DNA of 64,000 nt. It comes from an uncultured Gallionellaceae bacterium. GTDB lineage: Bacteria; Pseudomonadota; Gammaproteobacteria; Burkholderiales; Gallionellaceae. Positions 1 through 64,000 of this stretch are shown in pieces. Position 1 is the stretch's first letter. The number at the start of each line of letters is the position of its first letter. The translations under genes and the position numbers were made by a program. The notes below the pieces were generated by a model. It did not search any database. It had not been told where the DNA came from and worked only from the letters and a program-made list of their open reading frames with translations. Where the stretch lies: positions 10,029-74,028 of the forward strand of contig CAZNAD010000010.1 in assembly GCA_964571195.1 (NCBI GenBank). The letters run 5' to 3'.

Positions 1-127
1 GTCGGCGAAGCACTGCGACAATTTGCCGCGCTGTAGGAACGGTAACAAAGTGTGTGCCAAGTGCAACGGCTTTATGCCGGGGTGCAAGGTGCATTGAATT
101 TTAATTTCGCTCTAGGGAGGAGATACT

Positions 128-1558
128 GTGGAAGCGACTCAAGCGACACCAGTAAAGTACGATATGGACGTGGTGCGATGGTTCACCATTGCAGCCGTCA
201 TCTATGCGGTTGTGGGTACGTTGGTCGGTGTGATTGTTGCAGCCGAATTAGCGTGGCCTTTTTTGAACATGGACATCCCTGAAATCACTTTCGGGCGTCT
301 GCGTCCGCTGCATACCAATGCGGTGATTTTTGCCTTCGGCGGCTGTGTGCTGATGGCGACCGGTTTCTACATCGTGCAACGCACGGGTGCGACTAAGCTG
401 TGGAGCAACGGTCTGGCTTGGTTCACCTTCTGGGGTTGGAACCTGATTATCGTTTCTGCGGTAGTCACTTTGCCGCTGGGTTGGACTTCCGGTAAGGAAT
501 ATGCCGAATTGGCATGGCCGATCGATATCGCGATCGCAGTCGTCTGGTTGTCGTTTGGTCTGAATCACATCATGACCACAGCGATCCGCAAGACTTCCCA
601 TATCTACGTTTCCAACTGGTTCACCATGGGCATGATCGTGATGATCACTTATCTGCACGTGGTTAACAGCATGGCGATTCCAGTGAGCCTGACTCAAGCC
701 TACTCCATCTACTCTGGCGTTCAAGACGCTATGATCCAATGGTGGTGGGGTCACAATGCGGTGGGTTTCTACCTGACCGGTGGCTTCCTCGGCATCATGT
801 ACTACTTCATTCCTAAGCAGTCTGGTCGTCCAGTGTTCTCGTATCGTTTGTCTGTGTTGCACTTCTGGACATTGACTTTCGGCTACGTATGGCTGGGTGC
901 TCACCACCTGCAATACACTGCACTGCCTGACTGGACCGGTTCTTTGGGTGCGGCTGTTTCTCTGGCGATGATCATCCCGTCCTGGGGTGGTGCGATGAAC
1001 GGTATGATGACTTTGTCCGGTGCATGGGACAAACTGCGTACCGACTACATCCTGCGCTTCCTGGTGACCGCGATGGCTTTCTACGCGATGTCTACCTTCG
1101 ATGGTCCGGTTATGTCCATCAAGACTGTGAATGCCCTGTCGCACTACACTGACTGGACCGTTGGTCACGTTCATGCGGGTGCTCTGGGTTGGATGTCGAT
1201 GATCTCCTTCGGTGCGATCTATCACATGGTCAAGAAGCTGTGGAATACCGAAATGTATTCCGACCGTCTGGTGAACGTGCACTTCTGGGTTGCGCTGGTT
1301 GGCGCGGTGACTTACATCGTTGCGATGTGGGTGTCCGGCATTATGCAGGGCCTGATGTGGCGTGATTATGACGAATTCGGCACACTGACCTATACCTTTG
1401 TTGAGTCCGTATCCGCAATGCATCCTTACTATGTGATGCGTACAGTTGGCGGTGCGATCTTCAATCTGGGTACATGGATCATGCTGTTCAACGTGGTGAT
1501 GACAGTGCGTCAAGCCAGCGCTGCACGCGGTGTGAATGCCGTTACAGCTAAAGCATAA
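128..1558 (+). CDS. ccoN: cbb3-type cytochrome c oxidase subunit I (CcoN)
   Basis: 476-aa polytopic ORF with haem-copper oxidase motifs ([26 protein letters not shown]). GTG start lies just downstream of a GGGAGGAG RBS. Followed by ccoO-Q-P. Confidence 0.95.
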
Positions 1559-1571
1559 GGGGAGAGAAAAC

Positions 1572-2369
1572 ATGTCTGATCACGACAAAATTTATTCAAC
1601 ACAATTTCAGGACAAGATCGAGCGCAGTACGCTCCTGATGTTTGTGCTCACTGCGATTGCCGTGGCTTTTGGCGGTATCGTTGAGATTGTGCCTCTGTTC
1701 TACCTGCCTAACACGGGTATGACGAGTGCGGATGGTACGTACAACAACACTTCCCATAAGGACAAGCAAGGCAACGCTATCCCGATGGACAAGATCGTGT
1801 GGAATCCGACTACTTCGGCCCACAAGACCTTGGCCGAGTGGCAGCCTGGCGATGGCGTGCGTCCTTACACCGCGCTGGAAACAGCGGGTCGTGCAGTGTA
1901 CATCCGCGAGGGTTGCTTCTTGTGCCACTCGCAGATGATTCGTCCGTTCCGCGACGAGAAGGATCGTTATGGTCACTACTCGATCGCTGAAGAGTCGATG
2001 TACGACCACACTTATCAGTGGGGTTCAAAACGTACCGGCCCGGATCTGGCTCGTGTGGGCGGTAAGTATTCCGATGAATGGCATCGCAAGCATTTGAAGT
2101 ATCCGCGCGACGTGGTGCCTGAGTCTGTGATGCCCAACTACTTCTTCTTGGAAAACAAGATGGTCGATGGTGACAATGTCGTGAAAACGCTGGAAGTCAT
2201 GACAATCATGCCGTTCAACCCTGTTCCCAAGACAATCTACACCGACGCATATATCGCCGGTGCAAAGAAAGAAGTCGAAGGCAAATCAGAGATGGATGCT
2301 GTTATCGCTTATCTGCAATCCTTGGGTAATCACGTCAAGTTCGAAGAAGGCGTGAACTACCGTGACTAA
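1572..2369 (+). CDS. ccoO: cbb3-type cytochrome c oxidase subunit II, monohaem (CcoO)
   Basis: ATG at 1572 after a GGGGAGAG RBS (the ORF-track start at 1536 overlaps ccoN). N-terminal TM helix and a single CXXCH (CFLCH). Sits between ccoN and ccoQ. Confidence 0.93.
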
Positions 2370-2574
2370 ACTGATGGATTACCTGCACACAGACTGGGCG
2401 GCAATGACCCGCAACGATTGGCTCGGAGTATTCTTTACCGTGCTGGCGTTCGTGGCGATGGTCGCGGTCTATGTGATGGTGTTCAATCCTAAGAACAAGG
2501 AAGCACTCAACTCGCAGGGCGATATGCCCCTGCGGGATGAGGTCGAGTACAACAATTTGGGAGATAAAAAATGA
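2362..2574 (+). CDS. ccoQ: cbb3 oxidase small subunit CcoQ
   Basis: 70-aa single-TM ORF overlapping the ccoO stop and the ccoP start, which is the canonical ccoQ position and size. Confidence 0.8.
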
Positions 2575-3524
2575 GTGACAATCACAACTCCGCTGGTGGC
2601 GTTCCAACCACGGGGCATGTATGGGATGACGATCTGGGCGATTTCACCAATCAGCCACCAAAGTGGTGGATGCTGGGTCTGACCGCAAGTACGATCTGGG
2701 TGGTGGTGTACTTCCTGATGTATCCGAGCGTGCCTCTCGCAACGCACGGAACGTATTTCCAAGGTATCGGTCTGCCAGGTTCCGGCCAATGGACAGCGAT
2801 CAAGGAATTGGAAGCTGACAGCAAGGACCTGCAAGACGTTCGCGGCAAGTATGAGGAGCAGCTGAAGGGTATGACTCCGGCGGCTATTCTGGCTGACAGC
2901 AATCTGTCCGAATACGTAATCCGTTCGGGTAAGGTGTTGTTCTCCGATAACTGCGGCGCGTGCCATGGTCAGAACGGTGTCGGTACGATGCAGTCTGGTG
3001 CAAAGTTCAAGGCGCATGAGCAAGGTCTGATGGCTCCTGTGTTGAACGACGATGATTGGCTATATGGTGGTACCGTAGAGCAAATCTACGAAAGTATCTC
3101 TAATGGCCGTCGGGCTATGATGACTGCGCACAAAGATATGTTGTCTGCTGCCGAGATCGACACTTTGGCCAATGCTGTTGCCAAGGGTGAGCCAACCTCT
3201 ACACCGTTGTTTGCCGAAAAGGGCTGCACAGCCTGCCACGGTGCCGATGGTAAGGGTATGCAAGCGATGGGCTCTGCCAATTTGACCGACAAGATCTGGC
3301 GTTTTGATGGCAGCTTGGAAGGCATCAAACACACCATTACTTACGGTGTAAACGCAGGTGACTCCTCTCGTGTGGCGGAGATGCCAAACTTTACGGCGGC
3401 AGGCAAGCTGTCTGAAGTTGAGATGAAGAAACTGGCGGTTTATGTCTACAAGTTCGGTGGCGGTAAAGCGGCAGCTCCTGCAGCGGCTCCAGCTCCTGTA
3501 GCGGAAGTTCCAGCGGCCAAGTAA
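2571..3524 (+). CDS. ccoP: cbb3 oxidase dihaem cytochrome c subunit (CcoP)
   Basis: N-terminal TM helix and two CXXCH motifs (CGACH, CTACH). Ala/Pro-rich C-terminal tail. ATGA overlap with ccoQ. Confidence 0.93.
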   Translation: MSDNHNSAGGVPTTGHVWDDDLGDFTNQPPKWWMLGLTASTIWVVVYFLMYPSVPLATHGTYFQGIGLPGSGQWTAIKELEADSKDLQDVRGKYEEQLKGMTPAAILADSNLSEYVIRSGKVLFSDNCGACHGQNGVGTMQSGAKFKAHEQGLMAPVLNDDDWLYGGTVEQIYESISNGRRAMMTAHKDMLSAAEIDTLANAVAKGEPTSTPLFAEKGCTACHGADGKGMQAMGSANLTDKIWRFDGSLEGIKHTITYGVNAGDSSRVAEMPNFTAAGKLSEVEMKKLAVYVYKFGGGKAAAPAAAPAPVAEVPAAK

Positions 3525-3573
3525 AACCCATCCTGCCGACCTTGGTCGGCAGGTCTAATGAAAGGAAATAAAA

Positions 3574-3693
3574 ATGCATGATGCCGTTTATTATGGGATT
3601 GTGATCGCCACAACATTGGCATTTTCTGTGATGATCTTTGGTCTGGTGTTCTTGTATAAGAAGGCGACTAAAAGTAAAAGTGGCGATAAGTAA
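3574..3693 (+). CDS. Small 39-aa single-pass membrane ORF downstream of ccoP (below the ORF-track length cutoff)
   Basis: Hand translation gives MHDAVYYGIVIATTLAFSVMIFGLVFLYKKATKSKSGDK: a hydrophobic helix plus a basic tail. AGGAAA lies upstream. It sits before the operon terminator. Confidence 0.4.
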   Translation: MHDAVYYGIVIATTLAFSVMIFGLVFLYKKATKSKSGDK

Positions 3694-3712
3694 TCGTTGC
3701 TAGCTTAGAAAA

Positions 3713-3740
3713 GGAGGAGGGCAGCCCTCCTCTTTTTTTA
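3713..3740 (+). terminator. Rho-independent terminator ending the ccoNOQP transcript
   Basis: GC-rich hairpin GGAGGAGGGCAGCCCTCCTC followed by a T7 run. Confidence 0.8.
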
Positions 3741-3866
3741 TTGCGGGGCGATAACCTCGTGCTTTGAAGGGGATCGCTACATGACTTTTGCGCGGGCAGG
3801 CAGAATTTAAGTAGCGTTTTCTTGTGGATGGCTATCAGGAAAGCTAAATCGAGGAAGGAGTGAGAT

Positions 3867-5303
3867 GTGAGCGATGAGTCGAAAGAAAAGACTGCTGAAG
3901 TCGGCAGCGTAACGGGGCTGTATCACGAACATGAAGAGTGGCATGTCAATTCGGGTGAAAAGACCATCCATGCGAAACGCATGCCTGGGAAGTTTCGCAC
4001 TATCAAAAATATCACCCAATCGTTCTGGCTAGTGTTCTTCCTTGGCGCATATCTGCGCTGGAATGATAAGCAGGCGATTCTCTTCGACATCGAGCACCGT
4101 CAATTCCACTTCTTTAACGTCACGATTCTGCCGCAGGACATCTGGATGTTGTCATTGTTGCTGCTTTTGCTGGCAATGACATTATTTGCGGTGACGTCGG
4201 TCGCTTCGCGGGTATTCTGCGGCTTCTTCTGTTTCCAGTCCTCTTGGGTGGATTGGTTCACTTGGATCGAAGAAAAAATCGAAGGCAACCATACCCAACG
4301 CCAGCGTCTCGACAAAGAGCCATGGACGGGCAGGAAGATTGGCCTAAAGGCCGCGAAACATGCAATCTGGCTGGTGATTGCGGTATTGACCGGAATCAGC
4401 TTCTCGATCTGGTTCGTTGATGCTTTTGAATATTGGCACAAGCTAGTGACATTCAGCCTACCGCTGGTGGGATGGGTGGTGCTGATTATGTTCATTCTGG
4501 GTACCTATATCCTGGCTGGTTTCATGCGTGAGCAGACCTGCATGTGGTTGTGCCCCTATGCACGTATCCAGGCGGTGATGGGCGATTCCCAGACCATCTT
4601 GCCTGCCTATGACGAACAACGCGGCGAACCGCGCGGCAAGATCCGTCGCGGGGTTCCGGTGGATGAAAGCAAGACCGGTGATTGCATCGATTGCTACCAG
4701 TGTGTGCAAGTGTGTCCTACCGGTGTGGATATCCGCCAAGGCCAGCAACTCGGATGTATCACCTGCGGTTTATGTATTGATGCCTGCGACTCCATTATGG
4801 ACAAGGTGGGTCGTCCGCGCGGCTTGATTCGGTATGCCTCTCTGGATGAACTGGAAGGTCGCCCGGTCAAAAAGCTATATCAGCATCCGCGTACCTGGGT
4901 GTATGTGGGAATATTGCTCCTGTCGCTGGCGGGCATCATTTATGGCTTGACCCATTTGGGAGCGCTTACCCTGCGCGTCGCACCGGAGCGCCAGCCATTG
5001 TTTGTGCGCATGAGTGACGGCACGATCCAGAACAAATACACCTTCAAGGTCTTGAACAAGACTGACAAAGACATCTACGTCAAGATCAGCGCGGAAGGCG
5101 GCATCAAAGACCAGATCATTGTCGATGCGGATCAGAAGCAATTGGCGATACATGGCAAAGCCTCCGGGTTCACCGTGTTCGTCAAGGCGCCGGAAGAAAA
5201 CATCAAAAAAGAAGTGACCAAATTGCAGTTCCGCGTGGAGTCTGTCGATGATCCGATGATCGCCGCCGAATACACCACGATGTTCAATGGCCCCAAGCGT
5301 TGA
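3867..5303 (+). CDS. ccoG: cbb3 oxidase accessory ferredoxin-like membrane protein CcoG/FixG
   Basis: 478 aa with TM helices and two 4Fe-4S ferredoxin motifs (CIDCYQCVQVCP, CITCGLCIDAC). Position is upstream of the FixH-like gene. Confidence 0.9.
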   Translation: MSDESKEKTAEVGSVTGLYHEHEEWHVNSGEKTIHAKRMPGKFRTIKNITQSFWLVFFLGAYLRWNDKQAILFDIEHRQFHFFNVTILPQDIWMLSLLLLLLAMTLFAVTSVASRVFCGFFCFQSSWVDWFTWIEEKIEGNHTQRQRLDKEPWTGRKIGLKAAKHAIWLVIAVLTGISFSIWFVDAFEYWHKLVTFSLPLVGWVVLIMFILGTYILAGFMREQTCMWLCPYARIQAVMGDSQTILPAYDEQRGEPRGKIRRGVPVDESKTGDCIDCYQCVQVCPTGVDIRQGQQLGCITCGLCIDACDSIMDKVGRPRGLIRYASLDELEGRPVKKLYQHPRTWVYVGILLLSLAGIIYGLTHLGALTLRVAPERQPLFVRMSDGTIQNKYTFKVLNKTDKDIYVKISAEGGIKDQIIVDADQKQLAIHGKASGFTVFVKAPEENIKKEVTKLQFRVESVDDPMIAAEYTTMFNGPKR

Positions 5304-5329
5304 TCGGTTAAACTGATAGGAGAGAGCGC

Positions 5330-5884
5330 ATGTTTTCGCAAAATAACAAGCAAGGCTGGCGTAACCCATGGGTATTGGGTATCGCGGTCATCATCCTGGC
5401 CGGGGTGGCTATCAATGGCCGCATGTTGTGGAACGTGATGCAACATCCCACCCGGCTGCTGGACGAAAACTACAACGTCAAGAAACACAACCAATATGAC
5501 GCGAAGTGGGTCCAGCAACAGGCTGAACGTTCGACACTGGCTTGGCAGGCCAAGCTGCACTCGCCGCAACGTTTGCAGAACGACAGCATGGCGATGGAAA
5601 GTGCGACACGTTTCATTCTTATCGCGAATCCGGCGCAACTGAAGTTCGAGCTGAATGACCGTGACGGAAAACCGATCCAGGGCGGACAAGTGGTCATCGA
5701 CGCGCAGTGGCCGGGCGACCCCAAGTTCGATAGCAGTGTGACCTTGCACGAAACGGCATCGGGCCAATACGAAGGTAGCCTCAACTTCTCGCGCGCGGGC
5801 AATTGGGACTTGCTCATCAAAGCCACCCAGGACGGGCGGATCTTCGAGATGGAGCAAAAGGTCTTTGTCGCTATTCCCAAATAA
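5330..5884 (+). CDS. ccoH: FixH/CcoH-like protein
   Basis: 184 aa with the N-terminal TM helix (NPWVLGIAVIILAGVAING) typical of FixH. Lies between ccoG and ccoI. AGGAGAG RBS. Confidence 0.75.
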   Translation: MFSQNNKQGWRNPWVLGIAVIILAGVAINGRMLWNVMQHPTRLLDENYNVKKHNQYDAKWVQQQAERSTLAWQAKLHSPQRLQNDSMAMESATRFILIANPAQLKFELNDRDGKPIQGGQVVIDAQWPGDPKFDSSVTLHETASGQYEGSLNFSRAGNWDLLIKATQDGRIFEMEQKVFVAIPK

Positions 5885-5900
5885 TCTTGCGAATTGACTG

Positions 5901-8363
5901 ATGGCACAGCATGACGATATGCACCTCGCCCACGCGGGGTGTTTTCATTGTGGGCTAGAGATTCCGGGAGATGCTGATTTCCATAGCACACTGGGTGGCG
6001 GCGCGCGCGATTTCTGCTGCTTCGCCTGCAAGTCGGTGTGTGAGGCGATCTATGAGGCCGGGCTGGAAGGGTATTACCAGCGCACGCCGCAGGGCACATT
6101 GCTGGCACCGCCGCCGACTCCCCCCAAAGACATCGAGATGTACGACATGCCGGAGGTGCAGCAGGAATTCGTGCATAGTCAGGGCGCGATCAGTGATGCA
6201 CATCTGCTGGTCGAGGGCATTCACTGTGCCGCCTGTGTTTGGCTGATCGAGCGCAGCATGATGCGCATCCCTGGTGTGCAGAGCGCAAACGTGAATCTGG
6301 CCGGCAAACGGCTGCACATCCGCTGGGACGAACAGCGCGTGAAGCTGTCCTTCCTGATCAAAGAACTGTCGAAGATCGGTTATGCCGGAGTGCCTTATGA
6401 CCCGGAGACGGCAGAGGGCGCGATGAAACGGGCCAACCGCGCGATGTTGTTCCGCCTGTTCTTCGCCGGATTCGCCATGATGAATCTTTCCCTGATCTCG
6501 ATCGCGCTTTATAGCGGAGCGGGTGAGGGACAGTTCCGCAGCTTCTTCCATTGGATGGGATGTGCGCTGGCGACCCCGACGTTGCTGTATTCGGGCTTCC
6601 CCTTCTTCAAAGGTGCGTGGAGCGGCCTGCGCAACATGCGCCTGACCATGGATCTGCCCATCGCCATCGGGCTATCCGTCACCTACGTGTATTCCCTGTA
6701 CGTGACGCTCGATGTCAGCCATCCGGGCGAAGTGTATTTCGACACGGTCACCAATCTGACCTTTGTCATTCTGATCGGACGTTATCTGGAAGGCATGTTC
6801 CGCCATCAGGCTGTGGCGGCGACCAACCGTTTGATGGAGTTGCAGCCGCGCGTGGCGACGCTGCTACAGGATGGCCTAGAAAAACTCACCTCTATCCGTG
6901 CGGTCAGGGTGGGAGATCGCGTATTGGTCAAACCCGGCAGCAAAATCCCCATGGATGGAGTGGTGCGCGAGGGGCATAGCTCCGTGGACGAATCGATGCT
7001 GAGCGGCGAGTCGATGCCGGTCAGTAAACATGTCGGCGACCATGTTGCAGCGGGAACGTTGAACGGCAGTGGTGCGCTGGTGGTGGAAGTGCTGGCCGCG
7101 ATGCAGGATTCGGCGCTATCCAAAATCATCAGGCTGGTCGAAGAAGCGCAGTCCTCCAAAGCGCCCATCCAGCGCATATCGGATCGGATCGTACCGTGGT
7201 TCGTATTGGCCACGCTGGTGTGCGCGAGCATCACGTATTGGCTGTGGGCCGACAATTTCCACATCGCGCTGATGGCGGCCACTTCGGTGCTGATCATCAC
7301 CTGCCCGTGTGCGCTGGGGATGGCGACCCCGATGTCCATCGCAGTCGCTTCCGGCCTGGGTGCCAAACACGGCATCCTCATCAAAAACGGCGAAGTGCTG
7401 GAAACACTGTCCAAGGTCACACACTTCGTATTCGACAAAACCGGCACACTGACCGAAGGCAAGATGCGATTGGTGCGCGTGGTCATGGCAGAGGGGCAGG
7501 ATGAGGCTGGCTTGCTGACCCAAGCGGCCGCAGTCGAACGGTATTCGGAGCATAGCGTGGCGCATGCCATCGTCAGCGCCGCCGATGAACGCCAGTTGAG
7601 TTATCGCAATGCCGAAGTGCACCGCTTCCTGGCGTTGCCGGGAGCCGGGGTGCAGGCGGAGCTGGATGGCCGTCGGATATTGTTGGGCACACTCGATTGG
7701 TTGCAGCGCGAACAGGTCGAGATCAGCGCGGCGCTGAGTGCGCAGCTCGGAGCATTGGAAGCGCAGGCGCAAACCTGTGTGCATTGTGCCGTGGACGGAA
7801 AACACTTGGCGATATTGGTGCTGGCCGACACCTTGCGCGGTGATGCTCAAGGTTTGATCGATACCTTGCGTGCCGCAGGTATCCGCATGACCTTGCTGAG
7901 CGGAGACCGCAAACCGGTCGCCGAAGCCATTGCCCGCCAGCTCGGCGGCATGGAAGTGATCGCCGAAGTCATGCCGCAAGACAAAGATAGCGTCATCCAG
8001 CAACTGCAACAGGGCGGAGCCTGCGTGGCGATGGTCGGAGATGGAGTGAACGATGCGCCCGCCCTGATCCGAGCCGATGTCGGCATTGCGCTGGGATCGG
8101 GAACCGATGTCTCGGTGGAAAGCGCGGATATCGTGCTGATGCAGAACGAGCTGGACAAAGTGCGTCAGGCGACATTGCTATCGCGGCGCACCTTGCGTAC
8201 CATCAAGCAGAATATCGGGCTCTCGTTCGCCTATAACAGCATCATGGTGCCGCTGGCGATGATGGGTCATGTGACCCCGCTGGTGGCGGCGATCTCGATG
8301 CCGATCAGCTCGCTGCTGGTGATCGGCAATGCCGCACGCATACGCAACCTGTTCAAAGGATAA
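5901..8363 (+). CDS. ccoI: Copper-translocating P1B-type ATPase CcoI/FixI
   Basis: 820 aa with CPC (ITCPCALG), DKTGT (FDKTGTLT) and GDGVNDAP motifs. Cys-rich N-terminus. Confidence 0.93.
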
Positions 8364-8367
8364 GCTC

Positions 8368-8571
8368 ATGGAAGTGATCTACAGCCTCATCCCCGGCATG
8401 ACCTTTTTCGGTTTGGTGTTCGTCGCCATCCTGATCTGGGCGGTACGCCACGGGCAATACGAAGACATGGAAGGTAACGCCAGCCGTATCTTGCTGGACG
8501 ACGACGAAGACGCACTGTTGCGGGATGACGACAAGCCGCGCGAGAAGAACAAACACGACGCCGGGGAATAA
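8368..8571 (+). CDS. ccoS: cbb3 oxidase maturation protein CcoS/FixS
   Basis: 67 aa (MEVIYSLIPGMTFFGLVFVAILIWAVRHGQYEDMEG...) with an acidic tail. ATG at 8368 is in frame with the ORF-track start at 8329. Confidence 0.88.
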   Translation: MEVIYSLIPGMTFFGLVFVAILIWAVRHGQYEDMEGNASRILLDDDEDALLRDDDKPREKNKHDAGE

Positions 8572-8597
8572 CCCGGATTACCCATTAGAAAAAAATC

Positions 8598-8700
8598 ACG
8601 TCATTCCGGCGCAGACCGGAATCCAGCAGATTATCAAATCCCCGCGCAAGCGGAACGACTTCATGGTTTTGTCCGCTTCGCGGCGTATTGCATTGCAGGA
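8598..8700. repeat. REP-like cluster of short GC hairpins at the ccoS/island junction
   Basis: ATTCCGG-cgcaga-CCGGAAT (8603-8622), CCGC-gcaa-GCGG (8642-8653) and CCGC-ttc-GCGG (8673-8683). The spurious ORF reads VIPAQTGIQ, a peptide I recall being produced by REP-type elements. Confidence 0.45.
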
Positions 8701-8748
8701 TACCGGCCTTCACCAGTATGACGCCCCAAGGAAGGTCAACAAGTAGAT

Positions 8749-9264
8749 TTATTGCCACGCCGCTGGATCGGACGCCTTACTTGAGCGGATAGCGGTCTGG
8801 ATTACTTTCTGTAGCCCTTCCGTATCGAGGCCGAGCAGAATATACAAATCCCCTTCTTTGTTCTGGCGTGCTGCATACAACCGAGCCTCTGCTGATAATG
8901 CTTTATTGAGTTGCTTTGCAACCGCATCATTGATTCTATCTAATTTGGCAGGACTGATATTTTCCCCGGAAAAATATTGGGCGAGCGCCTGTGTGGAGAC
9001 AATTTTCAAGCTGAAAGCCAGTGCCTGACGCGCGCTTTTAACGGCCGTTTCCGTCATCGCCCCGATTCCTGCATCACTCGCACTCGACATGCCGGTAGCT
9101 TGTACATCCAATCCATCGACAGGCGCATCGCACACCCATCCTGGAGCAGCCTCGTCACTGCCAAAGAAGGTGCAATCCATTGCCGCGAAGCTGGGGTTCA
9201 TTGAAGCCAAAAACAAAATTAGAAACGAGACGGCAGCATTTCGGTTGATCATTTTTTTCTCCAT
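8749..9264 (-). CDS. Exported LPP20-like protein, 27 nt downstream of caspase copy A
   Basis: Signal peptide (..MNPSFAA). Paralogous to 18466-19071 (DCTFFGSDEAAPGWVCDAPVDGLDVQATG versus DCTFPSSPDVAAPDWVCTGSAEGVEVSAVG; shared YILLGLD/YVLVGLD block). Confidence 0.7.
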   Translation of the reverse strand: MEKKMINRNAAVSFLILFLASMNPSFAAMDCTFFGSDEAAPGWVCDAPVDGLDVQATGMSSASDAGIGAMTETAVKSARQALAFSLKIVSTQALAQYFSGENISPAKLDRINDAVAKQLNKALSAEARLYAARQNKEGDLYILLGLDTEGLQKVIQTAIRSSKASDPAAWQ

Positions 9265-9291
9265 GTCATGGCAAATTATTGAAACACACTG

Positions 9292-12243
9292 CTACTTACC
9301 CACGCCCACCAACGGGAAGTCGCTCAATCCACCCGGTGCAATACTCACCGGCGTTTGCTGCCCGTGGGTCAAACTTTTCACGCGACCATCCACATAAAAG
9401 TCCAAGCCCTTCACCGTCACCACGCCGCTGTTGTAGGCATCTGCTTTGCCGAACAATCCCTCAACCACCGACTTGGTGAATGCGCCATTGCCCCAACTAT
9501 CATTCTCTTGCGACAACTGTCCTGCTGACGATGCCGTGAACACCACCGCGCCATTTTCAGCCGAAGCCAAGTCGTTCACAAAGCCGCTGGTGCGCACATT
9601 GCCCATCACTCCGCCGGAATAGCAGGTGTCGATAAAGAACACCGTATGCCCCGGCAAGTTGGCGAAGGTTTGCTTGATCTCGCTTTGCGATACACCCGTG
9701 CGAGCCAGCTTGTCCGGGTCGGCGTTGTGCGGCATGAAGTAATACCCGCCCAGCTTGTCATTCATCCCGTGACCGGCTACGAACATCACCCCCACATCAT
9801 TCGCGGAGACATTTTGTTTGAGCCAATCTAAACCATCCAGCACATCATCCTTGGTAGCCTTGTCATCGGTGAGCAGCTTCACCGTAACATCGCTATACAG
9901 TTTTCCTTTCTGCCCCTTCAGCGAATTCACAAAGTCATTCGCATCTTTTGATGCCAGCCCTAAGTTATATTCCGGGTTGGCGTATTTCGACACGCCCACC
10001 GCCAGTACATACAGCTTGGGTTTGCTGGAAGCAGTTTGTTTAGCTGTGGCTTTGTTGCCAGCAAGCTGCAAACGCAAAATGGCGGGCGTGGAAGTGCTGA
10101 ATTTATTTTCTGCGAAGAGTTGAATTTCTACTTCCTGTGATGAAGATGCGGCATCACCTGAAGAGGCTTGTCCGGTTCTTTTCAATGCCCGTGTGGCGGA
10201 TTGAATTCCAGCCTCGGGAATGGTTACTTCGATTTCTTTCACATCATCAGATGTATTGTCAGCCACTCGCTTCAACGCTCGCGTATCCGATTGCAGCAGC
10301 CCATTCACCCGCACCCTCATCGCGGTGACGGGGGCATCGGCAGCAGTGCGTACATGGTAGCGCACCGTGATCTTGCCGGATTGAACGGTAGTGTCTGATG
10401 ACGGAGAAACAATCTCCACCACCGGCGGCAACACTTGCGCAATGGCAGTGACGGCTTGTGTGCGACGACCAGATGCTTCATTGGCGAGGCGCACAGCTTC
10501 CGCTTCGTCTTGCGTTTCCAGCACTTTGCTCAAGACATCGGGGCGATAGAAGCGGTCACGGAAACGCGAAGCGGGGAAAAAATCTGCTTCATGGTCTTTG
10601 CCGTTGTTGACATGCCAGCCGATCAAGCCTTCCGCACCGGGCGAGGCGTCGTAATAACCGGAAGGCGTCCACAGCACCCAGCGCTTTTTATCCGCATGGG
10701 GAAAGAAGGCGAGTTGCTCCACCCCATCGGAAGCGCGATGCCAGCGTATCGTGCCGTCGCCGTAAGCCGCCACCACCCAGCGCCCGTCGGCGGACACGTT
10801 CACCGCCCATACCGAGCCGCCCGGCGAGGGCATTTGCCAGCGTTGGTTGCCGTTGCGGTCGAACAGGCGCAAGAGCCATGTCGTCCCTAGCGCAAAGCCG
10901 CTGCCGTCCGGCAACAGGGCGAGACTGCGCGAGGTTTCATATTGCTCAAGCGAGAGAGGCGTGCCGTTGAGCTTGGGCGCGGTGGTTTCTTCCCAGTCGG
11001 TGACGTTGATGCCCGCTGCACTCAGGAGGGGCGGCTGTAGCCCGGCGGTGTCGTCGGGCAGTATTTGTTTGCGCAGGCTGTCGAATACGACGGGAGCTTT
11101 GCCATTCCATTCATAGCCGAAGCGCACCTGTGCGCCATCGGCGGACAGGGTGAAACCTTCATACATGGCGCGAAAATCCGCCAGTACTGGCGCATGGCGC
11201 AACAACATTTGCCCCTGTCTATCCACCACGCCCCAAGAGGGTTCACCTGCGCCAAACGCCAAGCGCCCGCCGGGCAGAGGCAACAAGTCCATCACCGTAC
11301 TATCCGCCACCGGAATATCCTGCACCGTGTTGCCCTGCCAGTGGCGGATGTAATCTCGTGATTCCCCGTCGAATGGCTTTTGCGCCTGCCCCGCCGCCGC
11401 CAGCCCCTGCGCTGTCCAGGCGACGCTGCTCAACTTTGCATTCACCCCTGCCGTATCGGGCGCATCAAGCAAAGACAAATCCGCCGCGTCCAGCAGGTTC
11501 ACCGCCGGGGTGTCATCAAACCCCAGCGCGATGCGCTTGCCGTCGGGCGAGAAGCGCGCGGCATAGGGCCGCGTCCCCCCCGGTGCGCTGCGCTTGGCGA
11601 GCAGGTTTAAGGTGTTGCCGTCCCAGCGATACAGGCGCACAAAGCCGTCAAAACTGGTGCTGACCAGCCTGCCGTCGCGGCTGAACTGCACCGAGTAGCT
11701 GTCGCTGCCGTAGTCCGTGTCTTGTGCCAGCAGGCGACCCTCGGCCACGGAGAACAGGCGGATGCCATTATTACCATGCAAACTCGCCGCCAGCGTGCGC
11801 CCATCCGGGGCGTAGGCCAGATGGTGAATCACATTGGGCAAGCCGCTGAGGCGGCGCAGCAAACGCCCACTGGCGCGGTCGAGCAGGAAGATGGAATCGC
11901 CCGCTTCGCCCACTTGCGTCCATCCCCCCAGCGCCACGGTTTTGCCGTCAGGCGATAACGCTACCGCATACAGCTTGCCTTCGTCACCGCTACCGATGGG
12001 AATGCGCAAGGTGTTGAGCAAGCGCCCGTCGCGCAAGTTCCACACCTTGGCAGTTTTGTCGTGGGATGCCGTCACCAGATAGCGCCCTTGTGCATCGCTG
12101 GCAATGCGCCCAATCTTCGCCGTGTGTTCGCCGGGGTCGATGCGCAATATGGGTTCGCTGGGTGGTTCGCCAGCATGGGCGGCAACGGATGAGGCCAGCG
12201 CGGTGATGGCAAATAGAAATTTGAAGTGTGAAATTAAGGGCAT
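9292..12243 (-). CDS. Exported WD40-repeat / Ig-like linker / caspase (peptidase C14) fusion protein, copy A
   Basis: 983 aa. Signal peptide (..VAAHA|GE). WD40-like repeats (SHDKTAKVWNL, YGDGTIRWHRA). C-terminal caspase dyad motifs VMFVAGHGMND and VFFIDTCYSGG. Confidence 0.85.
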   Translation of the reverse strand: MPLISHFKFLFAITALASSVAAHAGEPPSEPILRIDPGEHTAKIGRIASDAQGRYLVTASHDKTAKVWNLRDGRLLNTLRIPIGSGDEGKLYAVALSPDGKTVALGGWTQVGEAGDSIFLLDRASGRLLRRLSGLPNVIHHLAYAPDGRTLAASLHGNNGIRLFSVAEGRLLAQDTDYGSDSYSVQFSRDGRLVSTSFDGFVRLYRWDGNTLNLLAKRSAPGGTRPYAARFSPDGKRIALGFDDTPAVNLLDAADLSLLDAPDTAGVNAKLSSVAWTAQGLAAAGQAQKPFDGESRDYIRHWQGNTVQDIPVADSTVMDLLPLPGGRLAFGAGEPSWGVVDRQGQMLLRHAPVLADFRAMYEGFTLSADGAQVRFGYEWNGKAPVVFDSLRKQILPDDTAGLQPPLLSAAGINVTDWEETTAPKLNGTPLSLEQYETSRSLALLPDGSGFALGTTWLLRLFDRNGNQRWQMPSPGGSVWAVNVSADGRWVVAAYGDGTIRWHRASDGVEQLAFFPHADKKRWVLWTPSGYYDASPGAEGLIGWHVNNGKDHEADFFPASRFRDRFYRPDVLSKVLETQDEAEAVRLANEASGRRTQAVTAIAQVLPPVVEIVSPSSDTTVQSGKITVRYHVRTAADAPVTAMRVRVNGLLQSDTRALKRVADNTSDDVKEIEVTIPEAGIQSATRALKRTGQASSGDAASSSQEVEIQLFAENKFSTSTPAILRLQLAGNKATAKQTASSKPKLYVLAVGVSKYANPEYNLGLASKDANDFVNSLKGQKGKLYSDVTVKLLTDDKATKDDVLDGLDWLKQNVSANDVGVMFVAGHGMNDKLGGYYFMPHNADPDKLARTGVSQSEIKQTFANLPGHTVFFIDTCYSGGVMGNVRTSGFVNDLASAENGAVVFTASSAGQLSQENDSWGNGAFTKSVVEGLFGKADAYNSGVVTVKGLDFYVDGRVKSLTHGQQTPVSIAPGGLSDFPLVGVGK

Positions 12244-12489
12244 GGAAACCTCTTTGCATTACTGTGATTTGTATTTCACTTCGCAAAATCCAAACAAGTG
12301 AGCTTGAATACGTCTTTGTTTGGTAATCAATGATGCTTCCCGAATAACAGTAATGGATTCCGGGTTGGGCTGTCAAAGCGGGTGGCAAGCAATTTATTTA
12401 AGCATTGGCTAGTTCGCATCCCGCAATAAGGGCTTCTGAACAAATTGTTCTAAATATAGGGTTCAGCGATCCGAGCGCAGCACTCCCCT

Positions 12490-13083
12490 TTATTGCCCCG
12501 CAGTATGGCCAATCAGCTGTTTAAGACCTTCTTCATTACCACTTAGAAAAATCTTTCCTGCTTCAAGAAAGTGACGCAGACATTCATCCCCTGCGATGTA
12601 TTTTTTTCTGAATTCGTTTGCCGAGTACAACATTGGCTTGATCTCTCGTCGCAACATCGCTTTCGCCGGATACAAAACCTTGTCGATTTCAACTGATGGA
12701 AAGTTGCTCACTACGAGTACATGAATATCCCCCGCCGCAGACTTTGCTTCTTTTTCTGAAATAAACGCCAAGCAAATTCGATCTGAGCAGGGCTCCAATA
12801 TTTCGCGAAGCACATCCACTGTGCCCAGTGTTTTTCGCAACAAATCGCGCAATTCCACGAAGATCGGGCAGCGTGTGTTGGCAGAATAATCTATCTGCCG
12901 CCCCAGTTCTTTTCTTATCAGTAGCCCATATTCCGCCAGTTTCGCCAATTCCTTATGGGCGACACTGAGCGAAATTCCTGTCATGCGTGATATCTCTGCC
13001 GAACTGAAAGACTCGTCAGAACGCAAGAGCAATACCCCGAGCGCGCGGGAACGTGAACTACCTAATAATAACGAAGCCAGCAT
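12490..13083 (-). CDS. Winged-helix (ArsR-like) plus degenerate nucleotidyltransferase-like domain protein
   Basis: N-terminal wHTH (FSSAEISRMTGISLSVAHKELAKLAEYGLL). The C-terminal AAGDIHVLVV resembles the minimal NTase G-x-D-x-D motif but with His in place of the second Asp. ATG at 13083 (the ORF track uses TTG at 13095). Confidence 0.55.
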   Translation of the reverse strand: MLASLLLGSSRSRALGVLLLRSDESFSSAEISRMTGISLSVAHKELAKLAEYGLLIRKELGRQIDYSANTRCPIFVELRDLLRKTLGTVDVLREILEPCSDRICLAFISEKEAKSAAGDIHVLVVSNFPSVEIDKVLYPAKAMLRREIKPMLYSANEFRKKYIAGDECLRHFLEAGKIFLSGNEEGLKQLIGHTAGQ

Positions 13084-13085
13084 AT

Positions 13086-13217
13086 TTACAGACAAACCTT
13101 TTTCCGTTTTTTGTCACGAGGCTCTTCATACTTGCAGTACACGTAGTAAATCACCCATGCCAGCAATGACAGCGTAGCGATATTTAATCCGATAAGAACC
13201 CAATTCAATAAATTCAT
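13086..13217 (-). CDS. Hypothetical 43-aa single-TM peptide abutting the wHTH gene
   Basis: Hand translation gives MNLLNWVLIGLNIATLSLLAWVIYYVYCKYEEPRDKKRKKVCL. Its TAA stop lies 2 nt before the ATG of the next gene (TAAATATG). Confidence 0.3.
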   Translation of the reverse strand: MNLLNWVLIGLNIATLSLLAWVIYYVYCKYEEPRDKKRKKVCL

Positions 13218-13484
13218 GATGGCCTGGCAAATTTTCCCCGGTTACATATGGTAAAAAAATGCTGAGTTATTCAACTTTATCGCCCCAGAGGCGGGAATCT
13301 TTAGCGCTGATTCCAAGGGCATGCCCCACCCATACAAGATGCACTTTATATGCATCAGACACCGGCCACATCATCCAAATGGGGTATATCCCCAAATTTC
13401 GCTGCTGAATTCGGCTATGATTCCGCCGCGATTTGTTCGACAGACACCATCAGAGTGTCGCTTTAAGTCAAAACAGGGGGAGAT

Positions 13485-14333
13485 ATGGGGCAACAGGAAG
13501 TCACTACAGGGAGCTTGTCGGTTCGTCTGCCAGACGGTCGGCGTTTGGGGTATGCGGAATATGGTGTGCCTCATGGCAGGCCGGTGCTGTTTTTTCATGG
13601 CGCGCCGGGTTCGGCTTATGTGCATGCGGATATGGCTGAGATCGCGGCACAACGTGGCGTGCGGCTGATCGGAGTAGATCGCCCCGGATATGGGGTGTCG
13701 GATGTACATCAGAGCCACAGCTTTTTAAGCTGGGCGGACGATGTTGCCGCATTCACAGCTGCACTGGGCATTGCCCGGTTTTCTATCATCGGGTTTTCAG
13801 CGGGGACGCCGTATGCACTTGCCTGTGCATTTAAATTCCCGGATAGGGTCAAACAGGTTGTCTTGGTTGGTGCAATTGTCCCCGGTGTCACTGAGGGTGT
13901 GCCGCCGCTGGTCTGCGGACTTTATGCGCTGGCTCAAACCAATCCAGATGAGTTGAGAAAAACCTTTTCCGCAGTTGCGCCATCGGCATCCGCATTGCTC
14001 GGGGTGGTGTTGTCCAATGTCGCGGAAGTGGACAAGCAAATATTGCATGACCGGACTTCGGATTTCGAGCTGGAGTATGCGCGGACATTGCAGGTCGGCA
14101 TTGAAGGGGTTGCTTCGGACTATATGTTACTTGCCAACGACCAAGGCTTTTCCGTGGATGAAATCGATACCGAGGTTCATTTGTTTAGCGGAACTGTCGA
14201 TCAAAACACCCCGCCAGCCATGACGGAATTCTTCGCATCGCGACTTCCCCGCAGTCGGGTTCATCGCTTACAAGATAAGGGGCATTATATTTTGTACACG
14301 CACTGGGATGAGATATTGAAGTGTTTGAGCTAA
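13485..14333 (+). CDS. Alpha/beta-fold hydrolase
   Basis: 282 aa with HGAPGS (oxyanion region) and a nucleophile elbow GFSAG. AGGGGGAG RBS. Confidence 0.8.
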   Translation: MGQQEVTTGSLSVRLPDGRRLGYAEYGVPHGRPVLFFHGAPGSAYVHADMAEIAAQRGVRLIGVDRPGYGVSDVHQSHSFLSWADDVAAFTAALGIARFSIIGFSAGTPYALACAFKFPDRVKQVVLVGAIVPGVTEGVPPLVCGLYALAQTNPDELRKTFSAVAPSASALLGVVLSNVAEVDKQILHDRTSDFELEYARTLQVGIEGVASDYMLLANDQGFSVDEIDTEVHLFSGTVDQNTPPAMTEFFASRLPRSRVHRLQDKGHYILYTHWDEILKCLS

Positions 14334-14338
14334 GTGCG

Positions 14339-14442
14339 CGGATTTAATCCCCTCTCCTACTGGGAGAGGGAGTGCTCTTGATTCGTAGCCCTCATCCTAA
14401 CCCTCCCCCGGAGGGGGGGGGAAGCAGAAGCGATTAAATCGG
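14339..14442. repeat. REP/MITE-like palindromic element between convergent genes
   Basis: 9-bp terminal inverted repeat GATTTAATC...GATTAAATC enclosing the hairpins CCCTCTCC-tactg-GGAGAGGG and CCCCC-gga-GGGGG. Contains a G9 run (14413-14421). Confidence 0.55.
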
Positions 14443-14449
14443 CACGTCC

Positions 14450-15577
14450 CTAAGACTCGCTGATGTGAGCAAGCGTCCCTGTCGCCAGCAACATCAGCAA
14501 TTCAGACTGACTGCGTGTGTCGGTTTTGCCAAACACGGATTTGAGTTGTGTTCGTGCGGTCGAGATCGAGATGCCCAGGTCGTCTGCGGCTTCTTCAATT
14601 GTTCTGAGTGCGGCCAGTCTGGCGGCAAGCCGGGCTTCCGCCGGAGTGATTTTGTAAAGTGTGACCAGTCGCTTTGGCGACAACTGCAAGCCACCGGGTC
14701 TGGACAAAAATAGAGCGGCACACTCTGAGCTATTGGCGGAATTCAGGATGGATGCCATCTCTGGCGAAACCGGGGTGACGACGCAATGCAGAAAATCGTT
14801 CCTGCCGGGCATCGAGATACGCATGTCGCCGCCCACACCGAATGAGGTGTCCGATATCAGCTTATGCAGTTGCGCTGTTTCGGCGGGGCTGTCGCTTGTA
14901 AGTCTATGGTGAAAAATGCCCAAACCTACATCTTGCGCCATCATCAATTCTGCCGCGCGGTTCATATAGAGTGGTGTGGCGGATCGGTTCGTCAGGATCA
15001 CGCCCATACGCATCTGATCAAGCACCGTATGAGCCTGCTCTTTTTCGGCGGCCACGGTATGAAACTTGTGATGTATTTGGACGGCACGTTTAACGTGAGG
15101 CGCAAGGATGCTCATCAATTGAGCTTCTTCTTCACCAAATGCGCCATCCTGTTTGCCCCGCTGAATTCCCAATACTAATGAACGGTTGTCGTCCTTGAGC
15201 AGAATTACGCCTAGTGCATGGACTTTATCTTGGGGGCGGAGGAAGTCATTGAAGTATTCGGTCTTGCGCAACTTATGCTGATCAATATGCTGGTCGGATA
15301 TGAAGATTTTCCCCGGTGCATGTTGATTCATTACGTGGTCGAAGTAGTCCACCTTGGCGTAGTGTTCGCAGTAAGTTATTCGCCAAGCGGGGTCGTAGCC
15401 GACACTTGCGTTAAAAGTCGCCGATGCGGCTTGTGTTTCATTGGAGCGCAAAATGGCCGATGAACCGCCGAGTGCAGCTGTGAAGCTATCCAGGAATGGA
15501 GCCCACTTGCTCTCGTCGAGCGCGGCATCGTAAATCATGCCCACTAGCTGGAGTGTTTTATCGGTTGAGTCGCTCAT
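14450..15577 (-). CDS. LuxR-family transcriptional regulator (C-terminal HTH, N-terminal sensory region)
   Basis: C-terminal LuxR/GerE-type HTH (TPAEARLAARLAALRTIEEAADDLGISISTARTQLKSVFGKT). 375 aa. Confidence 0.8.
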   Translation of the reverse strand: MSDSTDKTLQLVGMIYDAALDESKWAPFLDSFTAALGGSSAILRSNETQAASATFNASVGYDPAWRITYCEHYAKVDYFDHVMNQHAPGKIFISDQHIDQHKLRKTEYFNDFLRPQDKVHALGVILLKDDNRSLVLGIQRGKQDGAFGEEEAQLMSILAPHVKRAVQIHHKFHTVAAEKEQAHTVLDQMRMGVILTNRSATPLYMNRAAELMMAQDVGLGIFHHRLTSDSPAETAQLHKLISDTSFGVGGDMRISMPGRNDFLHCVVTPVSPEMASILNSANSSECAALFLSRPGGLQLSPKRLVTLYKITPAEARLAARLAALRTIEEAADDLGISISTARTQLKSVFGKTDTRSQSELLMLLATGTLAHISES

Positions 15578-15663
15578 CGACTGTATTTGAGATTGGTGTC
15601 CGGCAAAAGATTACCAGTAATCTCGATTTTTGGTGAGGGGGCGGCGGGGGGCTGACGCACGAT

Positions 15664-15801
15664 CTATGGAAGGTCTGATTAAGTCCGTTCGTGGTGAGTG
15701 TTTCCCGTTCGCTCCCTCGATACACCGCGCAAGCGCGGCACTTGGGACGAACGGGAAACTTATCGAACCATGGTTTTCGGACTTAATCAGACCTTCCCTA
15801 T
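15664..15801. repeat. MITE-like long palindromic element with perfect 20-bp terminal inverted repeats
   Basis: GGAAGGTCTGATTAAGTCCG (15668-15687) is the exact reverse complement of 15778-15797. Inner 12-bp arms are GTTTCCCGTTCG (15700-15711) and CGAACGGGAAAC (15748-15759). Central palindrome is CCGCGCAAGCGCGG (15725-15738). Flanked by CTAT on both sides. Confidence 0.7.
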
Positions 15802-17489
15802 CCATTTATGCTCTTCTTGCCTTGCAACAGGGCTTGTGCGAATAATTGCTGCCATCCTTCGGCGGCAAGCTCGCCCCCGTGTAGGGTGGTCTGATGCACC
15901 ACATAATTGACTGCGTCGCTGTTTTTAATAAGCGAGCGATGCAGCCAAATTCTGGTTTCATTGATGAGCTGTTCGATCTCTTCCGGGGTGAAGGTCTCCG
16001 ATTCGGATAACCAGGAAACGGCAATCGTTGTATCAAATAATCCCCAGATTCCTTTTTGATCTCCATTCATCATTTCTACGCTCTTGGGAATAGAGCCGGT
16101 CTTTTTGAGTTTGGTGCACAAGCCACCGAGCATGTCGTTGGAAATGAGCTTCTGCTTGTTGTCGAAGCGAATCAATAACAGTGTTGCATGCGCCTCTTCG
16201 TTGCGTGATAACGTGGATTGCACCACGTTCTGTTCCAGCACCTTGGCAGTTGATGCGGCATAAAGTCGTGCGAGGGAGAAATAGGCGATGCCCAACATCA
16301 CTGGACCGGCCAGATTGATGTAGGTATTGGTGAAGTTGATGCAGGCGAATGAAAAAACGATCAGGATGGTTTGGGATAGTCCGAACATGCTGTCGATCTT
16401 GTCGCGCCCCTTGTCGCGATAGAACGCCCATGCGGTGAGCCAGATGATGGAAAGTGATAACAGCAGGAACCAGATTCTGCCTTCCGGGAAACGCAACGAG
16501 TCGCCGTGTTTGAGATTATCTATGGCGGTGGCCAGTATCTCGACACCGGGGAAGGTCTTGGCCATCGGGGTGGCGCTGGCATCGTACAGATTCGGGGCAG
16601 TCGAGCCGATGATGACGATCTTGTCTTTGAATTCGTTCTTGTCGCGCTCGCTATTTTTGTCGCGCAAGCTGGAATAGGCGTCTGCAAAACTGATGTGTCG
16701 GTAACTAAACGGTTGGCCGCGCCAATTTAACAGGATGTGTTCGGTGGCGGGTTCGGGCCAGTTGAATTCGCGCGCGATCCGCGCCGCCATGGAGGGCAGC
16801 CGCCAGCCGTATCCCTCGAAGTAAACGGGATAGCTGCGCAGCACACCATCCGAGTCGAGGATCACATTCTGTGTACCCAGTCGTCCTCCGGCCAATGCGG
16901 ATGGGAAGTAGGGCAGAACCATGTTGATGGCGGCATCTTCTTCGGTCGTTTCATCGGGGACGCGGGTTGCACCGGGGATTTGCGCGATTTTGATTTGCCG
17001 CAGGGTTTCGCTGGAAGAATCGAGAAACAACATCGGGAAGAAGGTGTTGCTGGTTTTTGCGATGCTGGCATCAAATGCGGCATCACTCTTAGGGTTGAAT
17101 ACATCGGCATCGCTGAACAGCACATCGAATACAACCGCTTTGGGTAGGTCTTCTTCTAGCCGCGTTACAAAGTCGCCGATCACAGAGCGCGGCCACGGCC
17201 AGCGACCGTAAGTTTTGGACATCGCTGTCAGGCTGGCTTCGTCGATGTCAATAATGACGATATCGGGGTCGGGCTGGGGCGGTGCCAGCCGGTAGCGCAC
17301 CATCAAATCGAAAGCCGCCGTGCGGATGTCGCTGGTGATGTGCAAAAAGCCGGTATCCAGCAGCGTAAATAGCGTGAATACGATAGCCAGGTACACGTAG
17401 AAATTACGCTTCCATTTGCGCGCCAGAAAATGGGTGAGATTCGCGCTGGCGAGACGTATTCGGATAAGTGCGAGGGGTTTTAGTTTCAC
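15798..17489 (-). CDS. CHASE2-domain membrane sensor with a short atypical cytoplasmic C-terminal domain
   Basis: 563 aa. N-terminal TM helix, then about 300 aa periplasmic region with CHASE2-like motifs (IVIIDIDEASL, GRWPWPR, GVLR), then 3 TM helices, then about 150 aa tail with no kinase, GGDEF or complete cyclase motifs. Confidence 0.7.
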   Translation of the reverse strand: MKLKPLALIRIRLASANLTHFLARKWKRNFYVYLAIVFTLFTLLDTGFLHITSDIRTAAFDLMVRYRLAPPQPDPDIVIIDIDEASLTAMSKTYGRWPWPRSVIGDFVTRLEEDLPKAVVFDVLFSDADVFNPKSDAAFDASIAKTSNTFFPMLFLDSSSETLRQIKIAQIPGATRVPDETTEEDAAINMVLPYFPSALAGGRLGTQNVILDSDGVLRSYPVYFEGYGWRLPSMAARIAREFNWPEPATEHILLNWRGQPFSYRHISFADAYSSLRDKNSERDKNEFKDKIVIIGSTAPNLYDASATPMAKTFPGVEILATAIDNLKHGDSLRFPEGRIWFLLLSLSIIWLTAWAFYRDKGRDKIDSMFGLSQTILIVFSFACINFTNTYINLAGPVMLGIAYFSLARLYAASTAKVLEQNVVQSTLSRNEEAHATLLLIRFDNKQKLISNDMLGGLCTKLKKTGSIPKSVEMMNGDQKGIWGLFDTTIAVSWLSESETFTPEEIEQLINETRIWLHRSLIKNSDAVNYVVHQTTLHGGELAAEGWQQLFAQALLQGKKSING

Positions 17490-17535
17490 TTTAGACGGAG
17501 ATCAGTAGGGGCGTCTCAGAAATCGTTAAAAATGC

Positions 17536-18150
17536 TTATATGCCTAAAGACATGAGCAAATATACATGATCGACTGACAATTTTGGACTTAACTGGGTGT
17601 CAGCCTCATAACGTTCAAATCCCAAACGAAATAAAGGTTGGTTCGCATTTGTGGTGTGGAATGATACGCCGCTTCCCCAGATCAATGAATTTGAACCCGC
17701 GTAACTTTCTCCTCCCGTGCAGGTGGTGCAAGAGATCAAGGTGTAAAGCCCATTGACGGTGCCAAGCTTGCCAAACACTCGCCAGCTATCACTAACTGGG
17801 ATATATCCAATCGCGGACAGGCTGGTGCTGAGCAAAGATGCGCTGGCAATTTGGGTGTTTCTGCTGTTGTTGTCGGAATAAATTTTCCAGTCGGTATAAG
17901 CGACGCCCGTTTCGAGGGCGAGGTATTTGTTGGGCTGGTAGCCCAAGATTCCCGCGTACGAATTTCCCGGCAAATAGGTGACCGTATTGCGTGTTGGGAA
18001 AGTGCCGCCTAATGCAATGCCGCCATAAAGCGATGTGCCAGCCGCTACGTCGGCTGAAATCGCCAGCATAAAGGCGGCGGCAACAGCGGAGTTTTGTACC
18101 CGCAGACGGAGAAAGAGGCTGATTTTATTCAAGATATGGGGCGTATGCAC
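17536..18150 (-). CDS. Small outer-membrane beta-barrel protein (OmpW/OmpA-barrel-like)
   Basis: 204 aa. Signal peptide (..ADVAAG). Alternating amphipathic Gly/Tyr-rich strands (LYGGIALGG, ALETGVAYTDWKIY). Confidence 0.65.
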   Translation of the reverse strand: MHTPHILNKISLFLRLRVQNSAVAAAFMLAISADVAAGTSLYGGIALGGTFPTRNTVTYLPGNSYAGILGYQPNKYLALETGVAYTDWKIYSDNNSRNTQIASASLLSTSLSAIGYIPVSDSWRVFGKLGTVNGLYTLISCTTCTGGESYAGSNSLIWGSGVSFHTTNANQPLFRLGFERYEADTQLSPKLSVDHVYLLMSLGI

Positions 18151-18465
18151 GATAGGGATGGCTCAAAAATCAATCTGTTATCTAATGTTTGATGTCTGGA
18201 TTCGGCTCAGGGCGTACTTTGGCACAAACTCGCCGACGAGACATACCCCATTTGGATGATGCGGCACGGTGCGACGTGCAGGTATAGTTGCCGCTGTGAT
18301 TTCAGCACTCAGCGGGCTTGCCGGGGAAGCGCTTGTCAAGTTTCGGGGCGTGGGGTAAATTGCGTTCGCGCTGTATCTACGGGGGGCCGTTGCGTAACGG
18401 TGCGGGAATCAGGATTCATTTCGAGGTTTTATTTTATTAACTTTAGAGTGTCGGGAGTGTTAGAA

Positions 18466-19071
18466 ATGTCAAAAATCACCAAAGCATTGTTGTTGTCCGT
18501 TGTTGCATTCGGCCTCGCTGCCTGTGAGACGAATCCACCTAAAGAAGCACCAAAAGCCAAGGTGGCTGATTGCACCTTCCCAAGTTCACCTGATGTGGCT
18601 GCACCGGACTGGGTCTGTACTGGTTCGGCAGAAGGCGTGGAAGTGAGTGCGGTAGGTTCGGAGAAGATCGTTTCCGGCGAAACTGATTTTGCGCAGACCA
18701 TGGCCATTGCTTCGGCGCGCCTCAAGCTGGCAGGGCAAATGAAGACACACGTGACCGGTATGGTTAAGAAATATATGGAGACCACTGGAGCGGGCAACAG
18801 CGCTACCGTAGATAAGGTGAACACTTCGGTCACCAAGCAGATTACCAACGAAACATTGGTTGGCAGCAAGATGTTCAAGAGCCGCACATCGCCGGACGGC
18901 ACTGTTTACGTGTTGGTCGGTCTGGATGAAAAAGCAGTTCAGAAAAATACTGAAACAGCCGTCAAGACCAGCATGGGTAACGATCAGGCGCTGTGGCAGC
19001 AGTTCAAGGCCAGCAAGGCTCAGGATGAATTGGCGGCCGATATCGCCAAGCAGAAATTAGACGCAAAATAA
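18466..19071 (+). CDS. LPP20-like lipoprotein
   Basis: ATG at 18466 (MSKITKALLLSVVAFGLAAC: lipobox LAAC). Paralogue of 8749-9264. The ORF-track N-terminal extension from 18256 is Cys/Arg-rich and looks non-coding. Confidence 0.75.
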   Translation: MSKITKALLLSVVAFGLAACETNPPKEAPKAKVADCTFPSSPDVAAPDWVCTGSAEGVEVSAVGSEKIVSGETDFAQTMAIASARLKLAGQMKTHVTGMVKKYMETTGAGNSATVDKVNTSVTKQITNETLVGSKMFKSRTSPDGTVYVLVGLDEKAVQKNTETAVKTSMGNDQALWQQFKASKAQDELAADIAKQKLDAK

Positions 19072-19095
19072 ACTCATGAAGCTGTGACCGTATGG

Positions 19096-19129
19096 ATGCC
19101 TATACCCTTTCGGGTGTAGGCATTTTTTA
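19096..19129 (+). terminator. Rho-independent terminator
   Basis: ATGCCTATACCC-tttc-GGGTGTAGGCAT followed by T6. Confidence 0.75.
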
Positions 19130-19190
19130 TGGTGGTTTGCGGGATTGCTCCCAGAGAGCTGTCTCCGACAATAGACAGATAGGCTAGCCC

Positions 19191-19952
19191 ATGTACACGA
19201 CAATCAAAGCAATACTTTATTTGCTGATATCGCTCTCGGCGAGCGCATGTTTTGCTGCGGAGCGTATCGAGATCGTAAAATCAGATGGTGAGGTGACGGT
19301 CAGTAAATCCGCCGGTGCCCAATCTAAGGTTGTGTCAGCCGGAAAAGCTTTGCCTTCGGTCAATACGTTATCTACCGGAGCTGGCGGACGTGCGGTCGTG
19401 CGGGTGGGAAACACGGGTTACCTCGTGCTGGAAAAAAACAGCTCGGTCGAGATCAATGCGGCCAATACCTCGGCCAGTTTCTTCCGGCAACTGACCGGCA
19501 AGATTTATTACGCGGTGAATACCCTCAAGGGGAAATCGCACACGCTTGAGGTGAGAACCAAGGTTGCTACCATCGGTGTGCGCGGCACACGCTTTCTGGT
19601 GACGGACGATACGGAACGTAACGAGATCGGTATGCGCAAGGGAGAGGTCAATGTTGCCACCACGGGAGAGGAATTCGAGGTGCATAAACAGTTGGCACAA
19701 GAAGAGTGGGAGGCGATGAAGCAAGAGGCGCAGGCTGCGATCAATAAGGAAAAGTCCGATTTCGAGACGTATAAGGAAAACACGCAGAAGGAGTTCGTCG
19801 AATACAAGCGCGAACTTCTCTTGGGGGCGGATCGGATGTTGGCGTTTGATGGCAAGCGTGTGGATGATCGTCCCTTGGGTGGTGACACCAAGGCAGATAT
19901 GGAAAGCCTGGAAAACTATGCTGGGCAGTGGTTGAATAAAGTTAAAGATTAA
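19191..19952 (+). CDS. Exported FecR-domain protein with a coiled-coil C-terminus
   Basis: Signal peptide (..SACFAA). FecR-like motifs (GRAVVRVGNTGYLVLEKNSSVEI; ATIGVRGTRFLV). Charged helical tail. Confidence 0.75.
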   Translation: MYTTIKAILYLLISLSASACFAAERIEIVKSDGEVTVSKSAGAQSKVVSAGKALPSVNTLSTGAGGRAVVRVGNTGYLVLEKNSSVEINAANTSASFFRQLTGKIYYAVNTLKGKSHTLEVRTKVATIGVRGTRFLVTDDTERNEIGMRKGEVNVATTGEEFEVHKQLAQEEWEAMKQEAQAAINKEKSDFETYKENTQKEFVEYKRELLLGADRMLAFDGKRVDDRPLGGDTKADMESLENYAGQWLNKVKD

Positions 19953-19958
19953 AGGGGG

Positions 19959-20363
19959 ATGGAAATGAAGCGTATTGGTATTTGCCTGATCATGTTGTTA
20001 AGCGTTCTGGTGTCGGCATGTGCGACTCCTGCGGCACCCGTCGCGGCTAATGCAAGACCGGCATGGATAGACAATCCGGGAGATGGTGTATCGGCTTCGG
20101 CGGGTATGCATGTACGCGGCAAAGCCATGCAGGAAGAGTTGGCGATCTCGCGTGCCAGAGTCGAGTTCGCAAAACGCTTTGGCGTGACGATAGAGTCCGT
20201 CGGGATCTATACCAAGAATATGGCAGGTGGAAAGTCAACAACGACCGGCAGTCAGGTCTCGCAAGAGCAAAGTAAACAAACTGATGTGAAAGCCATGGTG
20301 AAAGCAAAATGGCACGATCAGGAGGCTGATGTGCTGTACGTTTGGCTGGTTCCCAGTAATTAA
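19959..20363 (+). CDS. LPP20-like lipoprotein
   Basis: Lipobox LVSAC. PAWIDNPGDG...GKAMQEELAISRARVEFAKR resembles LPP20-family sequences. 7-nt gap after the FecR gene. Confidence 0.6.
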   Translation: MEMKRIGICLIMLLSVLVSACATPAAPVAANARPAWIDNPGDGVSASAGMHVRGKAMQEELAISRARVEFAKRFGVTIESVGIYTKNMAGGKSTTTGSQVSQEQSKQTDVKAMVKAKWHDQEADVLYVWLVPSN

Positions 20364-20449
20364 ATCTTAACGGCCTGTATGGGGGGCAGCGTTGGAGGTG
20401 CCCCGCTGTCGAAATGGTTTATCGGATTTTGTTTGGAGAGGAATGGCAT

Positions 20450-21955
20450 ATGGATGTGACGAGGGGTCGGAAAGCGGCAAGGTTATTCTCGGTGGCGGGG
20501 CTACTGTGTTTGCCTTTGAACGGTGCGTTTGCGCAGGATGACTTCGAGGCATACCGCCGCCAGCAAGCTCAGGGGGCGCAACAGGAAAAAGCCAGATTCG
20601 ATGTTTACAAAGAGCAGCAAGACCGCGAATTTGCCGGATTCCTGAAAAGCCAGTGGAGCGAATTCGAAACCTTTCAGGGCAAGGTGCGGATCAAAGAGCC
20701 CAAGCCCAAGCAACCCCCGGTCGCTTTGCCTGTTGTGGTTGCGCCTACCGCCAAGCCTGTTCCAGTCACGCCTCCCGTTGCTGTGGCACCGTTACTCGCG
20801 CCGGTGACCCCTCCGCCACCTCCGGCGCAACCCAAGCCCGTTACCGTTGGAGCCGATCAGTTAGATTTGATGTTCTACGGTAATGCAGTGGGATTTGCGT
20901 TCGATCCGCAATGGAAAACCTATCGCTTAACCGGCGGAGCCAAACCGGAAACCATCAGTGAGTTCTGGACCACGATGAGCGGCAGTAAATACGAGGCGAC
21001 ACTTCAGGCGATCAATGCGGCGCGCAAAGAGTTAAAGCTGGATGATTGGGGGTATGTCACATTGTGGCGCGATGTGGTGCGCGCGCTGCAACCGGAACGC
21101 CAGTCCGAGCAAAATCTGTTGCTTTGGTTCTTTCTGGTCAAGTCGGGATATGACGTGCGCCTGGGGTATTACGAGAAAGATGTGTTCCTTTTTGTAGCCA
21201 TCAAACAGCCTGTGTATTCGACGAAATACACCAGAGTTAACGATCAAACTTATTATGCGGCGCTGGCTGCCGATCACGGCAATGGCATCCGGGCTTTCTA
21301 CAGCTATAAATCAGACTATCCGGCAAAGCTGAAAGCGCTGGATATAAAATCCGCCGCCACCGGATTTACCAAGACGGTTTCCGCGCAACGCGAACTCGCT
21401 TTCGACTACAAGGGGAAAACGATCAAGCTCTCCGTTCCCTATGATCGCCGTTTGGTCGAATATATGAGCACGTTTCCCCAATCCGAATTCGAGTTGTATT
21501 TTGATACGGACGGTAGCTCCGTGTTGAAAGGCGCGTTACTCGCTGAATTGAAAAAATATACGGCTACGATGAGCGAAGAAGAGGCGGTGAATTTCCTGCT
21601 TGCCTTCGTCCAGAAAGCCTTTGCCTACAAGACCGATGATGATCAATTCGGTGCCGAAAAATACTTCTTCGTTGAAGAGTCGCTGCACTTCCCTTACAAC
21701 GACTGCGAAGACCGCTCTGTGCTGTTTGCTTGGCTGGTACACGAACTGGTCGGGATCAAAGTGGTCGGCTTGCTTTATCCGGGGCACATGACCACGGCTG
21801 TCGAATTAAAACAGGTGAACGACGAATTTTTCACCGTGACCTACCAAAACAAGCGGCTGGTCGTCGCCGACCCAACGTATATCGGGGCATCAGTCGGCAT
21901 GGCGATGCCTTCTTATGCCAAATACAAACCTAAGCGGGTGGTGGAGATTCAGTGA
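20450..21955 (+). CDS. Exported protein with a Pro-rich linker and a C-terminal transglutaminase-like (Cys-His-Asp) core
   Basis: Signal peptide (..NGAFAQ). PKPKQPPVALPVVVAPTAKPVPVTPP linker. Putative triad context YNDCEDRS ... YPGHMTTAV ... VVADPT. Confidence 0.6.
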   Translation: MDVTRGRKAARLFSVAGLLCLPLNGAFAQDDFEAYRRQQAQGAQQEKARFDVYKEQQDREFAGFLKSQWSEFETFQGKVRIKEPKPKQPPVALPVVVAPTAKPVPVTPPVAVAPLLAPVTPPPPPAQPKPVTVGADQLDLMFYGNAVGFAFDPQWKTYRLTGGAKPETISEFWTTMSGSKYEATLQAINAARKELKLDDWGYVTLWRDVVRALQPERQSEQNLLLWFFLVKSGYDVRLGYYEKDVFLFVAIKQPVYSTKYTRVNDQTYYAALAADHGNGIRAFYSYKSDYPAKLKALDIKSAATGFTKTVSAQRELAFDYKGKTIKLSVPYDRRLVEYMSTFPQSEFELYFDTDGSSVLKGALLAELKKYTATMSEEEAVNFLLAFVQKAFAYKTDDDQFGAEKYFFVEESLHFPYNDCEDRSVLFAWLVHELVGIKVVGLLYPGHMTTAVELKQVNDEFFTVTYQNKRLVVADPTYIGASVGMAMPSYAKYKPKRVVEIQ

Positions 21956-22020
21956 GCCTGTATTCGCTGACAGGGGTGTTCCCCGCCCGCTTGAGAAACG
22001 GCCTGACTATGGACGCTGTA

Positions 22021-22398
22021 ATGCGCATCTCAAAATTCTTTATGATTGCTGCGCTGCTGGTGACTGTGGCGGCCTGCGACAAGAAAGTCGAAGTCACGGA
22101 AGCTGCGCCCGCTGGCAAGGTCGAGGCGCAACAGGCTTTGCCGGCTGTGCAGCCGAAGCATGATCTGCCGTCGTCGGAGCAGCCGAAGCATGCTGACGAG
22201 TCGCCGGGAAAAAAGGCCGGAAACGAGGTTAACGGCGGGGAGCATAAACCAGTCGCCAAACCGGAAAGCGCAGAACAGGTCTTGGAGAGCGTCATTCCCA
22301 ATAGGCAGGAGCCGGAGGATGCGCGTGTCGCCGAACAAAAGCGGCGCGGCAAAAAGGCGGAAGATGAGATGTTGCAGGAGATTGACAAATATAAGTGA
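22021..22398 (+). CDS. Low-complexity (Lys/Glu/Pro-rich) lipoprotein
   Basis: ATG at 22021 (MRISKFFMIAALLVTVAAC: lipobox VAAC). The rest is predicted disordered. Confidence 0.55.
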   Translation: MRISKFFMIAALLVTVAACDKKVEVTEAAPAGKVEAQQALPAVQPKHDLPSSEQPKHADESPGKKAGNEVNGGEHKPVAKPESAEQVLESVIPNRQEPEDARVAEQKRRGKKAEDEMLQEIDKYK

Positions 22399-22524
22399 CG
22401 ACTGCGCGCGCAGCCCAATACGAACGAGCAGCATGGGAATGCGATTTTTCAGTGACGTTGTTCGGGCAAATATCCGAGCCGTGTTTACGGTAACGTACGG
22501 AAATATTTAAATCAGAGGTTAGCA

Positions 22525-25458
22525 ATGAACTACTTCACTCTATTGAAACGTGTTGCTCCGATGAGCGCAACCGCGTTTTTTCTGGGAGGTCTCTTTCTCT
22601 GCGGTTTACAACCGGTTTACGCGGGAGACCCGCCCGCCGAGCCTATGTTGCGCTTCGATCTCGGCGAACACACAGGTGTGCTTCGCCGCATTGCAGTGGA
22701 CGATGAAGGCCGCTTTGCTGTGACATCTTCAGATGACAAGACGGCGCGGGTGTGGAGTTTGCCGGACGGGCGTTTGCTTTCTACCTTGCGCGTTCCCCTC
22801 AGTGGCGGTAACGAGGGCAAACTGTTTGCCGTGGCGATGTCGCCCGATGGCAATACCGTTGCCTTGGGTGGGTGGACTGGTTGGGACTACGAGAATTCGA
22901 TGTCTATTTTTCTTTTTGATCGAGCCAGTGGTCGCATGTTGCGCCGCCTGACCGGTTTGCCGGAGGTGATCAATCACCTCGCGTTTTCACCCGATGGCCG
23001 CCTGCTGGCGGCGTGCATGGGGAGTCAAAGTGGTATTCGCCTGTTTTCCGTAAGTACCGGACGCTTGTTGGCGGAAGATGCGGACTATGGTGCCAGCAGC
23101 TATTCTGTGCATTTCAGTCGCGACGGGCGTTTGCTGGCCAGCAGTTACGATGGTTATCTGCGCATGTACCGCTGGAATGGACAAACATTGAGCCTGCTGG
23201 CCAAACGTACCGTTCCCGGCGGGAGTCAGCCGGAAGGGGCACGATTTTCACCGGATGGTACACGCATAGCCGTGGGATTCAGTGACTCGACAGCGGTCAA
23301 TGTGTTGGATGGGGATGATCTCAGTTTCTTGTATGCGCCGGATACTGCGGGCGTAGGTGCGAAATTAAGCAGTGTGGCGTGGTCTGCCGATGGTCAAACG
23401 CTGTACGCAGGCGGGCAGGCGCAAGCTAAATATGATGAAGGGTGGCGACAATATATCCGCCGCTATGAGCAGGCTGGGCGCGGGGCAGCACAGAACATCC
23501 CGGTGGTCACTGACAGCATTATGGCGCTGGTTCCCTTGCCCGATGGTGGTTTGGTGTTCGGATCGGCGGCCTCTTCATGGGGCATGCTGGATGCTCAAGG
23601 CCGGCGTGTATTGCTTCATACGCCAGTGATTCCCGATTATCGGAATCTATTGGAAGGATTCACCTTGTCTGCCGATGGTACGCAGGTGCGTTTCGGTTAT
23701 GAATGGCCAGGCAAGTCTCCTGTGGTGCTCGATAGTCGTACCCGCAGCCTGTTGGCGGATGATGTCCCCGGTTTGATCCCCCCTGTGGTCAGTATGCCAG
23801 GTCTGGATGTGACCGGCTGGGAACACACGACCGCTCCCAAGCTCAACGGAACTGCACTCCCGCTCCAGTCATATGAGTTCTCGAGCAGCATGGCGTTCGC
23901 GCCGGATGGCAGTGGTTTGGCGCTGGGGTCAAGTTGGAATTTGCGCTTTTTCGACCGTAATGGCAATAAGCGCTGGGGACATCCAACCCCCGGTTCCGCG
24001 TGGGCTGTGAATATATCTCAGGACGGACGTTGGGTTGTGGCAGCCTATGGCGACGGCACGATACGCTGGCATCGAGCCTCCGATGGTGTCGAGCAGATGG
24101 CGTTCTTCCCGCATGCGGACAAGAAGCGCTGGGTGATGTGGACACCCTCCGGTTATTACGCTGCATCACCCGGCGCGGAAGACTTGATCGGTTGGCATCT
24201 GAATAACGGCAAAGATCGTGCGGCAGACTTCTTCCCGGCTTCGCGTTTCCGCGAACGTTATTATCGTCCCGATGTGCTGGCGAAAGTCTTTGATACGCAG
24301 GACGAAGCCCAGGCTGTGCAGATGGCGAATGCCGAATCCGGCCGTAGACAGACTGCGATGGCTTCCATCGCGGAGATATTGCCGCCGGTAGTGGAAATCA
24401 TTTCTCCTGTCGCTGACGCTCCTGTCCGGTCGAGCAAAGTCACCGTGCGCTACCGTGTGCGCACGCTGCCCGATGCGCCGGTGACGGGCATCCGTGTTCG
24501 TGTGAACGGACAGTCGGTCAGCGCGGAACGCGCATTAAAACGCAAGGAGGAATCCGGCAACGAAATTCGCGAGGTTGAGGTCGACATCCCGGAACAGGAT
24601 AGCGATATCGCGCTGTTTGCCGAGAACAAGAACGGTATTTCCACGGCCGCATTGTTGCACCTTGAATGGGCGGGTAAAAAAGCTGCTGTCGAAGCGGTGC
24701 AATTCAAACCCAAACTGTATGTACTGGCGGTGGGGGTGTCGAAATACAAGAACCCGGACTACAACCTGGGATTGGCCGCAAAAGATGCAAAAGACTTCGC
24801 TGCCGTGCTGCAAAAACAGCAGGGTAGACTGTATGGCGAGGTCGTGGTCAAGCTGCTTACCGATAACGGTGCGACACGTGATGATGTGGTGGACGGATTG
24901 GAGTGGTTGAAGCAGCAAGTGACTACCCGCGACGTGGGCATGATGTTCATTGCCGGTCACGGCATGAACGACAACCAGGGCAAATATTTCTTCTTGCCGC
25001 ACAATGCCGATCCAGACAAGTTATTGCGTACCGGTGTGGCGCAGACCGACATTCGCGATACGCTGAATTCGCTAGCGGGCAAGGCCGTATTCTTTGTGGA
25101 CACCTGTCATGCGGGTAATGCGTTGGGCACCTCCAAGACCCGCGCCATTGGCGGTACGGCAGATGCCTTCATCAACGAACTGGGTTCGGCGGAGAACGGT
25201 GTGGTGGTGTTTTCATCTTCTACCGGAAAACAGTTATCGCAGGAGAATCCTGCCTGGGGTAACGGCGCTTTCACCAAAGCGGTGGTCGAGGGCTTGAGTG
25301 GCAAGGCGGACTTTACCAAGAATGGCAAAATCACTCATAAGGGGTTGGATTATTACGTTACCGAGCGCGTGAAAGAGCTGACCAAGGGGCAACAGTCTCC
25401 GGTTGCCATCGCACCGAATGGCATCACGGATTTCCCGATCGCGGTGGCAGGGAAATAA
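22525..25458 (+). CDS. Exported WD40-repeat / Ig-like linker / caspase (peptidase C14) fusion protein, copy B
   Basis: 977 aa. Signal peptide (..QPVYA|GD). 57 of 85 hand-aligned N-terminal residues are identical to copy A. Dyad motifs MMFIAGHGMND and VFFVDTCHAGN. Confidence 0.85.
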   Translation: MNYFTLLKRVAPMSATAFFLGGLFLCGLQPVYAGDPPAEPMLRFDLGEHTGVLRRIAVDDEGRFAVTSSDDKTARVWSLPDGRLLSTLRVPLSGGNEGKLFAVAMSPDGNTVALGGWTGWDYENSMSIFLFDRASGRMLRRLTGLPEVINHLAFSPDGRLLAACMGSQSGIRLFSVSTGRLLAEDADYGASSYSVHFSRDGRLLASSYDGYLRMYRWNGQTLSLLAKRTVPGGSQPEGARFSPDGTRIAVGFSDSTAVNVLDGDDLSFLYAPDTAGVGAKLSSVAWSADGQTLYAGGQAQAKYDEGWRQYIRRYEQAGRGAAQNIPVVTDSIMALVPLPDGGLVFGSAASSWGMLDAQGRRVLLHTPVIPDYRNLLEGFTLSADGTQVRFGYEWPGKSPVVLDSRTRSLLADDVPGLIPPVVSMPGLDVTGWEHTTAPKLNGTALPLQSYEFSSSMAFAPDGSGLALGSSWNLRFFDRNGNKRWGHPTPGSAWAVNISQDGRWVVAAYGDGTIRWHRASDGVEQMAFFPHADKKRWVMWTPSGYYAASPGAEDLIGWHLNNGKDRAADFFPASRFRERYYRPDVLAKVFDTQDEAQAVQMANAESGRRQTAMASIAEILPPVVEIISPVADAPVRSSKVTVRYRVRTLPDAPVTGIRVRVNGQSVSAERALKRKEESGNEIREVEVDIPEQDSDIALFAENKNGISTAALLHLEWAGKKAAVEAVQFKPKLYVLAVGVSKYKNPDYNLGLAAKDAKDFAAVLQKQQGRLYGEVVVKLLTDNGATRDDVVDGLEWLKQQVTTRDVGMMFIAGHGMNDNQGKYFFLPHNADPDKLLRTGVAQTDIRDTLNSLAGKAVFFVDTCHAGNALGTSKTRAIGGTADAFINELGSAENGVVVFSSSTGKQLSQENPAWGNGAFTKAVVEGLSGKADFTKNGKITHKGLDYYVTERVKELTKGQQSPVAIAPNGITDFPIAVAGK

Positions 25459-25497
25459 GCGGCCAGACGACAACATTTACCAATAGATTTAAATGAT

Positions 25498-26928
25498 ATG
25501 GAGAACAACATGACGCGCATCTATTTCCTGGCAGTATTGCTGCTGTTTAGTCCGCCATCGTTTGCGGCCCAGCTTACGGGACAAGGCTGGGGCGACACCG
25601 AGGCTGCCGCCAAACGCGAGGCGCTGGCTGATATCTCCTCCCGCATCAGCGTGACGGTGCGCAGCAAGCTGAAAAACAAGAAGACGATCACATCGAAAAT
25701 TGACGATCAGAAGAGATCCGATTCGGTGAATCAGGTGGCGGAGAGCACTGTTGAGACGGAGTCTGAACTGCCCATTCTCGGTGCGGAATTCAACAGCCAG
25801 AAAGCAGGCGAAAAATTCTTTGTGGAGGCTACGCTGGACGATGCCCGCAGCCAGCGTTTGTATGAGCAAAGGCTGAGTGAGTTGCGCCAACAGATTGCTG
25901 CGGCGCATGGGCGTTTTGCCAAGACGCAGGGTAATGAGGCGCAGTATTACTTGCTCATGGAGATGCTGACCCAACTGGAGGAATACAAAAAACTCAACAC
26001 GGTGGCGATCTATCTGGGCAGCGCGCCAGCCGAACCTGCCGTGAGTGAGGCCGTGTTACGTCAGCAATTGCGCTCGGTCACCCAGCAAGTCGATAGTCTG
26101 GATCTGGCAGCCAAATTGCTGGCGGCGGACATTGCCGAGACCGGTATCTATGTGTTCCCCGCCAAAGCTCGCGGCGCCGATGAGATCACGCCATTCGCCG
26201 CCTTGTTAAAAGATAAGGTGGGCGCGAATCTCAAAACGGTGCGTGAGCCGTATGCCGCGACATATACGCTGACAGGTGAATATGCCGAGTCGGCAGATGG
26301 TATTGATGTCACTTATCAGCTGGTCGATAAAGACTCCTCTACGTTGCTGAGCCGCAGTGTGCGTCTGGCCAGGGCCGCCTACGCCGGGCTGGAGACCAAG
26401 CCGAAGACCGTCAGTTTCGAGCAGCTTCTTAAAGCCGGAGTGGCCATTTCGGGCGATCTGCATGTCGATATATCAACCAGCCAGGGCAAACACGATTTGC
26501 TGTTCACTGAAGGCGAGGAAGTCGAGCTGTTCGTCAAATTGAGCGAGGCCGGATATTTCTATGTGGTGGGACACACCATCAAGGATTCCGAAAAGAATTC
26601 CTATCTGCTGGAACTGCGCGACGTGGAAGGGCCGCGTAAATTCGTCCAGTTCGTCAATGCGGATGATGCCAACAAGCTGATCAGCATCGGCAAGTTCGAA
26701 GTGAGTGTGCCGTTCGGCGTGGAAGGCTTGCAGGTGTTTGCATCCAGCAAGGATCTGCTGGAAAGCTTGCCCCCGACCCGGCACGACAGCGCAAGCGGCC
26801 TTTACCTCATCTCTGCTTCGCCGCAGGAAGGGGTGACCAAAACGCGGGCGCTGATAAAAAAGAAAAAACAGGCTGCGCAGACTGCCGAGGGTTCGCTGAT
26901 ATTTACGACACAGCCAGCCCGGCCTTAG
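25498..26928 (+). CDS. Exported protein with an LPP20-like N-terminal domain and a DUF4384-like C-terminal domain
   Basis: Signal peptide (..PPSFAA). GQGWGDTEAAAKREALADISSRISVTV is LPP20-like. The C-terminal GEEVELFVKLSEAGYFYVVGH...FEVSVPFGVEGLQVFASS matches my recollection of DUF4384. Confidence 0.6.
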   Translation: MENNMTRIYFLAVLLLFSPPSFAAQLTGQGWGDTEAAAKREALADISSRISVTVRSKLKNKKTITSKIDDQKRSDSVNQVAESTVETESELPILGAEFNSQKAGEKFFVEATLDDARSQRLYEQRLSELRQQIAAAHGRFAKTQGNEAQYYLLMEMLTQLEEYKKLNTVAIYLGSAPAEPAVSEAVLRQQLRSVTQQVDSLDLAAKLLAADIAETGIYVFPAKARGADEITPFAALLKDKVGANLKTVREPYAATYTLTGEYAESADGIDVTYQLVDKDSSTLLSRSVRLARAAYAGLETKPKTVSFEQLLKAGVAISGDLHVDISTSQGKHDLLFTEGEEVELFVKLSEAGYFYVVGHTIKDSEKNSYLLELRDVEGPRKFVQFVNADDANKLISIGKFEVSVPFGVEGLQVFASSKDLLESLPPTRHDSASGLYLISASPQEGVTKTRALIKKKKQAAQTAEGSLIFTTQPARP

Positions 26929-27000
26929 CGCAGGCGCAAAGCAGCGAAATTATCTCCGTCTGTGGCGTGTTACCGGAGTAGTCCGCTGCTGGCGGCTGCG

Positions 27001-27672
27001 CTATTTGAGTAACTCACCCTCGGCCAGCAAAGGTGTTCTGAGCAAATGAAAGTCTTTGGGGGAGACATACTGGAGTAACGGTTTTTCCCCATTACCCAGG
27101 GTGATATCCAGCCCGTGCTGGGGGTACAGCCAATGCACGGCACCACTCTTCTTCTCGCTGATACGTTCGACCGGTGTGCCAAAGCGCTTGGCAAAAAGCG
27201 CTTCCTCTATTCTGGCGCTGGGCAGGTAGGTCAGGCTGGAGACCGTCGTCTGGCGCACCTTGGCGAGGTCTTCGGGTGTCAGCGTGATGCGTTTGCCGCT
27301 GGGGGTGCTGTTCATGCGCAAGCCCCGGTCATACATGCCTTGCAGCTCCCCTTCGGGCACGGCGATGGTTAGTACGAACTTCGCCTTTAAGCCGTTAAGA
27401 TTGAGCTCGTCGAAAAACGCTTCGACCAATAACTTCCCTTCCGGGGTTTTGAACAGGCTGATCTCGGATAGTTCTTTGAAGGCCTTCTCCGTATCGTCCA
27501 GGGTGCTCTGTCCCAAGGTGATGCCGAAAATGCGCGAGGTCTCCGGCGTGGGGTGAGTGATCTTCCACGGTAGCGTGTCAGGACTGCTGGTGGAGTTGTC
27601 CGGTACCAGCAACAGGACGGAGAGCGACACTACGACAAGGGCGAACACCCCCAGTATGATCTTTTTATCCAT
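27001..27672 (-). CDS. Membrane-anchored periplasmic protein of unknown function
   Basis: ATG at 27672 (MDKKIILGVFALVVVSLSVLLLV). No motif recognised. Confidence 0.5.
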   Translation of the reverse strand: MDKKIILGVFALVVVSLSVLLLVPDNSTSSPDTLPWKITHPTPETSRIFGITLGQSTLDDTEKAFKELSEISLFKTPEGKLLVEAFFDELNLNGLKAKFVLTIAVPEGELQGMYDRGLRMNSTPSGKRITLTPEDLAKVRQTTVSSLTYLPSARIEEALFAKRFGTPVERISEKKSGAVHWLYPQHGLDITLGNGEKPLLQYVSPKDFHLLRTPLLAEGELLK

Positions 27673-27676
27673 GGTA

Positions 27677-28180
27677 CTAAGCTTCCTCGGGGGCGGGGTG
27701 CAGGGCTTGCGCGGCAGCCGGAATTTTGCCGGTTTTGCATTGATGGGAAGCGTCATATTCCATCACAACCAGGGCAAGCAGGGCGACCATGAATGGCAGT
27801 TGCCCGATCCCGAAGGCCAGAGAATAACTGGCGATTTTGCTGAGACCGAGTTGCGGGCCGCCGAAGAACATGATGGCGGTGAATGTGCCTGTGACCAGGA
27901 ATAACAGCAGGAACAGGCGCGCACGCTTCGCTGCCAGTGACATGTGGCAGCGTACGAACCAGGAGGATTCCAGTTTTGCTCCCCGTGTTGCGGTAACGAT
28001 CACATAACTCAGCAGGATGATCGAAATGACGGGCATGAGTGCCAAGGGGACAAAGCTGGACTTGACCAATCCGAGTGCCAGAACAAAAAGAAAGACATGA
28101 ACGACGATAAAGTCGAATAACAGAATCGCGTGCAGTTTATCCGCACGTTTGATCTCCGCTCCGGTTGCTTGATAGTTCAT
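27677..28180 (-). CDS. Polytopic membrane protein of unknown function
   Basis: ATG at 28180 (MNYQATGAEIKR...). About 4 hydrophobic helices. 4-nt gap to the downstream gene. Confidence 0.5.
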   Translation of the reverse strand: MNYQATGAEIKRADKLHAILLFDFIVVHVFLFVLALGLVKSSFVPLALMPVISIILLSYVIVTATRGAKLESSWFVRCHMSLAAKRARLFLLLFLVTGTFTAIMFFGGPQLGLSKIASYSLAFGIGQLPFMVALLALVVMEYDASHQCKTGKIPAAAQALHPAPEEA

Positions 28181-28261
28181 CGTGATCTTCCTTGTGGGTG
28201 GGTTAAAAACAAGCCGAGACACTAACACAGCGCCAATGTCCTTGCCAGTCTATCGCGCTGG

Positions 28262-29029
28262 TCAGAGCGGTGCGGCGGGTTGCTGCCCGACCAGCCGCAG
28301 CAGGCGTTGCATGTCGAGCAATTCTATCGATTTGTTGCGCACCTCAATCAGCCTGGTTTCCTGAAACGCGGACAGCGTGCGGCTGACCGTTTCCAGCTTC
28401 AGACCCAGATAACTGCCGATCTCTTGCCGGGTCATGCGCAATCTGAAGGCGGAGGGCGAATATCCTCGTGCGGCAAAGCGGTGCGATAGATTGAGCAGAA
28501 ATGCCGCCAGACGTTCTTCCGCGCGCATCGAGCCGAGTAACAGCATGATGCCTTGGTCGCGTACGATTTCGCGGCTCATGATCTTGTGCAGATGACGTTG
28601 CAGGTTGGGCAGCCTGCGGCTGAGGTCTTCCAGCCGGTCGAAAGGCAGTTCGCAGACTTCGCTGTCTTCCAGCGCTACCGCATCGCAAGTGTGGATGTCG
28701 GTGCTGATCGCATCCAGACCAATGATCTCGCCCGGCATCTGAAAGCCGGTCACTTGTTCGCGCCCGTCTTCGTGCAGTACCTGAGTCTTGAAGAAACCGG
28801 TACGAATCGCATACAAAGACTGGAAACTGGAGCCGCTGCGGTACAGATAGTCGCCTCGCCGGTAGGCGCGCTTCAGGCCAGTCAGGCTTTCCAGTTGGCG
28901 TACCTCCGCCTCGGTAAAATCCGCAGGCAGGCAGAACTCGCGCAGATTACAATTGGAGCAGGCGATCTGGGTCGGTGTGATGGAGACGGCTCGTTGCACG
29001 TTGTACTTTGTTTTATAGGGGTATTGCAT
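28262..29029 (-). CDS. fnr: FNR-type oxygen-sensing Crp/Fnr family regulator
   Basis: ATG at 29029. N-terminal Cys cluster C-x2-C-x5-C (CSNCNLREFC) plus a later Cys (DIHTCDAV). cNMP-binding-like fold. C-terminal HTH (TRQEIGSYLGLKLETVSRTL). Confidence 0.88.
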   Translation of the reverse strand: MQYPYKTKYNVQRAVSITPTQIACSNCNLREFCLPADFTEAEVRQLESLTGLKRAYRRGDYLYRSGSSFQSLYAIRTGFFKTQVLHEDGREQVTGFQMPGEIIGLDAISTDIHTCDAVALEDSEVCELPFDRLEDLSRRLPNLQRHLHKIMSREIVRDQGIMLLLGSMRAEERLAAFLLNLSHRFAARGYSPSAFRLRMTRQEIGSYLGLKLETVSRTLSAFQETRLIEVRNKSIELLDMQRLLRLVGQQPAAPL

Positions 29030-29056
29030 CCCCGGAGTGCAAATATGACACGGATT

Positions 29057-29070
29057 TTGACCTATATCAA
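29057..29070. promoter_or_regulatory. FNR box in the fnr/hemN divergent intergenic region
   Basis: TTGAC-CTAT-ATCAA matches 9 of 10 positions of the TTGAT-N4-ATCAA consensus. It lies 55 nt upstream of the hemN ATG. Confidence 0.65.
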
Positions 29071-29124
29071 ACCCAATTTGGGCACTACTGGCATAGTGCG
29101 ACGATACAAACCGGTAAGAATGAG

Positions 29125-30531
29125 ATGAACAAGAACACAGAATACGCAGCAGGAAAACTCGAAGTCGATCTGGATCTGATCCGCAGGCTGGACAAGAACG
29201 GGCCGCGATATACCTCCTATCCCACGGCAGACCGTTTCGTCGAGGCATTCAATGCCGAGACCTATGCGGACTGGTTGGGCAAGCGTGAGATCGGCGGTAT
29301 CAGTCGCCCCTTGTCGTTGTACGTGCACATCCCGTTTTGCAACACGCTGTGTTTCTACTGCGCCTGCAACAAGGTCATCACCAAAGACTTCAGCAAGGCG
29401 GGAGAGTATGTCCGTTATGTCAGCAAGGAACTCGCCATGCAGGCTGCATTGCTCGGCGACGGGCGACGGGTCGAGCAATTGCACTTCGGCGGCGGCACGC
29501 CGACCTTCCTGAGCAATGACGAGATCCGCGAACTGATGGGCGCGATACGCAACAACTTCGAGCTGATCGAGAACGGCGAGTATTCCATCGAGATCGATCC
29601 GCGTAAGGTGAGCGACGAGACGGTCGCTCTGCTCGGCGAGATGGGCTTCAATCGTATCAGTATCGGCGTGCAGGACTTCGATCCCGAAGTGCAGAAGGCG
29701 GTGAACCGTATCCAGAGCGAAGAAGAGACACTACAGGTCATCAAGGCGGCGCGGGCCAACGGCTTTAAATCGGTGAGCATCGACCTGATCTATGGCTTGC
29801 CCAAACAGAATCTGGCCGGTTTCAAGGCCACGCTGGACAAGGTCATCGCAGCCGGAGCCGACCGCTTGTCCATCTACAACTACGCGCATATGCCGGCATT
29901 GTTCAAGCCGCAACGCCGCATCCATGAGGAAGATATGCCGACCGGGCAGCTCAAGCTCGACATTCTCAGTCTGGCAGTGAAGACGCTGACCGACGCGGGT
30001 TATGTCTATATCGGCATGGATCACTTCGCCAAGCCGGAAGACGAGCTTGCGGTGGCGCAGCGCCAGGGCCGTTTGCACCGCAACTTTCAGGGGTATTCGA
30101 CACATTCCGATTGCGACTTGGTCGCGGTCGGGGTGAGCTCCATCGGCAAGATCGGGCCGACCTACAGCCAGAACTTCCGCGAGTTGGAGGACTATTACGA
30201 CGCGCTGGATCGTAACACGCTGCCCATCATGCGCGGTATGGAGCTGAATGCCGATGACCTGGTGCGGCGCGCCATCATCCAGGCGCTGATGTGTCATTTC
30301 GAGATATCGAAGGAATCGTTCAACATCGCTTATCTGATCGATTTCGACCAGTATTTTGCCACCGAGCTGAAGGAGTTGGTCGAATACGAAAAAGAGGGCT
30401 TGCTGAAGATCTCGCCGCATTGGATCAGTGTTACCCCCAAAGGGCGTATGCTCATTCGCAACATCTGTATGGTCTTCGACAAGTATCTGCGCACTAAACA
30501 GGAACACGCCCGCTACTCCAAGGTCATCTGA
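29125..30531 (+). CDS. hemN: Oxygen-independent coproporphyrinogen III oxidase (radical SAM)
   Basis: ATG at 29125. PRYTSYPTADRF N-terminal signature. Radical-SAM CxxxCxxC (CNTLCFYCAC). Confidence 0.92.
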   Translation: MNKNTEYAAGKLEVDLDLIRRLDKNGPRYTSYPTADRFVEAFNAETYADWLGKREIGGISRPLSLYVHIPFCNTLCFYCACNKVITKDFSKAGEYVRYVSKELAMQAALLGDGRRVEQLHFGGGTPTFLSNDEIRELMGAIRNNFELIENGEYSIEIDPRKVSDETVALLGEMGFNRISIGVQDFDPEVQKAVNRIQSEEETLQVIKAARANGFKSVSIDLIYGLPKQNLAGFKATLDKVIAAGADRLSIYNYAHMPALFKPQRRIHEEDMPTGQLKLDILSLAVKTLTDAGYVYIGMDHFAKPEDELAVAQRQGRLHRNFQGYSTHSDCDLVAVGVSSIGKIGPTYSQNFRELEDYYDALDRNTLPIMRGMELNADDLVRRAIIQALMCHFEISKESFNIAYLIDFDQYFATELKELVEYEKEGLLKISPHWISVTPKGRMLIRNICMVFDKYLRTKQEHARYSKVI

Positions 30532-30645
30532 TAGGTGACTTTGGGGTAATATAACGCCCGAGCGATATAGAGGCGATGAACAGGCCGCGCAGAGATTTTG
30601 ACTCGCGTGGTCTCACGGAGGAGAACCCCGTTCACTGGGGGAGCG

Positions 30646-31893
30646 ATGACAAAAAAAGTAGATGATTTCCGCTTGCGCTTTGGCAAGCACGAGCTGGTGC
30701 CCATCATGATCGGTGGGATGGGCGTGGATATCTCCACGGCCGAGTTGGCTCTGGAAGTCGCACGTCTGGGCGGAATCGGGCATGTGTCCGATGCGATGCT
30801 GCCCACAGTATCGGATCGCCGTTACGATACCGATTTCGTCAAAACGAAGTTGACGCAATACAAACAAAATCTCGACAACGCCGACAAGTCCTCGATCAAG
30901 TTCGATCTGGGGCAGGTCGCCGAATCCACCCGCTTGCATGTCAGCAAGACCATGGAGGCCAAACGCGGTTCCGGCATGGTTTTCATCAATGTCATGGAGA
31001 AGCTCACCATGAACGCGCCTAGGGAGACGCTCAAAGTGCGTCTGGACGAAGCGCTTTCCGCCGGTATCGACGGCATCACTCTGGCAGCAGGATTGCATCT
31101 GGGGTCGTTCGGCATGATCGAAGACCATCCGCGCTTTCGCGATGCCAAGCTGGGCATCATTGTTTCCTCGTTGCGCGCATTACAACTGTTCTTGCGCAAG
31201 AACGCTCGCTCCAATCGCCTGCCCGATTACATCGTGGTGGAGGGGCCGCTGGCAGGTGGGCATTTGGGTTTCGGTATGGATTGGGCGCAGTTCGATCTGC
31301 GCACCATCACGCAGGAAATCATGGATTACCTGAAGGCGGAACAGCTCGATATCCCGGTCATTCCCGCAGGCGGCATCTTCACCGGCAGTGATGCCGCTGG
31401 TTTTCTGGAGATGGGGGCTGCGGCAGTGCAGGTGGCGACACGTTTCACGGTGGCGAAAGAATGCGGTTTGCCAGCCGACGTACAGCAGGAATATTTCAGG
31501 GCGAGCGAGGCAGATATCGAGGTCAATGGCGTCTCGCCGACCGGCTACCCGATGCGCATGCTGAAAAACAGCCCTGCAATCGGTTCGGGCATCCGTCCCG
31601 GGTGTGAATCCTACGGCTATATCCTCGATGCCAATGGCAGGTGTTCCTATATCGATTCCTACAACCGTGAAGTGGCGGCACATCCGGGCGAGAAGAAGAT
31701 CCAGGTGTACGACAAGACCTGCCTGTGTACCCACATGCGCAACTTCAAGCTGTGGACCTGCGGCCATTACACCTATCGCTTGAAAGACACCACACGCAAA
31801 CAGGCGGATGGGACTTATCAGTTACTGACTGCCGAGCACGTGTTCAAGGATTATCAGTTCAGTACCGACAACAAGATCGCGTTACCCGAATAA
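30646..31893 (+). CDS. Nitronate monooxygenase / NPD-family FMN oxidoreductase-like protein
   Basis: PIMIGGMGVDIS and VVEGPLAGGHLG motifs typical of the 2-nitropropane dioxygenase-like TIM-barrel family. Confidence 0.6.
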   Translation: MTKKVDDFRLRFGKHELVPIMIGGMGVDISTAELALEVARLGGIGHVSDAMLPTVSDRRYDTDFVKTKLTQYKQNLDNADKSSIKFDLGQVAESTRLHVSKTMEAKRGSGMVFINVMEKLTMNAPRETLKVRLDEALSAGIDGITLAAGLHLGSFGMIEDHPRFRDAKLGIIVSSLRALQLFLRKNARSNRLPDYIVVEGPLAGGHLGFGMDWAQFDLRTITQEIMDYLKAEQLDIPVIPAGGIFTGSDAAGFLEMGAAAVQVATRFTVAKECGLPADVQQEYFRASEADIEVNGVSPTGYPMRMLKNSPAIGSGIRPGCESYGYILDANGRCSYIDSYNREVAAHPGEKKIQVYDKTCLCTHMRNFKLWTCGHYTYRLKDTTRKQADGTYQLLTAEHVFKDYQFSTDNKIALPE

Positions 31894-31964
31894 ACGCCGC
31901 GCAGGCGTTCGGGGAGAGCGGGGCTATCGGCTAGAATAGCCGTCTTATTTCACGCAGGCTCATC

Positions 31965-33236
31965 ATGGTTCCTCATCTCACCACTGCCCTGAAAGGCCCT
32001 CTGCTCGATCTGGAGCAGCGCATCCTTACCGCACAGCCGGGTATCGAACATTGGTTCCGCACACAATGGCTGGAACATACACCGCCGTTCTACACGTCGG
32101 TCGATCTGCGTAACAGTGGTTTCAAGCTGGCTCCGGTGGACACCAATCTGTTTCCCGGCGGCTTTAATAACCTCAATCCCGATTTTCTTCCGCTATGCGT
32201 GCTGGCGATGCAGTCGGCAGTGGAGAAGATATGTCCCGAGGCGCGCGGTGTCTTGCTGATCCCGGAGAATCACACCCGCAATCAGTTCTATCTGCAAAAC
32301 GTGGCGCAACTCGTCACCATCCTCAGACAGGCCGGGATGCATGTGCGCGTCGGTTCGTTGTTGCCCGAGATCGACCGGCCAACTACGCTGGAACTTGCGA
32401 ACGGTAATGCGCTGACCTTGGAACCACTGCTTCGTGTCGGCAATCGTCTGAGTGTGGACGGCTTCGACCCTTGTGTCATCGTGCTCAACAATGATCTGTC
32501 CGGTGGTGTCCCGGCGATCCTGACGAATCTGGAGCAGGCGGTATTGCCACCACTGGAAGCGGGCTGGTATGCGCGTCGCAAGTCGAAACATTTTGCGGCG
32601 TACCATCGGGTGACCAAACAATTCGCCGAACTTGTTGGTATCGATCCGTGGCTGATCGACCCGTATTTCGCCGTGTGCAACCAGGTCGATTTTCAGGAGA
32701 AGGTCGGCGGGGAGTGTTTGGCTGCCCAGGTCGATTTCGTGCTGCAACAGGTGCGTGCAAAATATGCCGAATATGGCGTGAAACATGATCCTTTCGTCAT
32801 CGTCAAGGCCGATGCCGGAACCTATGGCATGGGCATCATGACCGTGAAAGACGCCAGCGAAGTGCGCGACCTGAACCGCAAGCAGCGCAACAAGATGGCG
32901 GTGGTGAAAGAGGGGTTGCAAGTCTCCGACGTGCTGGTGCAAGAAGGGGTGTATACCTTTGAGGACTTGGATGGCGCGGTGGCCGAGCCGGTGGTGTACA
33001 TGATAGACCGCCATGTGGTCGGTGGTTTCTATCGGGTGCATACCGAGCGCGGTGTTGACGAGAACCTCAATGCGCCCGGTATGCGCTTCGAGCCGCTGGC
33101 ATTCGAGCAATGTTGCACCTTGCCCAACCCTGATTGCGCGCCAGATGATATGCCGAACCGTTTTTATGCTTACGGTGTGGTGGCCAGACTCGCCATGCTG
33201 GCCGCGTCACTGGAACTGGAAGAGATGGTCGCGTGA
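31965..33236 (+). CDS. gshA: Glutamate--cysteine ligase (short proteobacterial type)
   Basis: 423 aa. The N-terminal region (FYTSVDLRNSGFKLAPVDTNLFPGGFNNL) matches my recollection of the Acidithiobacillus-type GshA family. Confidence 0.65.
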   Translation: MVPHLTTALKGPLLDLEQRILTAQPGIEHWFRTQWLEHTPPFYTSVDLRNSGFKLAPVDTNLFPGGFNNLNPDFLPLCVLAMQSAVEKICPEARGVLLIPENHTRNQFYLQNVAQLVTILRQAGMHVRVGSLLPEIDRPTTLELANGNALTLEPLLRVGNRLSVDGFDPCVIVLNNDLSGGVPAILTNLEQAVLPPLEAGWYARRKSKHFAAYHRVTKQFAELVGIDPWLIDPYFAVCNQVDFQEKVGGECLAAQVDFVLQQVRAKYAEYGVKHDPFVIVKADAGTYGMGIMTVKDASEVRDLNRKQRNKMAVVKEGLQVSDVLVQEGVYTFEDLDGAVAEPVVYMIDRHVVGGFYRVHTERGVDENLNAPGMRFEPLAFEQCCTLPNPDCAPDDMPNRFYAYGVVARLAMLAASLELEEMVA

Positions 33237-34309
33237 GTCTGCTCCCGCGTTCGCTGAATATCTTTGCAGTGCCGCTATGGTCGCGGTCGTGGCCAGTGTT
33301 TTTGCTTGCCGTACTGCTTGCGGCATGCGGCAAGACGCCGCCGACCTATCAGGAACAGGGTTATGTGTTCGGAACGCTGGTGGAGATCAGTATCTACGGC
33401 GAGGATGAGGCACGCGCCAGACAGGCAGTCACGCTGGTGATGCGCGAGTTCCAGCGCTTGCACGATATGTTGCATGCATGGAAGCCTTCCGAATTGAGCG
33501 CGTTGAATGCGGCGTTCTTGCATGGAAAGACTCAGGAAGTATCGCCGGAACTGGCGATGCTGCTGGTCGATGCGGCGCGTGTTTCCACCGCATCTGCGGG
33601 TTTGTTCAATCCCGCCATCGGCGGATTGATCCAGGCGTGGGGGTTTCAGGCGGACGATTTCAAGGCGGTGTTGCCGGAGCGGGACAGGTTGTCAAGCTTG
33701 CTGAAAGCGCGTCCGCAGATGAGCGACATCGTGTTCGAGGGCGGGCGGGTGAGCAGCCGTAACCCTGCGGTACAGCTCGATCTGGGCGGCTATGCCAAGG
33801 GTTATGCGCTTGATCGTGCTGCCGCGATACTGAAACAGCAGGGTATGCACAATGCACTCATCAACATCGGCGGCAATGTGCTGGCCATGGGCAGACACGG
33901 CGAGCGCGAATGGCGTGTCGGCATCCAGCATCCGCGCCGATCCGGGCCGCTGGCGACACTGGCGTTGCACGACGGTGAAGCCATCGGCACGTCGGGAGAT
34001 TATCAGCGCTATTTTGAGCTGGACGGGCAGCGTTATTGCCATCTGATCGATCCGCGCACGGGCTATCCGGTACAAGGCGTGCAAGCGGTCACCATCATCA
34101 CGCACGGCGAGCATGCGGGGCTGTTGTCCGATGCTTCATCCAAGCCGCTGTTCCTGTCGGGGGTGTCCGGGTGGCGTGATGCCGCACGGCGGATGCGACT
34201 CGGCGAGGCGATGCTGGTCGATGCGGAGGGCGTGGTGCACCTTAGCGCTGAGATGCAGAAACGGCTAGAATTCACCGATAAGTCCACGCTGAAAAGGGTC
34301 GAGCCATGA
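33233..34309 (+). CDS. apbE: FAD:protein FMN transferase (ApbE family lipoprotein)
   Basis: Lipobox LLAAC. DLGGYAKGYALD, INIGGN and GTSGDYQRYF motifs. GTGA overlap with gshA. Confidence 0.85.
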   Translation: MSLLPRSLNIFAVPLWSRSWPVFLLAVLLAACGKTPPTYQEQGYVFGTLVEISIYGEDEARARQAVTLVMREFQRLHDMLHAWKPSELSALNAAFLHGKTQEVSPELAMLLVDAARVSTASAGLFNPAIGGLIQAWGFQADDFKAVLPERDRLSSLLKARPQMSDIVFEGGRVSSRNPAVQLDLGGYAKGYALDRAAAILKQQGMHNALINIGGNVLAMGRHGEREWRVGIQHPRRSGPLATLALHDGEAIGTSGDYQRYFELDGQRYCHLIDPRTGYPVQGVQAVTIITHGEHAGLLSDASSKPLFLSGVSGWRDAARRMRLGEAMLVDAEGVVHLSAEMQKRLEFTDKSTLKRVEP

Positions 34310-34512
34310 GTTCGCCGCACGAAGATGCACTACAGGAAAACATACGCCGTACCGCGAGTGTGCATGCACTGAAGCAGATCCACGCCATCGTGGAGGAAGA
34401 GCGCAGGACCGAAGCACTGGTGGGGCGTGTGTTGCATGCGTTCCTGCTGTATGGCTGGCTAGTCCTGTTGCTGTTGGCCGGTATCGTGGCTCATTTTATG
34501 GGGGTGATTTGA
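34306..34512 (+). CDS. Small (68 aa) membrane-anchored hypothetical protein
   Basis: Overlaps the apbE stop and abuts the EIIA start, which suggests translational coupling. C-terminal TM helix. Confidence 0.4.
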   Translation: MSSPHEDALQENIRRTASVHALKQIHAIVEEERRTEALVGRVLHAFLLYGWLVLLLLAGIVAHFMGVI

Positions 34513-34943
34513 TGGTTGGTATCCTGTTGGTGACACACAATGGTTTGGGCGACAGCCTGGTCGATTGTGTGCGCCATGTGATGGGCAGCACCCCTTCCCA
34601 TGTGAAGGTGCTTTCCGTGCTGGCCAGTGATGATCCGCAGCAGAAAGAGGCCGAGGGGCGGGCGTTGATCGATCAGCTCGATACCGGCAGGGGAGTGTTG
34701 ATCCTGTGTGATGTGTTCGGTGCGACGCCGAGCAACATCGCACAACGCCTGCAACAACCGGGGCGGGTGGAAGGTGTAGCTGGGGTCAATCTGCCGATGA
34801 TGCTGCGCGTGATGGTGTGCAGCCGTGACCGCTCTTTACCGGAGTTGGCGCAGCGCGCGCTGGACGGTGGTCGTGAATGTATCGTCTCAATGGGTTCGGA
34901 ATCGAAAGGCTGTGATGTTGAAACAAGATGCGCAGATAATTAA
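34512..34943 (+). CDS. PTS EIIA component, mannose/fructose family
   Basis: MVGILLVTHNGLGDSL is an N-terminal EIIA-Man signature with the phospho-His context (VTH). Confidence 0.8.
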   Translation: MVGILLVTHNGLGDSLVDCVRHVMGSTPSHVKVLSVLASDDPQQKEAEGRALIDQLDTGRGVLILCDVFGATPSNIAQRLQQPGRVEGVAGVNLPMMLRVMVCSRDRSLPELAQRALDGGRECIVSMGSESKGCDVETRCADN

Positions 34944-35184
34944 CAAGTTGGGACTCCATGCGCGAGCATCTGCCAAGCTCACCCAGCTCGCTTCGCAGTA
35001 TCCCTGCGAGGTATGGCTGTCGCGTAATGGCCGCCGCATCAATGCCAAGAGCATCATGGGCGTGATGATGCTGGCCGCCGCCAAGGGTGCCACGGTTACC
35101 ATTGAGACCGACGGAGAGCAGGAGCAGGAAGCGATGGCGGCAATCGTGGCATTGATCGGTGATTATTTCGGGGAGGGCGAATGA
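34915..35184 (+). CDS. ptsH: Phosphocarrier protein HPr/NPr
   Basis: The ATG at 34915 places the active-site His at residue 15 (NKLGLHARAS). 89 aa. Confidence 0.85.
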   Translation: MLKQDAQIINKLGLHARASAKLTQLASQYPCEVWLSRNGRRINAKSIMGVMMLAAAKGATVTIETDGEQEQEAMAAIVALIGDYFGEGE

Positions 35185-36905
35185 GTTTCGCGCTACACGG
35201 TCTGCCGGTCTCGCAGGGGATCGCTATCGGCCATGCACATCTGGTGTCGCATGCCGCGCTGGAAGTGACCCATTATGTGTTGCCCAAGCATCTGGTTCAT
35301 GAAGAAGTCGCTCGTCTCGATGAGGCGCTGGAAACGACACGTAAGGAATTGAGCGGGCTACGCGAGTTTCGTCCGCTACAGGCGGCAGCCGAATTCGACG
35401 CGTTCCTCGATCTGCATTTGATGATCCTGGGCGATGAGCATATCAGTAATGCCGCGCGAGAAATGATCGTCCGCGAACACTGCAATGCGGAATGGGCGCT
35501 GAAGACGCAGATGGAGGCGTTGGTTGGCCAATTCGAGGCGTTTGAGGATGCCTATCTGCGCGAACGCAAGACCGATGTTGTGCAGGTGGTCGAGCGTATC
35601 CTCAAGACCATGAGCGGACAACTCGGCTATACACCGCCCAGTGCACAACACGACCAGAACCTGATCCTGGTTGCCCATGATGTGAGTCCGGCCGATCTGA
35701 TCCAGCTCAAGCCACATCGCTTCTGCGCCATTCTCACCGATGTGGGCGGAGCCACTTCCCACACCGCCATCGTGGCGCGCGGATTGAACACCCCGTGCGT
35801 GGTCGGCCTGCACCATGCGCGCGAACTCATCAAAGACCACGATATGCTTATCGTGGACGGCGAACAGGGCGTCGTGCTGGTCAACCCGGACAAGCAGTTG
35901 CTGGCCGAATACAAGTTGCGCCACAGCCAGCTGGAGTTGGAGCGGCAGAAGCTCAAACGCTTGAAGACTGCTCATGCCAACACGCTGGACGGTACCCATA
36001 TCGAGTTGCATGCCAATATCGAGATGCCGCACGACCTGATTGATGTCAAAGAGAACGGTGCCACGGGTATCGGCCTGTTCCGCAGCGAATTTCTGTTTCT
36101 CAACCGTGACGAGTTGCCGGATGAAGAAGAACAGTTCGAAGCGTACCGCGCGGTGGTGGAGGGGATGGATGGCTTGCCTGTCACTATTCGCACCTTCGAT
36201 CTGGGTGCGGATAAACAGATCAAAGGTGCGGTACGTGTCGCCAGTAATCCTGCTTTGGGCTTGCGTGCGATACGTCTGTGCCTGGCCGAGCCCCAGCTTT
36301 TTCGCACACAGCTGCGCGCCCTGCTGCGAGCTTCGGCCTACGGCAATCTGAAAATATTGGTGCCGATGTTGTCCGGTGTCGCGGAGATCAACCAGACACT
36401 GCAATTCATCGCCTCGACCAAGCAGATGCTGAGCGCGGAAGGTATCACCTACAATCCGGCGGTGCCGATCGGCGGCATGATCGAGATCCCGGCAGCCGCG
36501 TTGGCATTGAACATGTTCGTGAAGAAGCTGGATTTTCTGTCTATCGGCACCAATGACTTGATCCAGTACACTTTGGCGATCGACCGCACCGATGAGGAGG
36601 TGGCGCATCTTTATGATCCGCTGCATCCGGCGGTTTTGTATTTGCTGGCACACGTCATTTCCAGCGCCAACAAGGCCAATGTGCCGATTTCGGTGTGCGG
36701 TGAGATGGCGGGTGAGTTGGCCTATACTCGCTTGCTGCTGGGTTTCGGTTTGCGCCAGTTTTCGATGAACCCGGCGCAGTTACTGGCCACGAAGCAACGC
36801 GTGTTGACCACCAGTCTGCCTGAGATATTGCCGCTCGCACAGAAGATATTGCGCCTGGAAGATCCGCTCAAGATACAGGAGCTGCTGAACCGCTTGAACG
36901 GTTGA
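35181..36905 (+). CDS. ptsI: Phosphoenolpyruvate-protein phosphotransferase (Enzyme I)
   Basis: 574 aa. GGATSHTAIVARGL phospho-His motif and a C-terminal PEP-utilising domain (SIGTNDLIQY). Confidence 0.92.
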   Translation: MSFALHGLPVSQGIAIGHAHLVSHAALEVTHYVLPKHLVHEEVARLDEALETTRKELSGLREFRPLQAAAEFDAFLDLHLMILGDEHISNAAREMIVREHCNAEWALKTQMEALVGQFEAFEDAYLRERKTDVVQVVERILKTMSGQLGYTPPSAQHDQNLILVAHDVSPADLIQLKPHRFCAILTDVGGATSHTAIVARGLNTPCVVGLHHARELIKDHDMLIVDGEQGVVLVNPDKQLLAEYKLRHSQLELERQKLKRLKTAHANTLDGTHIELHANIEMPHDLIDVKENGATGIGLFRSEFLFLNRDELPDEEEQFEAYRAVVEGMDGLPVTIRTFDLGADKQIKGAVRVASNPALGLRAIRLCLAEPQLFRTQLRALLRASAYGNLKILVPMLSGVAEINQTLQFIASTKQMLSAEGITYNPAVPIGGMIEIPAAALALNMFVKKLDFLSIGTNDLIQYTLAIDRTDEEVAHLYDPLHPAVLYLLAHVISSANKANVPISVCGEMAGELAYTRLLLGFGLRQFSMNPAQLLATKQRVLTTSLPEILPLAQKILRLEDPLKIQELLNRLNG

Positions 36906-37009
36906 CTGGCGGGACTTTCTGTAGCGCCGCTCCGACGACGTTGAGGCAGAGGGATGTGCTTGCTATACTGCGCCACAAATCAATGACAACACTCCAAGGG
37001 AGTAGGGGG

Positions 37010-37663
37010 ATGAACAACATGGAACAAGCACGCTTCAATATGGTGGAACAACAGATCCGTCCGTGGGATGTTCTGGACATGACGGTATTGGATCTGTTGA
37101 AAAAGATCAAACGTGAACATTTCGTCCCCGCCGAGCAACGTGCGCTGGCTTTCGTGGATATGGATATCCCGCTGGGCTACGGTGCCAAGATGTGGCAGCC
37201 CAAGCTGGAGGCGCGTGCCGTGCAGGCGTTGAAGTTGCAGCCGTCAGATCAAGTGCTGGAGATCGGTACCGGCAGCGGCTATCTGACCGCGCTGTTATGT
37301 TCTCTTGCCGGACATGTGACCAGCGTGGAGATTGTGAAGGAACTCAGTGCGGCGGCAGGCCGCAACCTCACAGCCGCTCGCATCGACAATGTCACACTCG
37401 AAATCGGTGATGCGGCGAACGGTTGGGGTGCGGGCCTGTATGACGCGATCGTGTTGACGGGTTCGGTGCCGTTGCAACCCGCCGCATTGATGAAGAGCCT
37501 GAAAGTTGGCGGACGTCTGTTCGCGGTGATCGGCGATGCGCCGGCGATGAAAGCCACGCTGGTAACCCGAACGGCCGAAGACGCATTCCACAGCACGGCG
37601 CTGTTCGAAATAAGCGTAGCACCGCTGCTGAATGCGTCGCAGCCGGACCGGTTCATTTTTTAG
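37010..37663 (+). CDS. Protein-L-isoaspartate O-methyltransferase family protein
   Basis: ATG at 37010 after a GGGGG RBS. SAM motif VLEIGTGSGYLTALL. Confidence 0.75.
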   Translation: MNNMEQARFNMVEQQIRPWDVLDMTVLDLLKKIKREHFVPAEQRALAFVDMDIPLGYGAKMWQPKLEARAVQALKLQPSDQVLEIGTGSGYLTALLCSLAGHVTSVEIVKELSAAAGRNLTAARIDNVTLEIGDAANGWGAGLYDAIVLTGSVPLQPAALMKSLKVGGRLFAVIGDAPAMKATLVTRTAEDAFHSTALFEISVAPLLNASQPDRFIF

Positions 37664-37703
37664 GATAAAGGCGGGTGCGAGGCTCGTGATTGAGAAGACT
37701 CCC

Positions 37704-38600
37704 TTAATAAGGGAAGTTTTGATTCAAGCAGGTCGCCAAATCATCCTGCCATTCGGGCAGGGAAAGTCCAAAAGTCTGGCGGATCTTTTCTGTCGATAGA
37801 ATTGAATTTTTTGGTCGTTTTGCCGGAAGCGGATATTCCTCTGTGGAAATAGGATGGATGTTTATCGTCTTATTTCTGAGTTGAGTATCGTGCTGGCGTG
37901 CCAATCTTAGAATCTCTTCCGCGTACTGATGCCAGTTGGTGTGGCCTCCCGCAGTCAGATGATATATCCCGGAAAGATGTGTGTCCCGCGTAATGATCTG
38001 TGGGTTTCCCAATATCTGCAAGGTTGCGTCCGCCAGTAAACGTGCCCATGTCGGGGCTCCGAATTGATCAGCCACGATGCGGAGTTCATCCCGTTCTTTT
38101 GCCAGGCGCAACACTGTCTTGATGAAATTTCCGCCGTGTATGCCATACACCCAGCTGGTGCGCAGAATGAGATGCCTGCATCCGGCCGATTGAATTGCAA
38201 GTTCGCCGGCAAGTTTGGTTTTTCCATATACGCTTTGGGGATTCGGCGGGGTGTCTTCGCGATAAGGGGTCGTGTTATTGCCGTCGAACACATAGTCGGT
38301 CGAATAATGTACCAACAACGCATCAAGCTGCTTTGCCTCCTCTGCCAATATTTGGGGAGCGACCCCGTTCACCCGCATGGATAAATCCGCTTCCGATTCG
38401 GCTTTATCCACTGCAGTGTAGGCGGCCGGATTGAGGATGATGTCTGGCCTCACTTCGCGTACGGATCGACAGATTGAATCCGGATCTGACAGGTCAAGCC
38501 GGTCGCGTCCTGGGGAAATGACGTAGTAAGACGAGGAGAGTCGTCGCTGTAGCTCCCATCCAACTTGGCCATTGGCGCCGGTCAATAAGATCGTTCTCAA
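37704..38600 (-). CDS. rfbD: dTDP-4-dehydrorhamnose reductase
   Basis: 298 aa. ILLTGANGQVGWEL Rossmann motif. Last gene of rfbBACD. Confidence 0.9.
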   Translation of the reverse strand: MRTILLTGANGQVGWELQRRLSSSYYVISPGRDRLDLSDPDSICRSVREVRPDIILNPAAYTAVDKAESEADLSMRVNGVAPQILAEEAKQLDALLVHYSTDYVFDGNNTTPYREDTPPNPQSVYGKTKLAGELAIQSAGCRHLILRTSWVYGIHGGNFIKTVLRLAKERDELRIVADQFGAPTWARLLADATLQILGNPQIITRDTHLSGIYHLTAGGHTNWHQYAEEILRLARQHDTQLRNKTINIHPISTEEYPLPAKRPKNSILSTEKIRQTFGLSLPEWQDDLATCLNQNFPY

Positions 38601-39148
38601 GGAAATAGCTCTGCTTTATCCAGCGATATGCCAATGGCATCTTTTTGGGATAGTTGCGGGGGGGCAGACAGTGGCCAATCAATGGCCAATTGAGGGTCGT
38701 TCCAGGCGATGCAGCGTTCGTGTTCCGGGGCCCAGTAATCGGTTGTCTTGTAGAGAAATTCGGCGTTTTCGGAGAGGACGGCAAAGCCGTGGGCAAATCC
38801 TTCAGGGATCCACAACATGCGCTTGTTCTCGGCCGAAAGATGGACGCCCACCCACTGACCAAAGGTTGGCGAAGACCTGCGGATATCTACTGCGACATCG
38901 AACACCTCGCCATAGGTTACGCGTACCAACTTCCCTTGCGGCTGTCGGATCTGGTAATGCAGTCCGCGCAACACGCCCTGTGAGGAGCGGGAATGGTTGT
39001 CCTGCACAAAACCGACCGGATAGCCGATTGATTGTTCAAATTGCTTTTGATTGTAACTTTCATAGAAAAACCCGCGTGTATCGCCGAACACTTTTGGCTC
39101 GACAATCCAGCAGTCCCGAATTCCGGTCTCAATGATCCGCATGCTCAT
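38597..39148 (-). CDS. rfbC: dTDP-4-dehydrorhamnose 3,5-epimerase
   Basis: 183 aa cupin. RGFFYESY and LRGLHYQ motifs. Confidence 0.92.
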   Translation of the reverse strand: MSMRIIETGIRDCWIVEPKVFGDTRGFFYESYNQKQFEQSIGYPVGFVQDNHSRSSQGVLRGLHYQIRQPQGKLVRVTYGEVFDVAVDIRRSSPTFGQWVGVHLSAENKRMLWIPEGFAHGFAVLSENAEFLYKTTDYWAPEHERCIAWNDPQLAIDWPLSAPPQLSQKDAIGISLDKAELFP

Positions 39149-40023
39149 CAGAATCTGCGCTCAGTCAGCAAGCTGGCGAGGTAGCGGCCATAGCCATTCT
39201 TTGAGAGTGGTACGATCAAGCGCCGCAATTGCTCGGCATCGATATAACCTTTGTTGTAGGCGATCTCTTCGGGACAGGCGACCTTCAGGCCCTGCCTCTT
39301 TTCCAGCGTTTCGATGAAGGCGGAAGCCTCCAGCAAGGATTCATGTGTGCCGGTATCCAGCCATGCATAACCTCGCCCCATTATTTGTACATCGAGGGAA
39401 CCCCGATCCAGATAGATCTGGTTGACGGCGGTGATCTCCAGCTCACCGCGAGCAGATGGTCGGATCGATTTGGCGATCTGCACGACATCATTGTCGTAGA
39501 AATACAAGCCTGTCACAGCATAATTGGATTTTGGTTTGGCGGGTTTCTCTTCGATGCTGAGAGCCTGGCCGTGAGCATCGAAATCCACCACGCCATAACG
39601 CTCGGGATCATGCACGTGGTAGGCAAAAACTGTCCCTCCCTTTTCCTTGTTGGCTGCGGCGGAGAGTAGCTTGTCGAAACCGTGACCATAAAAGATATTG
39701 TCGCCGAGCACCAGAGAGCATCCCCCGCTGCCGATGAATGAATCGCCGATGATGAAGGCTTGTGCGAGTCCGTCGGGGGAGGGCTGGACTGCGTAGGAGA
39801 AATTCATTCCCCACTGGCTTCCGTCACCGAGCAATTGCTCAAAGCGCGAGGTATCTTGCGGTGTAGAGATGATCAGTACGTTGCGGATACCCGCCAGCAT
39901 GAGAGCGCTTAGCGGATAATATATCATGGGCTTGTCATAGACCGGCAAAAGCTGCTTTGAGACAGCTTGGGTTACCGGGTAAAGACGCGTGCCAGAGCCA
40001 CCGGCGAGAATGATCCCCTTCAT
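39148..40023 (-). CDS. rfbA: Glucose-1-phosphate thymidylyltransferase
   Basis: [18 protein letters not shown] signature. 291 aa. Confidence 0.95.
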
Positions 40024-41087
40024 GCTTTCCTCCTGTCGGTATAGTTCTGGTCAATCCACTTTTGGTACTCTCCACTGATGACGCTGTCGACCCATCCGGT
40101 GTTGGATAGATACCACTCCACCGTTTTGCGCAGTCCGCTTTCGAAGGTCTCTTGCGGTTTCCAGCCCAGCACTCTTTCGATCTTGCTTGCATCAATCGCA
40201 TAACGCCGGTCGTGTCCAGGGCGGTCTTGCACATGGGTGATCAGCCGGCTATGCGGCGCACTTTGAGGGCGGAGTTCGTCAAGGATGGCGCAGATGGATA
40301 GAACGACTTCGAGATTGCTCTTCTCGTTCCATCCCCCGATATTGTATGTCTCGCCAAGTTGGCCTTGTTCAAGCACCAAACACAATGCGCGTGCGTGGTC
40401 ATCAACGTAAAGCCAGTCTCGAATGTTGTCTCCTTTGCCGTATATGGGCACGGGTTTGCCATTCATCGCGTTGAGTATGGTCAGTGGAATCAATTTTTCC
40501 GGAAAGTGGAACGGGCCATAATTGTTGGAGCAATTGGTCGTGATCACGGGGAGTCCGTATGTGTGATGCCATGCGCGTACCAGATGATCCGAGGCTGCTT
40601 TGCTTGCCGAGTAAGGAGAGTTTGGCTCGTAAGCGGTTTGTTCAGTAAAGAATCCGGTTGCTCCCAAGCTGCCGTAGACTTCATCGGTAGAGATATGGTG
40701 GAAGCGAAATGCTGCTTTGCGTGGGGGGGGCAAAGAGTTCCAGTAGTTGCGCGCCGCTTCCAGCAAGGTATAGGTTCCGACAATATTGGTTTGGATGAAT
40801 GCTGCGGGGCCTGAAATGGAGCGATCGACATGCGATTCGGCCGCCAGATGCATGACAGCATCGGGCTGGTGTTCGCGAAACACGCGGGAAACATCCTCGG
40901 CGTTGCAGATATCCACTTTTTCAAAGGAGTAGCGCGGATTGCTTGAAACAGAGTCCAAGGATCGCAGATTGCCCGCATAGGTCAGTTTGTCGAGATTGAC
41001 CACACTATAGCCGGTATCGCTGATAAGTTGTCGGATCGCGGCTGAACCGATGAATCCAGCACCGCCGGTAATGAGGATTCTATTCAT
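40020..41087 (-). CDS. rfbB: dTDP-glucose 4,6-dehydratase
   Basis: [12 protein letters not shown] and YSASKAASD (SDR YxxxK). 355 aa. Confidence 0.95.
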
Positions 41088-41096
41088 GGGGGGATT

Positions 41097-42389
41097 TTAC
41101 CCGAGGTGAGTCCGATATGTGGGATCGGGGTGATTCAGTTTGTGACCGATCAGATTCTTGGCACAATTGGTCGCCCCTTGGTTGGTGCGAACAAAGCTCA
41201 ATCCTGCCAACCCCATATCTTGAGCAACCATCTGCTTGTTAAATAATTCTTGCAGTATTTGCACCATTGTTTGGGCATCTGTAATTCTTTGCGCGGCACC
41301 TTGTTTGATCGCTTGCTGGCATGCCTGTTCGAAATTGTAGGTATGCGGACCGATCAGGACGGGTTTGCCCACTGCGCAGGCTTCGATTAGGTTCTGCCCG
41401 CCGAATGGCAACAGGCTACCCCCGATGAATGCGATGTCGCACGCCGCATAATAAGCAAACATCTCGCCCATGCTGTCGCCCAGTACGACTTCGGTATCTG
41501 CTGCGATGGCGACATGTTCACTGCGGCGCTGATAGCGGAAGCCGTGCTGGGCGATCAATGTGGCGACTGCGTCGAATCGCTGAGGATGGCGTGGGACGAT
41601 CACGCTCAACAAACCGGGGATATTCGTCTGTTTGAGCGCGTCCAGCAGCAATATCTCTTCACCTTCGCGGGTGCTGGCGGCAAGGAATATTTTGCGCGTC
41701 GAGCCGAACGTGTCGCGCAGACGTTTGCCCAGTTCCAGCATCGCTGCGGGAGGTTCGATGTCAAACTTCAGATTTCCCATGAGACTGATGTTTTCTCCGC
41801 CGAGCATTTGCAGACGTCGCGCATCGGCTTCGGTTTGTGCGGCAATCGTTGTGAGTTCGTGCAGGCCCTGTCGAGTTAACGCGGGAAAGCGGGCATAACG
41901 GGCTGCCGATTTTTCAGATAGACGCGCGTTGAGCAGCAGCAGCGGGACATTCGCGGTGCGACACAGGTGGATGAGATTGAACCAGATCTCGGTTTCCAGC
42001 AGGACGCCGACTTGCGGCTGGAAATGGCGCAGAAAGCGGCGCACTGCACAAGGGAAGTCATAGGGCAGATAAACTCTGAGCACGTCGTTGCCAAACAGTT
42101 GTTCGCTGGTCGCGCGCCCGGTCGGAGTGGTGTGGGTAAGCAGCAATTGATGGTTGGGATAGGTTTTCAACAGGACCTGCACCAATGCTACTGCCGCCCG
42201 TGTTTCGCCCACGGATACGGTATGCAGCCAGATGACCGGACGGTCGGTTCGGGGTGTATAAAAGCCGAAGCGTTCGCCGATGTGACGGAGATATTCCGGT
42301 TGTTTGCGACCGCGCCACAACAGATGGAAGCAGATGTAGGGCAGCAATAACCACAGTAGCCCTGTGTAGATAAGGCGCGGGTTAATCAT
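41097..42389 (-). CDS. waaA: 3-deoxy-D-manno-octulosonic acid (Kdo) transferase
   Basis: ATG at 42389 (MINPRLIYTG...). IWLHTVSVGETRAA motif. The ORF-track N-terminal extension overlaps waaC. Confidence 0.9.
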   Translation of the reverse strand: MINPRLIYTGLLWLLLPYICFHLLWRGRKQPEYLRHIGERFGFYTPRTDRPVIWLHTVSVGETRAAVALVQVLLKTYPNHQLLLTHTTPTGRATSEQLFGNDVLRVYLPYDFPCAVRRFLRHFQPQVGVLLETEIWFNLIHLCRTANVPLLLLNARLSEKSAARYARFPALTRQGLHELTTIAAQTEADARRLQMLGGENISLMGNLKFDIEPPAAMLELGKRLRDTFGSTRKIFLAASTREGEEILLLDALKQTNIPGLLSVIVPRHPQRFDAVATLIAQHGFRYQRRSEHVAIAADTEVVLGDSMGEMFAYYAACDIAFIGGSLLPFGGQNLIEACAVGKPVLIGPHTYNFEQACQQAIKQGAAQRITDAQTMVQILQELFNKQMVAQDMGLAGLSFVRTNQGATNCAKNLIGHKLNHPDPTYRTHLG

Positions 42390-43341
42390 GCTGTACCAGA
42401 CGGTTGAGTGTGGCGAGCACTTCGTTGACCGAGGGCGGGCGCTGAATCCCGCCCAGATTGATGGCACGTACTCCGGCATAAAGGCCGGTCAGACCTGGCT
42501 CCGTGGCGGTGTAGAGGCCGATGGTCGGGACGCCGAGCGCGGCGGCGAGATGACTCAATCCCGTGTCCACGCCGATGACGGCATGCGCCTGTCCCAGCAG
42601 CGTGGCGGCTTGCATAAGGTTTAGTCCGGGCGGACAGAGAGCATGGGGAATGCGGGCTGTTAATCGTTCGCTACGAGCCCGCTCTTTTGTGCTCCCCCAT
42701 GGCAGGATCAGTTGCAGACCGTCGTCAGCCAGTTGTCGGCCAAGTGTTATCCAATTGGCCTCGTCCCATAACTTGTCATCCCGGCTGGTCGCATGCAGCA
42801 ACACGGCATAAGGCGAACTCCGATCCAGCCAGGGCAACTCCTGTTCAGGGGGGCGAATACCATAATCGGCAGGGCCGGATGGGGTGTAGCCCAAGGCCAG
42901 TCCGGCCAGCAGGCGATTGCGTTCGACAGCATGCAGATCTTTGCGTACGGTAAATGTGCTGTCGTAAAATAGACTGGAGATGGGTTCGCGTGCACTGTTC
43001 CACGCATAGCCACAACGTGGCGGGTTAGCGCAGCGTGTGATGACGGCGCTTTTGAATAGGCCTTGCGAGTCCAGTGTTAAATCATAATGTTGTGCGCGCA
43101 ATTCGCGGAATGCTGCTAGTGTTTCGGTGCGAGTAGCCCACCAAGATTTACGCCAGCGTCGTATCGCAATGGAAATGGTTCGATGTACTTTGGGATGAAG
43201 CAAGGCTAGTGCAGCGTAATTTTCTTCTATAACCCAGTCGATACAGGCATCAGGGATGTGCTGGCAAATGTCAGTTACCACGGGAAGGTTGTGTAGCACA
43301 TCTCCCATGGAGGATGTCTTTATCAGTAAGATATCTGGCAT
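42382..43341 (-). CDS. waaC: LPS heptosyltransferase I (GT9)
   Basis: ILLIKTSSMGDVLHNLPVVTDI N-terminus and GVDTGLSHLAAALGVP motif. Confidence 0.85.
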   Translation of the reverse strand: MPDILLIKTSSMGDVLHNLPVVTDICQHIPDACIDWVIEENYAALALLHPKVHRTISIAIRRWRKSWWATRTETLAAFRELRAQHYDLTLDSQGLFKSAVITRCANPPRCGYAWNSAREPISSLFYDSTFTVRKDLHAVERNRLLAGLALGYTPSGPADYGIRPPEQELPWLDRSSPYAVLLHATSRDDKLWDEANWITLGRQLADDGLQLILPWGSTKERARSERLTARIPHALCPPGLNLMQAATLLGQAHAVIGVDTGLSHLAAALGVPTIGLYTATEPGLTGLYAGVRAINLGGIQRPPSVNEVLATLNRLVQHD

Positions 43342-43786
43342 GTAGTGTGTGCTGGAATTCTAGGGATGTATATGGCTTGGAGTGGATTTTTGATCTGATT
43401 TCATACTGTTTATTTGCCGCCGCGAAGGGCGCTGTATTCATTTGGGAGGAAACATAAATGTTTCCAGCATCAGGCTTCGATTATAATCCGCAAATGGCGC
43501 TTAAGGTCGCATTCCTGTGGGATGGCAGGGTTCCCTATAAATCATTTGTGCTAAAAATATTTTTGCAGGCGAATTGGGGGGCGTATCAGTGAAGAATCTC
43601 TATGCGTTCAAGAGCGATGGTTGAAATCGGCGGCAAGCCACGCGATTGTGGCTGTCTACGGATATCTTGCGTGACAAAATCACTTGGAAAGCTTGTGTTA
43701 AAAGATCGGATCCGTGGAGATGTGATTGAGTATGATGCGATTGGCTTCTATCATGCTGCCAGATGATTATGTCGGAGTGATTCATC

Positions 43787-44347
43787 ATGTCGCGCTTTGA
43801 TTTTATCGCAACATCGTTAGCCGGGCTTATGGTTGTACAGCGTAAGACGGTAGAGGATGAGCGTGGTTTTTTGTCGCGCTTTTATTGCGCCGAGGAGTTT
43901 TGTGCGGAAGGTTTTGGCAAGTCGATTGTGCAGATAAATCATGCGCTCACACGGAATAAAGGCGCGGTTAGAGGATTACATTTTCAGTACCCTCCGCAGG
44001 CTGAGATCAAGTTGGTGAGTTGTTTGAAAGGGGAAATACTGGACGTTGCAGTTGACCTGAGGCGTAACTCCCCAACTTTTTTGAAGTGGTACGGGGAGAT
44101 ACTTTCGAGCAAAAATCGTAGAAGTATGCTTCTCCCGGAAGGGTTCGCGCATGGATTTCAGGCGTTAGTCGACGACTGTGAGCTTATCTATCTACATACG
44201 GCCGCTTACCATCCTGAGCTGGAGGGGGGGCTTAATGTGGCAGATCCGGCATTGAATATTGCTTGGCCGTTGCAATTTGGTGATCTTTCTGCACGAGATC
44301 AGAGCCATCCATTTATTGATAAAACTTTTCAAGGAATCATTGTATGA
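43787..44347 (+). CDS. RmlC-like cupin NDP-4-keto-6-deoxyhexose epimerase/isomerase (second copy, diverged from rfbC)
   Basis: 186 aa. ERGFLSRFY, VRGLHFQ and PEGFAHGFQ motifs. Confidence 0.8.
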   Translation: MSRFDFIATSLAGLMVVQRKTVEDERGFLSRFYCAEEFCAEGFGKSIVQINHALTRNKGAVRGLHFQYPPQAEIKLVSCLKGEILDVAVDLRRNSPTFLKWYGEILSSKNRRSMLLPEGFAHGFQALVDDCELIYLHTAAYHPELEGGLNVADPALNIAWPLQFGDLSARDQSHPFIDKTFQGIIV

Positions 44348-45570
44348 ATTGTCGTCACTGCCATTCAGAGTTGACTTTGTCGCTGATCGATTTGGTAACT
44401 GCCCCGCCATCCAATGCTTATCTTACCCAGCAGATGTTACACGCACCGGAGAAATACTTTCCATTGCGAGTCTTGGTTTGTAAGGAATGTTGGTTGGTGC
44501 AGACGGAAGATTACGCAGGTGCGGTAGAGCTTTTTTCATCGGACTATGCGTATTTCAGCTCGTTCTCTACAACTTGGCTGAAACATGCGGAGCGCTATGT
44601 AGAAGAGATGGTGGGGCGGTTTGGGTTGAATTCAGGTTCCCAGATTGTCGAGGTGGCGGCCAATGATGGATATTTGCTGCAATATGCAAAAATGCGGGGG
44701 ATATCTTGCTTGGGAATCGAGCCTACGACGAGTACAGCTAATGCCGCAAGGGCCAAAGGCATCGAGATAGTAGAGGATTTCTTCGGGGTGCGCTTGGGTG
44801 ACCAATTGGCGGCTCAGGGGAAGCAGGCAGATCTTACTGTTGCGAATAATGTACTGGGGCACGTGCCGGATATTAATGATTTCGTTGGAGGCTTTGCTGC
44901 CATCCTTAAGCCTTCTGGGGTATCAACCTTTGAATTTCCGCATGTGTTGCGTTTGATCTCAGAGAACCAATTCGACACCATCTATCACGAACACTATTCC
45001 TATTTGTCCCTGACCGCAGTGAAACGCATATTCGAACACAATGGTTTAACAATCTTTGATGTCGAGGAGTTGTCCACCCACGGCGGTAGCTTGCGAGTCT
45101 TTGCTCAACGTGCGGATACGGGGGGGCGGGTGGTCAGCAAAAACGTGATAGAAATGCTAGCGCGGGAAAATGCGGCAGGAATGACGACCGCAGAGTTTTA
45201 TGCTGGTTTCCAGAACAAGGCGAACAAAGTGAAGAATGACTTCTTGGCTTTCTTGATTGAGGCTGGTCGGGAGGGGAGGCAGGTGGTGGGTTATGGGGCG
45301 GCGGCAAAGGGGAATACGCTGATGAACTATGCGGGAGTTCGCCCAGATCAATTGTCGTATGTCATGGATCTCAATCCGTCCAAGCAGGGGAAGTTTCTGC
45401 CGGGGTGTCGGATTCCTATTGTTTCCGAGGAGCTGTTGAGACAAACGCGCCCGCATTATGTGGTGATTTTGCCTTGGAATCTGCGCTCCGAAGTGATGGG
45501 GCAGCTGGCGTATATCAGGGAATGGGGGGGGCAATTCGTGACAGCAGTCCCTTCGTTAAAGATTGATTGA
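44344..45570 (+). CDS. NDP-hexose C-methyltransferase (Zn-ribbon, class I SAM MTase and C-methyltransferase C-terminal domain)
   Basis: N-terminal CRHCHS...VCKECWLVQ zinc-ribbon. SAM motif VEVAANDGYLL. Length and layout resemble the TylC3/C-3-methyltransferase family. Confidence 0.7.
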   Translation: MNCRHCHSELTLSLIDLVTAPPSNAYLTQQMLHAPEKYFPLRVLVCKECWLVQTEDYAGAVELFSSDYAYFSSFSTTWLKHAERYVEEMVGRFGLNSGSQIVEVAANDGYLLQYAKMRGISCLGIEPTTSTANAARAKGIEIVEDFFGVRLGDQLAAQGKQADLTVANNVLGHVPDINDFVGGFAAILKPSGVSTFEFPHVLRLISENQFDTIYHEHYSYLSLTAVKRIFEHNGLTIFDVEELSTHGGSLRVFAQRADTGGRVVSKNVIEMLARENAAGMTTAEFYAGFQNKANKVKNDFLAFLIEAGREGRQVVGYGAAAKGNTLMNYAGVRPDQLSYVMDLNPSKQGKFLPGCRIPIVSEELLRQTRPHYVVILPWNLRSEVMGQLAYIREWGGQFVTAVPSLKID

Positions 45571-45576
45571 GGCGCA

Positions 45577-46392
45577 ATGAAAGTCGCAGTGACAGGAGCC
45601 AGCGGATTTATCGGGCGATACGTACTGGCAGAGCTGACTAGGCACGAGGTAGATGTTGTTGCAGTCACGCGCACACCCGCGCATTTTCAGAATTTGAATG
45701 ATGGTGTGCAGGTGGTTGAGATGGATATCGCGAACCCGGCACCGGATGATTTTGGAAAGTTGGGGCGACCTGATGTTTTGATTCATCTCGCTTGGGATGG
45801 TTTGCCAAACTACAAATCTTTGCATCACTATGAGACGGAGCTGCCGCGCCAATATAGATTTCTTAAATCGTTGATTGAGGCTGGCTTGCAATCCTTGCTG
45901 GTGACAGGCACTTGTTTTGAGTATGGGATGCAGTCCGGGGGGCTATCGGCGGAGATGCCGACGAAGCCAAGCAATCCTTACGGTTATGCCAAAGATGCAT
46001 TGCGACAGCAGTTGGTCTATTTGAAGGAGGACAAAAAATTTACGCTGATTTGGGGGCGATTATTTTATATGTATGGAGAGGGGCAACCGACTTCCTCCTT
46101 GTATCCAAAATTACGAGAAGCTGTGTCACGTGGTGACAAAGTTTTTGATATGTCGGGCGGAGAGCAGCTGCGGGATTATTTGCCTGTGGCAGAGGTGGCT
46201 CGCAAGATTGTGCGATTGGCCTTGGCTAAAAGTGATACTCCCATTGTAAATATCTGCTCGGGTAATCCGATCTCGGTGCGCAGATTGGTCGAGCAGTGGG
46301 TGCGCGACAATCATTGGAATATTCAGCTGAATTTTGGGTGTTATCCCTATCCTGACTATGAACCGATGGCATTTTGGGGAGAGGAGTCGTAG
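45577..46392 (+). CDS. NAD(P)-dependent sugar epimerase/reductase (SDR)
   Basis: KVAVTGASGFIGRY Rossmann motif and YGYAK (YxxxK). Confidence 0.8.
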   Translation: MKVAVTGASGFIGRYVLAELTRHEVDVVAVTRTPAHFQNLNDGVQVVEMDIANPAPDDFGKLGRPDVLIHLAWDGLPNYKSLHHYETELPRQYRFLKSLIEAGLQSLLVTGTCFEYGMQSGGLSAEMPTKPSNPYGYAKDALRQQLVYLKEDKKFTLIWGRLFYMYGEGQPTSSLYPKLREAVSRGDKVFDMSGGEQLRDYLPVAEVARKIVRLALAKSDTPIVNICSGNPISVRRLVEQWVRDNHWNIQLNFGCYPYPDYEPMAFWGEES

Positions 46393-46443
46393 CCGAGGGC
46401 GGTCTAGCCAGCGTGGTGCTGATTCATCTAGGAAGCATTGAGT

Positions 46444-47262
46444 ATGTCTGAGGTCTGTGTTGTTCATCTGGTCAGAAAAAAGAATGGCATGGAACCATTT
46501 TTGGGTTTCATCGACTCTTATCTGAAACATCCCGCCGGAATGGATCATGATCTTTTGATCGTCTATAAGGGTTTCTACCGGCAGCGCGATCTTGCTCCAT
46601 ATGAGAAGCTGATCAAAAATATACCGCACTCTTTTTTGCTCGTGGCGGACTTCGGTTTTGATCTTCGGCCATATTTCATTGCTGCGGCGCGTCATGACAG
46701 CAGATATTTCTGTTTCCTGAATTCGTTCAGTATTATTCTTGATCGCGACTGGTTACTCAAACTCTATCGCCATATCGTAGAGCCAGGTGTCGGCTTGGCT
46801 GGTGCCAGTGGGTCGTGGGGCTGTATTCGTCCAGGGCAGATAAGGATTGGTGCGTCTTGGTATCAGCGATGGCTACGAAATATTGCCCTAATGTGCTTAG
46901 GGCGATATTTGGGGAGCCGCTTTGAGCCTTTTCCCAATTTCCATGTGCGTAGCAATGGATTCATTATCGCGCGTGTCAATATGTTAAAGATTCGCCACGG
47001 GCTGATCCTCAGCAAGATGCAGGCATGGATGCTGGAGAGTGGTAAAAACGGAATTACCAAACAGATAGAGCGGTCAGGATTGAAACCTGTCATCGTGGGC
47101 AAGGATGGCCTAGCTTATGATAAGCACGAGTGGAAGATGAGCAACACTTTTTGGTGTTGTGGGCAGGAAAATCTGTTGATAGCAGATAATCAGACAAGGA
47201 AATTCGACGAAGCCAGCCCGGATTGGAGGCGCAATTTGGAATTGTTCGCTTGGGGTGAATGA
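46444..47262 (+). CDS. Hypothetical protein within the glycan cluster
   Basis: About 272-aa ORF with coding-like composition and no motif I recognise. ATG at 46444 (the ORF track uses TTG at 46438). Confidence 0.5.
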   Translation: MSEVCVVHLVRKKNGMEPFLGFIDSYLKHPAGMDHDLLIVYKGFYRQRDLAPYEKLIKNIPHSFLLVADFGFDLRPYFIAAARHDSRYFCFLNSFSIILDRDWLLKLYRHIVEPGVGLAGASGSWGCIRPGQIRIGASWYQRWLRNIALMCLGRYLGSRFEPFPNFHVRSNGFIIARVNMLKIRHGLILSKMQAWMLESGKNGITKQIERSGLKPVIVGKDGLAYDKHEWKMSNTFWCCGQENLLIADNQTRKFDEASPDWRRNLELFAWGE

Positions 47263-47355
47263 TCGCACCTTGCTGGTGCGGTCGATTGCTATCTTGTCGA
47301 TTATTGGCAAAAGCGAAATTAGCGTTTGGTCTAATCATTGGTATTGGAGATTGTA

Positions 47356-48276
47356 ATGAATGGGTTGTCGATCACATGTCGAATTTGTGGTTCAAAGAAC
47401 CAGTGCGCATGCCTGTTTGCCAAAGACCTGAATCAGCAAAAGAGCCGGAGGTTGTTCTCCTATCATAGGTGTCAAGACTGCCAAAGTATCTTTTTGCATC
47501 CTGTGCCCGATAATTTGGGCTTTTACTACGGGCAGAACTATCCGGCATATGCCGTTAAGAATTCCACGCAGCTTGAAAAAAAACTGGCGAATTTCGAGCT
47601 GGCAAAGCTAGACATTGTTCAGCGTTATGCTCCTCGCGGTACATTGCTGGAGATCGGCCCGGCTGCCGGACGCTTTCTCGCAGTGGCGAGTCGCGCGGGT
47701 TATGAAGTTAGGGCGATAGAGCAGGATGCGCAGTGTGTGAGGCATATTAAAGACATGCTCGATGTGGATGTCAGTTGTAGTGATAAACCTGGCGAGGTGT
47801 TGTCGTCCTTGGGGGCCGTTTGCGATGTAATCGTGGCATGGCATGTGATCGAACACTTGCAGGATCTGCGCGGTGTCATGGCCGCCGCTGCCGCCGCATT
47901 GCGTAAGCCTGAGGGGGTTATTATTGTCTCGGCACCTAATCCTGATTCATGGTCATTCAGGTTGTTCGGGCGGTTTTGGGTGCATCTGGATGCTCCGCGT
48001 CACTTGGCTTTGATTCCCTTATCCGCGTTGGATGGATTGATGGCAGAGCAGGGATTGGAAAGAGTAGCGTGTGTTTTTGATGATCCGGTTGGGCGCTTCT
48101 TGAACCGCATGGGCTGGCAGGCATCTCTGATGAATCTAAGCAGTGTGAAATTTGTGCGCTGGCCCTTATTGGCGATTATTGGAAGAGTGCTGTCTATCGT
48201 CATGCGCTTGCCGGACGCTATGCAAGGGCGAGGTGCCGCTTACACCGCTATATACAAGCACAAACGCGATGTTTAA
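47356..48276 (+). CDS. Class I SAM-dependent methyltransferase with an N-terminal Cys-rich region
   Basis: ATG at 47356 after GGAG. CRICGS...CQDC region. SAM motif LLEIGPAAGRFL. Confidence 0.7.
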   Translation: MNGLSITCRICGSKNQCACLFAKDLNQQKSRRLFSYHRCQDCQSIFLHPVPDNLGFYYGQNYPAYAVKNSTQLEKKLANFELAKLDIVQRYAPRGTLLEIGPAAGRFLAVASRAGYEVRAIEQDAQCVRHIKDMLDVDVSCSDKPGEVLSSLGAVCDVIVAWHVIEHLQDLRGVMAAAAAALRKPEGVIIVSAPNPDSWSFRLFGRFWVHLDAPRHLALIPLSALDGLMAEQGLERVACVFDDPVGRFLNRMGWQASLMNLSSVKFVRWPLLAIIGRVLSIVMRLPDAMQGRGAAYTAIYKHKRDV

Positions 48277-48335
48277 AGCGGTAAGCTTAGTTATGCGCAT
48301 GGCGCATAGGCGGCACTGCCCGCAGGTGGAGTGTC

Positions 48336-49829
48336 ATGTCGCTTAAGCGCAACATACTTGCAAACTATCTCGGGCAAGGCTGGTCTGCTGTGATGCAGCT
48401 GGCTTTCATTCCGCTGTATATCAAATATCTGGGCATGGAATCCTATGGGCTGATCGGTGTGTACGCCACGTTACAGGCGGGCTTTCTGCTGTTGGACATG
48501 GGGATGGCACCGACCCTTAATCGCGAGATGGCGCGTTATGCGGCGGGTGCCCACAGCGCCCGTTCAATTCGTGAGCTGTTGCACAGTCTGGAGCTGATCT
48601 TTGCGGGAGTCGCGGCGCTGATCATCTGCATCGTGTGGGGGGCATCCGACTGGTTTGCGCTGCATTGGGTCAAGGTTGAGAAGCTGCCGCTGGATGCGGT
48701 GAGTGATGCATTCGCCATTATGGGAGTGGTTGCGGCATTGCGTTTGGTCGAGAACGTTTACCGTGGTGCGATATTGGGTTTGCAAACGCAGGTGTGGCTC
48801 AATGCGGCAACGGCGATTCTGGCTACGTTCAGATGGCTGGGGGCAGTGGGAGTGCTGGCGTGGGTATCGCAGACTATTGTGGCGTTTTTTATCTGGCAGG
48901 GATGTATATCCTTGCTCACGGTAGTTGTCTTTGCGCTACGCGTTCATCGCGTGATTCCTGCTGCACAGTCGGTACATTTCTCCAAATCGGCAGTCGCGGG
49001 AGTATGGGAATTTGCGCGTGGCATGATTCTCACGATGGTGCTCGCTTTGATACTGACGCATACCGATAAGATATTGTTGTCGCGGTTGCTAAGTCTTGAG
49101 GCATTCGGTGCTTATACGCTTGCGGCAACGCTTGCGGGAGGCCTGATGTTGCTGGTGGCACCGTTGGCACAGGGTTATTACCCGAAATTCACCGAGCTGT
49201 TGACTCGCCAGGATGAGCCGGGATTAATCCGGGTATATCATCAGGCGGCGCAGTTGATGAGCGTGATGGTCATGCCGGCGGCGCTGATATTGATGTTCTA
49301 CGGCGAAACGGTGCTTTATCTATGGACTGGCGACGAGGAGTTGGCGCGCCACGCGGCTCCACTGGTGGCGTTGCTAACTTTAGGTACTGCATTCCTTGGT
49401 TTGATGAATATTCCCTATATGTTGCAGCTGGCTTATGGTTGGTCGGTATTTGCCGCGAAAGTGAATGCCGTTGTCGTTGCGGTGCTGATCCCGGTGTTAT
49501 TGTGGGTCACGCCGCGTTATGGGGCAATGGGAGCCGCGTGGGTGTGGCTGGCGATCACATTGAGTTATATTTTCGTGGTCGTTCCGTTGATGCATCGGCG
49601 GCTTTTGCCTGAAGAGAAATGGGCGTGGTACTGGCGTGATAATGCTCTCCCATCCATGGCTGCTACAGTGGTTGTTTTTGCTGGAACATGGATTGATATT
49701 GCCGATTTTTCAAAACTCGGGCAATTCCTGTTGCTGGGCATGATTGGCTTGTTGGCCTTTTTCGCGGCAGCTTGTTCGGCTCCAATTTTGCGCGGCAAAA
49801 TACTTAGAATTGTCGTTAGGGGAATATGA
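48336..49829 (+). CDS. Wzx-like polysaccharide/O-unit flippase (MOP superfamily)
   Basis: 497 aa with about 12-14 TM helices. The N-terminal RNILANYLGQGWSAVMQLAFIPLYIKYLG is typical of polysaccharide biosynthesis flippases. Confidence 0.7.
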   Translation: MSLKRNILANYLGQGWSAVMQLAFIPLYIKYLGMESYGLIGVYATLQAGFLLLDMGMAPTLNREMARYAAGAHSARSIRELLHSLELIFAGVAALIICIVWGASDWFALHWVKVEKLPLDAVSDAFAIMGVVAALRLVENVYRGAILGLQTQVWLNAATAILATFRWLGAVGVLAWVSQTIVAFFIWQGCISLLTVVVFALRVHRVIPAAQSVHFSKSAVAGVWEFARGMILTMVLALILTHTDKILLSRLLSLEAFGAYTLAATLAGGLMLLVAPLAQGYYPKFTELLTRQDEPGLIRVYHQAAQLMSVMVMPAALILMFYGETVLYLWTGDEELARHAAPLVALLTLGTAFLGLMNIPYMLQLAYGWSVFAAKVNAVVVAVLIPVLLWVTPRYGAMGAAWVWLAITLSYIFVVVPLMHRRLLPEEKWAWYWRDNALPSMAATVVVFAGTWIDIADFSKLGQFLLLGMIGLLAFFAAACSAPILRGKILRIVVRGI

Positions 49830-49832
49830 GTG

Positions 49833-51944
49833 TCATGGCAGGGTGAGGCGAGCCCCGCTCTTTGGGCGATTTGTATCATCCAGTTGAAAGCCCAAGTTAA
49901 GCCCGTTAACTTCCTCAAAGGCCACAATGCTGCGTTGTCCGCACAAAATTGCTTGCCTATCGCAGCCGATCTTGAAGCCAACAACCTTGCTTGGGCTCGA
50001 AAGAGCTTCGTTTAAGTAGTCATGATAACCCTGCTGACTCCAGATGGCTTTGAAGTCGGCACTCTTAAGAAGTAGCGGACTGATGAGAAAACCGGTAGCT
50101 GCCATTTGTGGAATGAATTTATAGTTCTTGCACTCGCCATTCTTGAATGTAAGTTCAATAAAATACTGAGAAGGCTTATAAACGAATCCCACGAACTGTG
50201 CGAGGAGACTTTCCTCTACTTTGATCCGAAGCCAGGTCGGTTTTGATGATTGCGGGACATCTATCCATTTTCCTATTTCGTATTCATGCCGCGATATCGG
50301 GGTGAGTGATAATGCCTCTTTGGGAAGGCTTCGATGCAGAAGTAGACTTCCTTTTTCGGAGCCAGCGATTTTATAGCGCTGCAGGATCTCCAACTTTGCT
50401 AGGGAATCGTCCTGTGCTACGAGCCGGTTATCCACGGTGTGGAGATCAAACAACAGATACGGGGGAGCTCGGCTCTCGTCCTGTAGAAAAGAGGCGTCGG
50501 CACGCATGATGCCATCGTTCCATGAGGCGAAAGAGATTGTGGAAGGCATCGAAACGTAATTAAAGTAGTTATATAACATCCGCGCCGGATACATGCCGAA
50601 ATAGCCTATCCGCTGTGTTTTTACCAAGGCTTGTGTCTCGGGCAGTTGCATTGAGGCGCGTCTCTTCTCGGTTTCTGTGGCAAGCTCAATGAATAGTGCG
50701 CGTAGATTCACAATTCCCCATAGATTGTTGCTGATCTTGCTGTAGGTTGACCAAATCACTGAATTGGGATTGGGGGAGGCAAGGCCGAAGCTAAGAAGTG
50801 CCAGGAAAAGAGTAAAGGCACCAACAGGAGCAGATATCTTTACAGGCAAATTGAGGGGGTGATTGATCGTGGAGCTAAAAGCGCTCTCGTTTCGGAAGAG
50901 TGTCCAGATGTTGCTTATTAGGACATATCCAAAGAAGATGATGACATGAGCGTCAGCTCTGACGAAGCCGTGTTTCCATACGACAAAAAGTATGAATAGT
51001 TCAGTGATAGATAAAAGAATTTGTCGTCCAAAATAGGGGAGGTCGTGGCGCGTATTGCGAATGCTGCACAGAATTCTCCAATATATTGGAAGTTCGCAGC
51101 AGATAAGAATGCTTAGTCCAGAAATAGTGATACTAACAGGCTCGAATACGGTCATCGCCTGATTGTATCCATTTGAAAAGGATGCCGTGGCGCGCACGAA
51201 TTCCGGGAAGAGAGCAGGGGACTGACCACTGGCAATCCAGATCACCATTATGGACGCGGCGAATCCTGCGGTTGCGGTTGCGGCATAGATAAAACGGCGA
51301 GAAATGATACAACCCAAGACAAAAGTGGTGACGATAAGTAGCGCGATAAAAAAACAGGTGCCTTTGGTTAGGGCCAGTAGTGCCAAGGTGATGATGGCGG
51401 GAATGGTGACTTGGGGTCTTATGGCAAAGGTTAACTGGTGGGATAGCAGCAAGAGCAGCACGTAGAACATCACATCACCTGCACTGAATAATCCTGCACA
51501 GACGAGAAAGGGGATTCTTAGGGTACTGGGTAGATGCTTTGATCGAGTCCAGAGAAGGAATACGAGATAGCTGGTCAAAAATACATTGATCAGGAGTTTT
51601 ACCTCATCAAGAATACCTGTGTAGATGAGCGGATAGCTGAGGAATCCAAGCGGTCCGACGTTTTGGATGATGTCTTTCCCATAAGCGAAGCCATGTAAAG
51701 TCCAATATTCGATGGCAGCTTGGCTTCCCGCATCATGATTGTCGGCGACCCCATATGTCGGCAACTGTAGAATGGCGAGAAAAAGTAGCGCGACGAATAT
51801 CAGCTGGTGGGGGCGGGAAGGGAATATCTTTGGTCGAAAAAGCATATCAATAGCACTTGTTCGTTTGCCTGATGAGCAAGCGCACCGCTTGAAATAACGG
51901 GACGGAGTGTACCAGAAAAGAAAACGCGAATTCTTTGGAGCCAT
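49833..51944 (-). CDS. Large polytopic membrane protein with a C-terminal soluble domain (candidate polymerase or GT-C-like enzyme)
   Basis: 703-aa ORF on the opposite strand from its neighbours (alternative ATG at 51845). About 12 TM helices followed by about 270 aa soluble domain. Locally AT-richer sequence. Confidence 0.6.
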   Translation of the reverse strand: MAPKNSRFLFWYTPSRYFKRCACSSGKRTSAIDMLFRPKIFPSRPHQLIFVALLFLAILQLPTYGVADNHDAGSQAAIEYWTLHGFAYGKDIIQNVGPLGFLSYPLIYTGILDEVKLLINVFLTSYLVFLLWTRSKHLPSTLRIPFLVCAGLFSAGDVMFYVLLLLLSHQLTFAIRPQVTIPAIITLALLALTKGTCFFIALLIVTTFVLGCIISRRFIYAATATAGFAASIMVIWIASGQSPALFPEFVRATASFSNGYNQAMTVFEPVSITISGLSILICCELPIYWRILCSIRNTRHDLPYFGRQILLSITELFILFVVWKHGFVRADAHVIIFFGYVLISNIWTLFRNESAFSSTINHPLNLPVKISAPVGAFTLFLALLSFGLASPNPNSVIWSTYSKISNNLWGIVNLRALFIELATETEKRRASMQLPETQALVKTQRIGYFGMYPARMLYNYFNYVSMPSTISFASWNDGIMRADASFLQDESRAPPYLLFDLHTVDNRLVAQDDSLAKLEILQRYKIAGSEKGSLLLHRSLPKEALSLTPISRHEYEIGKWIDVPQSSKPTWLRIKVEESLLAQFVGFVYKPSQYFIELTFKNGECKNYKFIPQMAATGFLISPLLLKSADFKAIWSQQGYHDYLNEALSSPSKVVGFKIGCDRQAILCGQRSIVAFEEVNGLNLGFQLDDTNRPKSGARLTLP

Positions 51945-52051
51945 CTTGATGATAGAATGCTCTAAGTTTTAGAACGAAATTAACAAGTTAAGATTTTTGG
52001 CGGTGGTTTGTGTGTGTGGTTTTGGTTTGAATGGATGATTGAGGAGATGAT

Positions 52052-52447
52052 ATGAGCCAACATACTGATCAAAATGACGAATTGAAGGAGTTTGTCTCTG
52101 GGGTGGCGGCTTTTTTAAGGACTGAAGGTGGGAAGTTCTTGCTGAAGACGGTCATCGTCGTTGTGGCGATTTTGGTTATCGTTCCCGATTTTTCGCAATT
52201 AAAAGCACTAGAGACGGAAAAAAACAAGTTGATAGCGATTGGCTTTGTGCAAAATCCGCGTGTCCTATGGAAGATGTCGGAGATGGAAGAAAGTGAGCAG
52301 AAGTTCAATCGTGCGATTCGTGATATGGAAATTGCAATGGGTTTGTTGGAAATGCACGGAGCTAACCCGGCGGTTGTCCGGGTTTATCAAGAGCGCCTCG
52401 ATTCCCTGATCAGTAAATCTAACGAGATGGATCAGCCGAGACCATGA
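52052..52447 (+). CDS. Hypothetical single-TM protein
   Basis: 131 aa. GAGGAG RBS. One TM helix then a helical region. Confidence 0.45.
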   Translation: MSQHTDQNDELKEFVSGVAAFLRTEGGKFLLKTVIVVVAILVIVPDFSQLKALETEKNKLIAIGFVQNPRVLWKMSEMEESEQKFNRAIRDMEIAMGLLEMHGANPAVVRVYQERLDSLISKSNEMDQPRP

Positions 52448-52589
52448 AAATTTTTCTGACCAAACTATTTCCCCAAGTTCGGCATTCTTTTGAGGCTGGG
52501 GAGGGAGCTTGCTTAATCGCTGGAGTCGGCGTTCCAACTTTGGGGCGAACGATGGATATTTCGATTCGGGGCATCATTCAGTGTTAGAG

Positions 52590-53525
52590 ATGGATACGCC
52601 TAGGGTGAGTGTATGTATTCCCGCATACAATGCCGCAGCTTATCTTCGGGAAGCGATGGTGTCCGTCTTGGAGCAAAGTTATCGTGATTTTGAGATTGTG
52701 GTCGTGGATAACTGCTCTACGGATCAAACGGCTACCATTGTCGATCAGATATCGAAAGACAGTAATGGTTGCGTTCGATATTTCAAGAATGAAAACAATA
52801 TCGGCCTAGTGCCGAACTTGAACAGATGTCTGACACATGCACGAGGACAGTACATCAAGTTTTTGTGTGCCGATGACATGTTGTTACCGGGATGTATTGA
52901 GACGATGGTGGCGAGTTTGGAAGCCAACCCCTCGGTGACATTGGTGGCTTGTGCGCGTCAGCTTGTTGATGCGGGCGGGTACAAGCTTGGAGTCAGGCAA
53001 TATGCATCTGATGATATCTTGGTGCGGGGAGATCGGGTCATCACAAGGTGCTTGTTCGGCGGTAATTATATCGGCGAGCCGAGTGCAGTGATGTTCAGGC
53101 GTGCTGATGTGGAAAGGGGATTTCGTGAGGATATGCCGCAGCTATCGGATATCGATATGTGGTTCCAGCTGTTGGAGAAGGGGGACTTTCTCGGTCTGGC
53201 GGAGCCGTTTTGTGCCTTTCGCTCCCATTCAGCACAGATGACGCATGCTAATGTCAAATTGGGAATGATCGTCGAAGACAATGTAAGGCTGTTTGACGCA
53301 TATTCACACAAGCCGTATGTGGAAAAGACGTTCTTATTGGTTTGGCGGTATAGGTTCTTAATGACATACCGGGTGTGGGTATCTAGAGCGGCCATCAAGG
53401 ATGAGCGGCGGAAAGTGATACTGGGACGTTATGCGAGTCCGATGTTGTATCGTTGCATGCCTTTGCTTGGATACCTATTGCGATTACAGCGGCAGCTCAC
53501 GGGGGCGGATAAGATCAATTGTTAA
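52590..53525 (+). CDS. Glycosyltransferase family 2
   Basis: ATG at 52590. VSVCIPAYNAAAYLREAMVSVLEQSY and VVVDNCSTD (GT-A) motifs. Confidence 0.88.
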   Translation: MDTPRVSVCIPAYNAAAYLREAMVSVLEQSYRDFEIVVVDNCSTDQTATIVDQISKDSNGCVRYFKNENNIGLVPNLNRCLTHARGQYIKFLCADDMLLPGCIETMVASLEANPSVTLVACARQLVDAGGYKLGVRQYASDDILVRGDRVITRCLFGGNYIGEPSAVMFRRADVERGFREDMPQLSDIDMWFQLLEKGDFLGLAEPFCAFRSHSAQMTHANVKLGMIVEDNVRLFDAYSHKPYVEKTFLLVWRYRFLMTYRVWVSRAAIKDERRKVILGRYASPMLYRCMPLLGYLLRLQRQLTGADKINC

Positions 53526-54337
53526 ACGCAGAATTATTGCCGAGTGGGGGGCGAACAATCTCTATTTCGATTGTTAGTCACGGCCAGTCCGATTTGGTGA
53601 GACGTCTATTGTCCGATATCGAGAGGTGCTGTGAAACTTACTCTATCGAAGTATTGCTTACGATCAATTTGCCGGAGGAGATTGCTTTTGCAGAGCGGCG
53701 ATATCCTTTTCTGCTCCGAATCATTCGTAATTCGCGACCGCAAGGTTTCGGAGCCAATCACAATCAGGCTTTTGCACAAGCTGCGGGAGAGTTCTTTTGT
53801 GTTATGAATCCGGATATCAGGTTCGAGCGGGATCCATTCCCGTCGCTGTTGTGGTGTTTGCAGGATGCTGAGATCGGCGTGGCCGCGCCCCTTGTGCTTG
53901 GCGAGGATGGGGGTATAGAAGATAGCGCGCGCCGGTTCCCGACGCCATTCAAGATATTGTGCAAGGCTGTGGGCGGATGCAAGGGGGGGGATTATTCTGT
54001 GCGCGAGGGGGTATTGTTGCCGGATTGGATTGGCGGAATGTTCATGTTGTTTGTACATGCGACATTTGCCAAGATGCGGGGCTTCGACGAGCGCTATTTT
54101 CTATATTACGAGGATGTCGATTTGTGTGCCCGTTTGAAATTGAGTGGTTATCGTGTGTTGTTGTGTGCGGATGCAAGGGTAGTGCATTTGGCTCGCCGCG
54201 ACAGTCATCGGAATCTTAAATTTTTGAAATGGCATATGACGAGCATGATGAGGTTTTTTTGTTCCCGGCCTTTTTGGGCGATCAGTCTGTTGCGCCTCAG
54301 AAGGACGCTCTTGATGATTGGGCAGACTGAGAAATGA
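53519..54337 (+). CDS. Glycosyltransferase family 2 (rhamnosyltransferase-like)
   Basis: ISIVSHGQ, GFGANHNQ and FDERYFLYYEDVDLCARL motifs. The start is uncertain because only a TTG at 53519 is available. Confidence 0.8.
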   Translation: MLNAELLPSGGRTISISIVSHGQSDLVRRLLSDIERCCETYSIEVLLTINLPEEIAFAERRYPFLLRIIRNSRPQGFGANHNQAFAQAAGEFFCVMNPDIRFERDPFPSLLWCLQDAEIGVAAPLVLGEDGGIEDSARRFPTPFKILCKAVGGCKGGDYSVREGVLLPDWIGGMFMLFVHATFAKMRGFDERYFLYYEDVDLCARLKLSGYRVLLCADARVVHLARRDSHRNLKFLKWHMTSMMRFFCSRPFWAISLLRLRRTLLMIGQTEK

Positions 54338-55281
54338 ATTTTTTGATCACAGGTGCAGATGGCTTTGTGGGTAAAAAATTGTCTTTGGCGTTGTTGGGCC
54401 GGGGGTATGCTGCGCGTTCCGCCGTGCGCTCTGCGCGTTCGGCTTTAGGAAACGTAACGGTGGTAGGTTCTATTGATAAGGACACTGACTGGTTCGCAGC
54501 ATTGCAGGGAGTGGATGTGGTAATTCATCTCGCTGCTCGTGTGCATGTCATGCATGATGATGCGGGTGATCCGCTGGAGGCATTCCGGCGGGTAAATGTC
54601 GAGGGGACCAAGCGTTTGGCTAGTTCTGCCGCCCAGTGCGGGGTAAAGCGTCTGGTCTATGTCAGTTCCGTTAAAGTGAATGGCGAGGCTACACACGGAA
54701 ACAAGGCATTCACCGAATCGGGGCTAGCGCTGCCGAAAGATCCCTACGGAATATCCAAATGGGAGGCGGAGCAGGCTTTGCAGCATGTGGCGCAGGAGAC
54801 CGGTCTAGAGGTCGTAGTCGTGCGGCCGCCGTTGGTCTACGGTTCTGAGGTGCGGGGGAATTTCGCCCAGATGTTGGTTGCCTTGGCGGAAGGGATACCC
54901 TTGCCGCTGGCCTCGGTGCAGAATTTACGTAGTTTGATTTATGTGGGAAATCTGATTGACGCGTTGATTGTTTGTGCGACCCATCCGGGGGCAGCGGGTC
55001 AGACTTATTTGGTCAGCGACGGAGAAGATGTGTCCACGCCTCGACTATTGAGCCTTTTGGGCGACGGGATCGGCTGTTCGGCCAGATTGTTTGCATGTCC
55101 CCCTGTCTTGTTGAAACTGGCTGGGCGTATTATTGGCAAATCGCATCAGATCAGGCGCCTTCTGGAATCATTGCGTGTCGACAGTGGTAAAATCCGCCGC
55201 GAATTAAACTGGACTCCCCCGTACACTTTGCAGCAGGGGCTTGAAGAGACTGCTGAGTGGTATCGAAACACATATCTATGA
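54334..55281 (+). CDS. NAD-dependent nucleotide-sugar epimerase/dehydratase
   Basis: MNFLITGADGFVGKKL and YGISK (YxxxK). ATGA overlap upstream. Confidence 0.85.
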   Translation: MNFLITGADGFVGKKLSLALLGRGYAARSAVRSARSALGNVTVVGSIDKDTDWFAALQGVDVVIHLAARVHVMHDDAGDPLEAFRRVNVEGTKRLASSAAQCGVKRLVYVSSVKVNGEATHGNKAFTESGLALPKDPYGISKWEAEQALQHVAQETGLEVVVVRPPLVYGSEVRGNFAQMLVALAEGIPLPLASVQNLRSLIYVGNLIDALIVCATHPGAAGQTYLVSDGEDVSTPRLLSLLGDGIGCSARLFACPPVLLKLAGRIIGKSHQIRRLLESLRVDSGKIRRELNWTPPYTLQQGLEETAEWYRNTYL

Positions 55282-56252
55282 GTCACTATTCCCCTGTTGT
55301 CGCCGCACTGGTGACTTTGCTGCTGACCGTTATCATCCTGCGTGGCAAATTAAGCCAAGGCGCTCTGGATATTCCCAATGAGCGTTCTTTGCATCAAAAA
55401 CCAATCCCGCGTGTAGGCGGTGTCGCATTGATGTCAGGATTGTTGTCCGGTTGGGGGCTAATGTCGCATGTATTGAAGTGGTGGATTGTATTGCCTTTGC
55501 TGGCGGTTTTCTTCATATCGTTGTTGGATGACATATATCACTTGACTGTGAGGACGCGCTTATCTATCCATGTTGGCGCGGCGGTGGTTTTGGTGGCGGG
55601 AAGCGGCCTATTCATGCAGCAGGGGTTGTTTGCGCTGGTAGTGGTGGTGCTGACGGTATGGATGATCAATCTGTATAACTTCATGGACGGTTCGGATGGA
55701 TTGGCCGGGGGTATGGCGTTATTCGGTTTTTCATTTTACGGTTTTGCCGCATTGATCGCGCATGACGATACGCTGGCAATGTTGAATTTTTCGATAGGCG
55801 CGGCGGCACTAGGGTTTCTTTATAACAATTTTTATCCGGCGAAGATATTCATGGGGGATGCGGGATCTATCCCGCTAGGATTTCTAGTTGCCGGTATGGG
55901 CTTGTGGGGGTGGCAGAGAGAGGTTTGGCCCGCTTGGTTCCCCGTACTGGTGTTCTCCCCATTTATCGTGGATGCTAGTGTGACACTTACAAGACGGGCA
56001 TTGCGTGGTGTGCGTATTAGTGAGGCGCATCGCGAGCATTATTACCAGCGCGCGATACAGCTCGGCTGGGGGCATCTCAAGGTCGCATTGTTAGAATATT
56101 TGCTGATGCTGGCGGTTGGAGTGTCTGCTTTGTTCGCATTGGAGCAGACGTTGCCATGGAAATTATTGTTGGCGTGGGGCGGCATTTACGCCGGATTGAT
56201 GCTGATGCTGGATATTTGCTGGAACAAGGCAAAGCGGGCACAAGATGCTTAA
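55278..56252 (+). CDS. Polyprenyl-phosphate N-acetylhexosamine-1-phosphate transferase (WecA/WbpL/MraY family), initiating glycosyltransferase
   Basis: NLYNFMDGSDGLAGG and FMGDAGSIPLGF motifs. Polytopic. Confidence 0.88.
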   Translation: MSHYSPVVAALVTLLLTVIILRGKLSQGALDIPNERSLHQKPIPRVGGVALMSGLLSGWGLMSHVLKWWIVLPLLAVFFISLLDDIYHLTVRTRLSIHVGAAVVLVAGSGLFMQQGLFALVVVVLTVWMINLYNFMDGSDGLAGGMALFGFSFYGFAALIAHDDTLAMLNFSIGAAALGFLYNNFYPAKIFMGDAGSIPLGFLVAGMGLWGWQREVWPAWFPVLVFSPFIVDASVTLTRRALRGVRISEAHREHYYQRAIQLGWGHLKVALLEYLLMLAVGVSALFALEQTLPWKLLLAWGGIYAGLMLMLDICWNKAKRAQDA

Positions 56253-58080
56253 ATCCTCGCGTATGAACACCGCTATCGCGATAGCGCATGATCTTACCGC
56301 CGCAGCTTTGGCATGGTGGTTTTCCTATCTACTGCGTTTTAATTTTGATCTGCCCGCCAACTTCAAAAGCGAGATGTGGAGTACGTTACTCTGGGTTGTT
56401 CCGCTGCAAGGGGTTGTCTTTTGGGGTTCTAATCTGTATCGAGGGATATGGCGTTATGCCAGCGTGGCCGATTTGCGTCGCATCCTGTTTGCTGTCGTTG
56501 TGGCCACAGCACTTGTTCCGTTGGTATTGGGTCTGTTTCGTGTACAGGCTATCGTACCTCGTTCGGTGCTGATCATTGACCCCATCCTACTGATTTTGGC
56601 TATGGGCGGTAGCCGAATGTTGTACCGTTTGTGGAAAGAGAATCTGCTGTACGGAGATTTTCATCTGCGCGGCGAGCCGGTGCTGGTGCTGGGGGCTGGA
56701 AGCGCCGGCATTGGTCTATCCAAAGAACTCGCCCGTAGCCGGGAGTGGCATCAGGTCGGATTTCTCGATGACGATGAGCAGAAGCAGGGGCGTACGCTCA
56801 ACGGGATCAAAGTGCTGGGGAGATTGGATAGCTTGCCCTATTGGGCAAAGCATTTTGGGGTGGAGCAGATCATCGTGGCGATGCCTGCTGCACCACATCA
56901 GGTGCGTAGACATGTCATTGATTTGGCCGGTCGCAGCGGGATCAAGGCGCAAATGGTGCCGACATTCGAGGATCTGTTGAGCGGGCGGGTCGCCATCTCG
57001 CAGCTGCGTGCAGTTGAGCTTGATGATTTGCTTGGGCGAGATCCAGTGCAGTTAGATGATGCAGGCTTGCAAGAGCAATTGGGCGACAAGGTGGTTCTCG
57101 TGACCGGAGCAGGGGGGTCTATTGGTTCGGAGCTGTGTCGCCAGATTGCCCGTTTTTTGCCTAGGCGCCTAGTGCTGTTCGAGGTCAGCGAATTCGCTCT
57201 GTACAATATGGAGCAGGAATTAACTCAAAAATTTCCGCAGATCGAGATTGCCTATCTTGCCGGCGACGTGCGCGATGCGGCGCGACTCGAACAAGTGTTT
57301 TCTGAACATCTACCCAGCGTCGTTTTCCATGCGGCAGCCTATAAACATGTACCTCTGATGGAGCGTCACAACGCTTGGCAGGCTGTGCGCAATAATGTCT
57401 TTGGCACGTGGCAAGTGGCGCAGTGTGCACAACGTTATGGAGTGGAAAAATTCGTGCTGATATCCACCGACAAAGCAGTCAATCCCACGAATATCATGGG
57501 AACGAGCAAGCGTATGGCCGAGATGGTCTGTCAGGGATTGCAGCAGACGGAGGGGACGCGATTCATCATTGTGCGTTTCGGGAATGTGCTTGGAAGTAAT
57601 GGCAGTGTCATTCCGAAGTTCCGCGAACAGATTGCACGAGGAGGGCCGATTACGGTGACGCATCCAGAGATCACGCGTTATTTCATGTCCATTCCCGAGG
57701 CTGCGCAGTTGGTGATGCAGGCAGGTTGCATGGGACGGGGCGGTGAAATATTCGTGTTGGACATGGGCGAGCCAGTAAAGATTGTTGACCTAGCGCTTGA
57801 TCTCATTCGCCTTTCCGGTATGCGTGAGAGTGATATTAAGATTGAATTCACCGGTCTGCGTTCAGGTGAAAAATTATATGAGGAGTTGTTGGCGGACGAT
57901 GAGAACACGTTATCGACGCCACATCCGAAACTGCGCATAGCTCAAGCCCGCATAGTGTCGTCGCCAGAGCTGGAAACGATGCTGGCCTGGATAGCGACGG
58001 ATGCCGCTATCGCCGATGATGTTGTGCGCAGGCAGTTGTGTCAATGGGTGCCTGAGTACACGCCGGATATCCGTTCATGA
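56245..58080 (+). CDS. Membrane-bound nucleotide-sugar 4,6-dehydratase (CapD/WbpM/PglF family)
   Basis: 611 aa. 4 N-terminal TM helices. VLVTGAGGSIGSEL and AAYKHVP motifs. Confidence 0.88.
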   Translation: MLKSSRMNTAIAIAHDLTAAALAWWFSYLLRFNFDLPANFKSEMWSTLLWVVPLQGVVFWGSNLYRGIWRYASVADLRRILFAVVVATALVPLVLGLFRVQAIVPRSVLIIDPILLILAMGGSRMLYRLWKENLLYGDFHLRGEPVLVLGAGSAGIGLSKELARSREWHQVGFLDDDEQKQGRTLNGIKVLGRLDSLPYWAKHFGVEQIIVAMPAAPHQVRRHVIDLAGRSGIKAQMVPTFEDLLSGRVAISQLRAVELDDLLGRDPVQLDDAGLQEQLGDKVVLVTGAGGSIGSELCRQIARFLPRRLVLFEVSEFALYNMEQELTQKFPQIEIAYLAGDVRDAARLEQVFSEHLPSVVFHAAAYKHVPLMERHNAWQAVRNNVFGTWQVAQCAQRYGVEKFVLISTDKAVNPTNIMGTSKRMAEMVCQGLQQTEGTRFIIVRFGNVLGSNGSVIPKFREQIARGGPITVTHPEITRYFMSIPEAAQLVMQAGCMGRGGEIFVLDMGEPVKIVDLALDLIRLSGMRESDIKIEFTGLRSGEKLYEELLADDENTLSTPHPKLRIAQARIVSSPELETMLAWIATDAAIADDVVRRQLCQWVPEYTPDIRS

Positions 58081-59339
58081 CAAGGCAAACATTCAATCTA
58101 GCTCCTATGCGCAAAGTGCTACTTGGGCCATTGCAATGGTGCGTCGTTCTGATCGGCCTGTCGGTGCCGATCTCGGTGGCGTTCGACAATGTCCTGTTGG
58201 CGCTGATCCTGCTGGGAGTCTTGTTCAGTCTTCCCGCCGTTGTGCGTATCGCATGGCAGCACCCTGTGGCTCGTGCCGCCATGCTGTTGTTTACCATGTT
58301 GCTGGCCGCCATGTTCTACGGTGGCACGCCCATGCGGGAAGCGCAGACCATTTTGGCGAAATATGCCGATCTGGCTTTTATTCCCGGTTTCATTTGGTTG
58401 CTTTCCGATGAGATCGTTCGGCGCAGGGCGCGACGCGCTTTTATTGTGGCGATGGGCATCACTCTGGCGGCCTCCTATCTGATCGGATTAAAGATCGTAC
58501 CCCTGATGTCGTGGATGCATCCTTGGACCGATCCAATCAACCCCGCCATTTTTCATAGCCATATCACGCAGAACAATATGATGGCGTTTGCTGTGTTTTT
58601 GGCTCTACTTGAATGGAGAGAAGCTACCGTATCTAGGCATAGGATCGCATGGCTGGCATTTGTGGGGCTGGCCATCGTCAATATACTATTCATGGTGGAA
58701 GGGCGGACCGGTTATCTGATTTTATTCGTGCTTTTGGGCTGGTTCGCTATGGTCACTTTCTCCCATGCCATGGCTCGGCGCGGAGCTAGTTGGGGATGGC
58801 GACAAAAAGGAGGCATTGCCTTGGTGTTGCTGCTGGGTGTGCTTTTGGCGTACCACGGTTCAGCACGTCTGCATAATCGTGTGGTGATGGCCGTGGCGGA
58901 ATATCAGGCATGGATTCCGAACCAAGGGGCGACTTCCATCGGGCAGCGTCTGGATTTCTATTCCAATACCCTGCATATCGTAGCTGAGAATCCCTTATTG
59001 GGCGTGGGTACCGGCGGTTTTCCATCAGCCTACGAGCGCCATACTCAGGGGGTGGACGTGATAAAAACGCGTAATCCACACAACGAATATCTGATGATAT
59101 CGGTGCAAACTGGCTTGGTTGGCTTGATATTGTTGCTGTATTTATTCTATACGCATTGGCGTAATGCGCCTTTGTTGCCCACGTTGCTTGAGCGTGATGC
59201 GGCGCGCGGTTTGCTGCTTGCCTACTTGGTCAATTGTACGCTCAACTCGGCGTTAATGGATCATGCGGATGGATTGTTCTTCGCATTCATGAGCGCAGTT
59301 TTGTTTGCCAATCTTAAGTTAGGATCGAAGCATGAGTGA
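58077..59339 (+). CDS. O-antigen ligase family protein (Wzy_C domain, WaaL-like)
   Basis: Polytopic, with a periplasmic loop carrying NPHNEYLMISVQTGLVGL (the conserved His context of ligases/polymerases). Alternative ATG at 58107. Confidence 0.7.
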   Translation: MTRQTFNLAPMRKVLLGPLQWCVVLIGLSVPISVAFDNVLLALILLGVLFSLPAVVRIAWQHPVARAAMLLFTMLLAAMFYGGTPMREAQTILAKYADLAFIPGFIWLLSDEIVRRRARRAFIVAMGITLAASYLIGLKIVPLMSWMHPWTDPINPAIFHSHITQNNMMAFAVFLALLEWREATVSRHRIAWLAFVGLAIVNILFMVEGRTGYLILFVLLGWFAMVTFSHAMARRGASWGWRQKGGIALVLLLGVLLAYHGSARLHNRVVMAVAEYQAWIPNQGATSIGQRLDFYSNTLHIVAENPLLGVGTGGFPSAYERHTQGVDVIKTRNPHNEYLMISVQTGLVGLILLLYLFYTHWRNAPLLPTLLERDAARGLLLAYLVNCTLNSALMDHADGLFFAFMSAVLFANLKLGSKHE

Positions 59340-60153
59340 AGCTCTAGTCGATGTTACGGCGAATCAATCAGCCAAACTGACCGCATATATCATCGCTTAC
59401 AACGAAGCGGGACGTATTGCGGGGGCGGTGCAAAGTGTGGCGTGGGCGGACGAGGTTCTGGTGTTGGATTCATATAGCACAGACGATACGGCGAAGATCG
59501 CGGCCGAGATGGGGGCGACCGTGAAGCAGATTCCGTTCACTACGTTTGGAAAATTACGTAATGATGCGATTGCCGCATGCAAATATGAATGGGTCTTCAG
59601 TCTAGATACAGACGAATTTTGCACGCCTGCCGCGCGGGCCGAAATTGCCGGGATATTGGCGCGACCGGATGCGGATGCCTACTATGTTCCGCGTCATAAC
59701 TGGTTCATGGGGCGCTGGATAAGGCATTGCGGTTGGTATCCTGACTATCGTCAGCCGCAATTATTTCGGAAGGGGGCGCTAATATTCGACGATCATGAAG
59801 AAGTGCATGAATCCTTCCGGGTGGTGGGCAAGATCGGCTATTTCAAAGCGGCAATCATTCAGGTGCCGTATCAGAACCTGGAACAATTAATCGTCAAAAT
59901 GCAACGCTATTCCACACTGGGTGCGCGTAAACTTGCGCGCAAAGGCAAGCGTGTCGGTATGGGTACTGCGCTGGCTCATGGGTTGTGGGCATTCTTTCGT
60001 ATCTATGTGATCAAACTCGGTTTTCTCGATGGATGGGGCGGCTTTATGCTCGCGCTGGGCAATTTTGAGGGGACGTTTTATCGTTATGCCAAGGCGGCGA
60101 CTGCGCAGCAAAACTGGATGCTTCCTCCAGTCGATCATAATGAACAAAAATAA
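59332..60153 (+). CDS. Glycosyltransferase family 2 (LPS core type)
   Basis: LTAYIIAYNEAGRI and VLVLDSYSTDDT motifs. Confidence 0.8.
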   Translation: MSEALVDVTANQSAKLTAYIIAYNEAGRIAGAVQSVAWADEVLVLDSYSTDDTAKIAAEMGATVKQIPFTTFGKLRNDAIAACKYEWVFSLDTDEFCTPAARAEIAGILARPDADAYYVPRHNWFMGRWIRHCGWYPDYRQPQLFRKGALIFDDHEEVHESFRVVGKIGYFKAAIIQVPYQNLEQLIVKMQRYSTLGARKLARKGKRVGMGTALAHGLWAFFRIYVIKLGFLDGWGGFMLALGNFEGTFYRYAKAATAQQNWMLPPVDHNEQK

Positions 60154-60964
60154 TATGCGCATAGCGGTCATCGTGACCACCTATAACCGACCGGACGCGC
60201 TTGCGGTCGTGCTGGAGGCTTATCTGGTCCAGACCGACCCGAATTTCGAAGTGTTGGTGGCCGACGATGGATCAACGCCGGATACGGCGCGCGTGGTGCA
60301 ACAGTTTCAGGTGCGCGCAGCATTCCCTATTCGACATATCTGGCAAGAGGATGACGGTTTCCGCGCTGCGGCCATACGCAACCGCGCGATAGCAGCCACC
60401 TCGGCGGACTACATCATTTTTACCGATGGTGACTGCATCCCGCTGCCGGACTTCGTCGGGCGTCATCGTCGTTTGAGTGAGGCAGGATGTTTTCTTTCCG
60501 GCAACCGCCTATTGTTGTCGCAGGAGCTAACGCGGCAGGTGTTGGATGCAAAGATTGCGTTGCATCTGTGGCGTACGAGCGATTGGCTGCGAGCGCGCGG
60601 TCGTGGCCAGATAAACCGCCTGACACCTTTGTTGCGCCTGCCTGACGTGTGTATGCGCAAACGCACACCGCGGCGCTGGCAAGGAGCGAAAACCTGCAAT
60701 CTTTCTGCCTACCGTGAGGATCTGTTGCGTGTGAACGGTTTGGATGAGAGTTATACGGGATGGGGACTGGAAGATTCCGATCTGGTTGTTCGTCTGATTC
60801 GTGCGGGAGTCATGAATAAAAGCGCGCGGTTTGCCGCACCAGTGTTGCACCTGTGGCATAAGGAGAATGACCGTTCCCATCTTGAGGAGAATCAGCGCCG
60901 CTTGCTGCAAGTGTTGAGTGCTACGCACAGCTACGCGTTAAAAGGTGTGGATCAATACCGATAG
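60140..60964 (+). CDS. Glycosyltransferase family 2 (galactosyltransferase-like C-terminus)
   Basis: IAVIVTTYNRPDAL, LVADDGSTPDT, FTDGDCIP and GWGLEDSDLVVRL motifs. Start is at 60140 or 60155. Confidence 0.85.
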   Translation: MNKNNMRIAVIVTTYNRPDALAVVLEAYLVQTDPNFEVLVADDGSTPDTARVVQQFQVRAAFPIRHIWQEDDGFRAAAIRNRAIAATSADYIIFTDGDCIPLPDFVGRHRRLSEAGCFLSGNRLLLSQELTRQVLDAKIALHLWRTSDWLRARGRGQINRLTPLLRLPDVCMRKRTPRRWQGAKTCNLSAYREDLLRVNGLDESYTGWGLEDSDLVVRLIRAGVMNKSARFAAPVLHLWHKENDRSHLEENQRRLLQVLSATHSYALKGVDQYR

Positions 60965-61078
60965 ATATCTTGCCACTTTGCTGACGCGGGAGTCCCTGAC
61001 CTATTGCCCAGGCGGCTTATCAAGTACAATGCAAGCCATATAAATGTTGTTTAAATGAAACTTTAACTGAAAATCTGT

Positions 61079-62509
61079 ATGCAATTAATTCCAACGATTC
61101 TATGTGGCGGAGCTGGTTCGCGGCTTTGGCCAGTTTCTCGTGAGTTGCACCCCAAGCCTTTCATTCGTCTTGCTGATGGACAAAGTCTACTGCAAAAGGC
61201 CTATTTGAGAGGTGCCATGCTGGCAGATGTATCTGAGGTTCTTACTGTTACGAATCGTGAACTTTTTTTCAAGACTGAGGATGAGTACAAGGAGGTAATC
61301 AGTACCGTTGGCAAGCCGCTCGGCAATAGCTACATTCTTGAGCCGTTTGGTCGCAATACCGCACCTGCGATTGCCGTTGCCGCGCTACGGGTTGCCGCGA
61401 CACATGGCGAAACGGCATTGATGCTGGTGTTGGCGGCTGATCATTTAATCCTTGATCAGGCGGCGTTCGCGCAAGCCGTCGAACAGGCTAAGCAATTGGC
61501 GACAAAAGGCCGATTGGTCACTTTCGGCATACGCCCCGAAGCTCCTGAGACTGGTTATGGTTACATCGAGGCTCAAGGTAACGATGTATTGCGTTTTGTC
61601 GAGAAGCCAAATCTGGAAAAGGCGCAAGAATACGTGGACTCAGGAAATTACCTGTGGAACTCGGGGATGTTCTGTTTTTCTGCTGGTGCGATGTTGCGTG
61701 AGATGGAGATGCATTGCCCGGAAATCCTTGCGTCAACCCGGGCATGCATGGAGCGTTCGCGCAAGGCCGAAGGGGTCGGATTCTCTCAGGTCGAACTTGA
61801 CCCAGATGTATTTGCTCGGATACCGGAGGACTCCATTGATTATGCGGTGATGGAGAAGTCGGCGAATGTGGCGGTAGTGGCCTGCAACATCGGCTGGAGT
61901 GACATTGGTTCGTGGAGTGCTTTGGGTGATCTCACTGTGCCCGACGAGAAGGGCAATCGCATTGAGGGTGAAGTGCTGATCTTTGATGTGGACAACTGTT
62001 ATATACAAAGCAACGAGAGGATCGTCGGGGCGGTGGGGATTAGCAACCTCATTATTATAGACACTCCAGATGCCGTGCTGGTCGCAGATCGCAATCGGGC
62101 TCAGGATGTTAAGCATCTGTATTCTCGCCTCAAGGCGGAGGGGCATGAGACGCACAAGCTGCATCGCAAGGTGCATCGCCCATGGGGTACTTATACAGTC
62201 CTTGAGGAAGGGGTGCGATTTAAGATCAAGCGTATCGAGGTCAAGCCCGGCGGCAAGCTTAGTTTGCAGATGCACCATCACCGTAGTGAACACTGGATTG
62301 TAGTCAGCGGTATGGCGAATGTAACCAATGGTGATTCTGAGATGCTCGTCAAAACCAATGAGTCCACTTATATCCCGGCCGGACACAAACATCGCTTGGA
62401 AAATGCCGGGCTGGTCGATCTGATCATGATCGAAGTGCAGAGCGGGGAGTATCTGGGTGAGGATGATATCGTCAGGTTCGATGATGTGTACGGAAGAACA
62501 TCGGTATGA
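61079..62509 (+). CDS. manC: Bifunctional mannose-1-phosphate guanylyltransferase / mannose-6-phosphate isomerase
   Basis: [16 protein letters not shown]-terminus. C-terminal cupin ([13 protein letters not shown] ... [18 protein letters not shown]). Confidence 0.93.
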
Positions 62510-63873
62510 CACTGGCTTGTTTCAAGGCTTACGACATTCGCGGCAAGCTGGATGTCGAACTTGACGAAGGTATAGCATACCGTATCGGGCGGGCTTACGC
62601 GCAGCAGTTAAATGCTCGGCGTGTCGTTGTGGGCGGGGATGTGAGGCTCAGTAGTGCACAACTCAAGTTGGCATTGGCTAACGGGCTGATGGATGGCGGT
62701 GCGGATGTCATTGACATTGGTATGACTGGAACCGAAGAGGTGTATTTTGCTGCCTTTTATCTTGATGTGGACGGCGGGATAGAAGTTACTGCCAGCCACA
62801 ACCCCATGGATTATAACGGTATGAAACTGGTATTGCGTGGCGCGGTACCGATCAGCGGGGATACTGGATTGAAGGAAATCCAGGCGCTGGCAGAAACCAA
62901 CAGCTTCACTGGGGTGGCGACCCGAGGAACACTCTCGCAGGCTTCGATTCTAGAACCTTTTGTTGAGCACCTGCTGACTTATCTGGATGTGGCTGCGATT
63001 AAGCCGCTCAAGTTGGTAGTGAATGCGGGCAACGGAGCTGCGGGTCATGTGATTGATGCACTGGAAGTGCATTTCAAGAGACTGCATGTCCCAGTCGAGT
63101 TCATCAAAATTCATCATCAGCCGGATGGTATGTTTCCCAATGGCATTCCTAACCCATTGTTGCCGGAGAACCGGACGGCGACTGCCGACGCAGTGCGCGT
63201 GCACCGTGCCGATATGGGGATTGCCTGGGATGGCGATTTTGACCGTTGTTTTTTGTTCGACGAGCAGGGCGAATTCATCGAAGGTTATTACATCGTGGGG
63301 CTCCTGGCGGAAGCGTTTTTGCTCAAACATCCCGGCGAAAAAATCATTCATGATCCGCGTTTGATCTGGAATACCATCGATATGGTTAAGCGTGCCGGAG
63401 GTGTTCCTGTGCAGTCCAAGACAGGCCATGCCTTCATCAAGGAACGTATGCGAGCAGAGAATGCTATCTACGGTGGAGAAATGAGTGCACACCATTATTT
63501 CCGCGATTTCGCTTATTGCGACAGCGGCATGATTCCTTGGCTGCTCGTATCCGAATTGCTTGGCCGTAGTGGTAAGAGACTCTCGCAGTTGGTAGGGGAG
63601 CGCATACATGCCTACCCTTGTAGTGGCGAGATAAACTATCGCGTACAAGATGTGGCGGGAACTATAGATCGGGTTTTGCAACATTACCTGGCGCAGGATC
63701 CCGTGATTGACTTTACCGATGGTGTGAGCGTTGCATTTCCTGATTGGCGTTTTAATCTGCGTAGCTCGAATACCGAACCCCTGCTCAGGCTCAATGTGGA
63801 GACTCGGGGGGATGTGCAGGCCGTGTCGATGCATGTGGGCGAGTTAGAGGCGCTGATTAAGGGTGTCGCTTGA
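62506..63873 (+). CDS. manB: Phosphomannomutase/phosphoglucomutase
   Basis: [13 protein letters not shown] active-site Ser, WDGDFDR metal site and GGEMSAHH sugar-binding loop. Confidence 0.93.
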
Positions 63874-64000
63874 TGAGAGCGATGTTGAGAGCGTTATGGG
63901 TTTACCGAGGATTCATTTTCGGTAGTGTTCAGCGCGAGTTTCAGTCCAGATATCGCAATTCCCTGCTGGGAGGTGCGTGGACGGTTCTTAATCCGCTGTC
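63873..64000 (+). CDS. ABC-2 type polysaccharide export permease (Wzm-like), 5' fragment cut by the window end
   Basis: [42 protein letters not shown] is the typical Wzm/KpsM N-terminal signature. TGATG overlap with manB. Confidence 0.7.
   Translation, partial: MRAMLRALWVYRGFIFGSVQREFQSRYRNSLLGGAWTVLNPL

Follow-up and report, generated by a model that had tools for sequence, protein, structure and literature searches.

Three recurrent modules of predicted envelope-targeted cysteine proteases, LPP20-like proteins and FecR/CHASE2 proteins in a Gallionellaceae-like bacterium

The stretch of about 18 kb (positions 8749–26928) separating the cbb3-oxidase maturation genes from fnr in a Gallionellaceae-like bacterium is, as judged by comparison with related loci, a composite of three separable modules. 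These are a putative secreted protease, K, with LPP20-type proteins (K+LPP20), predicted exported caspases with the protein N (caspase+N), and a FecR protein with a CHASE2 sensor (FecR+CHASE2). The FecR+CHASE2 association has already been published; K+LPP20 and caspase+N are recurrent yet uncharacterised. Neither a conserved secreted caspase/LPP20-DUF4384 pair nor its joining with the K cluster was described in the literature searched.

Bacterial caspase homologues have been discussed almost wholly as cytoplasmic cell-death or defence proteases, and here they are predicted to be exported and accompanied by an HP1454/LpoB-like partner across phyla. K represents a very large family devoid of a Pfam model, with a predicted LapG-like fold and LPP20 lipoproteins as partners. 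If the parts cooperate, they would form a widespread layer of regulated proteolysis beneath the outer membrane (OM) and would offer a testable role for orphan LPP20/HP1454 proteins, DUF4384, ligand-less CHASE2 and secreted FecR proteins.

Gene content and surroundings of the stretch

The genes ccoN, ccoO, ccoP, ccoG, ccoH, ccoI and ccoS, identified by matches to the COX1, FixO, FixP_N/Cytochrome_CBB3, Fer4_18/FixG_C, FixH, E1-E2 ATPase and FixS profiles, occupied positions 128–8571 of the window, i.e., of the whole 64,000-nucleotide DNA analysed. The features discussed below are as follows.

A, 8749–9264 (-): secreted LPP20-like protein, 171 aa
B, 9292–12243 (-): signal peptide, WD40 propeller region, Ig-like domain, caspase (Peptidase_C14), 983 aa
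C, D, E, 12490–15577 (.): wHTH (PDC-M05A-like), alpha/beta hydrolase and LuxR-like proteins; in range yet not conserved with the cluster
F, 15798–17489 (-): CHASE2 membrane protein, 563 aa, with a cytoplasmic C-terminal domain of ~145 aa
G, 17536–18150 (-): small OmpA-like OM beta-barrel, 204 aa
H, 18466–19071 (+): LPP20 lipoprotein, 201 aa from MSKITK, lipobox LAAC
I, 19191–19952 (+): secreted FecR-domain protein, 253 aa; its C-terminus is a helical module with homology to the K N-terminus
J, 19959–20363 (+): small LPP20-like lipoprotein, 134 aa, lipobox VSAC
K, 20450–21955 (+): secreted, 501 aa; long N-terminal helix, Pro-rich linker, alpha/beta domain and putative C-terminal transglutaminase-like (LapG-like) cysteine-protease domain
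L, 22021–22398 (+): disordered Lys/Glu/Pro-rich lipoprotein, ~125 aa, lipobox VAAC
M, 22525–25458 (+): signal peptide, WD40 region, caspase, 977 aa
N, 25498–26928 (+): secreted, 476 aa; LPP20-like domain, helical hairpin, second LpoB-like domain, DUF4384 beta-sandwich
fnr, 28262–29248: Crp/cNMP_binding, C-x2-C-x5-C motif
hemN, 29008–30531: Radical_SAM and HemN_C

A heuristic of our own, not SignalP, predicted envelope targeting for 11 of the 14 genes A–N, with signal peptides in A, B, G, I, K, M and N, lipoboxes in H, J and L, and transmembrane (TM) helices in F, which agrees with the periplasmic or OM location claimed in the first-pass annotation. O and P, situated beyond 8749–26928, also encode membrane proteins. 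The spacing of several genes was operon-like, with gaps of 7 bp between I and J, 40 bp between M and N, 28 bp between B and the downstream A, and 46 bp between F and G, which lies upstream of it.

Nearly all of the domains named in that annotation were recovered in profile searches (caspase, WD40, LPP20, FecR, CHASE2, OM barrel, DUF4384). Its two fusions of a signal peptide, WD40 and caspase were confirmed by Pfam WD40 and Peptidase_C14, the Ig-like part being weak in B, and the FecR protein, CHASE2 sensor and small barrel by Pfam E-values of 1.2e-12, 6e-53 and 2.6e-6, respectively. The count of four to five LPP20-like domains was upheld by Pfam for H and N and by custom profiles for A and J. 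The absence of NTPase, integrase and phage genes also stood, as none occurred among the profile matches of the island products, and no characterised system of this composition was found in the literature searched, PADLOC or NCBIfam, in line with the earlier statement that none was known.

PADLOC reported no complete system, only generic 'caspase' matches for B and M (1e-11 to 1e-12) and a lone PDC-M05A-like C, with no match for K, N, F, I, H, A, J, L, G, O or P. No tRNA was present in the window, and no integrase, transposase or phage family was detected in profile searches of the island gene products. The G+C content of the stretch (0.48–0.63) was similar to that of the flanks (0.50–0.61). 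Composition and the lack of mobility genes gave no sign of a recent insertion between ccoS and fnr. K matched one of 72,556 plasmid records and one of 50,697 phage records. The locus does not resemble a mobile genomic island in terms of integrase/transposase, tRNA target, deviant composition or presence on plasmids and phages.

Three genes were set apart from the remainder. C matched PDC-M05A of PADLOC at 9.5e-48, with weak wHTH matches, and D matched Abhydrolase_1 at 1e-23. The LuxR assignment of E was the weakest domain call: no GerE match was obtained even at E ≤ 1, and what stood was an NCBIfam LuxR-family match with an E of 0.05 and, on visual inspection, a C-terminal HTH resembling that of LuxR. 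C, D and E had no counterpart in any of the ~170 related loci and were treated as probable passengers, not system parts. The earlier idea of a signal relayed from FecR/CHASE2 to LuxR therefore lacks comparative support.

Predicted proteases, their LPP20-type partners and the FecR/CHASE2 pair

K was the most conserved gene of the cluster. Its family comprised 2460 representative clusters (50% identity) from at least 582 species of many phyla, gut Bacteroides included, and K clusters were common in Bacteroidales and Cloacimonadota MAGs. No Pfam family was matched at E ≤ 0.01, BTLCP included, no NCBIfam or PADLOC match was obtained, and a 53-sequence profile found no sequence match in the PDB. 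The best Foldseek matches of the AF2 model (pLDDT 91.9) were the LapG structures 4fgp, 4fgo and 4fgq, with a probability of 0.91–0.98 and TM (target) of 0.47–0.51, although the E-values were weak (0.05–0.17) despite the high probability. They were followed by the putative transglutaminase-like proteases 3kd4 and 3isr and by PNGase. In the alignment of K homologues, H446 and D474 were invariant and C419 was retained in at least 90%. The predicted fold and the conserved Cys-His-Asp support the view of K as a putative LapG-like (transglutaminase-fold) cysteine protease and bear out its initial transglutaminase-like label despite the absent Pfam match. Transglutaminase (cross-linking) chemistry may be an alternative.

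Both caspases passed the PF00656 gathering score of 21.4 bits (50.4 bits for B and 54.9 for M) and were 61% identical to each other. B matched WD40 at 2.4e-20, Peptidase_C14 at 3e-13 and, weakly, the Ig family Big_7 at 1e-3, and M matched WD40 at 3e-24 and Peptidase_C14 at 1.3e-14. The catalytic His (AGHG) and Cys (DTC(Y/H)(S/A)G, with DTCYSG in B) were present in both proteins, and the dyad was retained in 18/18 cluster-linked caspases. B and M are predicted to be exported caspases with an intact catalytic dyad. They share Peptidase_C14 and this dyad with orthocaspases, for which Arg/Lys is the P1 specificity, and metacaspases. Such proteins, including those with WD40, FGE-sulfatase or DUF4384 partners, have been handled singly in published work, chiefly as proteases of cell death or stress in the cytoplasm. 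In a survey of prokaryotic caspases, WD40 was the commonest fused domain, FGE-sulfatase was frequent and N-terminal helices were described as 'likely to be signal peptides' (PMC3501461).

The product of N, encoded next to M, matched Pfam LPP20 at 8.5e-7. Its DUF4384 match (1.5e-3) was under the Pfam cut-off; a custom profile of this region gave 3e-43, and DUF4384 in a Bacteroidales N homologue reached the cut-off. The AF2 model of N (pLDDT 85.7) was matched in Foldseek by HP1454 (4kzs; E 6e-5, probability 1.0), LpoB (4q6z; probability 1.0) and TolB (N), with the second domain resembling the LpoB C-domain (probability 1.0). In contrast to the LpoB and TolB-N adaptors, no PBP1B or Tol-Pal genes were located nearby, and the adaptors here are numerous and paired with proteases. 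A caspase gene was found within three genes of N in 24/80 N loci, 23 times on the same strand, and in 11 of the 19 loci having at least 3 kb on both flanks. The M-type architecture adjoined N-type genes in L101, L107, L147 and the Bacteroidales locus L054. The recurrence of this arrangement points to N as a conserved partner of the secreted caspase across phyla.

Among the remaining LPP20-type proteins, H matched Pfam LPP20 at 2.7e-6, and its homologue in L001/L002 was also called as a 201-aa protein. A terminator-like hairpin was noticed after H, at 19094–19125. H has a paralogue in A (32% identity, E 3e-26), which had no Pfam match and was detected by custom LPP20-like profiles at 1e-18 to 1e-24. 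The corresponding values for J, likewise devoid of a Pfam match, were 1e-24 to 1e-29, and a counterpart of 127–154 aa was located between the FecR and K genes in L005, L007, L012 and L013. L was lineage-specific, with homologues only in L001/L002, both from the same organism as the window.

In I, only a signal peptide precedes the FecR domain (PF04773, 1.2e-12). I and K were similar in BLASTP (E 4e-4), and when the tails of 17 FecR proteins were aligned with the heads of 85 K proteins by hhalign, the probability was 94% and the E 1.3e-7. A FecR-K fusion (P0191) and a FecR-N fusion (P0296) were also identified. As in FecIRA, a FecR periplasmic domain is present; I has no cytoplasmic anti-sigma domain with a TM helix, and no gene for a sigma factor or TonB-dependent receptor occurred in the stretch.

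F matched CHASE2 at 6e-53 and had TM segments at residues 30–48, 338–356 and 368–386. For its C-terminus, neither a Pfam match nor BLAST similarity to the L014 homologue's cyclase was obtained; the CHASE2 proteins of other K loci carry Guanylate_cyc. In two other Gallionellaceae genomes, one of them that of Sideroxydans lithotrophicus ES-1, homologues of F (60–65% identity) were located at an unrelated sodB-SH3_3-Peptidase_M48 locus. For this genome, a tie between F and the cluster is suggested by adjacency and by five other K loci. The genes I and F are transcribed divergently, with 1.7 kb between them, and FecR and CHASE2 genes were directly adjacent in L014, L015 and L155.

A secreted FecR protein near a CHASE2 sensor is reminiscent of the published FecR+CHASE2 operons (COG4254/COG4252; Burkholderia 'BiofilmReg', P. 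aeruginosa PA4035-type), in which a signal-peptide FecR protein adjoins a CHASE2 sensor (PMC5192318). Those operons, however, combine a LysM-FecR protein, histidine-kinase output and a response regulator, whereas profile searches of the stretch gave no LysM, HisKA/HATPase or REC match, and I has a K-type helical module and sits in the K operon. The gene G, adjoining F, encodes a protein matching OmpA_membrane above the cut-off (2.6e-6) and OMP_b-brl marginally. Small OMP_b-brl genes start the K clusters of L003 and L008; G had no detectable sequence homology to them.

Joining of the modules in other genomes

Gene linkage was counted in 83 independent K loci (1.27 Mb in total). FecR and LPP20-like genes were counted using profiles custom-built here, so the numbers in distant phyla hinge on profile sensitivity: LPP20-like genes were present in 54 loci and FecR genes in 15. 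Caspases were found in 10 loci (13 genes), N-type genes in 10 and CHASE2 genes in five. A 2012 survey listed 671 metacaspases in 267 carrier genomes (PMC3501461), i.e., ~2.5 per genome, and this generous ceiling gives less than one caspase expected by chance in 1.27 Mb versus 13 observed near K.

The key prediction of the first-pass annotation, co-localisation in unrelated genomes, was borne out by these K- and N-anchored scans. Its reading of the stretch as one island did not hold in the same scans, as the modules were mostly apart, with a caspase in 10/83 K loci, CHASE2 in 5/83 and K in 1/80 N loci. All linkage evidence is genomic context. Because the modules are usually separate, with caspases near 12% of K loci, their combination may be optional or merely opportunistic.

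Nevertheless, at least six distant lineages show the modules joined again, frequently with a single strand carrying them. In the Hydrogenophilaceae locus L014, one strand carries caspase, N, FecR, CHASE2-cyclase, three LPP20-like genes and K, and in the Pfam-checked Bacteroidales locus L054 one strand carries WD40-caspase, DUF6770, N, an LPP20-like gene and K. Combined arrangements were also seen in Ignavibacteriae (L079), Calditrichaceae (L030), KSB1 (L037), Proteobacteria (L070) and a Gallionellaceae-like contig (L090). In close Gallionellaceae relatives, the order LPP20-FecR-LPP20-K was found with no caspase or CHASE2 gene, and the K cluster of relatives sits at other chromosomal sites, dnaE-sulP or crp-nuo.

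Possible working of the locus and competing explanations

The locus may, as a tentative proposal for which the chances are somewhat below even, encode an OM-tethered periplasmic proteolysis-and-sensing complex composed of the three recurrent modules. In the first module, K would act with the OM LPP20-type lipoproteins H and J. The second would comprise the WD40-caspases, each with a secreted partner of LPP20 type encoded downstream (N for M and A for B), and the third would consist of I and the inner-membrane protein F, to which the barrel G may belong. Proteins of the LPP20/LpoB fold would serve as OM-tethered adaptors positioning or restraining both kinds of cysteine protease under the OM. 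The caspases might also cleave LPP20-type scaffolds, a possibility raised in the first-pass annotation. I could dock to K, or compete with it, via their common helical module of ~50 residues, and its FecR domain might report the state of the complex to the CHASE2 domain of F. F would drive a cNMP cyclase in other taxa and here would act through its 145-aa cytoplasmic domain. As a net result, an envelope event would be converted into limited periplasmic proteolysis and a cytoplasmic signal.

A stronger version, in which K, the LPP20-fold adaptors, the caspase/N pairs and the FecR/CHASE2 pair constitute one unrecognised, phylum-spanning, OM-tethered dual cysteine-protease machine turning an envelope event into limited periplasmic proteolysis and a transmembrane signal, is rather unlikely. 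If true, caspase-based signalling would have an equivalent in the periplasm, and the DegS/RseA, Rcs and Lap pathways would be joined by a new class.

It is somewhat unlikely that the stretch is a loose neighbourhood, in which unrelated envelope sets (K+LPP20, caspase+N and CHASE2) act alone, e.g., in periplasmic quality control or lipoprotein processing. The separation of the modules in most genomes (79/80 N loci lacked K), the K clusters of close Gallionellaceae relatives devoid of caspase and CHASE2, the F homologues at another locus and the interruption of the stretch by the unrelated C, D and E are consistent with such independence. However, the repeated rejoining of the modules, the FecR-K and FecR-N fusions, the helical module common to I and K, the LPP20/LpoB-fold adaptor domain common to all modules and the number of caspases near K, far above the chance ceiling, speak against it.

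K could also clip, and so release, a surface or OM-anchored protein in a Lap-like adhesin/biofilm switch set by nucleotide second messengers (CHASE2-cyclase, GGDEF/EAL, Crp-like), which is distinctly unlikely. In common with LapG/LapD/LapA, K is secreted, with a conserved Cys-His-Asp and a C-terminal domain best matched by LapG structures, and a gene for an inner-membrane signalling protein is close by. Genes for CHASE2-Guanylate_cyc proteins were present in K loci, the cluster is bordered in L003 and L090 by a Crp-like regulator and a CBS-PAS-GGDEF-EAL gene, PAS/GGDEF/EAL-type genes were found near K in 11 loci, and a FecR-CHASE2 operon controls biofilm (PMC5192318). GGDEF/EAL genes are, however, very common in Proteobacteria, so this adjacency may be due to chance, and F has no cyclase domain here. 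Moreover, K differs from LapG in its additional N-terminal helix, Pro-rich linker and alpha/beta domain and in the lack of a Pfam match (BTLCP included), it is partnered by LPP20-type lipoproteins and a FecR protein, and no LapD-type receptor, LapA-type giant adhesin or T1SS was detected in profile searches of the genes at 8.7–28.2 kb.

Several bacterial defence systems use caspase-fold proteases, and an envelope immunity or suicide module, with the secreted caspases triggered by the entry of a phage, bacteriocin or predator in a variable, defence-island-like neighbourhood, was considered improbable. The weak 'caspase' matches of B and M, the PDC-M05A-like gene inside the stretch and the accessory genes varying by locus (FGE-sulfatase-kinase, PEGA, tandem caspase arrays) fit this explanation. 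The stretch, however, contains no NTPase/STAND, complete PADLOC system or mobility genes, K is nearly absent from plasmids and phages, the Gallionellaceae K cluster occupies a conserved housekeeping site (dnaE to sulP/metG), and the proteases are predicted to be exported, unlike known abortive-infection caspases.

The H. pylori lpp20 operon (HP1454, HP1456/Lpp20 and HP1457) resembles the locus in combining LPP20-fold lipoproteins with a secreted multi-domain protein, H corresponding to LPP20 and N to HP1454; the H. pylori proteins have interaction partners among OM-proximal lipoproteins. The literature examined reported no protease, FecR, CHASE2 or DUF4384 component there, whereas here LPP20-fold proteins accompany two classes of cysteine protease. 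Bacteroidales, in which K clusters are common, have no flagella to our knowledge. That LPP20/FlgP-type proteins form a structural ring or scaffold close to the OM (e.g., as an accessory of the flagellar motor or for OM stabilisation), with the proteases serving its maturation only, is highly improbable given this occurrence in Bacteroidales and Cloacimonadota, the absence of flagellar genes in the window region and the lack of an OM-barrier defect in the H. pylori hp1456 mutant. Points in its favour are that FlgP, which forms the basal disk by self-assembly, is a member of the LPP20 family, that FlgP and FapH are interaction partners of Lpp20 and HP1454 in H. pylori (PMC11756786), HP1454 being matched by N, and that in L005–L007 the cluster has fliL a few genes upstream. 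True LpoB-family genes were located within the K clusters of L090 and B. finegoldii, and FGE-sulfatase genes were recurrent in K loci.

Gene content between the cco genes and fnr

The region between the cco genes and fnr had been described in the first-pass annotation as a single envelope caspase/LPP20/FecR/CHASE2 island of about 18 kb. Sixteen plausible genes were found between the cco genes and fnr/hemN, with A–N located in the range reported at that time (8749–26928) and O and P beyond it. The overall observation was confirmed, and most of the earlier domain calls were borne out by Pfam.

Features of the region (window coordinates)
ccoNO(Q)P-ccoGHIS: 128–8571, flank
B and M: WD40-caspase fusions (Pfam Peptidase_C14, 3e-13 for B and 1.3e-14 for M)
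C: 12490–13095, minus strand, wHTH protein with a possible minimal nucleotidyltransferase-like C-terminus
43-aa hydrophobic ORF: 13086–13217, minus strand, overlapping the start of C
D: alpha/beta hydrolase (Pfam)
F: CHASE2 protein (Pfam, 6e-53)
G: small OmpA-like barrel (Pfam)
H: LPP20 lipoprotein (Pfam)
I: FecR-domain protein (Pfam, 1.2e-12)
K: start at 20450, 501 aa
N: LPP20 protein with a weak DUF4384 match (Pfam)
O and P: 27001–28228, minus strand, between the cluster and fnr; O of 251 aa with an N-terminal TM anchor, P of 183 aa with about four TM segments
fnr: 28262–29248, minus strand, longest ORF of 328 aa
hemN: 29008–30531, plus strand, longest ORF of 507 aa with a TTG start

The two WD40-caspases shared 61% identity and the catalytic His and Cys were kept in both. 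No Pfam match was obtained for A and J; A is paralogous to H and, like J, matched LPP20-like profiles built in this analysis from related loci. A simple hydrophobicity and lipobox check detected export signals in A, B, G, H, I, J, K, L (a disordered lipoprotein), M and N, and TM helices in F. The least secure call was that of E as a LuxR-like regulator, for which no GerE match was observed even at E ≤ 1 and the NCBIfam match had an E-value of 0.05.

No tRNA gene was present in the window. Integrase, transposase and phage families were absent from the profile matches of the island gene products, in agreement with the first reading, and the G+C content of the island was not set apart from that of its flanks. 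Neither composition nor gene content points to recent mobility. In their sources, the homologues of K, N and F carry the names Gallionellaceae, Sideroxydans, Sideroxyarcus or Nitrosomonadales, and the identical locus was also found on two Logan contigs.

The longest ORFs of fnr and hemN overlap divergently by about 240 bp. In the fnr ORF the Crp/cNMP domains start only near residue 127, and in the hemN ORF Radical_SAM starts at residue 105, so that both genes probably have internal true starts. No match was identified for O and P in Pfam, PADLOC or the related loci, and because their ORFs overlap by 80 bp, one start of this pair is probably wrong. A hairpin with a 14-bp stem followed by a T-run was noticed at 19094–19125 on the plus strand, just 3' of H; H may be transcribed apart from I-J-K-L-M-N, or attenuation may occur ahead of those genes.

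Protein K and its neighbours in other genomes

No match to K was found in Pfam, NCBIfam or PADLOC, and a PDB sequence search with the K profile returned spurious low-complexity matches only. In the AlphaFold2 model (pLDDT 91.9, pTM 0.85), a long helix at the N-terminus is followed by a disordered Pro-rich linker, then an alpha/beta domain and finally the C-terminal domain. The top Foldseek match in the PDB was Legionella LapG (probability 0.91–0.98, TM 0.47–0.51 on the target), followed by the putative transglutaminase-like cysteine proteases 3kd4 and 3isr and then by PNGase; the E-values were weak (0.05–0.4), the matches being coherent and fitting the conserved triad. In an alignment of 53 sequences, H446 and D474 were invariant and C419, lying within an SDCEDRS motif, was kept in at least 90%. 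Because of these coherent fold matches and the conserved triad, K is predicted to be a secreted cysteine enzyme of the transglutaminase fold that resembles LapG and is most likely a protease, and the earlier "transglutaminase-like" call was right.

The K family has more than 1,000 close relatives and 2,460 representative clusters at 50% identity (1,350 at E ≤ 1e-30), and the GTDB genome set yielded relatives from at least 582 species. Among the matches listed were those from Proteobacteria, Bacteroidota, Cloacimonadota, Calditrichota, KSB1, Ignavibacteriae, Spirochaetales, Campylobacterota and Desulfobacterota. Plasmids and phages are almost devoid of K. In Bacteroides finegoldii "plasmid 8" (NZ_OY725910.1, 93830–101055; locus L172), an LpoB-like gene, DUF6175, two LPP20 lipoprotein genes, a hypothetical gene and a K homologue lie in a row; this 101-kb replicon is typed as non-mobilizable, carries dprA and other housekeeping-type genes and may be a chromosomal fragment.

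All six-frame ORFs of 88 related loci were searched with iterated, domain-restricted profiles derived from the proteins of the window, and the genes were counted over 83 independent K loci totalling 1.27 Mb. LPP20-like genes were detected in 54 of the 83 loci, FecR-domain genes in 15, caspases in 10 (13 genes), N-type LPP20-DUF4384 genes in 10 and CHASE2 genes in five, with a caspase and an N-type gene occurring jointly in seven. Precomputed Pfam calls on the contigs of close relatives agreed with this survey. Gallionellaceae relatives showed the order LPP20-(50 aa)-FecR-(127 aa)-K or OMP_b-brl-369-488-FecR-LPP20-(54 aa)-K, usually between dnaE and sulP/metG and with neither a caspase nor a CHASE2 gene. 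According to these counts and gene orders, the conserved core consists of K and LPP20-type lipoproteins, to which a FecR protein is often added.

The fuller arrangement recurred in distant lineages, bearing out the co-localisation in unrelated genomes on which the initial idea depended. In the Hydrogenophilaceae locus L014, a caspase, N, FecR, CHASE2-Guanylate_cyc, three LPP20-like genes and K are located on one strand. The same applies to the Bacteroidales MAG locus L054, with a 1177-aa WD40-caspase, DUF6770, a DUF4384 protein, an LPP20-like gene, a 379-aa gene and K (Pfam-verified). Similar sets were present in Ignavibacteriae (L079), Calditrichaceae (L030), KSB1 (L037), Bacteroidota (L053, L074, L080) and a proteobacterial MAG (L070). 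The 2012 survey reported 671 metacaspases in the 267 genomes having any, about 2.5 per carrier genome (PMC3501461). At this density, a generous ceiling, less than one caspase would be expected by chance in 1.27 Mb, compared with the 13 observed.

Other neighbours of K were also recorded. FGE-sulfatase domains, alone or fused to a Ser/Thr kinase-TM-TPR module or PEGA repeats, were found in 13 K loci, often immediately upstream of K (L007, 8998–9912; L030, L037, L073 and others); in the 2012 survey this domain was often found fused to bacterial caspases (PMC3501461). In six gammaproteobacterial MAG loci (L017, L019, L023, L034, L043 and L056), ccmF-ccmG-ccmH-ccmI and a DsbA-like gene lie directly ahead of a minimal LPP20-K pair and share its strand, an order checked with Pfam in L043, and the window cluster comes after the cbb3 maturation genes ccoGHIS (3867–8571). 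This repeated adjacency to cytochrome/thiol-redox maturation genes may be a coincidence or a hint to the substrates or redox needs of K. In the Gallionellaceae-like loci L003 (1–4561) and L090 (14233–18854), a Crp/Fnr-family regulator and a 1222–1327-aa CBS-PAS(-GGDEF-EAL) protein are encoded on one side of the K cluster and NADH-dehydrogenase-like genes on the opposite side. The window fnr is not detectably orthologous to these Crp-like genes, no tblastn match being obtained at 1e-3. L090 is not a variant of the dnaE locus either, since its 1222-aa neighbour is a CBS-PAS-GGDEF-EAL protein and not DnaE.

Separate modules and genes outside the conserved cluster

The model of N (pLDDT 85.7) was most similar to H. 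pylori HP1454 (E 6e-5, probability 1.0), a secreted protein from the lpp20 operon, followed by the LpoB C-domain (probability 1.0) and TolB; the C-terminal DUF4384 region forms an Ig-like beta-sandwich. An N-anchored metagenome scan with a 3-sequence proteobacterial alignment as the query, hence biased toward Proteobacteria-like sequences, gave 80 loci. Of these, 24 encode a caspase within three genes of N (23 on the same strand), as do 11 of the 19 loci having at least 3 kb on both sides. K was found in only one of the 80 (L090) and CHASE2 in two (L094 and L155, the latter also with FecR). With caspases so frequent near N and K so rare, the caspase and N make up a tight, separate module. The single 18-kb island was not upheld, the stretch dissolving into modules.

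WD40-caspases like M were present in the N loci L101, L107 and L147. Each caspase gene of the window is followed by a gene for a secreted LPP20-fold protein, N 40 bp after M and A 28 bp after B. The His/Cys dyad was kept in 18 of 18 caspases found in K loci, and most caspases with complete N-termini open with a signal-peptide-like sequence. In L116, L122, L123, L126, L163 and L167, a lone N-type gene is surrounded by three to five caspase genes in tandem, which suggests protease diversification around one shared N-type partner.

No homologue of C, D, E, O or P was identified in the roughly 170 loci retrieved, and these genes do not belong to the conserved cluster. Over its whole length, C matched PDC-M05A, a candidate-defence model of PADLOC (E 9.5e-48), and no PDC-M05B-like partner was recognised. 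The gene is isolated in an AT-richer spacer, within the kilobase of lowest G+C (0.48) in the region, and is flanked by non-coding DNA (12244–12489 and 13096–13484). PADLOC gave no match for the 43-aa ORF, A, J, L, G, O or P.

Homologues of F with 60–65% identity and the same architecture were identified across Gallionellaceae. In Sideroxydans lithotrophicus ES-1 (CP001965, 9341–13053; L170) and a second genome (L171), the homologue adjoins sodB in a conserved sodB-CHASE2 order, with SH3_3 and Peptidase_M48 genes following it in ES-1. Neither a LuxR-type neighbour nor a K cluster was present at these two loci. The proposed relay to LuxR therefore found no support, and E was rejected as a component of the system. 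The cytoplasmic C-terminus of F (145 aa) is conserved full-length in these homologues and constitutes an uncharacterised CHASE2 output domain typical of Gallionellaceae. Its reading by eye as a degenerate class III cyclase was dropped, with no Pfam match and no BLASTP similarity to the CHASE2-cyclase of L014.

Possible joint action in the envelope

Several features connected the modules. Fusion proteins joining FecR to K (P0191) and FecR to N (P0296) were identified, and the tail at the C-terminus of I was found to share a module of about 50 residues with the helix at the N-terminus of K (BLASTP E 4e-4; hhalign of 17 FecR-protein tails against 85 K heads, 94% probability, E 1.3e-7). An LPP20/LpoB-type fold was common to every module, and true LpoB-family genes occurred inside K clusters (L090 and B. 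finegoldii).

The reading preferred here, tentatively and at somewhat less than even confidence, is that the proteases, LPP20 adaptors and FecR/CHASE2 proteins act jointly in the envelope. Its computed basis comprises export signals on most of the proteins, two cysteine-protease classes with intact catalytic residues, multiple LPP20/LpoB-fold proteins, a FecR protein with the K-type helical module, a CHASE2 membrane protein, and recurrent cross-phylum linkage and fusions. LPP20-fold lipoproteins would tether or gate the proteases beneath the outer membrane, and the CHASE2 sensor would be linked to K through I. Limited proteolysis of adaptors or other envelope substrates could then be coupled to a cytoplasmic signal, which in other taxa would be a cNMP.

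The modules could instead be independent and merely neighbours, as the near absence of K from N loci would allow; given the fusions, this appears less likely. A Lap-like adhesin or biofilm switch, recalling the LapG-like fold of K, is improbable, and envelope immunity still more so. A purely structural LPP20 ring is the least probable. For joint action in the envelope, the related known kinds are periplasmic regulated proteolysis and orthocaspases, and there is a real chance that the system is distinct from them.

The stalk-formation (sfz/sfb) cluster of iron oxidisers was ruled out as a counterpart, since its proteins are of the BcsB/glycosyltransferase type and no lipoprotein, FecR, TGase or caspase term occurs in the paper. 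In line with the first-pass annotation, no characterised system of such composition was found in the literature searched (subscription journals not covered), PADLOC or NCBIfam; nor did these sources describe the K family, its association with LPP20 lipoproteins, secreted caspases paired with an LPP20-DUF4384 protein or the modules in combination. What makes the cluster notable is how broad the K family is, that the caspases are exported and that the linkage spans phyla. Each domain family is already known, and WD40-caspase and signal-peptide caspase architectures were tabulated in 2012 (PMC3501461). A secreted FecR protein with a CHASE2 sensor is likewise known, from the "BiofilmReg" operon of Burkholderia and its P. 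aeruginosa counterpart (PMC5192318), and the FecR and CHASE2 genes were directly adjacent in L014, L015 and L155.

What the first reader, a model, noticed from the sequence alone, without database searches (positions are those of the whole stretch)
9292..25458. Mirror-image layout: two old caspase paralogues transcribed outward, each followed by an LPP20-like gene
Copy A (minus strand) is followed after 27 nt by the LPP20-like gene at 8749-9264. Copy B (plus strand) is followed after 39 nt by the LPP20-like/DUF4384-like gene at 25498-26928. The pairs bracket the rest of the island.

In a hand alignment, 57 of the first 85 mature residues are identical. At DNA level the copies differ at many synonymous positions, and the longest identical run I saw is about 26 nt (GGCGACGGCACGATACGCTGGCATCG). 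This points to an ancient duplication under purifying selection, not recent gene conversion.

One block is almost invariant: DGRWVVAAYGDGTIRWHRASDGVEQ-x-AFFPHADKKRWV-x-WTPSGYY. It is a candidate functional surface. The recurrent caspase-LPP20 pairing suggests a cognate partner, which could be a substrate, inhibitor or anchor.
Basis: seen in the sequence. Interest (0 to 1): 0.65.

Follow-up and report, generated by a model that had tools for sequence, protein, structure and literature searches.

The report
Paired exported WD40-caspases with LPP20-fold neighbours
Two old gene copies encode exported caspase-like proteases, each followed by a small envelope protein of the LPP20 fold; the sequence observation is correct, but this pairing and the mirror-image layout are confined to one bacterial lineage and are not a rule for the protease family.

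Summary
Genes 9292-12243(-) and 22525-25458(+) encode 983- and 977-aa paralogues. BLASTP gives 61% identity; a MAFFT alignment gives 64% aa and 65% nt identity. Synonymous sites are saturated (dS about 2.1) and dN/dS is about 0.14. The 26-nt identical run and the 57/85 count both check out.

Each protein has a signal peptide, two WD40 propellers, a helical linker, an Ig-like domain and a C14 caspase domain with an invariant His/Cys dyad. The family is large: more than 4,200 hits.

It lies in the last blades of propeller 2.

Both downstream genes have the LPP20 fold, but they are not equivalent. The 171-aa gene is a paralogue of a third LPP20 gene in the cluster. The 476-aa gene is a multidomain protein (LPP20, FlgO-like region, DUF4384) resembling HP1454.

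Caspase-LPP20 adjacency recurs only in Gallionellaceae-like relatives. There the layout is tandem or convergent, not mirrored. Across the family, the commoner neighbours are CHASE2 sensors, FecR, TPR proteins and DUF4384.

My best reading is a cell-envelope protease module in which the LPP20/DUF4384 proteins act as optional docking or scaffold partners. This is inferred, not shown. Interest is moderate.

The parts
9292..12243 (-). Caspase paralogue A, 983 aa. Signal peptide (aa 1-24), double WD40 propeller (about aa 26-557), helical linker, Ig-like domain (about 605-740), C14 caspase domain (741-983). His825 is at nt 9769-9771 and Cys874 at nt 9622-9624.
   Evidence: ORF; translation; Pfam WD40 72.5 bits and Peptidase_C14 50.4 bits, both above cut-off; coordinates.
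22525..25458 (+). Caspase paralogue B, 977 aa, with the same architecture. His812 is at nt 24958-24960 and Cys861 at nt 25105-25107.
   Evidence: AlphaFold2 model: pLDDT 88.6, pTM 0.85. Foldseek top matches are double propellers. H812 and C861 are invariant in 61 sequences.
10534..10788 (-). Family-wide most conserved block in copy A (aa 486-570): the last WD40 blades of propeller 2, extending to the YRPD motif.
24022..24276 (+). The same conserved block in copy B (aa 500-584). It contains the 26-nt identical run.
8749..9264 (-). s171: exported LPP20-fold protein with no lipobox, co-directional with caspase A. The likely true start is 9252 (167 aa).
   Evidence: BLASTP E 2e-25 to the LPP20 gene at 18256-19071. 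7/12 family members hit Pfam LPP20. No terminator-like site in the 27-nt gap. Shine-Dalgarno context.
25498..26928 (+). LPP476: exported multidomain protein with an LPP20 domain (aa 20-113), helical hairpin, FlgO/LpoB-like alpha/beta module and a DUF4384 beta-sandwich (about aa 336-418). The likely true start is 25510 (472 aa).
   Evidence: Pfam. Family scan: 37/44 hit DUF4384, 28/44 LPP20, 9/44 FlgO. AlphaFold2 pLDDT 87. Foldseek top hit is H. pylori HP1454, E 1.6e-5, followed by TolB and LpoB.
18256..19071 (+). LPP20 lipoprotein. The likely true start is 18467 (201 aa, lipobox LAAC). It is the closest paralogue of s171.
   Evidence: Pfam LPP20 28.2 bits, cut-off 25.9.
19191..19952 (+). Exported FecR-domain protein.
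   Evidence: Pfam FecR E 1.2e-12. FecR fusions occur with LPP476-like (P0149) and unk513-like proteins.
19959..20363 (+). Small lipoprotein (134 aa) of the same LPP20-like family.
   Evidence: Iterated HMM merges it with the s171/LPP271 family; alignment A4.
20414..21955 (+). 513-aa exported protein with an invariant Cys431-His458-Asp486 triad, probably transglutaminase-like.
   Evidence: 2,457 relatives. Invariant columns. 3/31 relatives hit transglutaminase-like Pfam families weakly. The window protein itself has no Pfam or PDB hit.
21952..22398 (+). Low-complexity putative lipoprotein (148 aa) directly upstream of caspase B.
   Evidence: A relative lies between two caspases in L009.
15798..17489 (-). 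CHASE2 membrane sensor (563 aa) with an unassigned C-terminal domain.
   Evidence: Pfam CHASE2 E 6e-53. Relatives are present in 20 of 101 caspase loci.
17536..18150 (-). Small OmpA-like outer-membrane beta-barrel protein, upstream of the CHASE2 gene.
   Evidence: The same OMP + LPP20 pairing sits next to a WD40-caspase in Sterolibacterium, L013.

Best explanation
These are two anciently diverged paralogues of a large, uncharacterised bacterial family of Sec-exported cysteine proteases. Each has a signal peptide, a double WD40 propeller, an Ig-like domain and a C-terminal caspase (C14) domain.

In this Gallionellaceae-type genome the two genes sit in a roughly 19-kb chromosomal cluster of cell-envelope genes between ccoS and fnr. 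The cluster contains four LPP20-fold proteins, a FecR-domain protein, a probable transglutaminase-like Cys-His-Asp protein, a small outer-membrane barrel and a CHASE2 membrane sensor.

Proposed mechanism (inferred, not shown):
- The caspases act in the periplasm or at the inner face of the outer membrane.
- Their propellers select substrates or ligands.
- The LPP20-fold proteins encoded directly downstream serve as accessory docking or scaffold partners. The DUF4384 module of the 476-aa protein is the protease-associated element, supplied here in trans; in other proteins it is fused directly to caspase domains.
- The CHASE2/FecR pair couples the module to transmembrane signalling.

The partners are lineage-specific accessories, not obligate cognate inhibitors or substrates. 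The mirror-image layout results from local rearrangement of what is a tandem operon in a relative.
For: Shown:
- Paralogy, saturated dS and purifying selection.
- A and B clades each have orthologues in other assemblies.
- Domain architecture and a high-confidence model.
- His/Cys dyad invariant in 61 sequences.
- An N-terminal signal-peptide-like segment with a conserved A-x-A before EPP in the family consensus.
- LPP20 fold of both downstream genes.
- No terminator-like site in either short gap.

Association evidence:
- The same gene set (caspase, LPP476, LPP271, FecR, unk134, unk513) recurs in permuted order in L001, L004, L015, L022, L023 and L103.
- More distant relatives sit next to OMP + LPP20 and a caspase-DUF4384 fusion (L013), a CsgG-like lipoprotein plus DUF4384 (L018), and DUF4384 plus a CHASE2-cyclase (L019).
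- CHASE2 is present in 20 of 101 loci.
- LPP20-family proteins (FlgP, Lpp20, HP1454) are envelope proteins that interact with themselves or each other; FlgP assembles a disk (PMC11756786).
- Partner type does not follow caspase clade, which fits generic docking better than a co-evolving inhibitor.
Against: No interaction was tested; no multimer prediction was available.

Only 2-3 of 34 immediate downstream neighbours in diverse family members are LPP20-like. The LPP476 family returned 57 hits, against more than 4,200 for the caspase. Most family members therefore work without such a partner.

LPP476 homologues exist with no caspase within 10 kb.

Neither downstream protein has a lipobox, so any outer-membrane tethering would have to be indirect.

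Export is inferred from sequence features only. No dedicated signal-peptide predictor was run.
Confidence: 0.4

Rival explanations
1. The LPP20-fold or DUF4384 proteins are substrates. The caspase cleaves them, probably after a basic residue, to mature them or release a fragment that acts on the CHASE2/FecR sensor.
For: In type III-E CRISPR systems, Csx30, the target of the caspase-like protease Csx29, has a C-terminal domain that in one group is DUF4384. LPP476 has a disordered K/R-rich hairpin at aa 55-86 and an invariant Arg450. The caspase keeps the D-x-C-H motif and Asp754/Asp859. From my recollection of metacaspase structures, these line an acidic S1 pocket.
Against: DUF4384 is commonly fused in cis to caspase domains, which fits a stable module better than a consumable substrate. 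The K/R-rich loop is not conserved in sequence. No cleavage data exist.
Confidence: 0.2
2. There is no direct partnership. The adjacency only reflects co-regulation of envelope proteins within a larger LPP20/FecR/transglutaminase-like cluster that happens to host caspase genes in this lineage.
For: The LPP20/FecR/unk134/unk513 set occurs with a different, WD40-less caspase in L103. LPP476 occurs with no caspase in L101 and L102. The unk513 family alone has 2,457 relatives. Gene order is fluid. Most caspase homologues lack LPP20 neighbours.
Against: Some caspase accompanies the LPP cluster in nearly all Gallionellaceae-type loci, and also in Sterolibacterium. Caspase-DUF4384 fusions argue for a functional link.
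Confidence: 0.25
3. The downstream proteins are dedicated inhibitors or immunity proteins that protect the producer's own envelope from its protease, as in co-transcribed protease-inhibitor pairs such as staphopain-staphostatin (recalled from memory).
For: A small exported protein lies immediately downstream and is probably co-transcribed. The partners diverge faster than the caspases: 39-42% versus 75% identity in L005.
Against: Most family members have no such neighbour. Partner type does not track caspase clade. The LPP20 fold is not a known protease-inhibitor fold. The two 'inhibitors' would be structurally very different proteins.
Confidence: 0.1
4. This is a cytoplasmic caspase-based anti-phage or programmed-cell-death system.
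For: There is a generic PADLOC 'caspase' hit (E about 1e-11 to 1e-12). The NCBIfam model 'caspase, EACC1-associated type' scores below its cut-off. A PDC-M05A-like gene lies next to caspase A.
Against: Both caspases and nearly all neighbours carry signal peptides, lipoboxes or transmembrane segments. There is no NTPase or EACC1 partner. The NCBIfam scores of 73-77 are far below the cut-off of 140. No other PADLOC component hit was found.
Confidence: 0.03

Closest known systems
Prokaryotic caspase homologues (metacaspases/orthocaspases, Peptidase_C14) with WD40 accessory domains, including multi-caspase operons (Asplund-Samuelsson et al. 2012, PMC3501461)
   Same: The C14 fold and His-Cys dyad are present. 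WD40 is the commonest accessory domain in that survey (10.9%). Up to three caspase genes per operon, FGE-sulfatase variants and CHASE2 links are all reported there, and all are seen here.
   Different: Here the propellers are N-terminal and double, the protein is exported, and an Ig-like domain precedes a C-terminal caspase. The operonic link to LPP20-fold proteins did not appear in the papers I searched.
H. pylori lpp20 operon proteins Lpp20 (HP1456) and HP1454, and the related FlgP
   Same: LPP476 is closest in fold to HP1454 (Foldseek E 1.6e-5). HP1454 is itself a secreted multidomain protein whose first domain resembles Lpp20 and which is encoded beside Lpp20. Several LPP20-fold genes are likewise clustered here.
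   Different: The TM-scores are low (0.21/0.35), so only some domains match. No flagellar genes are nearby. The C-terminal DUF4384 and the caspase, FecR and CHASE2 neighbours have no counterpart in H. pylori.
CHASE2-FecR signalling operons (for example the Burkholderia BiofilmReg operon, PMC5192318)
   Same: An exported FecR-domain protein is encoded with a CHASE2 membrane sensor. The same pairing follows WD40-caspases in L078, L079, L090 and L098, and both genes are in this cluster.
   Different: The window's CHASE2 protein has no recognisable kinase or cyclase output. The FecR and CHASE2 genes are not adjacent here. No caspases are part of BiofilmReg.
Caspase-DUF4384 fusion proteins, and Csx30 of type III-E CRISPR
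   Same: DUF4384 is recurrently attached to protease domains and forms the C-terminal domain of one group of Csx30, a target of a caspase-like protease. A C14-DUF4384 fusion lies next to a WD40-caspase in L013.
   Different: Here DUF4384 is on a separate exported protein fused to LPP20 modules. There is no CRISPR context.

Membership tests
Peptidase C14 (caspase / metacaspase / orthocaspase) | Match to the Pfam Peptidase_C14 model above the gathering score | tested here: met
   50.4 bits (A) and 54.9 bits (B), cut-off 21.4.
Peptidase C14 (caspase / metacaspase / orthocaspase) | Catalytic His-Cys dyad | tested here: met
   AGHG His and DTC Cys are present in both copies. H812 and C861 are invariant in 61 homologues.
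Peptidase C14 (caspase / metacaspase / orthocaspase) | Acidic S1 pocket and cleavage after Arg/Lys (metacaspase/orthocaspase type) | tested here: inconclusive
   Asp754 and Asp859 (D-x-C-H motif) are invariant. Their equivalence to the metacaspase S1 aspartates rests on motif resemblance recalled from memory. The sequence match to TbMCA2 is insignificant (E 0.73).
NCBIfam NF047832, caspase of the EACC1-associated type | Score above the curated cut-off | tested here: not met
   72.8 and 76.8 bits, cut-off 140. No EACC1 partner is in the cluster.
WD40 beta-propeller proteins | WD40 repeats forming closed propellers | tested here: met
   Pfam WD40 72.5 and 84.8 bits, cut-off 27. The AlphaFold2 model shows all-beta blades from aa 40-571. 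Foldseek top hits are two-propeller proteins 2ymu and 1nr0.
LPP20 (PF02169): 476-aa downstream gene | Match above the gathering score | tested here: met
   29.8 bits, cut-off 25.9. 28/44 family members match.
LPP20 (PF02169): 171-aa downstream gene | Match to the Pfam model | tested here: not met
   No LPP20 hit even at E<=1. Homology is indirect: BLASTP E 2e-25 to LPP271, which scores 28.2 against a cut-off of 25.9. 7/12 family members hit LPP20, best E 1.2e-11.
LPP20 lipoproteins | Lipobox cysteine for outer-membrane anchoring | tested here: not met
   The signal peptides of s171 and LPP476 end in SFA-A with no lipobox Cys. LPP271 (LAAC) and unk134 (VSAC) do have one.
DUF4384 (PF14326) | Match above the gathering score | tested here: inconclusive
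   The window protein scores 19.0 bits, below the cut-off of 27. 37/44 family members match at E<=0.01, best E 1e-6.
HP1454-like secreted proteins | Overall fold similarity | tested here: inconclusive
   Foldseek E 1.6e-5, probability 1.0, but TM-scores 0.21/0.35 and rmsd 15 Angstrom. This is similarity at the level of individual domains only.
Mobile genomic island | Integrase, tRNA target or flanking direct repeats | tested here: not met
   No tRNA. No flanking direct repeats. No integrase among the annotated genes. The cluster lies between ccoS (8329-8571) and fnr.
Cognate two-gene cassette (caspase plus a specific LPP20 partner) | Adjacency conserved across the family, with partner type tracking caspase clade | tested here: not met
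   2/34 LPP20 and 3/34 DUF4384 among downstream neighbours. A B-type caspase is followed by the s171 type in L015. Adjacency holds only in the Gallionellaceae-like subclade.

The most novel reading that the evidence does not exclude
The cluster encodes an undescribed cell-envelope sensing cascade built on caspases. In this reading the double WD40 propeller detects a periplasmic ligand or intruder, as WD40 does in Apaf-1-type proteins. LPP20/DUF4384 scaffolds hold the exported caspase at the outer membrane. Proteolysis then signals through FecR and CHASE2 to the cytoplasm. The roughly 4,000-member exported WD40-caspase family would be its core component.
Probability: 0.1. Interest if true: 0.75.

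Novelty: new variant of a known kind. Interest (0 to 1): 0.4.

Why it matters
Bacterial caspase homologues are numerous, but almost none has a known substrate or role. This family is large, exported and very well conserved. Its most constrained part is a propeller blade, not the active site.

The recurrent neighbours found here (CHASE2, FecR, DUF4384, LPP20/CsgG-like proteins and a Cys-His-Asp protein family with about 2,500 relatives) give a concrete, testable shortlist of partners for an envelope protease whose function is unknown. They would also suggest a candidate input for CHASE2 sensors, whose ligands are not known.

The specific mirror-image layout itself carries little significance.

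Tried and rejected
- Direct comparison of the two downstream proteins showed no similarity. The profile-profile comparison gave E 0.11 at the expected position. They are not duplicates of one cassette.
- Recent gene conversion is rejected: dS is saturated in every 60-codon window, including the one holding the 26-nt run, and the run is only marginally unusual (P about 0.016).
- A mobile island is rejected: no tRNA, integrase or flanking repeats.
- A defence system is disfavoured: there is only a generic PADLOC caspase hit, and the NCBIfam EACC1-type caspase score is below cut-off.
- The full-length Foldseek search of the caspase model was swamped by WD40 propellers and gave nothing on the caspase domain. 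A sequence search of the caspase domain against PDB found nothing significant.
- I tried to join contigs L006 and L009, which come from the same assembly, to prove a convergent A/s171 arrangement. There is no overlap, and the 99 nt upstream of the s171 orthologue hold a hairpin rather than a caspase 3' end. Only 'B, then LPP476, then s171 on the opposite strand' can be stated for that genome.
- P0002 could not be located in the contig index.
- The window's unk513 protein, the unassigned C-terminal domain of the CHASE2 protein and unk251 gave no informative Pfam hit. unk513 also had no PDB sequence match.
- The shared TRAL(K/I)(R/K) motif in the caspase Ig-domain loop and the LPP476 C-terminal helix was considered as a cleavage motif. 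By rough estimate, a shared 4-mer between proteins of these lengths is expected by chance, so it is not used as evidence.
Full report
**Observation**

BLASTP aligns them end to end at 61% identity.

A MAFFT-guided codon alignment gives 64% amino-acid and 65% nucleotide identity. Identity by codon position is 72%, 80% and 43%. pS is 0.70, so dS is about 2.1 and saturated. dN is 0.28, giving dN/dS of about 0.14. Every 60-codon window shows saturated synonymous change.

57 of the first 85 mature residues are identical. A simulation that redraws codons from the genes' own usage gives a mean longest run of 16.5 nt, and a run of 26 nt or more in 1.6% of trials. The run is mildly unusual. It sits in the most constrained block and is flanked by saturated synonymous sites, so recent gene conversion can be excluded.

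The repeat finder sees the two genes as diverged inverted repeats, 71-84% complementary.

The stated gaps of 27 and 39 nt are correct. In both downstream genes, however, the first ATG is followed by GGAGAA and a second ATG 12 nt later. The real starts are probably 9252 and 25510. These match the 167- and 472-aa products on record.

**What the caspase genes encode**

Both proteins score above the Pfam cut-offs for WD40 and Peptidase_C14.

An AlphaFold2 model of copy B, built on 61 homologues, is confident (pLDDT 88.6, pTM 0.85). Its layout is:
- a disordered, partly helical N-terminus (aa 1-33)
- all-beta blades from aa 40 to 571
- three helices (572-605)
- a beta-sandwich (622-715)
- an alpha/beta caspase domain (730-977)

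The best Foldseek matches are proteins with two seven-bladed propellers.

The N-termini look like Sec signal peptides. The family consensus keeps an A-x-A motif just before a conserved EPP.EP start of the mature protein. Export is therefore inferred from sequence, not shown.

The catalytic His (AGHG) and Cys (DTC) are invariant in 61 homologues, as are Asp754 and Asp859. From my recollection of metacaspase structures, the D-x-C-H-[SA]-G motif suggests an acidic S1 pocket and cleavage after Arg/Lys. I could not confirm this by alignment to a solved metacaspase (E 0.73).

The family is large. More than 4,200 proteins hit at E<=1e-10, many about 970 aa long with the same architecture. Where named, they are called 'caspase family protein' or 'WD40 repeat protein'.

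**The invariant block**

Across 103 full-length homologues, the stretch from B aa 505 to about 585 has the highest column conservation of the whole protein: 0.82-0.87 majority fraction, against 0.67-0.78 in the caspase domain. Many columns are invariant. In the model these residues are the last strands of the second propeller and the start of the helical linker.

Whether it is a binding surface, a propeller closure or an interface with the caspase domain was not testable, because the tool does not return model coordinates.

**The downstream genes**

The 476-aa gene passes the Pfam LPP20 cut-off and weakly hits DUF4384. Among 44 family members, 37 hit DUF4384, 28 hit LPP20 and 9 hit FlgO.

Its AlphaFold2 model (pLDDT 87) has an N-terminal alpha/beta LPP20 module with a disordered K/R-rich hairpin, a long helical hairpin, a second alpha/beta module and a C-terminal beta-sandwich. 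The best PDB match is H. pylori HP1454 (E 1.6e-5), followed by TolB and LpoB. HP1454 is a secreted three-domain protein encoded in the lpp20 operon, and its first domain resembles Lpp20. LPP20-type proteins such as FlgP self-assemble into envelope-associated disks (PMC11756786).

The 171-aa gene has no Pfam hit of its own. It is nevertheless a clear paralogue (32% identity, E 2e-25) of the LPP20 lipoprotein gene at 18256-19071. The small lipoprotein at 19959-20363 joins the same family on HMM iteration. 7 of the 12 family members hit Pfam LPP20.

The 171- and 476-aa proteins show no direct similarity and only a sub-threshold profile match at the expected place (E 0.11; reciprocal weak HMM hits). 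They are not two copies of one partner, and neither has a lipobox.

**The cluster**

The region lies between ccoS (8329-8571) and fnr/hemN. In order after caspase A, it holds:
- an HTH gene
- an alpha/beta hydrolase
- a 375-aa protein with a weak C-terminal HTH match
- a CHASE2 membrane sensor
- a small OmpA-like barrel
- an LPP20 lipoprotein
- a FecR-domain protein
- a small LPP20-like lipoprotein
- a 513-aa protein
- a low-complexity lipoprotein
- caspase B

The 513-aa protein belongs to a family with 2,457 cluster representatives. It has invariant Cys431, His458 and Asp486, and a few relatives weakly hit transglutaminase-like Pfam models.

There is no tRNA, integrase or flanking direct repeat, so 'island' should not be read as a mobile element. 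No terminator-like hairpin lies in either caspase-partner gap.

**Is the adjacency conserved?**

I collected 101 loci: 12 from genomes, 80 from metagenomes, 8 by exact protein look-up, plus the window itself. Three LPP476-homologue loci (L101-L103) were fetched afterwards.

In Gallionellaceae-type relatives (about 58% identity or more), the same gene set recurs but in shuffled order:
- L001: caspase, LPP476, LPP271, FecR, unk134, unk513.
- L015/L016: A-type caspase, B-type caspase, s171-like, LPP476-like, LPP271-like, unk134-like, all in tandem.
- L006 (93% identical caspase B): B, LPP476, then the s171 orthologue convergent on the other strand.
- L004/L023: the LPP genes lie divergent from the caspases.
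- L103: the LPP/FecR/unk134/unk513 operon plus LPP476 lies beside a short, WD40-less C14 protein.

Farther out:
- A Sterolibacterium WD40-caspase sits between an OMP + LPP20 operon and a C14-DUF4384 fusion.
- One metagenomic relative is followed by a CsgG-like lipoprotein, several more caspases and a DUF4384 protein.
- Another is followed by DUF4384 and a CHASE2-cyclase.

Family-wide, however, the immediate same-strand downstream gene (n = 34, at least 100 aa, not a caspase) hit CHASE2 in 5 cases, TPR in 5, DUF4384 in 3, FecR in 3, LPP20 in 2 and CsgG in 1. Relatives of the window's CHASE2 protein occur in 20 of the 101 loci, often as caspase-CHASE2 or caspase-FecR-CHASE2. Many other neighbours are unrelated genes. 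LPP476 homologues also occur without any nearby caspase.

A neighbour-joining tree puts the A and B copies in sister clades, each with orthologues in other assemblies. The partner type does not follow the clade.

**Interpretation**

The duplication is old and both copies are maintained.

The pairing with LPP20-fold genes is a real, lineage-level association within a larger envelope gene set. It is not a two-gene cognate cassette, and the mirror layout is one of several arrangements.

My preferred mechanism is that the caspases are exported proteases. The LPP20/DUF4384 proteins act as optional docking or scaffold partners near the outer membrane, and CHASE2/FecR provide a signalling connection. 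The arguments are:
- Caspase-DUF4384 fusions exist (literature).
- FecR is found fused to both LPP476-like and unk513-like proteins.
- LPP20-type proteins behave as scaffolds.
- Partner type does not follow caspase clade.

All of this is inference from context.

Substrate, inhibitor and 'co-regulation only' readings remain open and are scored as rivals. A cytoplasmic defence role is unlikely, given the export signals and the sub-threshold EACC1-type score.

**Comparison with the literature**

WD40 is already known as the commonest accessory domain of prokaryotic caspase homologues. Multi-caspase operons, FGE-sulfatase variants and CHASE2 fusions have been described (PMC3501461). DUF4384 is known to accompany caspase and other protease domains. 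FecR-CHASE2 operons are known (PMC5192318).

I found no paper linking LPP20-family proteins to bacterial caspases, and none on caspases in Gallionellaceae. The library searched is limited to open-access papers and preprints.

The finding is therefore a new variant of a known kind: real, tidy and of moderate interest. Its main value is as an entry point to a large family of uncharacterised exported proteases.

Noticed in passing
window 13369-13387 (+) and 18243-18261 (-): An exact 19-nt motif, CATCATCCAAATGGGGTAT, occurs twice where none is expected by chance (26 nt at 92% when extended). Each copy lies about 95 nt upstream of a gene start and in the same orientation to it: the alpha/beta hydrolase at 13485, and the OMP-CHASE2 operon at 18150. 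This is a candidate shared regulator-binding site.
   Followed up: partly
window 12490-13095 (-): The 201-aa HTH protein directly upstream of caspase A matches the PADLOC defence-candidate family PDC-M05A over its full length (E 9.5e-48). It also weakly matches Csa3. By eye it looks like a winged helix plus a nucleotidyltransferase-like domain.
   Followed up: no
window 20414-21955 (+): This 513-aa exported protein belongs to a very large unannotated family (2,457 cluster representatives). It has an invariant Cys-His-Asp triad and weak transglutaminase-like hits in a few relatives. Some relatives are fused to FecR or to beta-propellers.
   Followed up: partly
window 18256-19071 (+): The listed ORF is probably too long. 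An ATG at 18467 preceded by GGGAG gives a 201-aa lipoprotein beginning MSKITKALLLSVVAFGLAAC. This matches the 201-202 aa LPP20 genes in relatives.
   Followed up: partly
window 15665-15687 / 15778-15800: A 23-nt inverted repeat (96% complementary, arms 90 nt apart) lies in the 220-nt gap between the CHASE2 gene and the 375-aa gene.
   Followed up: no
L004 10001-14689; L023; protein P0028: A-clade relatives in Sideroxydans-type assemblies are about 1,560 aa long. They carry a SUMF1/FGE-sulfatase domain, and the precomputed Pfam list for P0028 shows no Peptidase_C14 hit. The conserved propeller platform may carry a different C-terminal domain there.
   Followed up: no
window 9292-12243 (-), aa ~653-700; window 22525-25458 (+), aa 667-673; window 25498-26928 (+), aa 446-455: Copy A carries an internal duplication of a TRALKR-containing segment in a loop of the Ig-like domain. 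Copy B has one RALKRK there, in a low-confidence loop, and Arg669 is at least 90% conserved in the family. LPP476 has an invariant Thr449-Arg450 in KTRALIKK. This may be coincidence.
   Followed up: partly
window 3867-8571 and 28262-30531: The cluster interrupts a typical microaerobic respiration neighbourhood: ccoP, ccoG, ccoH, ccoI and ccoS on one side, and fnr and hemN on the other.
   Followed up: no
L017, L039, L045: In another branch of the family, the WD40-caspase is preceded by a Ser/Thr kinase (fused to TIR in L017) plus a roughly 330-aa protein, and followed by TPR-CHAT proteins. This is a different recurrent context for the same protease.
   Followed up: no

Follow-up and report, generated by a model that had tools for sequence, protein, structure and literature searches.

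Bacterial caspase homologs are discussed almost wholly as cytoplasmic effectors of cell death and immunity. The DNA analyzed here, a stretch of 64,000 nucleotides from an uncultured Gallionellaceae bacterium (hereafter the window), encodes two paralogous proteins in which a peptidase domain of this kind lies behind WD40 propellers and an N-terminal signal sequence. Where might such a protease act, and how might its substrates be chosen? As an explanation of the whole protein, we propose with a probability of about 0.7 a Sec-exported protease of the metacaspase/paracaspase/orthocaspase (C14B) side, whose substrates would be chosen by the propellers.

Domain architecture of the two copies

Copy B (977 aa; ORF on the + strand, 22525-25458) and copy A (983 aa; - strand, 9292-12243) are 61% identical over their full length, and AGAGG stands 5-6 nt before the ATG in both. 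In copy B this Shine-Dalgarno-like sequence was read at 22514-22518 (+ strand), 6 nt before the ATG. Both copies share one domain order, established for copy B from the ORF, the Pfam WD40 and Peptidase_C14 families and AF2: a Sec-type signal peptide, two WD40 propellers, a short helical segment, an Ig-like β-sandwich and a C-terminal Peptidase_C14 domain. The first-pass annotation had described two copies with signal, WD40 region, Ig-like linker and C14 domain, and every one of these elements was found where it had placed them; the observation is far beyond chance. The structural check that it had proposed gave confident AlphaFold models, with a pLDDT of 89.5 and a pTM of 0.84 for full-length copy B and a pLDDT of 86.8 for residues 606-977, in which the C14 fold is recovered. 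The following coordinates refer to copy B and the + strand.

The WD40 β-propeller region comprises about 530 aa in both copies. In copy B it forms tandem propellers of about 13-14 blades (aa 40-571; 22642-24237) according to Pfam, a PDB profile search, AF2 and Foldseek. PF00400 (WD40) matches four stretches with 84.8 bits (cut-off 27), residues 41-571 are all-β in the AF2 model, and the profile search of the PDB finds 2ymu with an E-value of 1e-83. Foldseek aligns the region with the double seven-bladed propellers 2ymu and 1nr0, and a single seven-bladed propeller aligns at a TMt of 0.91; what had been noted as WD40-like is thus a genuine WD40 region. Conservation along the protein is highest in the last part of this region, aa 481-571 (0.78). 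The helical segment after the second propeller (aa 572-606; 24238-24342) contains DSSP helices at 572-579, 582-591 and 594-605.

The β-rich, Ig-like linker of the earlier description is likewise real: AF2 strands form an Ig-like β-sandwich spacer (aa 620-716; 24382-24672), and Foldseek matches this region, about aa 620-715, to Ig domains of titin and Unc5 and to Fn3 modules. PF17957 (Big_7) is listed for the homologs P0018, P0020 and P0086. The Ig-like domain of copy A carries a 25-aa insertion. An origin of this insertion by internal duplication, considered because TRALKR occurs twice, was rejected since the DNA shows no repeat there.

The C-terminal domain (aa 728-977; 24706-25455) has the caspase/hemoglobinase α/β fold according to AF2 and Foldseek. 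PF00656 (Peptidase_C14) matches aa 733-959 with 54.9 bits against a cut-off of 21.4. Foldseek with residues 606-977 retrieves GSU0716 (3bij) at an E-value of 1e-11 and the MALT1 caspase domain (3v4o_A) at a TMt of 0.75, and further matches of this C-terminal part are Yca1, the plant metacaspases AtMC4/9 and procaspase-1. A single-sequence search of the caspase domain against the PDB gave nothing significant; GSU0716 was reached from the PDB only by the family profile, which aligns the KDA, GHG, DxCHSG and NGAFT motifs with this protein.

Catalytic residues, predicted export and spread of the family

The His/Cys dyad, previously noted as intact, is invariant in 58 of 58 homologs. His812 (codon 24958-24960) lies in the context A-G-H-G, with G811-H812-G813 at its center, and aligns with SGHG of GSU0716, while Cys861 (codon 25105-25107) lies in D-T-C-H-A-G, where D859-x-C861 corresponds to the beginning of DSCHSG. 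The equivalent residues of copy A are His825 and Cys874 (DTCYSG). Furthermore, three acidic residues, D754 in helix 751-763, D859 two residues before the Cys and E907, are also invariant in 58/58. Their positions are those of the MALT1 residues that bind the P1 Arg (PMC4357240), namely Asp365 in α1, Asp462 at the second residue ahead of the Cys and Glu500 in L5; this S1 assignment combines sequence position with the published MALT1 residues. Because these three invariant acidic residues stand at MALT1 S1 pocket positions, cleavage is predicted after Arg or Lys, and the P1 preference is probably for these residues rather than for Asp. The comparison of Arg/Lys with Asp substrates that the first-pass annotation had suggested is therefore apt, the more so as the nearest folds belong to Arg/Lys-specific C14B enzymes. 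Sequence conservation thus predicts that both copies are catalytically competent C14 cysteine endopeptidases on the metacaspase/paracaspase/orthocaspase side. Directly after the catalytic Cys, a disordered loop (aa 863-878; 25111-25158; pLDDT <50) carries a basic K-T-R cluster, and a K/R cluster in this low-confidence loop is found in essentially all 58 homologs. It is a candidate autoprocessing site, and the protein might be made as a zymogen that processes itself.

The signal peptide of copy B (aa 1-33; 22525-22623) was assigned from its n/h/c features, AF2 and conservation. It has K8/R9, a hydrophobic core AFFLGGLFLC (mean KD 2.33) and an A-x-A-type site, with predicted cleavage by SPase I at VYA↓GD, and in the AF2 model it forms an isolated low-confidence helix (12-27). 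In copy A the signal peptide comprises aa 1-24 and ends with AHA↓GE; both ends are those given in the first-pass annotation. Conservation within the family is lowest in the signal region (0.25). Of 112 N-complete homologs, 102 have a segment of the n/h/c type right in front of the conserved mature start EPPxEPxLRI[DE]. The heuristic behind this count also picks up membrane anchors and at least one Rossmann protein of the cytoplasm. In about 10 longer relatives a lipobox takes the place of the signal peptide. The mature proteins are poor in cysteine (median 2), and in 25 of the 58 the catalytic Cys is the only one. According to the same heuristic, all genes from 17536 to 26928 encode a signal peptide or lipobox. 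Export of copies A and B, as predicted earlier, is supported because a signal peptide or lipobox is found in more than 100 relatives, cysteine is extremely depleted in the mature protein and the gene cluster consists entirely of genes for predicted exported proteins and lipoproteins. The named hosts belong to diderm phyla, except for one MAG labeled Bathyarchaeia (L048).

The WD40-caspase family is large and widespread rather than rare: species-representative genomes of diderm phyla contain at least 583 of its loci, and the caspase domain alone yields 1792 clusters of 50% identity at E<=1e-30. Many members bear the database label "caspase family protein". WD40 fusions and probable signal peptides among prokaryotic caspase homologs were catalogued in 2012 (PMC3501461). 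Cultivated members come from Paraburkholderia solitsugae, Azospirillum agricola and Holophaga foetida. A propeller-less architecture suggested by short matches (284-410 aa) was discarded, as most of these begin inside the Ig-like or helical part and resemble metagenome fragments truncated at the N-terminus.

Gene neighborhood and competing explanations

Copy B lies in a cluster of genes for exported proteins on the + strand. It includes an LPP20-family lipoprotein (18466-19071; Pfam; lipobox GLAAC), an exported FecR-domain protein (19191-19952; PF04773, 48.6 bits), a 134-aa lipoprotein (19959-20363; lipobox LVSAC) and a 513-aa exported protein with no family assignment (20414-21955). The 134-aa lipoprotein is conserved together with LPP20 and the 513-aa protein, which is co-conserved in related loci. 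An exported protein with LPP20 and DUF4384 domains (25498-26928; Pfam; orthologs in other loci) follows 40 nt after copy B. PDB searches with the 513-aa and LPP20-DUF4384 proteins returned nothing informative. Directly downstream of copy A lies a gene for an LPP20-like exported protein of 171 aa (8749-9264, - strand) with a signal peptide, which phmmer ties to LPP20 proteins of the loci L004, L008, L011 and L025. Between the two copies, a CHASE2 membrane receptor is encoded on the - strand (15798-17489; PF05226, 180.5 bits). The possibility that this receptor contains a degenerate cyclase was rejected, as an HMM built from linked cyclases found no match in its C-terminal 183 aa.

Parts of this neighborhood recur across the family, and the gene set of the window is found again in L004 and L081. 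The caspase gene is followed directly by an LPP20-DUF4384 ortholog in L004, L011, L025 and L050, and the same architecture immediately precedes it in L012; FecR adjoins the WD40-caspase in L004, L012, L072 and L084. A Nitrospirota MAG has a tight operon of FecR, LPP20-DUF4384, WD40-caspase, CHASE2-cyclase and TPR-CHAT. Recurrent neighbors are LPP20-DUF4384, FecR, CHASE2, OmpA-C, FGE-sulfatase and CHAT, and extra WD40 paralogs occur as well. A search for a universal neighbor by phmmer, iterated local HMMs, Pfam annotation of adjacent ORFs and de novo clustering found minority partners only, among them DUF4384, which is adjacent in about 12 of the 80 loci, and CHASE2, for which the figure is 6-7 of 80.

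How the exported protein would work can be sketched as follows. After the signal-peptidase cut, the mature protein would fold in the periplasm, where the two WD40 propellers could serve as a protein-docking platform held apart from the C-terminal caspase-fold domain by the Ig-like domain. They may bind an extracytoplasmic substrate or ligand, as the first-pass annotation had concluded. It would probably be a zymogen, matured by a cut at the conserved basic cluster of the disordered loop. We infer that the mature enzyme is a self-contained, envelope-located protease of the orthocaspase type, whose propellers would select its substrates. Likeliest as partners or substrates here would be the co-encoded LPP20 proteins, LPP20-DUF4384 protein, FecR-domain protein and K/E/P-rich lipoprotein. 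This last proposal is a weak one, because there is no universal partner gene and just 1 of 80 CHASE2-side loci includes a caspase (see below). A minority of lineages may in addition have a link to FecR/CHASE2 receptor signaling.

Such a link could also be taken as the main function, with the protein being a dedicated signaling protease of a FecR/DUF4384/CHASE2 envelope module. The propellers would then sense a cue or partner in the periplasm, and the caspase would cut one of the periplasmic components, which could be the FecR-domain protein, LPP20-DUF4384 or the CHASE2 domain itself. The cut would switch the CHASE2 receptor and with it the output in the cytoplasm, for which other lineages use a nucleotide cyclase. 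A CHASE2-cyclase gene follows immediately after the WD40-caspase in L012, L017, L018 and L039; FecR lies between the caspase and the CHASE2-cyclase in L004 and L072, in L004 together with LPP20-DUF4384. The arrangement is repeated in L084, and in L012 4-nt overlaps run across FecR, DUF4384, caspase and CHASE2-cyclase. In the window, FecR, DUF4384 and CHASE2 all lie less than 11 kb from copy B, and L004 combines the whole gene set of the window with a CHASE2-cyclase on one strand. Yet CHASE2 is nearby in only the 6-7 of 80 caspase loci mentioned above, and the CHASE2 gene of the window is on the opposite strand and lacks an identifiable output domain. Moreover, when 80 metagenome loci with relatives of the CHASE2-cyclases were examined, 21 had an adjacent FecR gene and only 1 had the caspase. 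Therefore, FecR-CHASE2 is an independent, already known pair (PMC5192318), a general CHASE2-caspase coupling was rejected, and a dedicated signaling role appears unlikely for the present protein. Quite doubtful, too, is the broader proposal that the exported WD40-caspase provides the proteolytic input to a periplasmic module (FecR, LPP20/DUF4384 and caspase, sometimes TPR-CHAT) that controls CHASE2 and, through it, cyclic-nucleotide or other outputs. If it were true, CHASE2, which has lacked a known stimulus ever since it was described, would gain a testable input, and the periplasmic proteolytic signaling module would be a previously undescribed one.

The remaining alternatives concern location and activity. 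A protease that is released past the outer membrane or displayed on the surface, for nutrition or attack on other cells, might be imagined by analogy with gingipains. The signal peptide, the Ig-like domain adjoining a clan CD catalytic domain and the lipoprotein variants, which could be surface-anchored, are compatible with this, and extracellular metacaspases acting on neighboring cells have been speculated about (PMC3501461). Neither copy, however, is accompanied by type I, II, V or IX secretion genes or a C-terminal sorting domain; the C-terminus is instead a conserved core β-strand (DFPIAV) of the caspase fold, and the neighbors are periplasmic or outer-membrane lipoproteins and not secretion machinery, which makes release or display decidedly improbable. 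We give little credence to an uncleaved signal anchor in the inner membrane, from which most of the protein would extend into the periplasm. Copy B does have a long h-region (33-aa presequence), and segments of this kind are often called as transmembrane helices by TMHMM-type tools (PMC3501461), but about 100 homologs conserve small residues at -1 and -3, at a constant spacing from the conserved start of the mature protein, the presequence is only 20-25 aa in copy A and most relatives, and a lipobox takes the same place in some relatives. A cytoplasmic conflict or abortive-infection caspase of the STAND, EACC1 or gasdermin type, whose WD40 region senses an invader, is very unlikely. WD40-caspase fusions are typical of such systems (PMC7159879, PMC3501461), and the models NCBIfam caspase_w_EACC1 (76.8 bits) and PADLOC 'caspase' (44.7 bits) match in a weak and generic way; the NF047832 (EACC1) scores of 76.8 and 72.8 bits, however, fall under the 140-bit cut-off. 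Pfam, NCBIfam and PADLOC find no NTPase, EACC1, gasdermin or effector-associated domain in the protein or its neighbors, which are envelope proteins, with lipoproteins rather than EACC1 encoded upstream; in addition, the signal peptide is conserved and the domain order is reversed, with the caspase C-terminal. Finally, the C14 fold might be a pseudo-protease scaffold that only binds partners, given that pseudo-orthocaspases exist (PMC6426788) and that Gln replaces the His in the equivalent domain of 1360-aa relatives (P0060 type). These relatives have a second, canonical C14 domain, and His, Cys and the three acidic S1 residues are invariant in A, B and all 58 aligned relatives, leaving a non-catalytic role barely credible.

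Comparison with known systems

The preferred reading, an exported protease with substrates chosen by its propellers, would place a conserved, apparently active C14 protease with canonical WD40 propellers in the envelope of diderm bacteria of many phyla. In the literature searched, we found no C14 member biochemically characterized in the bacterial periplasm and no experimental study of any member of this subfamily. Its substrates, once established, would extend the roles of the caspase fold to envelope biology, and the cultivated hosts and the recurrence beside DUF4384 and CHASE2 provide an experimental handle on domains of unknown function.

The closest relatives are orthocaspases and metacaspase-like C14 proteins (Microcystis MaOC1; Geobacter GSU0716, PDB 3BIJ), which like the present family have a prokaryotic C14 domain and a His-Cys dyad, and whose acidic S1 pocket is predicted here as well. 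In both the structural and the profile search, GSU0716 matches the present C14 domain best. Orthocaspases typically carry accessory domains for protein interaction, with WD40 as the commonest (10.9%; PMC3501461). In the described WD40 fusions the caspase is N-terminal and WD40 C-terminal, often with NACHT, and they are treated as cytoplasmic, whereas the present family runs from a signal peptide through two propellers and an Ig-like domain to C14 as its very last domain, and export is predicted for it. MALT1 resembles it in catalytic-domain structure (3v4o_A), in the acidic positions Asp365/Asp462/Glu500 and in having an Ig-like domain beside the protease. Unlike the present proteins, MALT1 is eukaryotic, cytosolic and activated by dimerization in the CBM complex, its Ig3 follows the protease, and it contains a death domain but lacks a propeller.

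The Apaf-1 apoptosome and the STAND bacterial caspases also combine WD40 propellers, directly or indirectly, with a caspase-family protease, and the first-pass annotation had invoked apoptosome logic. This parallel is not supported: Pfam, NCBIfam and PADLOC find no NB-ARC/NACHT ATPase and no CARD or other death-fold adaptor in the protein or its neighbors, the protein has no oligomerization module and no sign of nucleotide-driven oligomerization, its protease is covalently fused and predicted to be extracytoplasmic, and the periplasm is without ATP. Matches to Apaf-1 reflect generic WD40 similarity only. The WD40-caspase family is no one-off curiosity, nor is it evidence for an apoptosome-like machine.

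Gingipains and further exported proteases of clan CD (C25, C11, C13) offer another parallel, that of an exported cysteine protease with a caspase-like fold, an Ig-like domain and Arg/Lys specificity, which for the present family is a prediction. They belong to another MEROPS family, and gingipains use type IX secretion with a C-terminal sorting domain and lack a propeller. Clan CD has been reviewed (PMC4357240). FecR-CHASE2 sensor pairs are known, for instance, from a biofilm-regulating operon of Burkholderia (PMC5192318). The window and several related loci likewise have a periplasmic FecR-domain protein and a CHASE2 receptor, but the described pairs are without a protease, and the WD40-caspase joins them in few lineages only. 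For the propellers, working precedents in the periplasm are TolB and BamB, and in prolyl oligopeptidase, DPP-IV and tricorn a β-propeller sits on the peptidase as substrate filter or docking platform. These propeller peptidases are serine hydrolases of an unrelated fold, whereas here canonical WD40 propellers (PF00400) are joined to a C14 domain.

Fold and domain arrangement of the two paralogues

Copy B (22525-25458, + strand, 977 aa) and its paralogue copy A (9292-12243, - strand, 983 aa) are 61% identical from end to end, and in both genes the sequence reads AGAGG 5-6 nt 5' of the start codon. Pfam detects WD40 repeats in the N-terminal half of copy B (PF00400, 84.8 bits vs. a cut-off of 27) and a Peptidase_C14 domain at aa 733-959 (PF00656, 54.9 bits vs. 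21.4). The full-length AlphaFold2 model of copy B, based on an alignment of 58 sequences, reaches a mean pLDDT of 89.5 and a pTM of 0.84. It contains an isolated helix (aa 12-27), continuous beta structure (41-571), three helices (572-605), a beta-sandwich (~620-715) and an alpha/beta domain (730-977). Foldseek matches the whole model to the double seven-bladed WD40 propellers of Nostoc (2ymu) and Aip1 (1nr0), and a single seven-bladed propeller aligns with it at TMt 0.91, so the N-terminal 530 aa consist of two propellers that together have ~13-14 blades. When aa 606-977 are modelled separately (pLDDT 86.8), the model matches the Geobacter C14 homologue GSU0716 (3bij, E 1e-11), the caspase-only chain of the MALT1 paracaspase (TMt 0.75), metacaspases of fungi and plants and, at lower similarity, procaspase-1; its linker matches Ig domains of titin and Unc5 as well as Fn3 modules. 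All elements described in the first-pass annotation are borne out, namely the ORF, signal sequence, WD40 region, Ig-like linker and C14 domain with its His and Cys contexts, and the structure prediction it had proposed as a check recovers the fold of the C14 domain as well as that of the Ig-like linker.

Among the 58 homologues, conservation peaks at aa 481-606, which cover the final blades of propeller two and the helical segment. Together with the high full-length pTM, this points to a fixed arrangement of propellers and protease in the predicted structure. In copy A, the Ig-like domain is enlarged by an insertion of 25 aa (~683-708) that copy B and most homologues lack; the surrounding sequence contains TRALKR two times, and a search for a repeat at the DNA level found none.

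Predicted export and specificity

At the N-terminus of either copy, a basic n-region precedes a hydrophobic core, and positions -3 and -1 are occupied by small residues. By a heuristic that yields some false positives (e.g., a Rossmann-fold enzyme), 102 of 112 N-complete homologues have a signal-like segment, which ends a few residues before the conserved mature start EPPxEPxLRI[DE], and all genes at 17536-26928 encode a signal peptide or lipobox, vs. a minority of genes elsewhere in the window. About 10 longer relatives possess a lipoprotein lipobox where the others have the signal-like segment. The signal segment is the least conserved region in the 58 homologues (0.25 vs. 0.55-0.78 elsewhere), as expected for a signal peptide. 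Mature proteins hold a median of two cysteines in ~940 residues and the catalytic one is the sole Cys in 25 of 58, a scarcity that fits an enzyme whose thiol has to stay free in oxidising surroundings. With the exception of one MAG labelled Bathyarchaeia (L048), all named hosts are members of diderm phyla. Judged from the sequences, export of both proteins, be it to the periplasm, the outer membrane or farther out, is very likely.

G811-H812-G813 and D859-x-C861, which contain the catalytic dyad, are invariant in the 58 homologues (49-85% identity), and the KDA, GHG, DxCHSG and NGAFT motifs of the caspase-domain profile align with those of GSU0716. Invariance extends to three acidic residues: D754 lies in the domain's first helix, D859 at position -2 relative to the Cys, and E907 in the loop that comes next. 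In the S1 pocket of MALT1, Asp365 (alpha1), Asp462 (L4, two residues before Cys464) and Glu500 (L5) bind the P1 arginine, while caspases have Arg, Gln and Arg at these positions (PMC4357240). Because D754, D859 and E907 occupy similar positions by sequence, we predict a P1 specificity for Arg/Lys. Both AlphaFold2 models contain a single low-confidence stretch within the C14 domain, aa 863-877, directly after the catalytic Cys, and essentially all 58 homologues have a cluster of K/R (KTR, RR or RTR) in this loop. Maturation cleavage in the loop after the catalytic Cys is common among caspase-family enzymes. A conserved basic site in the loop of a predicted Arg/Lys-specific enzyme therefore suggests that autoprocessing might occur here.

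The best-supported reading is a self-contained, exported endopeptidase of the C14B type. The propellers would pick a substrate or partner, the Ig-like domain would hold them apart from the catalytic domain, and the latter would cut after basic residues, probably following self-maturation.

Genomic context and a proposed link to CHASE2 receptors

Copy B lies in a same-strand run that encodes, in order, an LPP20 lipoprotein, a FecR-domain protein, a 134-aa lipoprotein, a 513-aa exported protein, a K/E/P-rich lipoprotein and copy B, and a gene for an LPP20 + DUF4384 protein follows 40 nt 3' on the same strand. A strong terminator-like hairpin (19094-19125, + strand, 14-bp stem and T run) just 3' of the LPP20 gene means that this gene may be transcribed separately from the FecR-to-DUF4384 genes. 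The K/E/P-rich lipoprotein (21952-22398, + strand), directly 5' of copy B, probably starts at an internal Met (~22021), giving the lipobox LLVTVAAC|DKK; it is probably disordered and is conceivable as a substrate for an Arg/Lys-specific protease. The 513-aa protein (20414-21955, + strand, likely start 20450) has a signal peptide (...NGAFA|QDD) and a Pro-rich linker and no match in Pfam, NCBIfam or PDB. By eye, the spacing of Cys...His...Asp in its C-terminal part (NDCEDRS, YPGHMTT, VADPTY) recalls cysteine peptidases of the transglutaminase-like type. Two related loci (L004 and L008) retain its gene together with those for LPP20 and the 134-aa lipoprotein, and a third (L081) has a putative 508-aa ORF at its position. 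Copy A is followed by a gene for a 171-aa LPP20-like protein, and between the two copies lie genes for a CHASE2 membrane receptor (15798-17489, - strand, 180 bits) and an outer-membrane beta-barrel protein. The window gene set also surrounds orthologues in L004, L008, L011, L025 and L081, and within this genome, candidate partners are most readily sought among the co-encoded lipoproteins and FecR/DUF4384 proteins. By eye from translations, 128-8363 and 28262-30531 appear to encode a cbb3-type cytochrome oxidase cluster (ccoNOP, ccoG-/ccoI-like), an FNR-like regulator and hemN, which fits a microaerophilic betaproteobacterium; judged by its best matches, the window comes from one resembling Gallionellaceae.

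When the ORFs lying up to 6 kb from the caspase gene in 80 loci were all clustered de novo, no universal partner gene emerged. Extra WD40 paralogues are nearby in 17 of the 80 loci, FGE-sulfatase protein genes in 9 and CHAT proteins in 3. A ~300-aa DUF4384 protein occurs in 8, mostly immediately 5' of the caspase gene, an OmpA-C protein immediately 5' in 5, and LPP20-DUF4384 3' of the gene in at least four further loci. In 6 of the 80, a CHASE2-nucleotide cyclase is adjacent downstream or separated by just FecR/DUF4384 genes. One of the relatives (L082, 1-5600, a JGI metagenome contig) adjoins contractile injection system genes (phage sheath, gp19, baseplate) and a kinase-TIR protein, a neighbourhood that is probably coincidental.

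A proteolytic input to CHASE2 receptors was proposed from the operon of a Nitrospirota MAG (L012, 8047-18158), in which FecR-TPR, LPP20-like-DUF4384, WD40-caspase and CHASE2-adenylate/guanylate cyclase genes are joined by 4-nt overlaps, and a gene for an exported signal peptide-TPR-CHAT protein follows the cyclase after a ~210-nt gap. Here, one CHASE2 receptor is flanked by two caspase-fold proteases; the literature searched contained no paper linking CHASE2 with CHAT domains. The proposed input was tested in reverse from the CHASE2 side: in 80 metagenome loci encoding CHASE2-cyclase relatives, FecR is adjacent in 21 and WD40-caspase in one. These counts identify FecR-CHASE2, a pair already described (PMC5192318), as independent of the protease, which was recruited in few lineages only. 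The C-terminal 183 aa of the CHASE2 receptor in the window lack a match both to known output domains and to the cyclase domains that caspase-linked CHASE2 proteins carry. A role of the WD40-caspase as protease input to CHASE2 signalling is improbable. The 375-aa protein encoded after the window CHASE2 gene on the same strand has no Pfam match; by eye, its C-terminus resembles a LuxR-type HTH.

Family distribution and relation to known caspase systems

The protein search returned 4200 matches at E<=1e-10, including at least 120 full-length relatives with at least 50% identity and the same architecture, some already named "caspase family protein" or "WD40 repeat protein". Species-representative genomes contain at least 583 loci, with hosts among Gallionellaceae, Sulfuritalea, Rhodoferax, Paraburkholderia solitsugae, Azospirillum agricola, Nitrospirota, Acidobacteriota (including Holophaga foetida DSM 6591), Desulfobacterales, Geobacteraceae and Spirochaetota. 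The caspase domain alone yields 1792 clusters at 50% identity (E<=1e-30); the best 150 of these are mostly ~920-1100 aa long with the domain at the extreme C-terminus, and shorter matches look like truncated fragments. Variants include two tandem paralogues in L081, a 70%-identical relative, and a ~1360-aa lipoprotein form (P0060, P0061, P0067, P0070, P0071, P0074, P0075). P0060, the one examined, carries Gln where the catalytic His would be in a C14-equivalent domain and a second, canonical C14 domain at the C-terminus, and looks like a tandem of putative pseudo-protease and protease. P0028 (Sideroxydans MAG, 1563 aa) combines signal peptide-WD40-Ig-C14 with two FGE-sulfatase (SUMF1/PvdO-like) domains. 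The window proteins are real, intact members of this large family, which is often annotated as caspase protein and is unstudied; the literature searched contained no paper on a periplasmic orthocaspase of this type.

Caspase-bearing conflict systems require NTPases or an EACC1 partner (PMC7159879), neither of which is present at the window proteins. The EACC1-type caspase model scores 76.8 bits vs. a threshold of 140, and PADLOC reports a generic caspase match only. Of the first-pass interpretation, the intact C14 dyad, the fused WD40 region and, as very likely from sequence, export hold, whereas the analogy to an apoptosome breaks down on the features that define one, as neither an NTPase nor an adaptor domain is present. 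WD40 is the commonest accessory domain among prokaryotic caspase homologues; in 2012, attention was also drawn to an extracellular role and to N-terminal helices that probably serve as signal peptides, one such architecture being signal-caspase-FGE-sulfatase (PMC3501461). Described WD40-caspase fusions have the opposite domain order, often contain NACHT and are regarded as proteins of the cytoplasm (PMC3501461, PMC5756287). The window proteins are a variant of this known bacterial theme, set apart by predicted export, domain order and envelope context.
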